Origin: Psammoneis japonica | Lineage: Eukaryota | Direction of reading: 5' to 3' | DNA: 37,675 nucleotides | NCBI GenBank assembly: GCA_008632985.1 | Contig: QPGO01000055.1 | Coordinates: 186,001-223,675, forward strand | Shown: positions 1 to 37,675 of the stretch, one piece after another | Position numbering within the stretch: position 1 is the first letter of the stretch | Layout: each line of letters starts with the position of its first letter | The notes under the pieces: generated by a model | Seen by the model: only the letters and a program-made list of their open reading frames with translations | What the model was told of the DNA's origin: nothing | Database searches by the model: none | Position numbers and translations under genes: made by a program

Positions 1-3000
1 ATTCAGATGTGAGTACTGCTTTCGATGTATTCCGTCAATTTGCGGATGACCTCAGGGCTTTCCGAAAGGAACATCATATATCAGCATCGTCGGATCCATC
101 GCAAAACCCGGAGACGATTCACCGAAGAATTGACAGACCATCCCGGGATGGCGAAAAAACAGATACGACCGGATCTCTTTCTGCAATGGCGAATCTTTGC
201 GTAACCAGCGACGGCCTGGAAGTCCTTGTTGTTGACGACAGTGGCAGACATTTTGCCGGTGCACAGGCCTTGACTCTCTTCTCGATAGGCTGTATCTCGT
301 TTAGTCGAACGAGGCGCAGTCAAGAGCACGATGTCTATGTACCTTCCGATGCTGAGAACGTTTCTTCAGATCTACGGCCGGCTGTATTTACCAGCTTTCA
401 AATTGCTTCTATCATTATGCTTGACTGTTTGCAGCAGCCTGAGTCGAAGTTTCGAGTAATCGCGACCAGTCATGTTTCCCCGTCGGAAGGGAGGAACATG
501 TCTGATGCTGACGTCGGCGTGGTCGATGGCACACAGCACAATCATACGACACCTAGAAGTTTCAAGATGAAGTGGGCTGATTTTTGTTGTGTTCGAGACG
601 AGATATGGGGTTTTATTGAATCGCCTTCCTTTTTGGAAAGGGTACGATGGGCTTGGCAAGGAGAAGTCGCTTCAGACTTGAGTACGGCATCAAAGCGTTC
701 AGGAGAAAAACCTGTAGACAGTTTTAAGCTGGTGGAGGTGACTGTCAAAAGTGACGTTTCAACTCAATGCGACGTGAAACTCAGATCCTTTAAGCTCCAA
801 TGGAATCCTTCCACTGTAATCGCTCTCCAAAGATTTCTCGGGAGGCTCAAGAAAGAAGCGAAGGCAAAGTTCGCGACAGTGGAGCACGCGCAACCACAAA
901 ACGCCAGTGTTGCACAATACAGAGAAACTGCTGTGGGTACGAGCGCTACAGTTGTGGACGTCTCCTTTGAGTCGCTGTCTCTCTATTTGAATAAAGAGCA
1001 TCAGAATAGGCGGGTATTAGAAGCAAGCGTCAAAGGGACAAAATTACTTCTTGAATGTAAAAATGGCATTGTTTGTTTGAATGCTTCGGTGAATGATTTT
1101 GGTGCTTGGGATCCTGACGACTATGCTTCAAGGCGTTCCCTCGGGATCCAACCCAGCAATAGGGAACTCGTGCACGTCATCGATGGAGAGCGTGGTGATA
1201 AAATGGAGAAACAGTTTCTGAAGGTGCGTTACAAGACATTTTGGGAATCAAGTCCTCGTCAACACCTTGGCGTTCTTCCCGACTGGGTTTTATCGCACGG
1301 TGATCCTACACCAGCAAATATCGACGATTTCCTAAGCATTTCAATCGCTTCTCTTCGACTTACATATGTTCGCGAACGTACCGAGGAGATTTTGGACTAT
1401 CTATCCAACGGTCTTCCTGGCAAAGGTATGGGGGCTACGTCTCGGGCTGCAAAAACATTTATCAACAAAAGGATACAAACAAGAAGCTTTCTTCAACTTG
1501 ATGTACGCGCCCCTCAAATTGTTATCCCTCGCCACGAGAATTCTCGAAGTGGCGTGGTTCTTCGCCTAGGTACGCACTGAAGTAGCACTCTCTATAACTT
1601 TTTTCGTTTTCATAACGGTCTTTCATGTCTTTACTTGCAGGGGATGTCGGAGTAAAGAGCTGGTTTGAAGGACGCGTTAATGTCACACAGAGCGACTCGG
1701 ATCTTTCGGATAGGCCAAACGAGTGGTGGCGTGTCCTAACTGTGTCGGCATTGGGTATTGGTTGCAGCATGCTCGAAGAGCAAGCCCCTAGAGACCGTGA
1801 CGTAACAAAGAAAGAGCTCGTCGATCTTCAACTGACATTGCGCAAACCCACATGGTATGAACGAACTATCAGCATTCGGGGCGATTTGACCTCTTTAGAT
1901 CTTGCGTTGAAATACACTGATTATCTGTTGCTTCGAGCTGTGCTTCGTGAGAACGTGGGGCGAGATATTGATACGACGTGCTGGGATAATGTCGAGAAAG
2001 CGTACGGCTTGGAGACTGGTAACTTAGAACGGAATGACGACAATGAATTCGCAGGCGACGTTTCCGCAACTCATCATCATGCATCAAATGCTGACCACAT
2101 CGCCTATGCCTCTGGTGCTCGCTTCATTAGATATGGCAAGAAAACGGAGATACGCAGACTTTGCCCAGGCAACAAATTTACCAAAGAAGGACCAGCAAAG
2201 AACGCTCCATTACAGTTAGAAACAACAGAGCGCATACTCGACTTGAAAATAAACTTGAAGGGTGTCTCTGCTACACTCTGCCGTGACGATGCAATCGACG
2301 AAGACTTAAACTACGACGTGGTGCTTTTTCGAGTGCAGTTTCTCGAGATGGTCGTAAGCACAAATTCAATCGGTGAAAAATCTTTCCATTTGTCTCTTTA
2401 CCGATTAATACTGGTCGATCTCGGCGATGTCGGTCGTTGTCGTCGGGACGTTTTGGCGTATGGGGCCTCAGAATCTGTTGGTACCACGAAATCTTGTGCG
2501 TTTTGCATCCTTGCTGAAGGACATTCGACAGGGAATGAGCGGAAAGAGCAGCAGAGTCTCGAGCCATCGGAGAGCGAGGACCCAGAGCTTCGTCTTTCCC
2601 TGTCGCAAGGAACCAAGTCTTTGTGTAAGATAGAAGTGTCGATAACATTTGACTACAAAGCTGTCACTAACACGTTCTTGTTTCCCTTTCTCTCTATGTA
2701 GCTGATGCCACCGGTGACGTAGCAACCAAGGTTACAGAGCTGCAATTGGTGGTGAATCATCTGAGTTTAAACGCGCTTATTCGTCCTCTGCGCGAGGTAG
2801 TGTCGTTCTTGACGTGCTCCTGGCCCAGTGAAAGAGTGGCGGGCATTGATGACACCACTCCGTACTTTTTGGCCGAACATTGCGCTGCAGTCCCCGATGG
2901 CAACGCTCTGAACAGCTCCTTCCAGGTTAAGCTTGTGGCGCATTACCCAAGAGTATTCTTCGTTGCTGATGAAACAGAGCATCACTCAAAGGCACTTGTT

Positions 3001-6000
3001 CTGCGCGGGTACGCTCTCTGTGTGTATTAGTGGCAATGCCTTTTTTGCTCTGTAACCCTTTGAATATATTGACAACTTCACCGTTGCAATCTCCTACGTT
3101 GTTATTTTGAACTTCAGGTTAGCTGTAGTGAATACCAGGATTGAGAAGCATTCGTTGCCACTGAAATACATCGAAGGGGACACTGCCTCGCGAGATGTCG
3201 AAGTAACAAGAACCATAGACGCGCACTTCCATAACATTGAGAGCTATGTCAACGCTGATGTCGGAGACACATTGGGCGTGAAATCCAGGCATTTGACCAT
3301 GCTCCCTGCTGGCACAGCATTCCGTGTCGCCTCTTTTGTGACACCTGAGGAAAAAGAAGAGGTTGCGGAAGAGAGTAGCTTGGGCATTGCTCTAATGAAG
3401 CCGGTGTCTGCTGGGCTGGAGTGCTGCCAAACTGACCGCGATGATTTTCCGACCGAGCGTTCAGCTTCTCTGCACATGGAATCAGTATCAGTGATGTTTA
3501 GTTTTGAAGACCTTACTCTTTTTAGAGCTGTTATTCAGCGCTGGTCGGGGAGGGTCGCAGCAAAGGACGGTGGAGATGCTTTGAGTAAGAAAAAAGAAGT
3601 TAGTGGCCGCGACTGTGGCGTCGACCATCGCCTCTATACTCTGGAGTTACACAGTGGCAGGCCGAGTGGTTTGATTATCGAAAAAAGTACTTGTGGGGAC
3701 TTCCCCATTATCGTCGCAGTCTCGCGAACTCTCCTTGGCGCTTCTCTCAAATCAAATAGCTCGCCATCAGAGAACTTGCAACCGATCGCTTATCCAAAAT
3801 GTGGAGCTGCAATTGTTCGTTTTAATGGTGAAATAACTACAGAGTCGGGATTCGATGAGGTTCTATCTCAACTACTTGTGGCCGAGACAGCAGATCCTTC
3901 TGACGCCTCCCCACCCATTTCGGACAGTACGTACACAATCACGCTTTTAGAAATGTGCTCATGGGGAAATCACGACAAACTCAACGTCACAGTCAAGGCC
4001 GTCAGGGTGACATTCATCGACGACTTTCGGGGTCGGGATATGCCGATGTTTCGGTGCAATTTGAAAAGTAGCGAAATTAATTGGGAACGTGGACTTGGGA
4101 TTGTCAATCATGCCAGCGGTGATGCTGAATCGATCTCCTTCCCGGAGCGCCCTCCCCTTGCAACAAACAACACGTCAGATCAGACACCAGAGGGGGGCGG
4201 ACCGCCGCGATTCTTCTACAGGGTTGACGTTCTTGTTAAACCACAGATCGATTACTATCATCCTCGTAACTCTGTTTGGGAGCCATTGCTGGAATCATGT
4301 CAGCTTTCAATGTTTCTCGAACAGTATTCAGCAACTGAAAGCAGCCCTCGATGTCTTTCTTTGGTGCTATCTGATGGCGTGCTGTGCGAGGAGATGTCGG
4401 CGGCATCTTCATACTCTCGTCCGACATGCATTGACATATCAGATTCGGCTTCTGAGGTTGTTCTTCGGTCCATTGCGGAGTGGAAACAGTGGCGGGAAGG
4501 AAATGATAACTCAGGGCAAAATCTAAACGGGACATCGTCGACGAGAAAATCTAATACAAGTTCGGAGACAGGCACCAGTAGAACATATAGAAGGAAAGAG
4601 AAGAAGATCGAGTCCACCAGAATTACAGCAGAGGCAGCTCTCTCTTTCGCACAGAAGCGCGGGGCCAATAAGCAAAATACTAGGGACTCGGCGAAACCGT
4701 TCGTTTTCAGAAACAGGACAGGTATGCGAATCGCATTTGCTCAAGAGAATGGTGCAGGTATTGTGGCGACCGGTGAGGAAGGATCTCCCTTCTCGCAGCG
4801 ATTCCTTGGTTCAGACTTTGTGGAAGTGGAAGATGGAAAAGATATGCGGTTTGATCTTCATTTCCTTGTTCAAGGCACTCAATCATCTTTGCGTCCCAGA
4901 GGTCTCGCTATTCCAGAAGGCACCACAAAAATACGAGCGTCTGATGGCCAGCTCCCACTTCTAGTGGTGGCGCTTGAAAATGCATCTGGAATGAAATCCG
5001 ATTTCATTCGTGGTCTTCCCGTTTCAAAAGCAGGCAGCTTCACGAGGAGCATTCGAATAGTAATTAGTGGAAGAGCCCCTTCTGTCGTCCGTGTAGTTTG
5101 GAGGGTTGACATCAAGGACAATCGACGAATCATTACTCTCAGCAGCGCCGTGAGAATCATTTCGCTGGGGCTAGCTACCGATGTTGGGGTCGGTATTAAA
5201 TGCACCAATGCTACGTTAGATGGAATGCCCTTTGAGAGAGAAAAGAAGGGAGGAATTGAAACCGATGCATCAATCAGATGTATTGGTTATGCAAAACCCG
5301 GCCTCCCCTTTTATCTTCCGCTATGGATTTCTATACAGTGTGAACAGGTATCAGTGTTCCTAACGCCTATTGCTGGCAAAAGGGAAGATATGCATACTTT
5401 AGAAGCTTCCGAATCAAATCAACTCAATGCTAAGTTTTGTTGGGGAGGGAAAAGTGTTCTTGAATTTTGTCGCAATGGAGACGAATATACACATCGCGAA
5501 GACTTGGCGAACGCACGCGGTGAAGAACGGCAGTGGGAGTGGCGAGCAACATTTGACCCGGTGTGCAGCGTTCGCTGTGACGTTGTGAACAAGGTTGAAT
5601 TCGCCTTTCCGGCAGCGTATTTATCTTGCTATCTTTCACACCAGATGTCAGACACAGTCGCAACAGGAAAATATATATCAATTTCTGTTGACGCTGGAGT
5701 TACTCTGCGAAACCTACTGCCGCTCAGTTTAGATTGGGAAATAGCGCACAGGCCATCAAAGCATTCTGCGGCTGTCCGGCTGGATGGATCCACAATGCGA
5801 AAAGAGGTGTTGGAGGAAGATCGAGGTGCTCTTTCTTGTTCCGTTTCGGACCCTATGTTGGAAGAGAAGTGCTTACTTGCAAGCGGTAACTATGCTGAAG
5901 TTTTTTCTTGCGATGTTTCTTTTATGAACATCTACCTACGATGTCGTTGCAATTCGTTGCAATCCTGGTCAGAATGGGAGCCCCTGACTGATTGCTCTTC

Positions 6001-9000
6001 GAATAATGATGTCCACGGTAGCTCCTCTGATAGTTCGCACAATCTAAGCGAGAAGCCCTCCTCAGGTAATGCGAATCATCTCGTCACTAATTTGCTTTAT
6101 GTCGGTCACTAACCTGTTCGCTACATTCTCTTCCTTAAAACAACACAAGAATGTCCCCGTCAGACTAACGTTCAACTAAAGGACGAGTTCGGCACGCCGC
6201 TGACTTTAGGAGTGAGAATATTCGCTAAGCCGCTAAAAGAAGTGCTCCATCATTCATTACTTGGAATATACGTTGTAATTTATGCGGATATTTGGCTTCG
6301 GAATTCAACTGGCCTTCCTCTCTCTTTTGGATGCCCTTCATCTCAGCTGTTTTCTATTCCTAATGGTACATCGGCCAAACGTGAAGATGAAAAGGACAAA
6401 GGTGATGAAAAGGTGGCTGCAGAGACAACGCTACGGGAGATCGCAAGCGTTCTGGAGCTCGGCGACAAAGGCAAAGTTTTGAATCACCCTTTGCAAAATG
6501 GCGCAAGCGTCCAAGGTGATTTGTATTTCTTACCCTTTCAATCCTCTCCTATTTGCGAGGAAGTTTTTGAGTACATCGAGACTGAGAGCTCCACTGTCAA
6601 ACGCAGATGGTGGGCATCAGAAAATCACGGCAATTGCAGGGAGAAACCATCTAGCTTCCCAGAGCAAGGCAGCGATTGGCGGTGGATTGACAGTACTTGG
6701 GTGGGTCAGTCATGTTCAACTTGTGGTAATTTTTGTCGAACTCTAACTTATTTTCACCGCACTCTTGCTTTCAATAATCTAGATGATTGATTGCACGGGC
6801 CAGGCGAAAGAGCATGAGGGTGGATGGGAAAGTTGCCGCAACCTTGTTGGAGAGACGGGCAGCACTTTTTCGTTGACCAGAACTTTCAACCCGATCCACC
6901 GGTTTCGTCGTCGACGATGGTTTCGACGGAGGGTCCCGTGTGCAAGTGGTGGCGATAGCTTCGTCTCTGAGAGCGGATTTCTTCGGGGTGGCCTTTGTGC
7001 CTTTCACCAGCCTGTCGTGGACGCGTCATCGAAAACTCAGCAGAAACATTCGCGTCAAGTATATGGTGGAAGCGACAGTCAAGATGACGCAGGGAGGAGT
7101 TCATCGTTTGATAGGAATAGTTCGAGGAGCATTGAGATTGGGGTCAAATGTGGTGATGGCCAGTGGAGTGTGGCTGTCACACCCGAGCAAGGGGCAGGTT
7201 ACGGCTTTGTTCGAGTTTTTTCTTCAAGGTGGCCAACTCTCACAAAAATTTCACAAGGTGTGCAGAAAGATGATGTCAGTACCCCTGCTGGTGCGCTGCT
7301 CACTACAGAAACCTCCTCCTCTGGCTTATCCGACGGTAACCGACTCTGTTTCAAGCCAGGCAACCTAAAACCAATGGTTCACGATTTGGTTTATCAACTT
7401 TCTGACTTGAGGGGTGAATGGGACGACTTCTCTCGCTTGATGGTACTCACCCCTAGGTTTCTCGTACGTAATGATTCAAAATCATTGACTTTTGAAGTAA
7501 AACAGGTCGGAGCTGCGAATGACACTGCGTCTGCAGTGGGACCGGGGCAGGTCGTACCTTTCTATTGGTCTGATATGCGCCTGCCAGAGCTTGTCAGTGC
7601 ACGTCCGCTTTTTGATCGCCCGGATGGAACTAGGTTCTTCAGATGGAGCGGTGGAATCGATATCTGCAGTCTAGGTATGACTGCTATTCGCGTTCGGCCC
7701 AGTCGTAAACCTTCCACGTCCGCGACTGCTCTCAATACGAAAGATGACGATGATACGTTGAAACTAAGGTCGCTAAAGTCGGTTGTTGAAATCCGATCGG
7801 GCACTGGGGGGATTGGGATCAACATTTCTTTCAAAGAAGAGGATAGGAAAGGCAACGGTTCCCTTTTTAGAGTCGAAAACCTGTCGCCTTTTCCAATATG
7901 GGTTGCACAGGATGGAGTCCTAGCAAACCCAGCATCAACCCTTAGAAATTCATCGTCTCTATTTCCTGGAGATATGGCGAGAGATTCATCTCGAGATGAC
8001 CATGCGGAGGTAGATGGAGACTTAGTTCCATCAATGAGCCAGATTCCGTATGCGCTTGACGTACCATATCGCCAAGGAAAGTACACTGGAAGAAAAGCTG
8101 CAACAATGACAGAGTTGCTTCGGGTCCGCGCTGCTCTTGCCCCACTTTCTAGCAGGGAGGGCATCGAATCAACAAAAGTAATTGGTTTCGGAAACGTTGG
8201 TTGGTGTGTTAGGCTCAACCCAACTAAACTCACAAGCACTCTTGACGACGCGATGGTGAGAGATCTCAATAATGTGCGGGTCTTAGGGGTGATAACGACG
8301 GATGGCCCTACGCGGGTGCTCAGATTCTCGTAAGTGCTTGTGTGCTTGTCAACTGCTGGGGCTAACAATGTTGCAGGACTTCGAAGAGGTGATTCACCGT
8401 GTTGGCTGACGTCTTTCTATTTTCAGCCTGATGGAGAAACGTGATTCAGACAATGTGTTTGCTGGCGCCGTGCACCGCAAGGCTCCATATTATGGTGCTT
8501 CTTCCGCAATAGGCTATGCGAATCAACAAACCACCGTAAATGCTGCAGTCCACACAATCGCACTAGCCAAGGCGAACAGGTTGGTATCTGAAGAGGAAGC
8601 CAAAAATCTATGTTTCTCGGGGACTGGTCTCGACAAATTCATCGACCACTCTGATAATCATGTTGTGGAAAGGACTCAGGCGAGAGAACACGGAAAGGAC
8701 GACGTTTACTTCCGCTTTCGAGCGTCGTTTGGCTCTTTCGTACTCAGTTTAATCGATTCCGCACCGTCCGAAATAGCTGTAGCCACGTTGCGAGACGTGA
8801 ATGTTGTCGCCAACGGCAACTTGGCTCGATCAGACGACGCGTCTGCTATTATCTCGGTAGGGTGGCTCCAGGTTGACAATCACATCCCGAATGCGCCGTT
8901 TCCTGTCGCTATCTGCCCTGAAGAACCGGTTCAAAACGGTGAAAACGACGAATACGTTTCTCCCGATGCCGTCTCTTCTCCTTTATTGCTTGTTGGTCTG

Positions 9001-10814
9001 GAGTTTGCACCGAAACATAAGTCGGGAATCCTGGTAAGTACTCTCACGTCTTACTCGCCCTTCCTTCTGTGAACGTTCTTACATCTCTGTTTCCCGTTTC
9101 TAGTGCTTGCGTTCTGCGACAATTTCTCCGAGTAATCTAGCCATTGCCATTGATCTTGCTACAATTGTGCGGTTCTTGAATTTCGTCAATTGCATAAAGA
9201 ATCACGCCACCGATATAATGGCCGAAGCTGAAACGAGTGAGGCACTCATGGGTCTCCTTGCCTTAGATGTCCAATACGAGAAGCTCCCAACATTCCCCGA
9301 CCTTGAATCGATCTATTGCATGCTTGAGGATGCGGGAAAAGCCGACGTAAAACGTCAAAAGATTTACTTTGAGGGCCTAAAAATTCTTCCTTACAAAATC
9401 AGGTTGAGTGTTGCGCCCTCTCGAGCTTTGTCACCGGCCCAGGCCGCCGTGGAAGGTCCTGAAGCTGCGGCTATTCACACAGCCGTTAGACGAGGGGACT
9501 TGCTAATCGGAGACGAGGGCAGCGTCCTTGGTGTTCATGTCGGAGGAAGGAACAAAACGGCTATTGCCGTGGTTAGAGGCGTTTTCAAAAGCATTCTCGT
9601 TGACGCAATTCTTAGGTGTGATGGCGCTTCCATGAAGTTTCCAGGGGTCGTCCTCCGCAACCACATTTCGTCAGGCTCACAACTAAAAACATTTTTAGCG
9701 GCGCATTATCTTGCTTCTCTTCGCAAGAACCTGCCTTCTCTCATTGGGTCGCTTGCTGCTTTTGGCAATCCCTTAGGTTTAATTCGTGGCCTTGGCGATG
9801 GTGTAAGGTAAGTTCCAGATTACAATGAGAGTACTTCTTCAGTTCCTGACACGCGATTGCCGTCCTGCCAGTGATTTTGTCAATGAACCGGTGAAAGGAC
9901 TGAAGAAGAGTGTTAAAGAACTGGATCCCACTTTCGTTGTGGACGGCGTGGCTCGTGGAACAGAGTCGTTGGCGCGACACACGGTCAGCGGATTTGCAGA
10001 CTCTGCAGCTCTCTTGGCGGAGACGTTGGCGAGAAACATGACTATAATGACTCTAGATCGCCGATATGCCCAGCGCCGTGATCGCAAGATTGCACCACGA
10101 TCGGAAAGGGAGAACACCACCACCTTTGTGGAGGGCATTGAAAGTGGCGTTGCCAAGCTAGTTCGGGGGGTGCTGGAAGGTGTCACTGGAGTCGTAAAGG
10201 CACCGCTACGAGGAGCAGAGAAACGCGGCGTGGAGGGGTTTGCCAAGGGAATAGGAAAAGGACTCTTGGGCTTATTGGTAAAACCAATGATTGGGATTTC
10301 GGATGCTGCCACGGATGTAATGCTTGGTGTGAAGGGAAGCATTGATGGAGGTGGTAAGACCTTGCAGCGCACCGGAATTCATAGAGAGCAAGTGCGCCCT
10401 CGACGACCTCTGTACGGGCATAATAGTCTCCTCCGACCATACAATCTTGCAGACGCTGCCGCCTGTGCTCTAATGATGAGGACGCGACTAGCAGGAGAAA
10501 AATACTGGAATCACTTTGATCTGGAAGACAGGGTTGTCCTCTTGAGTGTGAAGCGTTTGCTGATGTTGGGACAAGGAGGCGAGGAGCTGCTCCTTGTGAG
10601 CTATGGGGACGTCATTGATGCCAAAGTCCACCAATCCAATATCGACGCAGAAGGAAATGCTGAGTGGAGGATCCTTATATTCCTGAAGGACCCCTCGAAC
10701 AGCGGAAACGTTGTGGAACGAATCACTTGCAAAGACGAAGATCAAGCGTTGGAACTGTGTGGAGCAATAAAACAAGGGATTCGACTCTACGTTGATGATG
10801 TGGGTGTCGTCTGA
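1..10814 (+). CDS. VPS13: VPS13-family bridge-like lipid transfer protein, 5'-truncated by the window. Exons: <1-1569, 1641-2624, 2702-3008, 3118-6065, 6150-6700, 6783-8329, 8427-9033, 9104-9807, 9872-10814
   Basis: Nine consecutive + ORFs join in frame across eight GT..AG introns of 64-109 nt (phase checked at each junction). VPS13 hallmarks include DYYHPRNSVWEPLLE, VAB/SHR-BD-type repeats (TPRFLVRNDS..VPFYWSD..WSGGIDI; FRVENLSPFPI), LQVDNHIPNAPFPV, GSLAAFGNPLGLIRGLGDGVSDFVNEP and GVTGVVKAPLRGAEKRGVEGFAKGIGKGLLGLLVKP, followed by a PH-like C-terminus. Stop is TGA at 10812-10814. Confidence 0.95.
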
Positions 10815-11650
10815 AATCATGCCCTCTATTGCCTTACAATACTCACTAGTAGGTGCTCTGCCATACCGCAGAAGTGTTCGACCTGGTATGTTCCCATGTC
10901 CCGATGCTGCTGTTTGTATTCTTCGTCCTGTGGTATCTCACACTCTAGGGCCCTAGTTGTTCCTTTTGAGGCGTCAGACCAAGGCTTATTTGGAGCTAGG
11001 AGAAGCCTTCGTGAAGGCTCGGAAAGAAGTGAGTAAGAATGATGAATTTCCGAGTCGCGTTTTCGAGCCGCCCGGAACGCCACGATCGAAGAGCGAGATC
11101 CAGACGTTGCTTACACAGAAAAGACTGATCGATTGGGAAGGAAGGCTTTCCTCTACGTACGGGATTGATGGAGAATGCAGAAATAATTTTGTCGAAGAAT
11201 AATTTATTTGCTCCCGACGACTGCGCGCAAACAAGACGTGATCGAAATCTTGGCAATGCCTGTTTTAAACGATGGTGACCCGTAGTGCAGATGCGACGAC
11301 GATAACAAAACGAACAGAGGGCCAACGGAGAACGAGTTTCTTGAGGCATTTTGATCACAAGTTGAAAAGGCGGACTCTTGACAGGTGGTGGTTTCAGGTC
11401 TTTTTGTTCAATGTTGCCAGACGATAGACAAGCGTGTTAGCAAATGTGTTTAAATTGAAACGACTTCGCTCTACAATACGTCATGATTGTGGCATTTAAA
11501 GCACAGGCAAAGCAACGGTGCTCTGGACGCCTATTACCTTACCAGAACCTCTACTAGAGCTAGTATTTCTACTCAAGAAGTAGCAGAGCGCAGAAACGAT
11601 TACGTATTACGGTAAGCTCTATGCTAACTACTAACCACCGTAACTGCTGG

Positions 11651-11785
11651 TCCGGTGGAAATTCTTGCGACAAGGGGAAGTTCTGGCCAAACTGCGATTT
11701 GGAAATTCTTGCGGCAAAATCCGGTGGAAATTCTTGCGAAAAGGGGATTCGGCGAGAAATTCTGGCCAAACTGCGATTTGGAAAT
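11651..11785. repeat. Short imperfect direct repeat (two ~65-bp units) upstream of the small zinc-finger gene
   Basis: tccggtggaaattcttgcga..aagggga..ttctggccaaactgcgatttggaaat occurs at 11651 and 11720; the sub-motif ggaaattcttgcg occurs three times. Confidence 0.85.
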
Positions 11786-11982
11786 ATTGTTCCTGGGCAA
11801 TGACAGGAATCAGGAATCTTCCTACGGTAGCAAGCGTGCTGCCTAAAGAGCGATGCGCTCGGTGCGCGGTGCGGCCACCATGGGCAGCATGGCCTTCAAT
11901 CCCGCGGCGCGTTGCTTCAAGAGCAAGGGAAAGCACGAGTAAAAAGCAAAACACAAAACGAACAACATACCCCTCGTTCACC

Positions 11983-12312
11983 ATGTCAAAGACGGATGGA
12001 AAGTTTGATACAGAACCCGAAATTGCTGTAACCGCAGAAGCGGTACCAGCGGGAGGAGGTCAACAGGCAGGCAGCATCCCACCCGGGCATTCCCGCTTTT
12101 ATTGTGAAAAGTGCCGTGCGGTATGTTTTGGCTGTGTATTTCGAATTGCTGTATTGTACGCTGAAAGTAAACTTACCTTTATTCATTCTTTTTTATGAAC
12201 GTAATTGCAGCCATATGACTTACCAAACAAGGCCACAAGTTGGAGATGCTCAAACTGCTCGACTTTCAATTCGATTACTCCGGGAGAATGCGAATGGTGT
12301 TCTATCTTGTAG
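11983..12312 (+). CDS. 79-aa cysteine-rich zinc-finger protein with C-terminal CaaX (CSIL). Exons 11983-12120 and 12211-12312
   Basis: ATG in ccATG context; phase-0 intron GTATGT(12121)..TTGCAG(12210). The spliced product ends ..FYCEKCRAPYDLPNKATSWRCSNCSTFNSITPGECEWCSIL* (TAG 12310-12312). Confidence 0.85.
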
Positions 12313-12738
12313 AACGTTAACGACGTTTTGTCGTTTGTGGGTTCATTTGTTGAAAGGGCTTATTAGTACTTTGAGACTGTAGTTGATATGTTTGGTTTGA
12401 AGCAACCGTGTTCATGACCGTTTAAACTGGAGATACGGGAAAACGCGAAACAGAAGTGTGCAGTTTGCGTAGCGCTTTTATGCTAGAGAGTGGGATGGTT
12501 GAAGTATGGGCGGTGTGGTTGTCCGTTGTAGGAATTCAGCCCCCCTTTTTTAGCTGATTCTGTTATCGCGATATACTGTGTTTTCTTCAACTGTGATCTG
12601 TGATCTCTTTGTGAGTTTGCCTCGAAGGCTGGACTGCACTAACCGTTCATTCACAGTCACGAAATATTACAGATACCAGTATTGCTTTGACTAGCTTTAT
12701 CCTCGCCTCATTAGATATTTATGCTGATTTACACACCA

Positions 12739-13621
12739 TTATTCTTTCTGCTCTTGTGCCTTGGGCGAAGGTTCGTCAACAAAGTCCGCCTTGATTTTTC
12801 GTCCCAAATGCCAAGCAGAACTTCCAAAGAGAGCCACATTGACACTACAGAGCGTGTAATTGATTGGCGTCACCAAGAGTGCATAACGAGAAAAGAAAAA
12901 TCCCGTCAGAGTCAAGGCCGTGTACTGCGCCAGAGAAATCTTGTCTGTGGGGCGATTTAAATCCAAAAAGCTCGCGCCCGAAATGAACCATTTCTGTAAG
13001 AAGCATAGCAGAGAAGTGTAAGACTCAATAGCTAAGATAAAATAACAAATTATCAAACACAATAGGCAGGCTCACACTCATTGGTGCCCAGAAATGAACC
13101 GTAAAGGGTCCTGCATCGGCTGCAGCCACGGTAGAAATAACGCCCAAGTTGGCCTTGACTAGTGCGCTCTGGAGTGCAGGCCCGAGCGCGATACAACCCA
13201 AACCACCCACAGCGGCCATAGCTGCCTTTTCGGTAATTTCCTTTACTTGTTCTTCTTGGCCGGTTTGGTTTTTGTATTCCAGGGCACGACGCATTTGATT
13301 GGTTTGAGCCACAACGTTGGTGGCATGACAGGCTGCCAGAAGGAGGTTCTGAGGCTTCACAACCAGGGCCCACCGGCAAAACAGAGATGAATACACTATA
13401 AGAACACCAGTCATGTTAAGACTAATGATTTCAGGACCCTGTAAGGCCGCATCGTAAATGGCTGCGCCAGACATTCCCCATCCAGCCACCGCACCGCAGG
13501 CTCCCCAGAATTCAGCAGAATGCCACCAGCCTTTCTTTGCCTCTCCAGAAGAAGCCCATCGGCGATAAATAACCTGGCGAGAGCGCGCCAATGTCGCTGT
13601 CGATGCGCGAGAATACATCAT
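12739..13621 (-). CDS. MPC: Mitochondrial pyruvate carrier, tandem MPC1-like + MPC2-like single polypeptide (~266 aa). Exons 13621-13076 and 12993-12739
   Basis: Arg/Ser/Ala-rich presequence-like N-terminus (MMYSRASTATLARSRQVIYRRWAS). Domain 1: HSAEFWG..WG..AAIYD..PEIISLNMT..YSSLFCRWALVVKPQNLLLAACHATN (MPC1-like). Domain 2: AGPFTVHFWAPMS|KWFISGASFLDLNRPTDKIS..RYALLVTPINYTLCSVN (MPC2-like). Phase-0 intron GTGAG..TTACAG at 13075-12994. Confidence 0.92.
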
Positions 13622-14625
13622 GGTGGCTTTCGCTTCCTGAAGCAGAAAAAAAAATAACATAGGCCATACATGAGAAAAGAGAAAACGATTGGCAGCGCGC
13701 GCGCAGATGGCAGGTGGGCTGGCAGGTTCAACGCAGTTCAACAGGATGGACGGCGGCAGCGATGCGCGAAAGGCAGGACACGCGCGAGGAGAGCTCATCG
13801 ATGATGGGCGAGAAGAAGTTGGAGCGACGCCCCAGCAGCGAGCTCTTGTCTCGATGTTGCTGCCTCTTGTGGTTGCAATGCCAGTGGCTTGCCAGAGCTG
13901 TAGATGGTGCAATTCTCCCATCCCACCCACTGGTTTGGTTCTGGCTCTGGGCTCAGGCGGCCCCGGCCGATGTTGGAGAGCTTGGCGAGGGCTTGCTGGA
14001 GCTTGGGTGGGTGTCCCCAAAACCGCCACCTTCGATCTCCCACCTCAAAGACCACTGCACTGGTTGTAGGAACAGATGCATCAGACCAGCTTCAAAGCAT
14101 CTTTGGGATGGAGGTGCACGAGGTGCCAGGTGCTCTGCGAAGGGAGCCATTTCGTGCCGACCATCGGCGAAAACAAAAAAATTGTGTTGAGTTCATTGGC
14201 GCAACTGTTTGCATCATAAATTTCATGTTCATGGCTGAAGCTCAAACAAACAAGAAAGAGGAAAACAAAAATGGCAATGGCTTTCATCGGCCATGTCGGC
14301 CCCCTCTTTTGACTTTTGATGAGTTGAAGGGCATCATGAGGACCACAGCATTTGGCACAATTGATGTGCAAGCCATGCATGACAGCTGGCGATTGTTGCA
14401 GTCTGCGGCGCACTTGTGTGCTTCACCATGGTGACTGCTGCTTTCAGAGGCAACAGCCAGCCTCCCTTTGCAACCAATGGAGACCTGGACATTTAAAAAA
14501 CGGGGGACAGCCAGCGCACCTCGTGCAGGAAAAATCGAAAAGAAAACACAAAACATCAAAAGACACACAACATCAAGCAGTTGCAAGAAAGTCAGTTGAC
14601 AAACAACCTTGTCAGAGACAATGAG

Positions 14626-15031
14626 GACGGGTTCCAGTCCCAGCAGGTGGGATGTTTTGTGACATTCGGCCCGCAGAATTCTGCGTGCGAGCTCTGCAGT
14701 GCGAGAATTTAATCAATGCATGTTTTTGTCTTCAACATCAAATGAACGGCCAAGTTTGTAGTGCATTCATGCCTGTCCATGCTCAAAGTTTTCAGCAATC
14801 CGCCTGCCCTGCGCCATTCTTAAGATGTTTGCAAATGGCGCAGAAGAAAAAATGTCAAAAGTTGTTGAATGGATCGCCCAACAATTGCACTGCAAAATGA
14901 CACAAAATTCCACCAAAGTCACGCATGAATGATGCACTTGCGCAACATACGACGCGATCCAAAAAACTGCTGGGAGTGTCGATGTCACAGTTCAGCAGTG
15001 CGAGGTCCCACCTCCAGAGCTGGAATGCGTC
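14626..15031. mobile_element. Non-autonomous TIR element (MITE family A, copy 1, ~406 bp)
   Basis: Ends GACGGGTTCCAG..AGGTGGGA and TCCCACCT..CTGGAATGCGTC. Flanks TGAG (14622-14625) and CGAG (15032-15035) are a 4-bp TSD with one CpG transition. Colinear with 22685-22827 plus 25555-25804. Confidence 0.85.
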
Positions 15032-15035
15032 CGAG

Positions 15036-18000
15036 GTCAAAACGACTGCTGCATTGGAAATGCAAAGAAACAGTCATCAGCATTTCGCACTTGCGCCACA
15101 GGCTTGTGCACAAAATTGGCCTGGAGCCCAAAGGCAAGCCACATGTCATGTGCTTGTTCCACCATTTCAAAAGGATGAGTTGGCCATTTGTGACATCGCC
15201 GGTGCAATCTCTTTGTTTTTCCTGCTTGCACGTGACATTTGCACTCCCCCAACAACAAGAGGGCGGCCAAGACAAGCATGACAATGCTTGCCACCAACAT
15301 GAACGAGCACCCCTGCAATTGTGGTGAACCCCACTTGTCATCATGAAGCCTGCTCCGCCACCCACCACACCCATGCTCAACACCCATTCCAGTGCCGACT
15401 CAACCACCAACTGCACCATCATGCATGCCATCTGCAATGCAGAGTGATGTGCCCTCACATGTGCCAACCACGACTCCATCATCTGTGCCAAGCAGTGCAC
15501 CATTGTTGACAATGTTGGACACAGAAGATTGCTTGGAAACATGACCTTCGATCCATGGCAATGTCCAAATTCTTAACAAAGCACAAAGCCTGCTCCACAT
15601 GTCATGCATGGGACAATTGTGCTCCAAGCACAAAAGACAAATCAAGGCACATGGTTGCCACTTGCGCTGCTGCATCTTCCCAATGGCACGGGTCCGCTGA
15701 TGTGATTGCTGTTTCTGAGACAAGCCAGCTGGCATCAATGTGCAACAAATGAGTCGTCTCCACCGTGTGCCACACTGCAAGTGCACAATCTCTCTGCTGC
15801 AAAATGGCACACAAGTCATCAACCAACGCTCCATCTTTGTGGAGAACATGATCTCTGTGGCAGATGAAGCTGGGTTCTGATGTGTCATGCAGCAACAATG
15901 CAGCTGCCAGGATGAGACTGATGCAACAAACTGACAGTCATGGAGGTGACGCTGTTTTTTTTTTTTTAATCAGAATGTTGTGAATTTCTGTGCACCATGT
16001 GCTCTGTCCCACATTTTTTAAATGGCCAGGTCTCCATTTGACACCAAGCACCATGATTTCTTTTCCTTTGTCATGCAAGCCATTTTCCAGCTGTTGACTG
16101 GTGCAAGAGTTTCAGTCATTGACACCAAGAAAGCAGCAAAGAAGGGTCCAAAAAGTTCATGCCGTTGCAGTGCTGATGTTTTTCTTGATTCATCTGTTGT
16201 GCAATTTGTTGCCCAACGAGCATGCGGTGAAATGGCAAAACTGTTGAATTGCAAGCATCAAAATGCATGTGCAAAAACCACTCATTGTGTGCACCACATT
16301 GCAAAATTTACACAAAAGAACACTCATGTGTGTCACATGTCAGCACACTTGTGCAAACACAAATTGCTTGAGGAAAAATTGAGCTCTCATCTTGCACCAC
16401 CATTTGGCAACAACGGGTCCAAAATCAATCTTCAGAAACAATGATGTGGGCACACAAACGAGACTTTTCTGCATGTTGTCATGTCTGAATGTTTGAATGT
16501 CTCTGATTTTTCACTGCAAAAAATTGCACCACAAGTTTGGGCCATTTGTTTCATGTGCAACAATCTGGAGCAGCACTGCCAGATGATCCAGACAGGATGA
16601 GCTGTGATTTCTGCTGCAACTGGTGCTGGACAGAAACAACAGCAAAACTTCATTTTCTGCTTTGTGCTCAGCCCAGTCATGAGTGTTTTTGGCCCAGGAA
16701 GTTGCCCCTGATTGTCTTGGAATGGAGGGCATTGGGGGTCGTCTTTGATGTTGTGCATGAAAGCCCAGCTGACAGCGCCATTGCATCAATCCTGCTGCCA
16801 TGTGCATTGTGCATTTGAGCATCTTGCTTGCATTTTGTGAGGACATTTTTGCTTGTCTCCACACACAAACACACTCAATCATGGGTTTCTGTTGTCGTGC
16901 AATGCATCCTCATGGCTTGTGCATGTCTGGAATGTGGCCATTGCACTGGGACAAGCCTGCTGCATCACAACTCTCTTTGGTGCAGCAATGTGCACAGGCT
17001 GGTGTGGGCCAAGATTGGCTTTCTCCAACAACAATGTCAATCACTGTGTTGACATCACAAAAAAGAATTCCCCTTGCAGCGAAACTTGCACTGTGGCTGT
17101 GCAATCTTGAAAATTTGCTGAAAAGTCACTCTGAGCTCATTGCACTGCTGCAAGCTGCAGCAGCAACCTTGTTCTTCACAATGCTGTGAACAAAGTTGAG
17201 CTCAAAATCAAGAACACATCAGCACATCTTGAAGGTCTTGACCATGTTGTAAAGTGAAGCTGGCCCAAATTCATGGCCCCTCTCTGTGTCTTCTGTGTGC
17301 CCACTGTTGCTTGACCATGCAGCATTTTTTGCAATGGACCACATGACATTTTTTAAATGGCCCCTTTTTTGTGCATGTGACAGGCTGAGGTTTTGGCACT
17401 TGCCTGTGGAGGATGCCAAAAGGTGCAGAGTTTCTTTTCCCTGGTGGCTTCTCCTGCCAGTTCATCATGGCTCATTTTCTTCAGCCCTCCATGGCTGGGA
17501 CTCCACTGGCCTGCAGAATTCTGCCTGTGAGCTCTGCAGTTTGCACACTGGGCAACAAATCTGTTTGTCTTCCAAATCTGGACAAATGGCCAAGTTTGCA
17601 GAGCAGCCTCTTTGTGCTCCCAATTTTTGAAAATTTGCCTGCACAGCACCATTCTGAGCACATTTGTGAATGGCTTTGCATGCAAAAGATGTCAAAAATT
17701 GTTCAACAGATTGCCCAAAATGGCCGCACTGTAAAGTGAAGCAAAGTGCTGCCAACGTCACACACAGAAATGTGTGCACACAACATGCAGCAAAAGACAA
17801 ACAAGGGGCACAAATGTTGCAGCCAAGCAGGGTGAGGTGCACCCAGCAGAGCTGGAGCACATCACCTTCTGTGGCAAAGTTTGCAAGGTCTGGCTCATTT
17901 GACTTTGCAGATGATGTGCCAAGACCTGTGTTTGTTGGCATTTCAGGTGGCACAACCACTTGATGGGCTTGCAGTTGCAAAAAGACATTGAGCAGACATG

Positions 18001-21000
18001 TGTGCCGGGCCAGATCTTGATCTCAGTGGAGCTGATTTTGCACAAAGGGCTCATCCAATGGATGGAGGATCATCATTCAAAGCTTCTGTGACCAGCAAGT
18101 TGATTTGAATTGAGCTCATGGTTCCTGACAAAGCTGAGCTTGGCTCCAGCACATTGTGGTTGAGAGCTCAGATGAGCAGGGAGAAAACTCACTGCTGGGA
18201 CATGCTCTTGTTGCCCCTGCTGTTGATGGGCTTTCCACCTCATGACTTGTTTTGCATGAGATTTTTTGATTTTTTGGGTTGTGTTTTGCACATTTTAGCC
18301 AGCCCATTGTTCTCCCCTCTGTTGGCATCTTGGATGCATCAGAGAGGTGAAAAGGGGGGTCATGAATCATGGCCTTAATTTTCTGCGTGGACTTGGTGAG
18401 CGTGCGCCATCATTCATTGAGTTGACCCCTCTCTGGCTGAAGTGCATGGTCACTTGTTGGCAGTTGACCTTTGTTCATTTGTTTTTGATCTCTTTGTTTG
18501 TCTTGCATGTGACAACTGCCTCACAACAAATTGCATTTGTGACGCACATTGTGGCTTGAGTGCCGGCCATTGCACACCTGACCCCATCATTCATTGGCTG
18601 AAATCTCAGCTGCTTTTGTTTGGCAGAACAATCTTCGCTTCTGTTCAGTGATGTTTTTATGACTGCAAGCAACATTTCATGTCAATGGGAAGGGCAACTT
18701 GACCACAACTCAACTTGGTGCACTGCATTTGCCAGCTTTTGTTGAATTTCCTTTGTCCAACCCCCCCCTCCCCCAACTTGGTCCCAGCAGCAATCTTGCC
18801 CCACAAACTTTTCATTTTTGTGTTTCCTCTTGAGATGACAAGGCAAGATTCAAATGGCCTTTGCACAGTTGATTGATGTGCCAGCAGCCTGCATGGTGCC
18901 TTGCACTCATCACAGTGCATCTCACTTTGCCACCATCATGGCTGCATGCTGCACCCCCCCCCCCCCCCAAAAAAAAATGTCTCTGACCCCATCGACAAAT
19001 CTTCTGAAGGTGGGGATGGCAGCATTGAAGAGGATGATTCACTTCATGAGGATGAAGTGGAGTTGGGTTCCTTTCATGTGGAGTTGCAGCACAAAGCTGG
19101 CAGCATGGATTTGCTTTTGGAGATGATGAGTCTGGAGATCAAGGCCCATGTGGTGCCAGTGGGGACAGGAACAACTGTGATGTGCTGGTGCTTGGTTTGT
19201 TTTCCTGTTTTCGTCATCATGTCAACTTGATCATTTTCTGTTGATGTTCATCAGCTCTTGAGCACAACAATGATGAGATGGTGTTTGTGAGTGGCAGCAG
19301 CCACCATTGCAATGCAAAAGATTGGTTCAAAAGGACCACAGAAGTGCAGAAGACAAGGAGGTCTTTCCTTGCCTGCCATGAGCAGAGCCCAAGCCCTGAC
19401 TTTCTTGCACTGCCCTGTCTGCCGCAAAACCCCAAGAGAGGAATGCGCCGCTGTTTTGAGCAAGTGATTGCCATGAACAACACAACCAACAAATCCTTGG
19501 GATGCCAATGTGGGACTGCAAATCCCATGGTTGGATCTGCAAGCTGGAAAAGATGAAGGGAAATTTTGCTGGGCAGTTTGTTGTCCAGTGCCAGAAAGCT
19601 GCCAAGCCCTTTGACAACCTCCATGCTGTGGCAAGAGTTTTCAAGCCATGGTGGATTGTGTGCACAAGTTTGTCGAGCCCAAGTGCATCTGCAGCTGCAC
19701 AACTTCTCTTCAAAAGAATGGTTGCATTGCCAGCACCAATTTTCTTGCACAGACACTGAGCATTGCCATCTCCACAGTTGAGGCTCTCTTCTGCCATGTG
19801 TCACCAATGAAGAGACAGTTGCTGCTGCTGGTGCAAGTTGGTCTTTTTTCAATGTTCAAAGCCAAAGACTTTTCTCCTCACCATTGCCAACAATCTTCTG
19901 CAAGTTGCCTGTGCCGAAGCTAAAAGTTCTGTCTGGCAATGTCACAAAGAGCCTGTTGAAGCAAGGGCTGGGTGCCATTGAGGGTGCTGTTGCGTGCAGA
20001 GCACATGGTTGAAAAAGAACATCTCAGTGTCACAAGCTTGTGGAAGAGCAGATGTGCACAATGTTCCTTGGGACTTGCAAGAATCTCCAACAGAAAAAAT
20101 GAACAATCTTGCAACAGCCTGCTCCAGGGTTTGTGACTTGACCTGCTGATGCCTGAAGCCCAAGGAGAAAAAATGTTTGCCTCTTTGATGTGGATTGGTG
20201 TCAAGAGCAAAGGCAGAAAGATGGGCATTTTCCCAGCTTTGTCTTTTTTTCTCACGTGCCATTTCCCTTTTTGCTTGTCTCCTTTGTTCCTTTCACATTT
20301 TTTGGAAATGAGGTTCTCTGCCCCTGCTGCATGAACAAACATGGAGGGCGCACACTCTCCTTCCCTTTGCAACTGTGGTCCTTCTTCCAGCCCCGGGGCC
20401 AAATTCCCCACCCTCTCTCAACTTGTGCAGAACCTGGACAACAACAATGATGATGTGCCTGTTGCTGGCAATGAGTCCAGTGCCTTGTGGTGGCAGTTTG
20501 TTCTGAAGAGCCATCACAGGCATCCATTGCACTGGATGATGCTGATGTTTGGTTCCCACATGATTGTCAACACCCTTTCTCAACCCTGCAAGATGACCTT
20601 GCCAAGGTGGCTCCTTCTGTTCACACATTTTATGATGGGGTCGACAAAGATGGTGACATTGACAAAGATGCCAATGACCACAAGCTCATTTTTTGTCACT
20701 TGCCTTTGAACTTCCACCTGCTTGTGGACCTCCATGTTCTGACACATTCCTTTGAGTCTGCAGAGCCACTTCCCAAATCCAATGTGGCATGATTGGGAGC
20801 TGAGCAAGGTCTCTCCCAGAGCAACCAAGATTGCACCTGGTCAAACCACACTTTGTTCTGATGACAAGCTGTTCAAGAAGCATTTTTCTGGTCTCAAGTT
20901 TCATTTTGAAGAAGTTGCCCACTTTGTTGTGGAGCAGGGCACCATCAGCAATGAGGGAAGAGATGACAAAGTGGTCAAATTTCTGGAAGCCAACTCTCAA

Positions 21001-21844
21001 GCTGATTTCAGATGACAGCACATCAGAGCCATCCCCCTTGCATGGACTTGACATTTTTGAAACCAACAACAACAAAGAATCTCTTCTCCAAATGAAGGCC
21101 TTGACAGCCAACGCCTTTGATTGCACACAGCTTTGTCAGGACAAATTGTGAGTTGAGTGCTTTGATTTGTCACCATCGTGCAATTGTGAGGAGTGCTGCA
21201 CCCACAAGTTTGGTGAAAGAGCAAGGGAGAAACTTGGCATGGAGTTCACCAGAAACAAGAATTTTGCTCTCCAGCCAAAAAGACATGTTCCTTTTCTGCA
21301 TCATGCATGGTGTGTGTTGTCGAAGATGGGAATCAGAACGTCATTTTCTTCCTCTGTCATGGGGAGCTGGCATGAACAACGCTGCTGCCATTCATGCACA
21401 CACACTCCCCAGATGCCAATGAGATTGCATCTGCAGCAGAAAGAACCCCAGTGGCTGCAGACTCATTTGTGCAGTGGTCATGAGAAGCCCACAGAAGTCA
21501 GCAAACACACTGCTTGTTGGCATGCCCAAACACAGCATGACAGTCAACAGCACCAAGAAATCCAGCACAGTCATCAAAACAAGCACTGTTTTGCAGTTGT
21601 GTGACCACACTCTCATCTTGGCTGACATTGTGGCCATCAATCTACAAACAATCAGCCCCGTGGTGGGAGATGCGGTGTTTTTTGTTGCTCTGAGCATTGC
21701 ATGGGATCGCGGCGCAACTTTAAAATGTGTCACGTCATGCACCATGACAATGCTCAGCTCAGTGTGCAGAACATGGGGTGGTGATGTGCAAACCTCAAGC
21801 AACCTGGAGGTGGTGGCTGTCCAACCCACTCAAAGCAACCCAGG
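15036..21844. other. Heavily decayed, TpA- and CpG-depleted sequence, presumed transposon relics; no identifiable intact gene
   Basis: TA and CG are almost absent and TG/CA are abundant. All six frames are full of Cys/His/Met/Gln-rich, nearly Tyr-free short ORFs. The stretch hosts MITE insertions. Confidence 0.6.
17473..17863. mobile_element. Old diverged relative of MITE family A (left end approximate)
   Basis: Blocks colinear with 14626-15031: ggcctgcagaattctgcctgtgagctctgcagt, ggccaagtttgcagagca, gcctgcacagcaccattct, atgtcaaaaattgttcaacagattgcccaa, and terminal gaggtgcacccagcagagctggagcacatc. Confidence 0.7.
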
Positions 21845-22030
21845 TTCATCTGCGCACTCGCACGAAAATGCACCCCGGCTGCCGTCCATCGTACGCTGAT
21901 TTGCAACTCACACTTGCACCTCCATCGCACAAAAAAACACACCGCACCATGGTGCACGAACTTCGGAGGCCCACCACTCTATGACTGTGACGATTTGACA
22001 AGCGATGCTGTGTGGTCTTGTCGAGCACTG
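21845..22030 (+). repeat. Left terminal inverted repeat (TpA-eroded copy)
   Basis: ttcatctgcgcactcgcacgaaaatgcaccccggctgccgtcc...tttgacaagcgatgctgtgtggtcttgtcgagcactg matches the reverse complement of 31082-31265. Confidence 0.9.
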
Positions 22031-22827
22031 TCCTTGTTGTCCAGCTCCATGTTCTCCGTCCAACATGAGTGGTCGTGTAAAGAAAAAACGCCCATCTTCT
22101 TCATCATCACGATCACCCGCTGTTCCCAAGCGTCCTCGACATGATGTGCCCGCGGTGACGGAACCAGAGGGTTTGGAGTGCTCCAAGTGCAATGCATGGA
22201 TGCCAAAGATGCTGGGAACGCATTTCACAATTGGTTGTTTGAGAAAACATGGGATTTGTGTTGAATGCTTTGCGAGAGCATGCAGCGGTCTAGGAAAACA
22301 CAACAAACTGACATGCCCAAAGTGTGGCACCCTTTGTGCCAAGCATCAGAGCCATTCACTCAAATGCACTCTACAAGATGGAAAAGTGCGAATGCAAAGA
22401 AAGATGTCCATCCATGAAATGGCACAACCTGGCAAGAAGAGGGACTTCATTCGATGCTTTGAAACCGCACTCAAAAATCAAACTGGCTTGGCTGGTCTTG
22501 CCTTGGTCGGATGGAAAGACAGTGGCAAGCTTGATCTGCAAACTGTCATTGTTCCAAAAGACAATCCTTCAGAAATGGGAGACACCAATCAAAAGGATTT
22601 TTTCAAGCTGGTGAAACGTCTTCATTCAATTGTGGTCTACAGCGACTCGAACAAGACTCGGCGATGCGACCCGACGGCACACCCGACGGGTTCCAGTCCC
22701 AGGTGGGACTCTGTGTGACATTGGGCCCGTAGAATTCTACGTGCGAGCTCCGCAGTGCTAGAATTTAATCAATGGATGTGTTTGTCTTCAACATCAAAAA
22801 ATGAACTGCCAAGTTTGTGGTGCAATT

Positions 22828-25550
22828 AAGACTGGCCACATAAAAAGGTGCTGACGCGCGCTCTCGAGCTCTCAAAATTTGTTTCGAGAAAATGGCACTT
22901 GCAAGATTTTTTGAGCGACATCAAACAATTAAAGCATTGGCGTGAAACATTGCACAAAATTTGTGTGCACACAAGGACTGCCATCAATTTTTATTTGCGT
23001 CCCTCTCCGAAAGAACTGCACTGGCTTTGGCGGTTTTCTTTTTCTTATTTCGCGCCATCTGCTCAGCGCTCTCCGCCTGCTTGTTCTTCCGCTTCTCTCT
23101 CTTGCTTTTCGCAACGCGATTGAGGACGTCGTCTCCAGGATGAGGGCACATCTCGTCTTGGTCTGCCTCATCAAGAAGCGGCCGACACTTGGCACAAAGC
23201 TCGACCTTCTTGACATCCTTGACACCTGGAGCTGTCAAGGCAAGTGGTTGTGACGTTTGCAAGTTCTGTTTTCATTGCTCGCTCGATTCTGTCTTCCTCT
23301 TCTTGAGATCCTCGCCAACTTCTGGCTCACCGTCCGCTGCTTTCATTGTCACTGCCGCAGGTTCCGAAGAATCTGTCACTTCAAAGCAGTGGTGCTTCGC
23401 AACTGCGCTGCACTTCTTGCAATGTTGGTCAAAATGCGCTCCATGCCCCACAAAATCCTCCTCCTTCGCTTCAACGACCTGAACGCATTCGGAGGTGTCC
23501 AAGGCTGTCAAGAGTTTGCGGAACGTGCCGATGTTCTTGTCACGGTGAGTTTGCTTGAGGCTGTTGAAGAGCCTGTCACAGGCATTCTTGGTGTGCCCTT
23601 TTGTCAAAAAAATGATGCTCACTTCTTTGAAATGTCCTTGTTCCACCAGGCAAGAAGCAAGTCTCAACACCGTGTTGTTTTTGTTTTGCCCGATGCAGTT
23701 GTCAAAAATCAATGCGAGCTTTCTGCCTGGACCCTTGCTGATGTCCAACAATCCACCATCATGCAAGTGCTTCATCACAAGGGAAGCAACATTGTCACCT
23801 CCCTTTTGGCCAGTGCCCTCATGGCAGACGCGTGCATGCAAAAAATCCTTGAACTCATCTTCCGTCACCGTCACAACTTTTTTCCCCGCAGGATCGGCAA
23901 CCCCAAACATGTTGATCGTCAAAGGAGAGAAGCAGTGCATCTCCCCTGGCTGATCCGCCCCAAAATGTGGAAGCCCACCATTTTGACAACAGTCACCAAT
24001 CCTTGCGTAAGTTCGCTCGCCGTGTGCCTTGTCAGCTTTTGCGTGTTCTGTCGCTTCCGAAATGTGCTGTTGCACGAGTGTCCGTTGCTTTCGAGCCCAC
24101 TCGACGTGCTTTGCGGCGTGCAATGTTTCATTTTCCTGTTCTTCAATCTCTTTCATTCTCACCTCTGCATCTGCTCCATCTTCTTCATCATCATCGCTCT
24201 CCTCCTCCTCATCCTCGTCGTCGTCGCTCTCACCCCCCGTCTTTTCTTTCATCGCTTTCATCCTGAAGCTGTTTGCGAACTTGTGGCATTCGTCGCAGAT
24301 GTCACGAGTGGGCCTTCTCACGACAATTTCAGGACAGTTCTTTTTCCAGAACTTGCAAAATTGTGCCCAGGAGCATGTTGGTTGCTGGTCTTCTCCTTCG
24401 ATTGGTTCCGCCTTAAGAAACTTGCCTTTGTGGTTCGACCCAAGGGTCCAACCATTTTCTTGTCCGCACCGTTTGCACAATCCACGCTTTTTCACGGTGG
24501 GAGGTGAGTCGCACGTGTCTTCATCTCTCAAGCCGACACCTGTCTCTTCTCTAACCAGTCTCGTTGCACGTGGCTCAGAAAGTTCCTTTGTGTCATCAAA
24601 ACATGCATGAAGGGCTGCACACATTTCGGGTGCAAGCGTCTTGTTCGCGTTCTGCCCAGTCTTCCCTTTGAGACCATGTTGCGGAAAGACATTGCTCTTT
24701 GCACTCAACTTGGCGGTTCTCCAGAACTTTCTCCCTTTGCCTGGCAATGCAAGGAGGGCACTGCAGCAGACCAGATGATCGTCCGGCGGCGTCCCCTCCT
24801 CCGCCTCCTCCTCGTCGTTGTTGTCAGTTTTCAACAGCGGCAAAACAAAGCAGCGACAATCACCCTTGCATGCATGCTTCTGAATGAAAGTGGAACATCC
24901 AATCCAGGATGTAAAAGTGGCATGTGTTTCTGTGCACCCCAGTCTTTCAAAGTGCACGAGGTGGTTGCTCAACATTTTCACGACGGAGGTGTCGTTGTTC
25001 TCCAACATTGCTCTCAGCTTCTGCAGACACTGACATTTCGCAGGTTTCTTTGCAGTCACCTGGGTGCAATGTTCATGGAAAATGGGAGACTCGTTAGGGT
25101 CGGAAAGCCAATCGCAGAACTTTTCTGCCGCCTCATCGTCCTTGACGCCTTTGGTCAGTTTCGGCCACGCCATTTTTTTTGTGACGCTTTTGCTTTTGCT
25201 CTTGTTGCCTCCACCAAGAGAATTTCAAATTCGAGCCTTGTGTCAAGTGCTCAATGATTTGTGTGGACTTGTGTAATCTTAAAAATCACATGCTTTTGTG
25301 CAACTTGTGTGCGTGACTTTCTTGGCATGTCATTTCGCACAATTCCTCAACGGTCAAAACACTCACAGCAAACAATTCAAGCCGTTAATTTAGTTCATGG
25401 CTAATGAAATGTCAAGGAAGCATTGCCAGCCATTGACACATACATCGCTGAAGAGCTGAGATCAAGAGCTTTCGATCGGTGTCCACACCTCAAAATCGAC
25501 CATACGAGCTATTTCGAGCTCCGTTGGCACCTTTCTATGTGGCCAGTCTT
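22828..25550 (-). mobile_element. Sola1-type DNA transposon, copy 1 (2723 bp)
   Basis: 24-bp TIR AAGACTGGCCACATA(A/G)AAAGGTGC. TSD AATT at 22824-22827 and 25551-25554 fits the AWWT target of Sola1. The paralogous empty site is visible in MITE copy 1 at ~14761-14774 (gtgcattcatgcct). Confidence 0.92.
22984..25173 (-). pseudogene. Sola-type DDD transposase (~730 codons) with a premature TGA at 23272-23274
   Basis: Motifs PTRDICDEC, IGDCCQN..LPHFGADQPGE..FSPL, IFDNCIGQNKNN and FLTKGHTKNACDRLF. The stop is CGA in copy 2 (CpG transition). Only one Tyr remains. Confidence 0.9.
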
Positions 25551-25838
25551 AATTATGCCTCTTGCCACTCGACGTTTCTGCAAATGCGCCTGCCCTACGC
25601 GATTCTTAAGACATTATAGAATCGCGCTGTAACAAAAAATGTCAAAAGTTGTTGGACGGATCGCTCAATAAGTGTACCGTAAAATGACACAAAATGTCGA
25701 AAAAATCACGTAGAAATCTACGTGCGCGACATACGACGTGATTCAAAAAACTATCGATGTCACAGTTCAGTAGTACGAGGTCCCACCTAGACCTGGAACG
25801 CGTCACCCTGCTGATCGCGCACTTGCAGATCTTGCAAA

Positions 25839-26754
25839 GACTTGTTCCAGACTTAGGTGGCGCGCACATGCCCCTTTTCGCAGAAAAAATAATTTTTTAA
25901 TGCTTTATTCAACACCATACATATTTAATAAAATTGATCATATAAATGGCTTCTAAGTAAAATAAACAGAATAAACTCGAACAAACAAACAGCCAAACCG
26001 ACCATGGCTTTCAGTGACCATGACGGCCCACTTTTTTCAGCCTTATGGAAAATTGAATGTCATGACCAGGATCTCCGTATTTGATATAGTCTGTGTCATC
26101 AACAACAATAGTGAAAATGCTTGTTGAAGGCTGCAGCGCGGCACAATAATGCTAAATCTGTCAGCAACAACAATTGAGCCTCTATTCACTCACAATTTGC
26201 CTCTAAGGACCATTTCTTTTCTATTACCATGTATATTTCCTCAATATATTCGACTGATTCAAGTGTATCAATCGTTTATGCCTTTTAAACCGTGAAAAAT
26301 GGTCCGAAGTCGACGCCATTGCGTGGGCTGAGCTACACTTCTTCTCATGTCGTCCTAAACTTATTAATCAACGTATGCTTTATTCGATCCGTTGAGTGTA
26401 ACTCGTATTTACGTATATAAACAAAATATTAATTATGCTATGTTAAAGACTTAATTTATATATATTAATTTTATTTTATATGTTTCTTGTTACATTAAGG
26501 CATATATAAATCGCTCATCGGAAAATTCGAGCTCTCAACTTACGGTACAATTTAGCGACTAACAACCGAGTCCATCAACAGTTTCGAATACATGGGTACA
26601 CGCACAAGACAATTCTGTATGTACCCATAACAACACATTTGTAAATTGTTATGTTTTTACTCTATCGAAAATGGTACCGCAAGTGTGGACCGCGCGTTTC
26701 ATGCAAAAAGGGTCATTTTTTCGCGCGTGAGTGCACCCAAGTCTGGAACAAGTC
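25839..26754. mobile_element. Non-autonomous TIR element (MITE family B, 916 bp, AT-rich)
   Basis: 21-bp TIR GACTTGTTCCAGACTT(A/G)GGTG; TSD CAAA at 25835-25838 and 26755-26758. Its excision restores the host transposase frame. Confidence 0.92.
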
Positions 26755-29738
26755 CAAAATCAGACGACAGCTTTTTGTGCAACTTCATGTTCTGTCTCTC
26801 TCATGGGGAAACTAGAAAGGAAGTGGAGGAAAAGAAGGGTGAAACATTGGACAGCGGCGGATGGAACCGTTTGTTCAAAAAGGTTTTTGTTGCTGCTGAT
26901 GTCGTGAGGAGTGTGCGATGCTTGAACGCCAGCAGCGGCATCCTGCAGCCACCAGTTGGCTCACACTTGGCTGCTCAAGTTGCACCTGACAATCTCTCTT
27001 CTCTGCTTTCTGGATTTGGTCTTGTGACGACGAAGCACACTGAAAGGCGGAGGAACCAGAAATTCGCGGATCAAAAAATTCTTGAAGGGTTTGACTTCTC
27101 CAAAACTTTGAAGTTCGACTGCCTGTGTGACCAGCAAGACAACTGTGGACACAAAGTCCGTGGGGGGAAGAAGAACAAGGTTGGCTGTGTTCAAACAACT
27201 CAACAAGTGACGCTTCTGCATGGCCGAGAAGAAGCAACCGCAGACGGACTGTGCTGCAACCCGAAGAATCCAGACCGAGAGGCACTTGGCCGGGAGCCCG
27301 ACCACGATTTCGAATCAGAACGACAAATTGAGCACTTTGATTGCTGTGAAGCTGTGAAAGGCATCAATCAATTGGACAAGGAGCATCTGGCAAGAGCGCA
27401 ATTGGGGGCCATCAAGTCGGTTGTTGTTTGTAAATCAAAAAAGATGTGGCCGACTGCACAGGACGCAAGGATGATGCTGCGGACGGCGGGGTTTGAATGG
27501 ACAGGTGTGCCACACTGGAATGAAATGATGTCACGGGTGATGCTTGAAAATGCTGATTCGGAGCTGCATTTTTTGGAATCATCCATGACTGTGGATTGGC
27601 ACGAGAATGTGCATGTCGACGATGACGAAGACAAAACGCCTGGCGAAACGTCGACTTTTCCATCAGTCAACAAAGGACAAATGGGCATGCCACTTGACAC
27701 TAATTTTGCAAATGCTGCCACGCTGGAAAACATTGTCCAAACAGGTGAGGAGAAGCGAGAGGCGATTCTCGAGAAGTCGACCCTGACGGTTGATCGCAAA
27801 TGGGTGTCGGAGCAAGAGTCGCGGGGCATGGAGCCCCTTCATAAAGATTTTCCGGTTGCGTTTGGTGGGGATGGTGACCCGTGCATCAATCTATTCAAAC
27901 TCCGCCGTTTGAAGAGTCGTTCCGACTTTTGGGGCTGATCATTGTGCTGGGTGGATTTCATGTCATGCTGACGTGCTGGAAAGCGATCGGACGTCTCTTT
28001 GGTGGTGCTTTTTTGATCGATTTCTTTTCATTATGGCGAACCTCGGATGCCCAACTGAACTGGGTGCTAAACCCAGGGGACCCAGGAGCTGTTCTAAGAG
28101 AAACAAATACGATGGTGAATGCAATTTGTCTTTCTGCAACTCGGAAGTGCATCGAAAAGAGAATCAAAGAGTCGCAGGATGGGGCTTGCGAAGTTGAGGT
28201 GTCGGCCGTTGACGTCCTGGACCACATCATCGAGCGAGCAGAAGAGTACCCGATGATCATTTTGATTCTTGCGTGGCTCCGTATCTATCATGTCATACAG
28301 ATGCTGCAGTCCGCAGAAGTGACGGCGTCTGTGTCTCTGTTTCTGTCAGCTTTGAAGCTTGTATCCTTGTATGTTGTGCTGTCTCATCACACAGGATACG
28401 TGTCGCTTATAGCCGACTTTCTAACTGATTGGTGGTGCTCATCACCGGCACTGAAGAAGCTCATAGAGAAAGCGATCTTGTTCAGAAAAACAATCAATGG
28501 GAAGTTCACATATGCCGATAGATTCATGGAATGGATCATCCGTGACGAACGCTACTATTTTGGGGATTATGTCAACGGCACTGTGGACAATCATTACAAG
28601 CAGTGCCGAACAATGGCGATGACGCTAAACACCAGTCTTGCGGTAAAGGGGGCTACAAAGCGAATGGCAAGTGGTCAGCCAAGGAAGCTGGCGCTCATTG
28701 ACAAAGTGTTCTGTGAAACTTTGCTGTATATTGATGATTTGAATCTTTTTGGGGACGGTCCGGTTCAAAAAGTTCCAGCGCGTCCATACTTGGAACGGCA
28801 CGAACATGATCATGCAGGTGACTGGGAGGAAGTGTCGGTCGGGGAGTGCGTCAGCCCATCCGGTGTGGCACTCAACACTGATGCTTGCTTTGGTTTGTCA
28901 AAGTCAGAGATTATTGATAGAGATTTTTTTGATTGTTTCTACACGGAGGCGGAAGATTTGAATGACCCCAGGAGACCCGAGGGTGAGGGTGGAGTGGATC
29001 TGTCGGTGCTGGATCCGCTTAGGAATGCTGACAGTGCTCAGTTTGAGCTAGAAAGGAAGCGTCTAGTGTCAACGGATGCCGCATACTTAATGGAAAAGGG
29101 CGTCTATTTAGCAAAGGAGGCAACGGCTGAAATAGGAAAGCTCAAGGAGGAGCTGCGGAGGTACTACAACGAGGGGAAAATTGACAAAGAGTTCTTTAGG
29201 AGTATAAAGAAATCAGAAACGGTGCGGATCGTTGATGCTGATGGCCAAGCTAGGGTGCGTACCATCCAGAACAAGACTTTCTCCATTGGTGTTATTGTTA
29301 AGGCAAGAAAGAAGCTCATGGAGCTAGATGCAAGCTGGAGTGACAATCGCACAAATGTATAGATGAAAGTCGAGACGCTTGGACGATCGCCCGCAATGAG
29401 GAATTCCAACCCAGGCTGAAAAATGAACTGAAGCACGATCTGTACACGTTTAAGCATACTGAGACAAGGGAGGAGTTTAGTACTAATTCTATACAGTTTA
29501 TCTTGTCTGGAGGAGCGGACGAGAGCGACGACGAAGCGGTACTACTGTCGCAGACGTCAGAAGGACTAGGAAAGCGGCATGCACCGTTTTCCCCTCAAGG
29601 GTTAAGTCAACAGTCACAGTAACTTTGTAGTTCTACAATAAGGATTTTGTACTTGCAAAAGATTGCTATACTACAAGTATCATATGCATTTACGTCTCGC
29701 CAATCACTATCAATACTCCGTGTCCGAGGAACTCACGA

Positions 29739-31028
29739 TCAATCATCAATGTCCGAGTCATCGTCTGAGGTATCATCCTCCTGGACCTCTTCATAGGATC
29801 TAGGCTTTGTCTTTGGCTCCTCGCGCTTGGAATAGTGCTACCCAATGAGATCAGCAACCTCTTTCGAAAGCGTTGAATCCGGATTCTTCAGCCTCCCCCC
29901 CACAATCGGAATCGCCATGACGTGTTTTTCTCGCTCCGACCGTTCCGATGACCTGAACGCATTGGAGTATGCTACCATACACTTTTTTGCTCCCTCCTTT
30001 GATGAAGCTAGAAAGTATAGAAATGGTTTGTTGCATCGCTGGTAAGTAGGTTGGCCACCGCTTGTCTTCGTCTGGTACAATTCACCGAATACGAGATGGA
30101 CAACATGAATTCCCGGCTGGTTATTTGAAAGGTCAGGATACCGGACTGTGTCAATACAATGTGCCACTCGTTTCAATGATGAATGTATTGCTCTCATTGA
30201 GGTTGTATCAACTTGTTGATATACATTCCTCGCGTTTTCTCCGCTTTTGTGCTTCTTCTTTCGCGGCCCTGCTTCATCAACACCGACCAGCTCTCGTCGT
30301 TTACTGTCACTAGAAAATAGGCTGACATTCTCATTCCTGGTGTGAGATTGAGAAGAGCGACGGTCTGATATGTGATTGAGACTATTGGAAGGACTGGGAC
30401 CGGTGTTGTTTGCAAATAGGGCGTTGTTGAGTTCCCGCAACAGCCCAACAGCTTTGGGCTCCTTGTCGCCGCTTCCGTCGCTAGCCGCGGCCGAAGTCGA
30501 TGGTGTTGAGCCACCTGATACTGCAGGGACACTCCCTGTTGATCTCAAGGCTTCTCCTGGAGGACTGTTAGTTGTTGGGCGACTGGAATTGGTCGGAGGA
30601 GGCGTGACAGAACGCGCAGGGGGGGGTTGATGATGGATTGCCGGACGTGCACCTTGAGATCCCGCCAAAGCCATTTTCGTACGAAGCAAATCTTTTTGTT
30701 GAGTCAAATTATCGATATTCTTCTTGTATAGATCCCTCTCCCAACGCTGTGCATTAGTAAACTTCAATCTCTCGAAATCACGGTGATGTTTGTCGAGCGT
30801 GATAAAATCCTTGATTTTCCTGTCCACGATTCTAAAGTCCTTGGAACAACCCGTGACTGATCTCGGGAGCGCTACTGAAGACCCCAACTTGCCAATATCG
30901 GGGTAAACGTTTGCTATTGATTTTGTATCACTCAAATCGAGCTTCAGTAGCTTCGATTGAAGTTCCATCGAGTAGCTGATAGATAATTCGACATGAAAAT
31001 CGTCCGACACTTTGGTGGTGCAATTCAT
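29739..31028 (-). pseudogene. Second ORF of the long-TIR element (~430 codons, unknown function) with an in-frame TAG at 29838-29840
   Basis: The 399-aa ORF has normal Tyr content, a coiled-coil-like stretch, a Pro/Ser linker and a basic PRKKKHK motif. The frame continues past the TAG as HYSKREEPK..EDDTSDDDSDIDD to TGA 29739-29741. First ATG is at 31028. Confidence 0.7.
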
Positions 31029-31081
31029 AGTGAGCAACTGACGAAAATCAAAATTTCAACCAATGATCACATACGTCGTAG

Positions 31082-31265
31082 TAGTGCTCGATAAGACCAC
31101 ACGGTATCGCTTGTCAAATTGTTATAGTTATATAGTGGTAGGCCTCCGAAGTTAACACACCACGGTGCGGCGTGTTTTTTGTGTCGGATGCAGAGGTGTG
31201 AATTTACAAATCAGCGTACGACGGACGGTAGCCGGGGTGCGTTTTCGTGCGAGTACGCAGATGAA
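31082..31265 (-). repeat. Right terminal inverted repeat (TpA-intact copy)
   Basis: The reverse complement reads ttcatctgcgtactcgcacgaaaacgcaccccggctaccgtcc...tttgacaagcgataccgtgtggtcttatcgagcacta. Confidence 0.9.
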
Positions 31266-34070
31266 GATGTTGGGGTTCTTGGTTTGCCAAAATCAGGTGA
31301 TTTTGCCAAATCCAACCAGTCATCCACCCATGTTGTTGACAATCCACCATTGGACAGCCCCACACAACTTTTGTTTCCAACAAATGCAGCTCTTATGGAA
31401 AGGATTCATTGCTCTTGCATTGAGCATTTTGTGGATTGTGTGCAAGGGATTGCAAGCAGCTTTGACAACATGGTTGGTTTGTTGTCCTCAAACTCATGCT
31501 GTGCAAGCTGGGCATGCTGCAGCAGCGGCTGCATTGGTGTGGAAAGAACAGACATTGCTGACACTCACTTGGTTGAAAAATTCTCATGTGGTGCCAGAGT
31601 TGTCACAGAGTGCAATGAGCTCAAGAGAGGTTTCATCTGCCAAGGTGAAGCTGTGCTCCATCAACAAAGAGAAAGTGTCCTCATGTGGAACAGATGACTC
31701 AGGTGATGATGCAGAGCTCTCTTCATTCTTGGATCCCAAAGCATGAGAATTGTCAGCACCTGGAAACATTTCACACTTCGCACAGACAGGCACCATTGTC
31801 TTTTTTGTCTTCTTCTTTGGACTGAGAGCCACCTTGGTCACATTCATTGTTGTCCAAGCTGTGAGATGCATCATCCTGCAAATCCATGTCAGGAAAATCA
31901 CACAAGCCTTCTGCCTCTTTGCCAAGAGGCTCAAGGCTGCCATGGGGGAACCAGCACCAGCAGCACCAGCAGAAGTTTTGTGGGGAGTGCTGACACCATC
32001 ACACGCAAGTCACAGGATGATGGAGACAATGCCTCAAGCTCCCTTTGGCAATGAAGAAGCAGAGCTGCAGCATGGGACAGCACACCCAAATCAGCTGAAG
32101 ATGCATCTGCACAACTGGCGGCATTGGGCCTGCAGCCCATGGTGATGACAGCAATGACAATTCATGCATTGCCGTTGAAGTGGGAGGGGGGGCAAGATTG
32201 GCACAAATGAGCGGGAACTTGTTCAAAGTGACTGTGCCAATTTGCTTGAATTTTGTTTGTTGAGCAAGTGCTGGCATTGACCAAAAAAAAATGTGGCTTG
32301 CCAATGGAAATGCAGACAGAGCAAGAAAGGCAGTGTCAAGGGTGTTTGTCATTTCTGGAGTGCACACATTCAGCAATGCACAGCTGTGTTTTCCAGATCA
32401 GAAGGAGCGGTGTGTGGGAAATCAGATTTGCAATGGTCAACCCAGCCAGACATGTGTGACATCACCGCACAACCCACGACCATCACCACAGCTTTGCAAA
32501 AAAAAAAACACCACACAAAAAACAATGGCAACAAAAACATGACAACCACAGCACAGAAGCAAATCAACCTGGCCAAGTGAATGGCCAACAAGGACAAGAA
32601 CAAAACCCAAATTCTTTGTTTCAAAGTGCTGCTGTGCACTTCCAACCTGCAGCTCCGGCAACAAGCTGACTCACACCCCCAGCACATTGTGTGATGCAGC
32701 AGGGATTTGCAACAACCAGTCAAGATTGATGCCACAAGGCTGTGGTGCCCACCAGCAACAGCTGGCAGCAACAAAAACAGGACCTGCAAAGTTGGACTTC
32801 AAAAGCAAGTGCTTGGCACTGCAGCAAGGCCTTCTTCTTGGGATCAGATCTGGTGGCTGAGACAAAATGGGCAGTCTGGAAAAGTTTCAGAATGAGGAAG
32901 AGCAGGACACAAATTGACCACCAAGTCATGCCAAGCTGGTTTCAAATTCAGACTTTTGGGAGCAGCAAAAATGGAGAGCTGTTTGCTGCATGGAGCAGAG
33001 AACTTGAAAGGACAGCTGGTGGGAGGGGAGTCATTGATGCCAGAGATGAATGAACTGAGAGCAGTCAACAGTTTGTCAAGTCAATCATCTGAAATGACCT
33101 TCAAGACACAAGGAAAATGTGCTGCAACTCATGTGGATTTGTTGGCACATGGAAGAAAAGCCAACGCATGCTGAATTGGTCTAAAATGCAAACTCTTTAG
33201 AGCAGCAACAATGGAAGATTGTTGGCCACCTGAAGTGGGGAACGTGAGTTGACAACAGGCAGGAGGGGGGGGGTGTTGACACTTGAGAGGTGTGCAGATG
33301 GAGCAGTCAACAGTTTGGCAAGTTGTCCATCTGGAATGACTTGCAGAACACACAGAATTTGGGCTGAAACTTGTGTGGAAACTTTGCACATGAGCAGAAA
33401 AAATGCAGAGAAGAAAGCCAAGCAAACAAGCCAAAAAGGCTCAACAGTGCCAGCCATGTTCCACTGCATTGGATTGCCAATGATCACAGAACAAAGGCAC
33501 ACCAACAAAGAAATGGTCTGAATGGGCAGGTGGAAACCATTGTCACATCATTGGAGAAAGGCAATGTCTTGCGCAAACAAACATGCAGAAGGTGTGGCTG
33601 TGAAACCAAGGCAAAATTGTGGCCGATTGGGACAAGGGGCTGGGCCATGACATGATCAAGGCAAGAGACCACATTAAAGAAAAATGTGCATGACACTGGT
33701 GTTTGATGCAAGGCAAACACAGGAAGTGGGCATGCTGTGCAAAGACTGTGCCCAGAACTGTGGGCTTGCACTGATGGACAGGATGCTTTCAGAGCTTGCA
33801 GAGGTGCAACAAACTTCACACCTGCAGCTCCCATGGACAAAAATGAAACAAGGCAGGTTGCGTCAGGAGTGGCCAGTGCTGAAGTGATCCAATGCTTGTC
33901 AGGCTCAGCAGGACAGATTTTGCAGAAAGTGTGCAAGTGTGCATGACACATGTCACCAGCAGGTGGTCAGAAACACTGACGTTGTTGTTGTGTCTTACAT
34001 GGCTGCGCAGGGCTTTGTGCTTGCTGCAAAAAAAATTGCATCTTGCCATTGCAACAACAACTCCAGGAGC
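31266..34070. other. Heavily decayed TpA/CpG-depleted presumed transposon sequence
   Basis: TA and CG vanish abruptly right after the TIR; only fragmentary Tyr-free ORFs remain. Confidence 0.6.
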
Positions 34071-34074
34071 ATTT

Positions 34075-36797
34075 AAGACTGGCCACATGAAAAGGTGCTG
34101 ACGCGCGCTCTCGAGCTCTCAAAATTTGTTTCGAGAAAATGGCACTTGCAAGATTTTTGAGCGATGTCAAACAATTAAAGTGTTGACATAAAACATTGCA
34201 CAAAATTCATGTGCACACAAGGACTGCCACCAATTTTTATTTGCGTCCCTCTCCGAAAGAACTGCACTGGCTTTGGCGGTTTTCTTTTTCTTGTTTCGCG
34301 CCATCTGCTCAGCGCTCTCCACCTGCTTGTTCTTCCGCTTCTCTCTCTTGCTTTTCGCAACGCGATTGAGGACGTCGTCTCCAGGATGAGGGCACATCTT
34401 GTCTTGGTCTGCCTTGTCAAGAAGCGGCCGACACTTGGCACAAAGCTCGACCTTCTTGACATCCTTGACACCTGGAGCTGTCAAGGCAAGTGGTTGTGAC
34501 GTTTGCAAGTTCTGTTTTCGTTGCTCGCTCGATTCTGTCTTCCTCTTCTTGAGATCCTCGCTAACTTCTGGCTCGCCGTCCGCTGCTTTCATTGTTGCTG
34601 CCGCAGGTTCCGAAGAATCTGTCACTTCAAAGCAGTGGTGCTTCGCAACTGTGCTGCACTTCTTGTGATGTTGGTCAAAATGCACTCCATGCCCCACAAA
34701 ATCCTCCTCCTTCGCTTCAACGACCTGAACGCACTCGGAGGTGTCCAAGGCTGTCAAGAGTTTGCGGAACGTGCCGATGTTCTTGTCACGGCAAGTTTGC
34801 TTGAGGCTGTTGAAGAGCCTGTCACAGGCATTCTTGGTGTGCCCTTTTGTCAAAAAAACAATGCTCACTTCTTTGAAACATCCTTGTTCCACCAGGTGAG
34901 AAGCAAGTCTCAATGCCGTGTTGTTTTTGTTTTGCCCGATGCAGTTGTCAAAAATCAATGCGAGCTTTCCGCCTGGACCCTCACTGACATCCAACAATCC
35001 ACCATCATGTGAGTGCTTCATCACAAGGGAAGCAACATTGTCACCTCCCTTTTGGCCAGCACCCTCATGGCAGACGCATGCATGCAAAAAATCCTTGAAC
35101 TCATCTTCCGTCACCGTCACAACTTTTTTCCCCGCAGGATTGGCAACCCCAAACATGTTGATCGTCAAAGGAGAGAAGTGGTGCGTCTCCCCTGGCTGAT
35201 CCGCCCCAAAATGTGGAAGCCCACCATTTTGACAACAGTCACCAATCCTTGCGTAAGTTCGCTCGCCGTGTGCCTTGTCGGCTTTTGCGTGTTCCATCGC
35301 TTCCGAAATGTGCTGTTGCACGAGTGTCCGTTGCTTTCGAGCCCACTCGACGTGCTTTGCGGCGTGTGATGTTTCATTTTCCTGTTCTTCAATCTCTTTC
35401 ATTCTCACCTCTGCATCTGCTCCATCTTCTTCATCATCATCGCTCTCCTCCTCCTCATCCTCGTCGTCGTCGCTCTCACCCCCCGTCTTTTCTTTCATCG
35501 CTTTCATCCTGAAGCCATTTGTGAACTTGTGGCATTCGTCGCAGATGTCACGAGTGGGCCTTCTCACGACAATTTCAGGACAGTTCTTTTTCCAGAACTT
35601 GCAAAATTGTGCCCAGGAGCACATTGGTTGCTGGTCTTCTCCTTCGATTGGTTCCGCCTTAAGAAACTTGCCTTTGTGGTTCGATTTGAGGGTCCAACCA
35701 TTTTCTTGTCCGCACCGTTTGTGTGATCCACGCTTTTTCACGGTGGGAGGCAAGTCGTGTGTGTCTTCATCTCTCAAGCCGACACCTGTCTCTTCTCTAA
35801 CCAGTCTCATTGCACGTGGCTCAGAAAGTTCCTTCATGTCATCAAAACATGCGTGAAGGGCTGCATGCATTTCGGGTGCAAGCGTCTTGTTCGCGTTCTG
35901 CCCAGTCTTCCCTTTGAGACCATGTTGCGGAAAGACACTGCTCTTTGCACTCAACTTGGCGGTTCTCCAGAACTTTCTCCCTTTGCCTGGCAATGCAAGG
36001 AGGGCACTGCAGCAGACCAGATGATCGTCCGGCGGCGTCCCCTCCTCCGCCTCCTCCTCGTCGTTGTCGTCAGTTTTCAACAGCGGCAAAAACAAAGCAG
36101 CGACAATCACCCTTGCATGCGTGCTTCTGAATGAAAGTAGAATGTTTGATCCAGGATGTAAAAGCAGCATGTGTTTCTGTGCACTCCAGTCTTTCAAAGC
36201 ACACGAGGCAGCTGCTCAACATTTTCACGATGGAGGTGTCGTTGTTCTCCAACATTGCTCTTAGCTTCTGCAGACACTGACATTTCGCAGGTTTCTTTGT
36301 GGTTGCCTGGATGCAATGTTCATGGAAAATGGGGGACTCGCCAGGGTCGGAAAGCCAATCGCAGAACTTTTCTGCCGCCTCATCGTCCTTGACGCCTTTG
36401 GTCAGTTTCAGCCGCGCCATTTTTTTTGTGACGCTTTTGCTTTTGCTCTTGTTGCCTCCACCAAGAGAATTTCAAATTCGAACCTTATGTCAAGTGCTCA
36501 ACAATTTGTGCAGACTTGCACAATCTTAAAAATCATGTGCTTTTGTGCAACTTGTGTGCGTGACTTTCTTGGCATGTCATTTCGCGCAATTCCTCAACGG
36601 TCAAAACACTCACAGTGAACAATTCAAGCCGTTAATTTAGTTTGTGGCCAACAAAATGTCAAGGAAGCATTGCCAGCCATTGACACATGCATCGCTGAAG
36701 AGCTGAGATCAAGAGCTTTCAATCAGCATCCACACCTCAAAATCGACCACACGAGCTGTTTCGAGCTCCGTTGGCACCTTTCCATGTGGCCAGTCTT
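34075..36797 (-). mobile_element. Sola1-type DNA transposon, copy 2 (2723 bp)
   Basis: Colinear with copy 1 (offset 11246-11247). TIRs AAGACTGGCCACATG(A/G)AAAGGTGC. Left TSD ATTT (34071-34074), right GTTT (36798-36801). Flanks differ from copy 1. Confidence 0.92.
34167..36420 (-). pseudogene. Sola-type transposase, copy 2, with a +1 frameshift at ~36090 and read-through of the copy-1 stop position
   Basis: ATG at 36420 (MARLKLTKG). cggcAAAAAc versus cggcAAAAc in copy 1 splits it into ORFs 36070-36420 and 34167-36197. Same catalytic motifs as copy 1. Confidence 0.9.
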
Positions 36798-36801
36798 GTT
36801 T

Positions 36802-37675
36802 GTTGAACCTGACATTGCATGTGGTGTTCTGCAGCCACCTGTTGAAACTGGTGCCAGAGAGAATTGTTGGAAAAAAGAGCCTGTCTGATGACACAAAGAT
36901 GGGCACATTGTGTGCTGAAGCATTTGCCCACATGCTGCTGAAGAACAACTTTGATGCATGGCATGCAGAGCACAAGAGCAACAGCAAGGACAGTGCTTTG
37001 GTGCCAGACTGTGTGATGCGGAGGTTGACAATGAAGGCAACCCCACCAGAAGGAAGGGCTTGTGTGAATTTGTTGTGCCAGAACTGGCAGTTGCAGAGCA
37101 CAAGGATGCCAACAACGGCTTGAGCACATTCACATTGTTGGAAAAAGGCCCAGGAGAGCCTGCAGAACAAGGAGTGGTGCAGGAGCCAATGAACAAGTTC
37201 AAGGAGGAGAGGGAGAAGTCTTGCAAGAGTCACAACAAGAACATCAAGAAGGTGCAAGTGGAGCAGAAGACACAGGAGCACATGTCCATTTTGATGGAAG
37301 TCACCAATGAACTGGAGAGCAGCACAAGGGGCTGCCAGGCAAGGAATGTGGTGCCAAGAAGAAAATGTGCATGAGATGACTGAAGCACTTTGCAGCAAGG
37401 AAATCCAGCAGAGCAGGGGAAGGTGCAGCCAGAAGATGATGCAAGACACCCAGGAAGAGCAGGGGGGCAGTCACCACAGGCAAACAAGTTCTTCAAGGAG
37501 CTGGGTTTGGAGATCAAACAACATGTTGCAAGTGAACAACCAGGCCAGCAGGAGGACATGTTTGAGAAGATTGCACAGCAAGCTGCAGAAAGCAACAGGA
37601 GGGTGGGAACAACAAGTCCAACAGCAAAGGCAAGCATGTGGTGGACTGTGCTGAGGTGCACAAACTGAAGTTGAT
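36802..37675 (+). pseudogene. Decayed coding relic, probably a transposon accessory ORF, into which Sola copy 2 inserted
   Basis: Frameshifted protein-like fragments EAFAHMLLKNNFDAW, KFKEEREK..KKVQVEQK and GGQSPQANKFFKELGLEIK. TA is essentially absent. Confidence 0.4.

Follow-up and report, generated by a model that had tools for sequence, protein, structure and literature searches.

Analysis of a 37,675-bp stretch of DNA (hereafter, the window) revealed about 19 kb of transposon-derived DNA adjoining ordinary genes in which nearly every TA step now reads TG or CA. We consider it highly likely that this DNA underwent in-situ, TpA-specific hypermutation of the kind seen in Bigelowiella natans. 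The explanation as a whole, stated at the level of the phenomenon and discounted for our proposals on chemistry and targeting, appears probable.

Extent and composition of the TpA-depleted blocks

Exact TA positions delimited three TA-depleted blocks with sharp boundaries, at 13668-25270, 26814-27842 and 31266-37675. These blocks hold 64 TA steps in 19,042 bp (3.4 per kb), compared with 781 in 18,632 bp (41.9 per kb) elsewhere; 798 would be expected in them at normal density (Poisson P ~1e-250). The longest TA-free runs measured 1788, 1263, 1038 and 1012 bp. In 1-kb windows, the observed/expected ratio (O/E) of TA was 0.45-0.69 over 1-14 kb and 0.00-0.17 over 14-25 kb, 27-28 kb and 32-37.7 kb, and windows with TA loss showed TG and CA O/E of up to 2.0-2.25. 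Windows and pooled counts agree with the initial annotation, which had described TA as normal in host genes and near-absent over transposon DNA, with TG and CA in excess; the confinement of the changes to mobile-element DNA beside normal genes was likewise borne out in the window.

The VPS13-like gene, whose Pfam scores were weak to borderline, has normal TA (O/E 0.45-0.66) and therefore serves as an internal control. Host intergenic DNA at 10815-13027 was also normal (48.8 TA per kb), and the lowest 500-bp host window had a TA O/E of 0.25. The putative start codon of the mitochondrial pyruvate carrier (MPC) gene is only 47 bp away from the TA-free block, and TA last occurs at its usual spacing at 13667. 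MPC homologues shared 56-77% identity and all organism-named ones were from diatoms; on the strength of these homologues of a single gene, none above 77% identity, the nuclear host genome looks diatom-like.

Table 1. Features of the window and their coordinates.
Feature	Position	Strand	Remarks
VPS13-like exons, host gene	3..10814	+	Pfam VPS13_M, VPS13_VAB, VPS13_C on successive ORFs
Mitochondrial pyruvate carrier, first coding part	13028..13621	-	Pfam MPC, E 2.5e-24
Old TA-free, CG-poor domain, part 1	13668..21844		contains element X copy 1 (14626-15031)
MITE-like element X, copy 1	14626..15031	+	aligns to 22685-22838 plus 25575-25804
TIR element	21845..31265		~185-bp inverted repeats, 21845-22029 and 31083-31265
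Element X copy 2, long form	22637..26754		inserted in TIR element, carries transposon copy A
DUF7869 transposon copy A	22828..25550	-	Pfam DUF7869, E 1.9e-20
TA-free patch	26814..27842		2 TA in 1029 bp; TA O/E 0.03, CG 0.82
Old TA-free, CG-poor domain, part 2	31266..34074		32 and 33 kb windows: TA O/E 0.00-0.06, CG 0.11-0.14
DUF7869 transposon copy B	34075..36797	-	95% identical to copy A
Old TA-free domain, part 3	36798..37675		reaches window end; 0 TA from 36638, 1038 bp

Some of the elements are inserted within others (Table 1). A Pfam scan of the 42 ORFs of 13.7-22.7 kb found no recognisable genes in part 1 of the old domain, giving two chance-level matches (E 0.0089 and 0.0076), both below the cut-off. 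Element X copy 1 is depleted (TA O/E 0.15) and carries the empty site of the DUF7869 transposon; the own sequence of copy 2 is normal (0.68 and 0.79). The left 1.9 kb of the TIR element (21845-22636 plus 26755-27842) is TA-free, in contrast to the normal right 3.4 kb (27843-31265); the three pieces have TA O/E of 0.11, 0.03 and 0.61. Contigs from public run X1 contain joints from 22636/22638 to 26755, indicating copies without the element X copy 2 insert, and an empty-site joint of copy A from 22826 to 25557. Just to the right of the TA-free patch, run X1 has TG at positions 28033 and 28109, where the window has TA.

Transposon copy A ends in AAGACTGG...CCAGTCTT with AATT flanking each side, and contains a dead transposase ORF (23272-25173). 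Its TA-free tract spans ~22842-25273, and 10 TA are retained in the last 280 bp. Copy B is TA-free through both ends, with a dead ORF at 34167-36197. Copy A is mutated and its immediate flanks are not, a pattern that would also arise if the copy had been mutated at a previous locus and had then transposed.

The total of pyrimidine-purine steps was conserved, at 239.9 per kb in the blocks and 237.1 in normal DNA. Relative to normal DNA, the blocks lost 38.5 TA and 30.7 CG per kb and gained 30.5 TG and 41.5 CA. TG and CA were equally frequent in the blocks (105.5 vs 105.3 per kb), so that the process is strand-symmetric, and strand choice was unclustered (22 runs vs 21.95 expected). The old domain, pooled, had O/E of 0.03 for TA, 1.88 for TG and 1.84 for CA. 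CG O/E was 0.18 in this oldest part (11,449 bp) and 0.79-0.81 in the transposon copies, and CG had become TG or CA in depleted relative to normal paralogues at 12 sites against 3 (P 0.035). The CG depletion of the oldest domain is a feature missing from the initial annotation.

Direction and independence of the changes

The direction of change was evident from an alignment of outgroup transposases (36 homologues from 67 matches, picked by rank and coverage). At nine columns, at least 60% of the 36 have Tyr, and copies A and B both carry Cys or His at all nine, the codon change being TAY to TGY or CAY (His 8 and Cys 10). Other conserved residues were retained in the two copies (Phe 11/12 and 10/12, Trp 3/3, His 5/5, Asn 10/11). 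The Tyr content was 0.16% in copy A and 0.30% in copy B, compared with a homologue mean of 3.8% and minimum of 2.3%.

Paralogues revealed the same direction. Depleted copies have TG or CA where their normal-DNA paralogues have TA at 20 sites, against 1 in reverse (P 2e-5). The left TIR differs in this way from the right TIR at 8 sites (reverse, 0), and element X copy 1 from copy 2 at 12 (reverse, 1). The pairs quoted in the initial annotation (four from the TIRs, one from the MITE and one from the transposon ends) were all located in the sequence, and the direction it proposed, with TA becoming TG or CA on either strand, is confirmed by the Tyr columns, the paralogues and the comparison of copies A and B.

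Across 2722 aligned bases, copies A and B show 135 differences, all of them transitions, 122 of which fall in pyrimidine-purine steps. One copy has TG and the other CA at 42 sites, indicating that each copy independently lost the same ancestral TA; a further 14 sites have TA in one copy and TG or CA in the other, and 9 TA are shared. These counts imply ~107 ancestral TA (39 per kb), matching normal density. On the assumption that double hits are concordant as often as discordant, the per-site rate is estimated at ~800 times background for TA and ~37 times for CG.

Hypermutated DNA spares TTAA and the junctions of T-tracts with A-tracts. Of 124 polarised events, 26 had A as the base after the mutated adenine, compared with 30 for the spared adenine; thus, the sparing of TTAA is not accounted for by a simple 3'-neighbour rule of a strand-wise deaminase.

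Proposed mechanism and relation to known systems

In the explanation we favor, a real and locally confined hypermutation changed duplex 5'-TA-3' steps into TG or CA, by A-to-G on either strand. The target, mobile or foreign DNA, is presumably silenced; genes a few tens of bases away are untouched, and the process, of the same kind as the TpA hypermutation of B. natans, is here near completion. Ordinary CpG-to-TpG/CpA decay of the cytosine-methylation type overlies it in the oldest DNA. Our leading guess for the chemistry, adenine deamination, is tentative: a deaminase-fold enzyme acting on double-stranded TpA would convert adenine to hypoxanthine. The invariant 5' T of TpA mirrors U33-A34, to our knowledge the only context in which TadA/ADAT2-type tRNA deaminases encounter their adenosine. 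Recruitment may follow the silencing state of the locus or element-derived RNA rather than copy number; we give targeting through chromatin or RNA, not homology, an even chance.

The initial annotation knew of no description of such a process, a statement now outdated by a 2026 preprint on B. natans, in whose mutation-accumulation lines TpA to TpG/CpA hypermutation was seen directly (Mettrop et al., bioRxiv 10.64898/2026.01.13.699255). In two viral inserts, 230 of 231 new mutations were A-to-G or T-to-C, all 230 at TpA. As far as the main text of the preprint describes them, the two cases have in common exclusive TpA to TpG/CpA transitions, restriction to mobile or foreign sequence in an otherwise normal genome, a rate some three orders of magnitude over background, single-copy targets, and TpA-poor, CpA+TpG-rich long-term clusters enriched in transposase and reverse-transcriptase domains. 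They differ in host, B. natans being a chlorarachniophyte (rhizarian) and the host here diatom-like (stramenopile); in target, a giant-virus or virophage insert there and transposons plus an unrecognisable block here; and in degree, with TA O/E of 0.45 for the B. natans viral insert and 0.03, near saturation, here. The words TTAA, flanking, trinucleotide, CpG and diatom do not occur in the preprint's main text, and near-saturation, TTAA sparing, CpG co-decay, strand symmetry and the timing from nested insertions go beyond it (bioRxiv 10.64898/2026.01.13.699255). Our literature search found no report of TpA hypermutation in diatoms; the one earlier report is that on B. natans, an unrelated alga.

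RIP in ascomycete fungi resembles the present case in its wholesale transitions in mobile DNA, destruction of coding capacity and dinucleotide signature. However, RIP changes C to T mainly at CpA and creates TpA, whereas here TpA is destroyed and CpA/TpG made; it also needs duplicated DNA and a sexual cycle, whereas copy number is no guide to the outcome here. CpG decay by 5-methylcytosine deamination similarly turns a palindromic dinucleotide into TG/CA on both strands of silenced DNA, and contributes a second, slower signature here, but it hits CG and cannot remove TA. The view that neither RIP nor CpG decay explains the changes is therefore upheld. APOBEC3 (C-to-U, on DNA) and ADAR (A-to-I, on double-stranded RNA) also use hypermutation as a defence against genetic parasites. 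APOBEC, however, changes C with strand asymmetry, whereas here a DNA transposon was hit symmetrically in chromosomal DNA; ADAR acts on RNA with a looser context.

Alternative explanations

The initial annotation had called the process repeat-targeted. A RIP-like mechanism of opposite chemistry, in which duplicates above a length threshold are paired and mutated and the old domain is a lost or diverged repeat, would fit the mutation of both linked 2.7-kb transposon copies, a family with ~8-16 genomic copies by depth (508-969 vs the single-copy depth of ~60 in run X1), and the unmutated X flanks, which are short elements. Some old-domain bins also have about twice the single-copy depth (128.7-136.9 at 15.7-17.7 kb and 131.8 at 21.0-21.7 kb). 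However, the strongest block, at 17.7-21.0 kb, has a depth of 59.5-66.4, the single-copy level, although depth was counted at >=88% likeness and saturated copies of an old repeat diverged to ~88% could be missed. Within the TA-free patch, depth is at the single-copy level over 27008-27674 (71.1), and the left-edge bin (26341-27007) reads 2155.7. Element X, a family of hundreds of copies and the highest-copy one of the window (depth 23,000-42,000; 29,000-42,000 over 25.0-26.3 kb), has one depleted copy and one normal. The hypermutated giant-virus insert of B. natans is single-copy as well (bioRxiv 10.64898/2026.01.13.699255, main text). Repeat targeting as claimed is not supported by these results, and we regard homology-induced mutation as unlikely.

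Slightly less likely still is that thymine is the target, the T of TpA being modified (e.g., to 5-hydroxymethyluracil or further) and then mispairing or being repaired to C. A-to-G and partner-strand T-to-C are indistinguishable by sequence alone, and 5-hydroxymethyluracil takes the place of thymine in dinoflagellates, with a preference for TpA and TpC. Nevertheless, nothing in the window supports this reading, modified T bases normally still pair with A, and our literature searches, none specific to the subject, met no such base in diatoms.

Error-prone synthesis or repair of the Pol eta type, one of the candidates of the initial annotation, would, if recruited to these domains, produce A-to-G changes at WA, a motif class made up of AA and TA. 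It is a poor fit because AA (like TT) is undepleted, with AA O/E of 1.31 in the blocks vs 1.18 in normal DNA, and just 13 of the 135 differences between copies A and B lie outside pyrimidine-purine steps; in this small sample, the polarised spectrum has no excess of AA-to-AG/GA changes. We consider it very improbable. ADAR-like editing of double-stranded transposon RNA, later copied into DNA, seems more improbable again. ADAR enzymes favour a 5' U, and in copy A the extent of mutation is roughly that of the presumed transcript body. However, the inverted terminal repeats and target-site duplication indicate a DNA transposon, in whose cycle no RNA copy is made; ADAR edits adenines preceded by A and C too, in contrast to the nearly absolute TpA specificity here; and non-coding and unrecognisable DNA was hit equally.

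That TA is truly present and was misread on modified DNA, through sequencing or base calling, is about as improbable as RNA editing. It would plausibly be heterochromatin, carrying modified bases, that makes up the blocks. The TA-free sequence was reproduced by run X1 contigs of 1-3 kb (depth ~60), although the run may come from the window's own source sample, so that this check is not fully independent. The contigs differ from the window by 5 letters at 15921-16906, 6 at 16963-18943, 9 at 18986-22189 and 5 at 31301-32748, and the 16 differences listed for the old domain include no restored TA. Neighbouring genes on the same molecule are normal, and Illumina reads were the basis for calling the process in B. 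natans (bioRxiv 10.64898/2026.01.13.699255, main text).

Inherited or selected TA avoidance, for example, escape from a TA-cutting nuclease or UpA-directed RNA decay, is the least probable reading and already contradicted: residual TA is to a large extent common to copies A and B (9 shared vs 14 in one copy only), but the 42 TG-vs-CA sites need independent loss after the copies separated, and invariant Tyr residues of the catalytic region were lost. The initial annotation had raised the prospect of TA-free outgroup homologues; among 80 metagenome loci of the transposon family, none was TA-poor (TA O/E 0.26-0.91; lowest 500-bp window 0.165). Other genomic copies retain TA at 25156, 25252, 25256 and 25265, where copy A has CA or TG.

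Composition and organization of the window

We analyzed the dinucleotide composition of the window in 1-kb intervals. The observed/expected ratio (O/E) of TA was 0.45–0.77 in normal intervals (1–14, 25–27, and 28–31 kb) and 0.00–0.17 across 14–25, 27–28, and 32–37.7 kb. The positions of the TA dinucleotides placed the edges of the TA-free parts, hereafter blocks, at 13668–25270, 26814–27842, and 31266–37675, with a longest TA-free run of 1788 bp. The blocks contained 64 TA in 19,042 bp, compared to 781 in 18,632 bp of the remaining, normal DNA (Poisson P ~1e-250). The O/E was 0.05 in the blocks and 0.59 in host genes and intergenic DNA, and the TA density of host intergenic DNA was normal (48.8 per kb). 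Pyrimidine-purine steps were conserved (239.9 per kb in blocks vs 237.1 per kb in normal DNA). Relative to normal DNA, the blocks had lost 38.5 TA and 30.7 CG per kb and gained 30.5 TG and 41.5 CA per kb; O/E values were 1.69 for TG and 1.68 for CA. The blocks look as if their TA and much of their CG had been rewritten through transitions. The initial annotation had described TA depletion with an excess of TG and CA in transposon DNA; these counts confirm it, and every one of its paired sequence examples was found in the window.

Features of the window
Feature	Position	Strand	Remarks
VPS13-like gene exons	within first 13.6 kb	+	Pfam VPS13_M, VPS13_VAB, and VPS13_C on successive ORFs
Mitochondrial pyruvate carrier (MPC)	within first 13.6 kb	-	Pfam MPC, E 2.5e-24
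Old domain (TA-free and CG-poor)	13668–21844, 31266–34074, 36798–37675		TA O/E 0.03, CG O/E 0.18
MITE-like element X, copy 1	14626–15031		In old domain; short form, 406 bp
MITE-like element X, copy 2	about 22637–26754		Long form, about 1.4 kb without nested transposon
DUF7869 transposon, copy A	22828–25550		Nested in X copy 2
DUF7869 transposon, copy B	34075–36797		In old domain
Terminal inverted repeat (TIR) element	21845–31265		Inverted repeats of ~185 bp
Long ORF in TIR element	27878–29362	+	Normal composition
Long ORF in TIR element	29838–31055	-	Normal composition

Host genes occupied the left part of the window. The VPS13 exon query had only 2 matches (28–31% identity) and was of no use for assigning the window to a lineage. 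The MPC protein had 654 relatives, the best at 56–77% identity and none near 100% among the matches listed. Organism names were given for 5 of the 120 listed matches (Cyclotella cryptica, Cyclotella cf. meneghiniana, Thalassiosira profunda, Stephanodiscus triporus, and Detonula) and for 6 of the 10 clusters looked up (Synedropsis, Trieres, Licmophora, Stauroneis, Conticribra, and Thalassiosira); all eleven are diatoms. The window thus most probably comes from a diatom or a near relative of diatoms, and not from the reference genome of Bigelowiella natans, the proteins of which should have matched at ~100%. In the MPC region (12200–13621, minus strand), the open frame encoded 198 residues vs 260–300 in diatom homologues, and the missing part is probably encoded by an additional exon somewhere from 12.2 to 13.0 kb. 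A 66-bp direct repeat (83% identity) was present in host intergenic DNA at 11651–11785.

The mobile elements were arranged as nested insertions. The 2.72-kb DUF7869 transposon has the ends AAGACTGG...CCAGTCTT, and its copies A and B are 95% identical. Copy A has inverted ends and AATT at either side, a 4-bp flank duplication, and its empty site was seen in X copy 1 and in a joint of 22826 to 25557 in a public sequencing run (run X1). For Sola-type transposons, a DDE transposase belonging to the Sola clade and a 4-bp target duplication are characteristic; Pfam assigned the transposase to DUF7869 only, Sola clade membership being the label of the initial annotation. With X copy 2 removed (joints 22636/22638 to 26755), the TIR element consisted of a TA-free left part of 1.9 kb and a normal right part of 3.4 kb. 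No Pfam family matched its three ORFs even at E 10; a protein atlas gave a weak lead to animal DUF6589 clusters (scores 0.92–0.96, low recognition) without Pfam backing. Among 59 ORFs searched with Pfam, 54 of them in 13.7–22.7 and 31.1–34.0 kb, no family exceeded its cut-off, and the only two matches, RPOL_N (E 0.0089) and Leg1 (E 0.0076), were at chance level. Two adjoining units of ~240 bp (68% identity) were observed in the old domain at 32921–33401.

In the TA-free DNA (13668–25270 and 31266–37675), TAA and TAG occurred at 1.8 and 0.7 per kb per strand vs 10.2 and 9.1 outside it. Summed six-frame ORF cover was 2.68 vs 1.69 per base, with long overlapping ORFs on both strands. Because TA-free DNA is nearly devoid of TAA and TAG, gene finders will over-call long false ORFs on both strands. 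The MPC reading frame, which stays open for 136 codons upstream of the likely start, is an example of such false extension.

We further examined if the TA-free sequence was an artefact. Contigs of run X1 with a depth of about 60 matched it at 15.9–22.2 and 31.3–32.7 kb with 5–9 differences each. Of 358 differences between the window and run X1, 40 were displayed, 16 of them in the old domain; none of these 16 restored TA, and 8 were CG against TG/CA. Run X1 may be the source sample of the window itself, and we therefore leave a very small probability for an artefact. A bisulfite-like artefact would raise TA and was rejected.

Direction and timing of the TA loss

To elucidate the direction of the change, we compared the two transposon copies with homologues, with each other, and the depleted elements with their normal paralogues. 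The transposase had 67 relatives with identity up to 49% (best full-length match, 38%), of which 36, picked by rank and coverage, formed the outgroup alignment. Tyr was conserved in 9 columns, and both window copies had His or Cys at 9/9, whereas conserved Phe, Trp, His, Cys, Asn, and Asp were mostly retained. Tyr content was 0.16% and 0.30% in the window copies vs 3.8% in the homologues, and TAY codons had turned into CAY or TGY. Copies A and B differed at 135 of 2722 aligned bases. All 135 differences were transitions, and 122 were located in pyrimidine-purine steps. TG stood against CA at 42 sites and TA against TG/CA at 14, and the copies had 9 TA in common. As 119 CpG were intact in both copies and only 24 of 143 differed, the 42 TG-versus-CA sites are not explicable by CG. 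In the comparison of depleted with normal paralogues, made on the X ends and the two TIRs, 20 sites had gone from TA to TG/CA against 1 in the opposite direction (P 2e-5); for CG to TG/CA the counts were 12 against 3 (P 0.035). Other genomic copies in run X1 also retained TA at positions where copy A has CA or TG. The outgroup, copy A/B, and paralogue tests are three independent lines of sequence comparison that agree on a direction from TA to TG/CA, bearing out the proposal of the initial annotation that a directed A-to-G mutator acts at TpA on mobile DNA. Family outgroups that are themselves TA-free had been named there as a counter-indication; among 80 metagenome loci of the transposase family, none was TA-poor (O/E 0.26–0.91; lowest 500-bp window, 0.165).

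If concordant and discordant double hits were equally frequent, the ancestor of copies A and B had about 107 TA (39 per kb), which is a normal density. Nearly all TA loss thus occurred after the two copies separated, independently in each. The absence of transversions among the 135 differences indicates that background mutation since the separation was very small compared to two dinucleotide-specific processes. The estimated rates were ~800 times background for TA, an indirect ratio from A/B divergence rather than a count of new mutations per generation, and ~37 times for CG.

Sequence context, edges, and targeting

The mutation was strand-symmetric. TG and CA were equally frequent in the blocks, and the conserved Tyr columns contained 8 His and 10 Cys. 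Strand choice was not clustered along the transposon (22 runs vs 21.95 expected), and no effect of the 3' neighbour on the mutated strand was found. A simple "TAB" motif was dropped on this basis; as strand choice is independent of the 3' neighbour, it is the duplex site as a whole that matters. Surviving TA in the blocks was concentrated in TTAA (19/64 vs 40/781 in normal DNA; odds ratio 7.8, P 5e-9) and at TTTA/TAAA (31/64 vs 122/781), while ATAT, ATAC, ATAG, and GTAC remained 0, 1, 1, and 1 times, respectively. AA and TT were undepleted (AA O/E 1.31 in blocks vs 1.18 in normal DNA). Mutagenesis by Pol eta at WA motifs, a candidate of the initial annotation, would convert A to G at both TA and AA; its defining feature fails here, and the 122 of 135 copy A/B differences in pyrimidine-purine steps also speak against it.

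Only 47 bp separate the left block edge at 13668 from the likely MPC start codon. Copy B, which is located in the old domain, was mutated through both ends. Copy A was mutated over about 22842–25273; its last 280 bp retained 10 TA, and the X flanks were normal. Alternatively, the mutations in copy A may date from a different locus, before its transposition. At 28033 and 28109, just to the right of the 26814–27842 patch, TA was present in the window and TG in run X1, a hint that the process is possibly still active.

Targeting to repeats, as worded in the initial annotation, was unsupported. Depth was single-copy (~60) over 17.7–21.0 kb and over 27008–27674 inside the 26814–27842 patch, in counts that take in paralogues at ≥88% likeness, below which saturated old repeats could have diverged. 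Family X was the most abundant, with a summed depth in run X1 of 23,000–42,000 that implies some hundreds of copies, and yet it had one mutated and one normal copy in the window. At this likeness of at least 88%, copy number does not predict mutation. CpG decay was a second signature of the old domain, with CG lost to TG/CA, and suggests cytosine methylation in the same domains. We favour targeting by the silenced state of the locus or by element-derived RNA.

Relation to known processes and a candidate enzyme

The first report of TpA-specific hypermutation dates from 2026 and concerns a single alga, Bigelowiella natans (bioRxiv 10.64898/2026.01.13.699255). In mutation-accumulation lines, two viral inserts mutated ~1000 times faster than the remaining genome, and 230 of 231 changes were A-to-G or T-to-C, every one of these 230 falling on TpA (bioRxiv 10.64898/2026.01.13.699255). 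In the B. natans genome, 124 clusters are poor in TpA and rich in CpA+TpG, with an enrichment of transposase and reverse-transcriptase domains, and the authors propose an ADAT2-like deaminase (bioRxiv 10.64898/2026.01.13.699255). The window shares with B. natans the A-to-G/T-to-C transitions at TpA and their confinement to foreign or mobile DNA, with normal host DNA alongside. Judged by this common signature, the process is already known from B. natans, and the suggestion in the initial annotation that it was undescribed no longer holds after that preprint. The window differs in host lineage, in having transposons as targets, in how close the mutation has come to saturation, and in what was observed on context, strand, and CpG; the corresponding terms are absent from the main text of the preprint. 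Activity of the B. natans type is intermittent, with mutation in some lines only; the window gives a hint of current activity, at 28033 and 28109. Searches of the openly accessible literature and the main texts of preprints gave no diatom study that describes TpA loss in transposons. In its available text, a mutation-accumulation study of Phaeodactylum describes an ordinary GC-to-AT bias, with 0 occurrences of "transposable" and "hotspot" (PMC6604790).

Other known processes did not account for the pattern. ADAR acts on double-stranded RNA and is not strict about the 5' neighbour, although it prefers U or A; ADAR-type hyperediting was rejected because the element, which has inverted ends and a 4-bp duplication at its flanks, is a DNA transposon, and AA is undepleted. 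Fungal RIP changes C to T at CpA, which raises TpA and lowers CpA/TpG, whereas in the window TA is lowered and TG and CA are raised. RIP also hits duplicated sequences only; on this point, mutated DNA at 17.7–21.0 and 27.0–27.7 kb had single-copy depth and high-copy family X had one unmutated copy, but the depth takes in paralogues of ≥88% likeness, and more diverged ones may exist. GC-biased gene conversion was rejected, as GC was not raised (0.48 in both the old domain and host DNA), and APOBEC fails a defining feature.

tRNA adenosine deaminases act in a U33-A34 context. The fixed 5' T matches this context; the leading candidate chemistry, as yet unproven, would be adenine deamination in duplex TpA. 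Tentatively, and with more doubt than confidence, we suggest that diatoms and chlorarachniophytes share a dedicated nuclear enzyme system, through descent within SAR or gene transfer. It would recognize palindromic duplex TpA, deaminate adenine on either strand, and be directed, perhaps through element-derived RNA, to mobile DNA that is transcribed or silenced. In copy A, the mutated tract extends over the presumed transcript body, and neither the promoter-side 280 bp nor the flanks are mutated. If real, the system would amount to a naturally occurring A:T-to-G:C editor of double-stranded DNA that can be targeted, and would provide major marine algae with a second, chemically opposite, RIP-like genome defence. 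To our knowledge, none of the natural enzymes characterized so far converts A to G in double-stranded DNA, and one that does would be of interest for base editing.

A saturated case in a diatom-like genome would show that the process is not peculiar to chlorarachniophytes and that it reaches ordinary transposons, not viral inserts alone. Genes that both lineages have in common, and that relatives lacking TA-free blocks do not possess, would be candidates for the enzyme. The window adds new mechanistic constraints to a very recently described process: the enzyme would be symmetric on duplex DNA and non-processive along the strand, would spare TTAA and T-tract/A-tract junctions, and would halt no more than tens of bases from an active gene. 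Among the metagenome loci of the transposase family, the 1570-bp locus L070 had the lowest TA O/E (0.26), with TG at 1.47 and CA at 1.37, a mild case that might represent the beginning of this process in a different organism.

Follow-up and report, generated by a model that had tools for sequence, protein, structure and literature searches.

Graded flanking-base preference of TpA hypermutation in transposon-bearing tracts beside diatom-like host genes

Hypermutation of TpA to TpG or CpA in foreign DNA has, in the literature consulted, been reported once before, in the chlorarachniophyte Bigelowiella natans (Mettrop et al., 2026 preprint, bioRxiv 10.64898/2026.01.13.699255). According to the main text of that account, the process acts on integrated viral DNA, where mutation-accumulation lines gained 231 de novo changes, 230 being A>G or T>C and each of these 230 lying at TpA, at a rate about 1000-fold over background that is episodic between lines, and DDE transposase and reverse transcriptase domains were over-represented among TA-poor coding sequences. 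A precedent for the adenine deamination proposed there is an ADAT2-family enzyme of amphioxus, which deaminates adenine in DNA; its reported targets are TCG in the case of cytosine and GAA in that of adenine, and it prefers single-strand hairpin loops (PMC10354150). In the A-to-I editing of RNA by the ADAT (Tad2/Tad3) of Fusarium graminearum, U lies 5' of the edited A in 86% of cases, the +1 base is A in 39%, G in 37%, U in 17% and C in 7%, U is slightly enriched at -2 and UAA and UAG are the best triplets, and ADARs rank the 5' base U>A>C>G, tolerating A at -1 and preferring G at +1 (PMC4817773). A likeness to fungal RIP is also apparent at the locus described here, in that transitions arise in place in mobile DNA, in a dinucleotide context, independently in sister copies and over tracts of tens of kb.

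The window (the whole stretch of DNA analysed, 37,675 nucleotides) carries a composite TpA-depleted tract at 13750..25400, which starts just upstream of a host mitochondrial pyruvate carrier (MPC) gene (13025-14029, minus strand) and stops within the right-hand end of a transposon, referred to as copy 1. The TA count is 0-3 per 250 bp in this tract and 6-31 outside it. A stretch at 26750..28000, which lies outside the finding, has 5 TA left and retains its CpG, and a further depleted tract at 31260..37675 runs to the window end and holds a second transposon, copy 2. Strand-symmetrised TA observed/expected is 0.03-0.08 in the tracts versus 0.62 in control DNA, and CA/TG is correspondingly 1.46-1.87 versus 1.11, whereas AA/TT is undepleted (1.25-1.36 versus 1.16) and AT stands at 0.79-0.84. 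The tracts contain DUF7869 transposase, MITE-like repeats and unannotatable DNA, and host genes are spared: the TpA-intact genes at 3..14029, with VPS13-like exons at 3-10814 on the plus strand and the MPC gene, both recognised by Pfam matches, served as control and have TA observed/expected of 0.45-0.69 and CG of about 1.0. The oldest part, 15500..21500, has lost both TpA and CpG (TA 0.03, CG 0.11, CA/TG 1.87 observed/expected) and is near single-copy, with a contig depth of 57-250 where single-copy DNA has about 58; its open reading frames gave no Pfam match and no recognisable protein domain. The edges of the tracts do not coincide with those of the elements.

Copy 1 (22826..25552, minus strand) was delimited by 33-nt inverted repeats (22824-22856 / 25522-25554), flanking TTAA (22826-22829 and 25549-25552) and a Pfam match to PF25273 (DUF7869, E=2e-20), the sole Pfam family given. 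It sits in a high-copy MITE-like repeat, and contigs joining 22826 to 25557 show the empty site. The preliminary description had called the two transposases Sola, a superfamily marked by a Sola-type DDE transposase, inverted repeats and a 4-bp target-site duplication; with DUF7869, the inverted repeats and the flanking TTAA as the features observed, that label stays putative. Its transposase reading frame (23272..25173, minus strand) is open over 633 aa with 1 Tyr, and its last ~150 bp (25400-25552) are unmutated, TA being kept at 25441-25554 where copy 2 is converted. Copy 2 (34066..36797, minus strand; reading frame 34167-36197) is 94.9% identical to it by self-BLAST. The frames of 633 and 676 aa remain open despite hypermutation, since TA to TG or CA can create no stop codon.

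Comparison of the two copies shows TG against CA at 42 sites, TA common to both at 10 and TA in only one at 16. Because a TG-versus-CA difference requires an ancestral TA, TA was lost independently in each copy. Transitions make up 143 of the 163 substitutions, 84 of them in the 42 discordant sites and 16 in the sites with TA in one copy, these TpA-assigned changes being transitions by site definition (TA, TG or CA); about 25 of the remaining transitions are CpG transitions, and a few additional T>C changes adjoin converted sites. The protein tells the same history: conserved Tyr positions in copy 1 are now Cys (TGY) or His (CAY), and at 25 columns with Tyr in at least 40% of 35 homologues it has Cys at 9, His at 6 and Tyr at 1, and at six Tyr columns the copies are split, one having Cys and the other His. 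Tyr content is 0.2-0.3% in these transposases versus a median of 4.0% and a minimum of 2.3% in 67 homologues. Among 80 metagenomic relatives of the transposon, TA observed/expected has a median of 0.62 and does not fall below 0.26, versus the 0.03-0.08 found here. The MITE-like repeat, present in roughly 650-1000 copies (depth 38,000-60,000), occurs in the window as a mutated copy (14626..15031, plus strand), an older mutated copy (17508-17860) and an unmutated copy (22685-22826 plus 25553-25804), which has TA where the mutated ones have TG or CA. The contigs of the run also differ from the window at two TA/CA positions, both with neither T before nor A after the TA (14547 ATAC, 22042 CTAG). 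The TpA depletion is thus mutational and arose in place.

As reported in the B. natans preprint, the changes are almost exclusively A:T>G:C transitions at TpA, giving TpG or CpA, and are confined to foreign or mobile DNA, sparing ordinary genes and affecting single-copy DNA too; the depletion is far deeper here, since the B. natans giant-virus region is given a TA observed/expected of 0.45 versus 0.03-0.08. RIP can be rejected because its direction is opposite: it changes C>T at CpA, raises TpA and makes stop codons, whereas here TpA is lost, CpA and TpG are gained and no stops arise. RIP also acts on duplicated DNA, and here duplication seems unneeded, the 16-21.4 kb region being near single-copy while a ~1000-copy repeat stays unmutated at 22685-22826 / 25553-25804.

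Either strand was used freely. The 42 discordant sites form 22 runs where 22 are expected, the products at sites with one unfavourable flank are TG 7 : CA 8, and the 12 columns with Tyr in at least 49% of homologues and Cys or His in each copy divide into 6 concordant and 6 discordant. Strand choice is therefore without bias and without long-range coordination, and the 7 : 8 ratio means that positions -2 and +1 are about equally important or that a property of the duplex is involved; that both flanks act equally may point to the TA palindrome being recognised in duplex form.

In order to describe the flanks, TA sites were classed as TTAA, as one-flank (TTA or TAA alone) or as V-TA-B (neither flank), the data coming from the two copies of one transposon family and from a few fragments of repeats. 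Undepleted DNA in the window has 57% V-TA-B, 38% one-flank and 4.9% TTAA, and the survivors are strongly shifted: TTAA accounts for 19/67 survivors versus 38/768 control sites (Fisher p=8e-9), the ten NTAN classes differ (chi-square 73, p=3e-12), and stricter core zones hold 12/27/14 survivors (V-TA-B/one-flank/TTAA) versus 431/290/37 in the control (p=2e-11). The 11,902 TA sites of 80 unmutated metagenomic relatives (53.4/39.7/6.8%) gave the same difference (p=1.4e-9), as did a reconstruction of the ancestral TA sites from the independently mutated pair (p=3.7e-6), where survival per copy was 1/44 for V-TA-B, 18/60 for one-flank (p=2e-4 between these two) and 8/12 for TTAA. Concordant conversions are invisible in the copy pair, and with their number estimated the figures become 1/86, 18/94 and 8/16. 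Control-normalised survival was 0.027/0.089/0.36, and pairs of an unmutated reference and a mutated copy gave 3/25, 1/8 and 2/2. The samples are small: the copy pair offers 6 TTAA sites, all core zones together 14. Survival thus ranges over ~1-3% for V-TA-B, ~9-30% for one-flank and ~36-67% for TTAA, bearing out the preliminary description, which had proposed a mutator with a sequence signature preferring V-TA-B; equal NTAN survival after normalisation for ancestral frequency, by which it could have fallen, is clearly contradicted.

The preference is graded, each unfavourable flank slowing the change ~3-fold and both together, in TTAA, ~7-10-fold. A multiplicative model with f = 0.32-0.39 per flank predicts survival of 0.024/0.297/0.676 versus the observed 0.023/0.30/0.667 and fits the copy pair, whereas an additive hazard fits the control-normalised data. 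Since a threefold slowing per flank reproduces survival, V-TA-B, put forward as the target, holds as a preference and not as a strict motif; TTAA is converted too, probably at 24441 and 24900, and the partial resistance already described is seen in ATAA against ATGA at 22841/34088 and TTAT against TTGT at 23046/34292. The preference looks categorical because the tracts are near saturation. Fitted hazards by the base before TA are 2.49 for A, 1.65 for G, 1.52 for C and 0.54 for T, so that A before TA (equivalent to T after it) is roughly the fastest, followed by G and C, with the rates within V-TA-B unresolvable at saturation.

The same slowing, threefold for T before or A after, explains why the remaining TA are mostly TTAA, although the statement that survivors are almost all TTA or TAA is exact for the deepest part alone, 15000-21600 (12/12); across 14060-25430 the 46 TpA comprise 15 TTAA, 19 one-flank and 12 V-TA-B sites, 34/46 (74%) having either flank; the 12 lie mostly in the less-mutated 14067-14948 and 21643-22759. 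The ten TTAA named earlier were located within 1-2 nt (14494, 14710, 14821, 15574, 15967, 16019, 17354, 18376, 21721 and 24414), and all five survivors listed as common to both transposases are present (copy 1/copy 2): gcgTAag at 24008/35254, ccTTAAg at 24414/35660, ctcTAac at 24552/35798, atgTAaa at 24912/36159 and tttTAttt at 22992/34238.

Taken together, these data make it probable that the tracts were produced by a locus-targeted, flank-dependent DNA mutator acting on 5'-TpA-3' in integrated mobile or foreign DNA, where it turns the A into G in either strand and so yields TG or CA. Such a mutator would act after integration and persist until almost no TA remained, with A before or T after giving the fastest sites and T before or A after slowing it ~3-fold each; at saturation sites of the R-TA-Y type would be gone, 10-30% of one-flank sites would survive and TTAA, ~7-10 times slower, would be left. 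The most likely chemistry would be the one proposed for B. natans, in which adenine in DNA is deaminated to hypoxanthine.

The flank preferences match none of the characterised adenine deaminases in the literature consulted and, in line with the earlier idea that such a fingerprint could set mechanisms apart, the context argues against specificities like those of Pol eta, ADARs and fungal ADAT. ADARs and ADATs resemble the mutator in requiring or preferring U or T directly 5' of the edited A (PMC4817773), but their reported signature is not the one seen here, where T at -1 is near-absolute and both +1 A and -2 T carry a ~3-fold disadvantage; the Fusarium flanks are the opposite, +1 A and -2 T being worst here and +1 T and -2 A best, and these enzymes edit RNA, whereas DNA transposons and unique DNA are affected here. 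The amphioxus ADAT2, as reported, differs in a target that is not TpA and in having no duplex-like symmetry.

DNA polymerase eta, with its WA motif, makes A>G changes favouring TA but includes AA and produces transversions. Here AA/TT is undepleted, which argues against this polymerase, and transitions predominate in the copy pair (143/163, those assigned to TpA being transitions by definition).

A more specific form of the preferred reading, possible but on present evidence doubtful, is that diatoms or a close relative defend the genome by editing adenine in double-stranded DNA, the target being the TpA palindrome of the duplex. Recognition would be symmetrical, possibly through a dimer, and R-TA-Y would be the optimal site. 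Double-stranded DNA would then have a natural adenine editor common to two distant eukaryotic supergroups, Rhizaria and Stramenopila. If so, the flank signature would be a fingerprint for identifying the enzyme. The host genes here look diatom-like, whereas B. natans is a chlorarachniophyte, so that the locus adds a second lineage and a new, extended signature; the main text of the preprint describes neither a flank gradient nor strand independence nor a coupled loss of CpG. The same process is seen here at saturation and in transposons of a different lineage. Candidate mechanisms are constrained by an absolute T at -1, ~3-fold penalties for -2 T and +1 A, equal use of both strands without long-range coordination, action after integration, tract edges off element edges and the absence of new stop codons.

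A>G on one strand is indistinguishable from T>C on the other, and the enzyme cannot be identified from the window. Every sequence result would for this reason fit equally well a hydroxylase of the TET/JBP kind that modifies T at TpA in silenced DNA, giving 5-hydroxymethyluracil or a J-like base that mispairs with G, and modification of the palindrome on both strands would account for the strand symmetry. Modified thymine bases of this kind occur at TpA in some protists. We nevertheless regard this route as unlikely, as the one publication on TpA hypermutation prefers deamination of adenine, no hydroxylase gene lies within the window and we found no evidence for such bases in diatoms.

The flank effect could alternatively reside in the accessibility of DNA or chromatin, with TA at junctions of T-tracts and A-tracts being harder to open, flip or reach. 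Many survivors do lie inside longer runs, e.g. tttttTAaatgg, acattTAaaaaa, aatctTAaaaat and attttTAtttgc, and at one-flank sites the two adenines are slowed to the same extent, as expected for a duplex property, but the effect is already seen with a single flanking base; in these data accessibility and enzyme specificity are inseparable, and we consider accessibility an unlikely source.

Transposon biology accounts for some TTAA survivors: those at 22827, 25550 and 34074 are target-site duplications, and those at 14494, 16019 and 17354 are copies of one terminal-inverted-repeat motif, TTTAAA being kept in each 35-nt inverted repeat (14476-14510 / 16004-16038) of the element at 14476..16038 and again at 17354, so that these survivors are not independent draws. 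That TTAA insertion with duplication and TTTAAA termini produce the whole excess, the survivors being recent or structurally required, is very improbable. Internal TTAA at 22930, 24414, 25280 and 25386 survive in both independently mutated copies, target sites leave the intermediate survival of one-flank sites unexplained, and the MITE-like repeat keeps two TTAA while 6/7 of its V-TA-B sites are converted. Selection on the termini is unlikely because the transposase is already wrecked, and termini and target-site duplications account for a minority of the TTAA survivors. A TA-poor composition that was inherited or selected (foreign origin, codon usage, nuclease-site avoidance) would explain the bare composition only and is refuted by the 42 discordant sister-copy sites and the replacement of invariant Tyr by Cys or His, as well as by relatives elsewhere that are not TA-poor and a mutated and an unmutated copy of one repeat within a single window.

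For annotation, such tracts give long false reading frames on both strands and Tyr-free "proteins". CpG is likewise lost at 31260-34000 and 36800-37675; its decay is slower than the TpA loss in the same tracts and presumably proceeds via cytosine methylation of silenced DNA.

The window is eukaryotic DNA, in which Pfam identifies the exons of a VPS13-like gene at 3-10814 and a mitochondrial pyruvate carrier at 13025-14029. The closest named relatives of the carrier are from the diatoms Amphora (75% identity) and Coscinodiscus (70%), and Pseudo-nitzschia is among the named relatives of the transposase; in a set of 5.8 billion proteins nothing exceeded 77% to the carrier or 38% to the transposase. 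Judged by these named hits, the host is probably a diatom or a near relative with a proteome absent from that set, and most likely not Bigelowiella natans. The observed/expected ratio of TA in the host genes is 0.45-0.69, that of CG about 1.0. TA drops to 0-3 per 250 bp in three tracts (~13750-25400, 26750-28000 and 31260 to the window end), where TG and CA are up to two-fold higher and overall base composition is almost the same. Strand-symmetrised ratios of TA, CG, CA/TG and AA/TT were 0.62, 1.00, 1.11 and 1.16 in control DNA, 0.08, 0.75, 1.46 and 1.36 in TA-depleted DNA that keeps its CpG, and 0.03, 0.11, 1.87 and 1.25 in DNA depleted of both TpA and CpG. Since AA/TT is undepleted, the target is TpA rather than WA. 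A Pfam search of 57 ORFs of at least 110 aa, from the old tracts and the stretches between them, gave only two hits, both sub-threshold. Two long + strand ORFs, 26646-27938 and 27881-29362, have no Pfam hit and cross the sharp boundary from TpA-depleted (26750-28000) to normal DNA; by depth, the left part of 26631-29359 is repeated ~4-30-fold and the right part is near single-copy.

The preliminary description held that the TpA sites surviving in 14060-25430 are almost all TTA or TAA, especially TTAA, and every site that it named is present. This interval contains 46 TpA: 15 TTAA, 19 with one such flank (TTA or TAA) and 12 without T before or A after (V-TA-B). The claim is exact in the deeply mutated core, but across the whole interval only 74% of survivors conform; 15000-21600 contains 12 TpA (5 TTAA, 7 one-flank) and 31260-34000 contains five (1 TTAA, 4 one-flank), with no V-TA-B site in either. 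The excess of TTAA and one-flank survivors is above chance by three independent normalisers. In undepleted window DNA, taken as control, 758 TA divide into 4.9% TTAA, 38.3% one-flank and 56.9% V-TA-B; under a strict definition of the core zones, the 53 TA surviving there divide into 14, 27 and 12, giving relative survivals of 0.36, 0.089 and 0.027, respectively (chi-square p=2e-11). Expressed as survivors per control-equivalents, the outcome was 0/60 for ATAT, 0/100 for ATAG/CTAT, 2/111 for ATAC/GTAT and 14/37 for TTAA. A looser partition had a similar outcome (TTAA 19/67 among survivors and 38/768 in control, p=8e-9), and the survivors also differ (p=1.4e-9) from a baseline of 11,902 TA in 80 unmutated transposon relatives, with 53.4% V-TA-B, 39.7% one-flank and 6.8% TTAA.

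Ancestral TA sites could also be rebuilt, with no outside baseline, from two copies of a DUF7869 DNA transposon, copy 1 (22826-25552, minus strand) and copy 2 (34066-36797, minus strand), over the zone 22831-25400 in which both are mutated. Survival was 1/44 copy-trials at 22 V-TA-B sites, 18/60 at 30 one-flank sites and 8/12 at six TTAA sites, two of which (24441 and 24900) are less certain, being deduced from CCAA-vs-TTGA patterns. The classes differ overall (chi-square p=3.7e-6) and in pairs (TTAA vs V-TA-B, 3e-6; one-flank vs V-TA-B, 2e-4; TTAA vs one-flank, 0.02), so that survival is unequal across NTAN classes in both the control-normalised and the copy-pair data. This reconstruction misses sites at which both copies were converted to an identical product; as sites defined by conserved tyrosines gave 6 concordant and 6 discordant cases, hidden sites were added equal in number to the discordant ones, and survival became 1/86, 18/94 and 8/16 for V-TA-B, one-flank and TTAA, respectively. 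The ascertainment bias runs counter to the flank claim. In small pairs of an unmutated reference and a mutated copy, survival was 3/25, 1/8 and 2/2 in the same order.

The proposal that V-TA-B is the preferred target, with an enzyme-like fingerprint, is supported, and is better restated as a graded penalty of ~3-fold per TTA/TAA-type flank, roughly symmetric. A two-parameter model assigns every adenine in V-TA-B a cumulative hazard lambda, which each protective flank scales by a factor f; with lambda of 1.9-2.2 and f of 0.32-0.39, it predicted survivals of 0.024, 0.297 and 0.676 against 0.023, 0.30 and 0.667 observed in the copy pair. A second model, in which each flanking base has a hazard of its own, was fitted to the control-normalised data; by the base preceding TA (or its complement following), the hazards were 2.49 for A, 1.65 for G, 1.52 for C and 0.54 for T. 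The signature is therefore a moderate preference, ~3-fold per flank and ~7-10-fold for TTAA, with A-TA/TA-T the best targets; in tracts so saturated that roughly four hits are expected for each V-TA-B site, this preference grows into nearly exclusive survival of TTAA. The copy-pair and control-normalised data disagree, with small numbers, over whether flank effects add or multiply. At a one-flank V-TA-A site, editing of the A that is followed by A yields TG, and editing of the A that follows TT on the opposite strand yields CA; the 15 informative events comprised 7 TG and 8 CA. An effect of position -2 only (3:1 expected) fits poorly (p=0.017) and one of +1 only (1:3 expected) is marginal (p=0.057), which suggests either that -2 and +1 weigh about equally or that the flank acts on the whole duplex site. 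An analysis of product excess, in which NTGN gain was measured against host genes, suggested little NTGA gain but was set aside: host genes are an unfit baseline, their codon bias raising TTGA counts and CpG decay contributing further NTGA, and the direct 7:8 count contradicts a pure +1 effect.

The two 2.73-kb transposon copies are 94.9% identical and have 33-nt inverted repeats, flanking TTAA and a DUF7869 transposase; the empty site is seen in contigs of a public sequencing run, which join 22826 to 25557 inside a MITE-like repeat. Aligned with each other, they differ by 163 substitutions, 143 of them transitions. TG in one copy faces CA in the other at 42 sites (20 + 22), and TA is kept in both copies at 10 sites and in one only at 16. 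Without an ancestral TA, TG against CA would require two changes; at separation the copies therefore still had their TAs and were almost the same in sequence, and they lost TA separately thereafter. TpA loss is thus mutation in place, independent in each copy. The unmutated MITE-like copy (22685-22826 plus 25553-25804) likewise has TA where mutated copies (14626-15031, 17508-17860) carry TG or CA. A TA-poor composition is not a family trait of the transposon, with a median TA observed/expected of 0.62 (minimum 0.26) in 80 metagenomic relatives. Hypermutated relatives were sought: 0/67 homologous proteins are Tyr-poor and 0/80 metagenomic loci approach the depletion of the window, the three lowest having no flank bias. 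A literature search on DUF7869/PF25273 found no paper.

The transposase ORFs contain tyrosine at 1/633 and 2/676 residues, compared with a median of 4.0% and a minimum of 2.3% in 67 homologues, and their Cys and His are two-fold up. Of 25 alignment columns in which 40% or more of 35 homologues have Tyr, nine are Cys, six His and one Tyr in copy 1, and seven, seven and one, respectively, in copy 2; six columns pair Cys in one of the copies with His in the second. TGA can be obtained only from TAA, so TA>TG or TA>CA never makes a new stop codon, and this is why ORFs of 633 and 676 aa, and many antisense ORFs, are still open with invariant tyrosines already lost. With TAA and TAG lost, spurious long ORFs occur on both strands (23257-25257 and 34503-35856, both +, and many in 14000-22700), for example one of 416 aa antisense to the transposase, and gene finders would over-call in such tracts.

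Along copy 1, TG and CA at the 42 discordant sites form 22 runs, with 22 expected, and therefore there is no long-range strand coordination; nor is there bias relative to element orientation, concordant and discordant counts being equal at tyrosine-defined sites. Short-range coupling between neighbours within 10 bp (7 same, 2 different) is suggestive, not significant. Single-strand deaminases differ from this pattern in leaving strand-coordinated clusters, although coordination would be erased by many small independent episodes. Extra same-strand changes outside TpA adjoin converted TpA (24439-24442/35685-35688, 24899-24901/36146-36148, 25094-25096/36341-36343 and 22940-22944/34186-34190), such as TTTAA, which became CCCAA in one of the copies but TTTGA in its sister, TTAG to CCAG, and ACATA to GCGTG; they hint at short-range processivity or at specificity relaxed after a first edit.

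Our literature search on TpA>TpG/CpA hypermutation, in diatoms and in general, found a single report, a 2026 preprint on B. natans (Mettrop et al., bioRxiv 10.64898/2026.01.13.699255). It describes mutation-accumulation lines in which 230/231 changes in an integrated giant virus and virophage were A>G or T>C, all at TpA, reports enrichment of transposase and reverse-transcriptase domains among TA-poor coding sequences, and proposes an ADAT2-like deaminase; its main text contains no flank analysis. The underlying process is of a kind known from this one preprint, in another supergroup. New details here are the signature in the flanks, the independence of the strands and, from discordant sister copies, the proof of post-integration action.

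As to chemistry, we prefer adenine deamination at roughly even chances; thymine modification is the alternative and equally compatible with the sequence. Among deaminases, the amphioxus ADAT2 fits less well, its DNA targets being described as TCG and GAA in hairpin loops (PMC10354150). The flank preferences given for fungal ADAT-based mRNA editing (86% U at -1, A or G preferred at +1, slight preference for U at -2) and for ADARs (U>A>C>G at -1, G at +1) are opposite to, or different from, those of the window (PMC4817773). RIP was rejected as it works in the opposite direction to the change seen here. Pol eta, whose motif is WA, would deplete AA too, and AA is not depleted in the window.

Targeting does not follow repetition simply, nor element ends exactly. 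Copy 1 retains, in the last ~150 bp of its right end (25400-25552), six TAs converted in copy 2 (36647-36797), and the copy 1 interior is saturated, yet both halves of the MITE-like repeat around it are largely unmutated; the most mutated DNA, at 16-21.4 kb, is near single-copy (run depth 57-250 vs about 58). The MITE-like repeat (14662-15142, 22358-22838, 25244-26205) is present in roughly 650-1000 copies by contig depth (38,000-60,000 vs ~58 for single copy); since the copy at 14626-15031 is mutated and the one at 22685-22826/25553-25804 is not, high copy number alone is no trigger. CpG loss accompanies TpA loss within these tracts at a much slower pace: CpG observed/expected is 0.11 in the oldest TpA-free tracts (15500-21500, 31260-34000, 36800-37675), and 75% of the expected CpG is still present in the younger transposon copies, between which CpG<>TpG/CpA accounts for about 25 of the ~40 other differences left. 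This slower decay suggests cytosine methylation of silenced DNA. The comparison of run contigs with the window at 80% likeness covered depth, joints, totals for each kind of change and 21 individual differences. Among the differences listed, most are CpG<>TpG/CpA and at least two are TA vs CA, both at V-TA-B sites (14547, 22042). The sole run covering 16057-22049 differs by ~0.3% from the window in this single-copy tract, mostly by CpG transitions, and may represent a second haplotype or another strain.

What the first reader, a model, noticed from the sequence alone, without database searches (positions are those of the whole stretch)
36790..36801. A target-site duplication mutated at a TpA created by the insertion itself
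Seen: the left TSD is c-ATTT, while the right junction is ..CAGTCTT-GTTT. The first A of the TSD was preceded by T only on the right, after insertion, and only there did it become G. The left junction (TT-AA) and both copy-1 junctions (TTAA) are unchanged. Inference: an internal control that the A->G change depends on the 5' T and happened in situ after transposition. It is a single event, so weak on its own.
Basis: partly seen in the sequence, partly recalled or inferred. Interest (0 to 1): 0.72.

Follow-up and report, generated by a model that had tools for sequence, protein, structure and literature searches.

The report
TpA mutation at transposon insertion scars
When a jumping gene landed in this probable diatom genome it placed a T in front of a host A, and that A has since become G; the same happened at many sister insertions, which shows that a TA-erasing mutation process, described in print only for one unrelated alga, acts directly on chromosomal DNA.

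Summary
Confirmed and generalised. A 2,723-bp Sola1-like DNA transposon (34075-36797) has target-site copies ATTT (left) and GTTT (right). Short-read contigs hold an empty allele reading c-ATTT-g, so the G at 36798 is derived. The element's AAG...CTT ends create a TpA at almost every junction. In 23 of 28 two-ended insertions with a recognisable duplication (three related families), all 12 mismatches are A>G/T>C at TpA: 12 of 54 TpA bases against 0 of 112 other A/T bases (p=6e-7). Ten are at insertion-created TpA, two at TpA already in the target, against my stricter written prediction. The unchanged TT|AA junctions are explained: TTAA junctions lost 1 of 17, other TAA junctions 18 of 27 (p=1e-4). 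The process matches the TpA hypermutation reported in Bigelowiella natans (one preprint); the enzyme is unknown, DNA adenine deamination is the leading guess. This scan has noted the process many times elsewhere in this genome, including at other target-site duplications. What is added here is a family-wide, internally controlled test plus the empty allele.

The parts
36798..36801 (+). Right copy of the 4-bp target-site duplication, GTTT; G at 36798 derived from A in the insertion-made context TT[A]T
   Evidence: empty allele with A
34071..34074 (+). Left copy of the duplication, ATTT; first A in CpA context, last T forms a TTAA junction with the element, both unchanged
34075..36797 (-). Sola1-like DNA transposon, copy 2 (2,723 bp); 112 of 128 inferred TpA sites are TG or CA, no transversion against the majority of 7 copies
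34075..34103 (+). Left terminal inverted repeat (starts AAG)
   Evidence: pair I8
36769..36797 (+). Right terminal inverted repeat (ends CTT); supplies the T of the new TpA
   Evidence: pair I8
34167..36215 (-). 682-codon open frame of the transposase, DUF7869 (PF25273) E=2e-19
22828..25550 (-). Copy 1 of the same element, TSD AATT at 22824-22827 and 25551-25554, both junctions TTAA and unchanged
33570..37300 (.). Old dispersed host repeat into which copy 2 inserted (flanks 33570-34074 and 36798-37300); almost no TpA or CpG; 40 matches in the genome at 71-83% identity apart from itself
14479..16035 (.). Unrelated inverted-repeat element whose ends make no TpA (AT|G...C|AT); used as negative control for junction-position errors

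Best explanation
The element inserted at an A-T-T-T target and duplicated it. Its terminal T made a new TpA with the first base of the right copy. A repeat-restricted mutation process that turns TpA into TpG or CpA (A:T to G:C, either strand, one event per site) then changed that A:T pair in the chromosome. Shown: the site, the ancestral A, TpA dependence, both strands, protection of TTAA, more loss where the flank is itself TpA-poor. Inferred: the process works on silenced repeat domains of chromosomal DNA and acts as an anti-transposon defence. Guessed (about 55%): the chemistry is A-to-inosine deamination by a TadA/ADAT-type enzyme, fixed as G at replication.
For: Empty allele with A. 12 of 54 TpA TSD bases changed, 0 of 112 other A/T, 0 of 18 G/C. 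Junction states in 45 junctions: 25 TA, 10 CA, 9 TG, 1 TC, no CG. TTAA lost 1 of 17, VTAA 18 of 27, p=9.9e-5; within insertions having one junction of each kind, TTAA kept and VTAA lost in 10, the reverse in 0, both kept 3, both lost 1 (p=0.002). Same order at internal sites of three heavily mutated copies: kept VTAB 6/105, TTAB 10/54, VTAA 17/60, TTAA 13/27. VTAA junction loss 14 of 16 beside TpA-poor flanks against 3 of 10 (p=0.0085). Copies 1 and 2 differ by 136 transitions of 138 substitutions; 18 of 57 sites lost in both were resolved in opposite ways. Control family without junction TpA: AT|G intact at 13 of 14 ends. A TSD base of a cut-and-paste element never passes through RNA or a donor copy (established knowledge). 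TadA-derived editors prefer TA on DNA (PMC13225742, passages).
Against: My written prediction that every mismatch in a fresh family would be at the junction TpA held for 2 of 4; the other 2 were at TpA already in the target. 5 of 28 two-ended insertions had no recognisable TSD and were dropped. One junction shows an A>C transversion (C393) and one has two extra A (C107). The ancestral base was taken as A/T where copies differ; only this one site has an empty allele. Terminal T|G changes may partly be inherited from donors. The empty allele rests on one short contig of one run and could be a precise-excision product. The 5 MafB19-type deaminase matches look like an ordinary set, so no enzyme is identified. 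Internal TTAA sites are lost more often (14 of 27) than junction TTAA (1 of 17), which is unexplained.
Confidence: 0.85

Rival explanations
1. CpG decay on the left: the target was GTTT, the left copy sat in c-GTTT and decayed CG>CA, the right G is original.
For: The left TSD follows a C; the flank is CpG-depleted (O/E 0.06-0.14); two host-repeat relatives have C-G at this place (L057, L062); 6 of 10 junction mismatches have C before the partner's A.
Against: Empty allele reads c-A. The outer TSD base is A at 44 of 46 ends and no matching TSD pair begins with G or ends in C. C precedes the TSD at 29 of 46 ends anyway; 4 of 10 mismatches (C11, C371, C393, C214) cannot be CpG decay.
Confidence: 0.04
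2. The change arose at the moment of insertion: the joined target strand is single-stranded over the 4-base gap and was deaminated or miscopied before fill-in.
For: All 10 junction mismatches are at the base joined to the element end, the base that would be exposed (the gap model is established knowledge of DDE/DDD transposition).
Against: 9 junctions changed on the element's terminal base instead (T|G) and never both bases; 2 mismatches lie at pre-existing TpA; loss tracks flank TpA depletion (14/16 against 3/10) and the TTAA rule of internal sites; a family without junction TpA is unchanged at 13 of 14 ends.
Confidence: 0.07
3. Same TpA-specific in-situ process, different chemistry: modification of the T (oxidation to 5hmU/5fU, then T>C) or an error-prone polymerase of the eta type copying repeats.
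For: Sequence alone cannot say whether A or T is the attacked base. A>G/T>C next to a TpA is slightly raised (5 of 378 against 28 of 8,113, p=0.014), which fits a W[A] polymerase signature (recalled) as well as bystander deamination.
Against: Only 17 transversions in 18,879 aligned bases and none in copies 1 and 2; near-absolute TpA specificity is tighter than polymerase eta signatures as I recall them. No Tet_JBP match was found, but that search rang in no control genome and shows nothing.
Confidence: 0.4
4. Assembly error or an ordinary random point mutation.
For: It is one base, next to a T run, in a long-repeat junction.
Against: Short-read contig boundary at 36799 and the 3-letter overlap of the empty-site joint; no substitution in the 554 flank bases of the two adjoining contigs; family-wide pattern p=5.6e-7.
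Confidence: 0.02

Closest known systems
TpA hypermutation of integrated viral DNA in Bigelowiella natans (Mettrop et al., bioRxiv 10.64898/2026.01.13.699255; parts 1-4 of 5 of the text read; supplements closed)
   Same: A>G and T>C only at TpA, on both strands, in DNA, confined to foreign or mobile sequence; TE domains enriched among TpA-poor sequences; A-deaminase proposed, not shown.
   Different: There: measured de novo in mutation-accumulation lines, in two virus-derived regions of a chlorarachniophyte, still TpA-rich. Here: a probable diatom (4 named MPC homologues among 120 listed are diatoms), young multicopy DNA transposons and the host bases at their junctions, near-complete erasure, and a neighbour rule (TTAA protected). 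The words diatom, stramenopile, target site, TSD, flanking and trinucleotide do not occur in its main text.
Fungal repeat-induced point mutation, RIP (as summarised in the Mettrop preprint; details recalled)
   Same: Dinucleotide-specific transition mutagenesis of repeats in place, on both strands, disabling transposons.
   Different: Opposite chemistry: RIP is C>T and makes TpA from CpA; this destroys TpA. Homology sensing and a sexual-stage trigger were not tested.
TadA-derived adenine base editors, ABE8e off-target signature (PMC13225742, 4 passages read)
   Same: A>G/T>C on DNA with preference for TA.
   Different: Engineered, not repeat-targeted; resemblance of signature only, no natural enzyme identified here.
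Sola1 DNA transposons (PMC3845634, 12 passages read)
   Same: TIR element of about 2.7 kb with one long ORF, short non-autonomous copies, 4-bp target with AWWT/AWDT preference.
   Different: Target here is AnnT (22 of 23 inferred targets; strict AWWT 14 of 23, hand count); termini AAG...CTT, so both junctions form TpA.

Membership tests
TpA hypermutation (B. natans type) | Changes are A:T>G:C transitions restricted to TpA | tested here: met
   12 of 54 TpA TSD bases against 0 of 112 other A/T; a low background of non-TpA A>G exists inside the elements, 28 of 8,113
TpA hypermutation (B. natans type) | Both strands (TpG and CpA outcomes) | tested here: met
   Junctions 10 CA, 9 TG, 0 CG; copy 2 has 55 TG and 57 CA
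TpA hypermutation (B. natans type) | Localised to foreign or mobile DNA, host genes spared | tested here: met
   TpA O/E 0.03-0.13 in 34001-37000 against 0.39-0.79 in 1-13500, which holds VPS13 and MPC genes
TpA hypermutation (B. natans type) | Acts on chromosomal DNA, not on an RNA intermediate | tested here: met
   Host-derived TSD bases of a cut-and-paste element change; empty allele unchanged
TpA hypermutation (B. natans type) | About 1000-fold raised rate, active in only some lines | not testable with these tools
   Needs mutation-accumulation lines; indirect only: 112 TpA losses and no transversion in copy 2
TpA hypermutation (B. natans type) | Same enzyme (ADAT2/3-like candidate) | tested here: inconclusive
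   5 MafB19-deam matches: TadA-like, a duplicated dCMP-deaminase-like, a deaminase in frame with a 2OG-Fe(II) oxygenase, and a TadA/ADAT2-like frame; no expansion, no activity data
Fungal RIP | C:G>T:A at CpA, creating TpA | tested here: not met
   Direction is A>G, fixed by the empty allele; TpA is lost, not gained
Sola1 | 4-bp TSD with AWWT/AWDT preference | tested here: met
   4-bp overlap; AnnT 22 of 23, AWWT 14 of 23; hallmark per PMC3845634
Sola1 | Terminal inverted repeats around one transposase ORF | tested here: met
   29-bp TIRs, 682-codon frame
Sola1 | DDD catalytic triad and placement among reference Sola1 transposases | tested here: inconclusive
   DUF7869 hit and 14 unnamed homologues; motifs DNCxGQNKN and GHT...DRxF seen match Sola as recalled; no named reference compared

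The most novel reading that the evidence does not exclude
Diatoms run a 'reverse RIP': a natural DNA adenine base editor aimed at silenced chromatin domains rather than at particular sequences, fast enough to edit a TpA that has existed only since a still-heterozygous insertion, reaching host bases beside the element, and shared by descent with the chlorarachniophyte system as an old genome defence of the SAR supergroup.
Probability: 0.3. Interest if true: 0.88.

Novelty: new member of a known kind. Interest (0 to 1): 0.6.

Why it matters
No natural enzyme is established that edits A to G in chromosomal DNA as a defence. The one report (B. natans preprint) cannot say how targets are chosen or which neighbours matter. 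A transposon family whose ends build a TpA at a known moment gives a dated, paired assay: it excludes RNA editing with reverse transcription, inheritance from a donor, gene conversion and codon selection, and yields a motif (TTAA protected) and a domain effect against which candidate enzymes can be tested. It also warns that TSD-based annotation and repeat dating in this genome are biased by this process.

Tried and rejected
Host-repeat relatives as a guide to the ancestral base: at 72-77% identity they show ATTT, GTTT, AATT, GATT and others at the site (11 loci), not decisive. Run X2 laid 0 contigs, no information. Partner ends were not found for C3a, C12a, C196, C132, C400, C37, C105b, C290; single ends were not counted, and C400 shares its flank with C189. 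Five pairs without a recognisable TSD (C2, C103, C156, C105c, C107c) were dropped; C105c may be an ATAT target with a one-base slip. The element at 14479-16035 was first read as a TA-TSD element resolved to TG and CA; rejected because AATG|G also stands at TpA-rich copies. Tet_JBP search found nothing but rang in no control. Paper searches for a diatom report of this process found none; and 40 returned only the B. natans preprint; the library lacks most subscription papers and bioRxiv supplements are closed. Searches served for Sola1 and TadA context.

Full report
Observation. The window holds two copies of a 2,723-bp element with 29-bp terminal inverted repeats: copy 1 at 22828-25550 between AATT and AATT, copy 2 at 34075-36797 between ATTT and GTTT. 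The long frame matches DUF7869 and 14 unnamed homologues. A 4-bp A-n-n-T target fits Sola1, whose AWWT/AWDT preference I read in passages of PMC3845634; the catalytic motifs are matched from recall only. The host is probably a diatom: the 4 named entries among the 120 listed homologues of the window's MPC gene are diatoms.

Which base is old. Copy 2 sits in an old dispersed repeat. Its relatives span the site with a 4-base overlap of the two flanks, so the duplication is 4 bp, but they are too divergent to give the ancestral letter. Short-read contigs of run X1 do: one joins 34071 to 36799 with three letters fitting either side and 27 on the short side, at depth 27.4 beside flank contigs of 74.3 and 67.4. 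That is the shape expected of an empty allele c-ATTT-g whose first base differs from the right copy; a perfect duplication would share four letters. The right-flank contig starts at 36799, and the two flank contigs (279 and 275 bases) show no substitution. So A is ancestral, G is real, and the insertion is probably heterozygous and young. Limits: one short contig, one run that may be the assembly's own material, and a precise excision could give the same allele.

Family test. Pattern, DNA and protein searches of G000 gave three related families, all ending AAG...CTT, so that an AnnT target yields a new TpA at both junctions. Of 28 two-ended insertions, 23 had a recognisable duplication; 5 were dropped (C2, C103, C156, C105c, C107c). 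In the first 19 pairs all 8 mismatches were at the junction TpA and in the copy touching the element. I then wrote a prediction and read a third family: of 4 mismatches in 4 pairs, 2 were at the junction as predicted and 2 were at TpA already present in the target (ATAT>ACAT; ACCT+A>GCCC+A). The strict prediction therefore failed for half, the TpA rule held for all. Pooled over 184 TSD bases: junction TpA 10 of 45 changed, pre-existing TpA 2 of 9, other A/T 0 of 112, G/C 0 of 18 (12/54 against 0/112, p=5.6e-7). The ancestral state was taken as A or T where copies differ; the outer TSD base is A at 44 of 46 ends. A family whose ends make no TpA keeps AT|G at 13 of 14 ends, so nearness to a junction is not enough.

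Why three of the four window junctions are unchanged. Read from outside, every junction is N-T|A-A. With N=T it was lost in 1 of 17 cases, otherwise in 18 of 27 (one further transversion left out; p=9.9e-5). Within single insertions having one junction of each kind, TTAA was kept and the other lost 10 times, never the reverse (p=0.002). The flagged junction is TT[A]T on the + strand, an unprotected A; the three unchanged ones are TTAA. Internal sites follow the same order (kept: VTAB 6/105, TTAB 10/54, VTAA 17/60, TTAA 13/27). I took the idea of TTAA protection from an earlier scan note and tested it here. Loss also depends on place: unprotected junctions beside TpA-poor flanks were lost in 14 of 16 cases, others in 3 of 10 (p=0.0085). 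Nine junctions changed on the element's terminal base instead, and none on both bases, as expected if the first change removes the target; some of the nine may be inherited from donors.

The process. Copies 1 and 2 differ by 136 transitions in 138 substitutions, many as TG/CA doublets. Among seven full-length copies, copy 2 has TG or CA at 112 of 128 inferred TpA sites and no transversion; 18 of 57 sites lost in both window copies went opposite ways, so those losses were independent. TpA O/E is 0.03-0.13 over copy 2 and 0.39-0.79 over the gene-rich first 13.5 kb.

Mechanism. Shown: an A:T>G:C change in chromosomal DNA that needs TpA, works on both strands, is slowed in TTAA and is stronger in repeat blocks. 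Because a TSD base is host DNA that passes through neither RNA nor a donor element, RNA editing with reverse transcription, inheritance, gene conversion and codon selection are excluded for these bases. Inferred: targeting of silenced domains as a defence. Guessed: deamination of A to inosine by a TadA/ADAT-type enzyme (about 55%), from the hypothesis of Mettrop et al. and the TA preference of TadA-derived editors. The genome's five MafB19-type matches are an ordinary-looking set; a Tet_JBP search was uninformative. Rivals for this base: CpG decay of a GTTT target on the left (against: empty allele, A at 44 of 46 outer positions, 4 of 10 cases impossible), and damage in the single-stranded gap at insertion (not excluded for one base, but it does not explain terminal-base changes, pre-existing TpA changes or the flank effect).

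Comparison and novelty. The signature is that of TpA hypermutation in Bigelowiella natans (bioRxiv 10.64898/2026.01.13.699255; parts 1-4 of 5 read; supplements closed, and they might hold context data). It works like that system; membership in the sense of a shared enzyme is untested. It is not RIP, whose direction is the opposite. Searches found no paper on this in diatoms, within a library that lacks most subscription papers. This scan has noted the process many times in this genome, including at other TSDs; those notes are leads, not support. Verdict: real, correctly interpreted, a new member of a kind known from one preprint; the single base is modest, the family-wide paired assay and the empty allele make it a clean proof of DNA-level, context-dependent editing. 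Interest 0.6.

Noticed in passing
G000:C14:66238-68935, C96:87696-90417, C107:17042-19763 (L136-L138): Less-mutated copies keep 29-30 of 31 TpA sites in the 300 bp at the promoter-side end but only 0-2 of 6-15 per 300 bp in the transposase body; erasure seems to start in the body and reach the ends later. Family C shows a weaker version.
   Followed up: partly
window 24439-24442 and 24899-24901 (copy 1) and similar sites: Runs such as TTTA>CCCA and TAA>TGG: non-TpA A>G/T>C is raised next to a TpA (5 of 378 against 28 of 8,113, p=0.014), like bystander editing by a processive enzyme.
   Followed up: partly
L166:319-1791 (-), G000:C79: One open frame carries a zinc deaminase domain followed by DIOX_N and 2OG-Fe(II) oxygenase domains; function not examined, introns not resolved.
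   Followed up: no
window 14479-16035 and 13 other ends in G000: Inverted-repeat family with GGAGACCTGG termini that appears to insert into A-AT-T and duplicate AT; superfamily not determined.
   Followed up: partly
window 25551-26500: TpA content returns to O/E 0.8-0.9 directly beside the right end of copy 1, with a TpA five bases from the junction intact: the mutated domain has a sharp edge.
   Followed up: no
G000:C2, C11, C29, C39, C103, C105, C116, C225, C393, C3:870452, C12:804815, C266: About 300-bp non-autonomous derivatives of families A and B.
   Followed up: partly
window 16001-21500 and 31501-34000: Older repeat blocks lack CpG as well as TpA (CpG O/E 0.04-0.23), while the young Sola copies keep CpG near 0.7-1.0: TpA loss runs far ahead of CpG decay.
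   Followed up: no
junctions of 46 ends: The host base just outside the TSD is C at 29 of 46 ends and T at 6, suggesting a wider YAnnTR target or earlier TpA loss in the host DNA.
   Followed up: no
G000:C41:506240 and C317:55685: Identical dCMP-deaminase-like frames on two contigs, a duplication or an uncollapsed haplotype.
   Followed up: no
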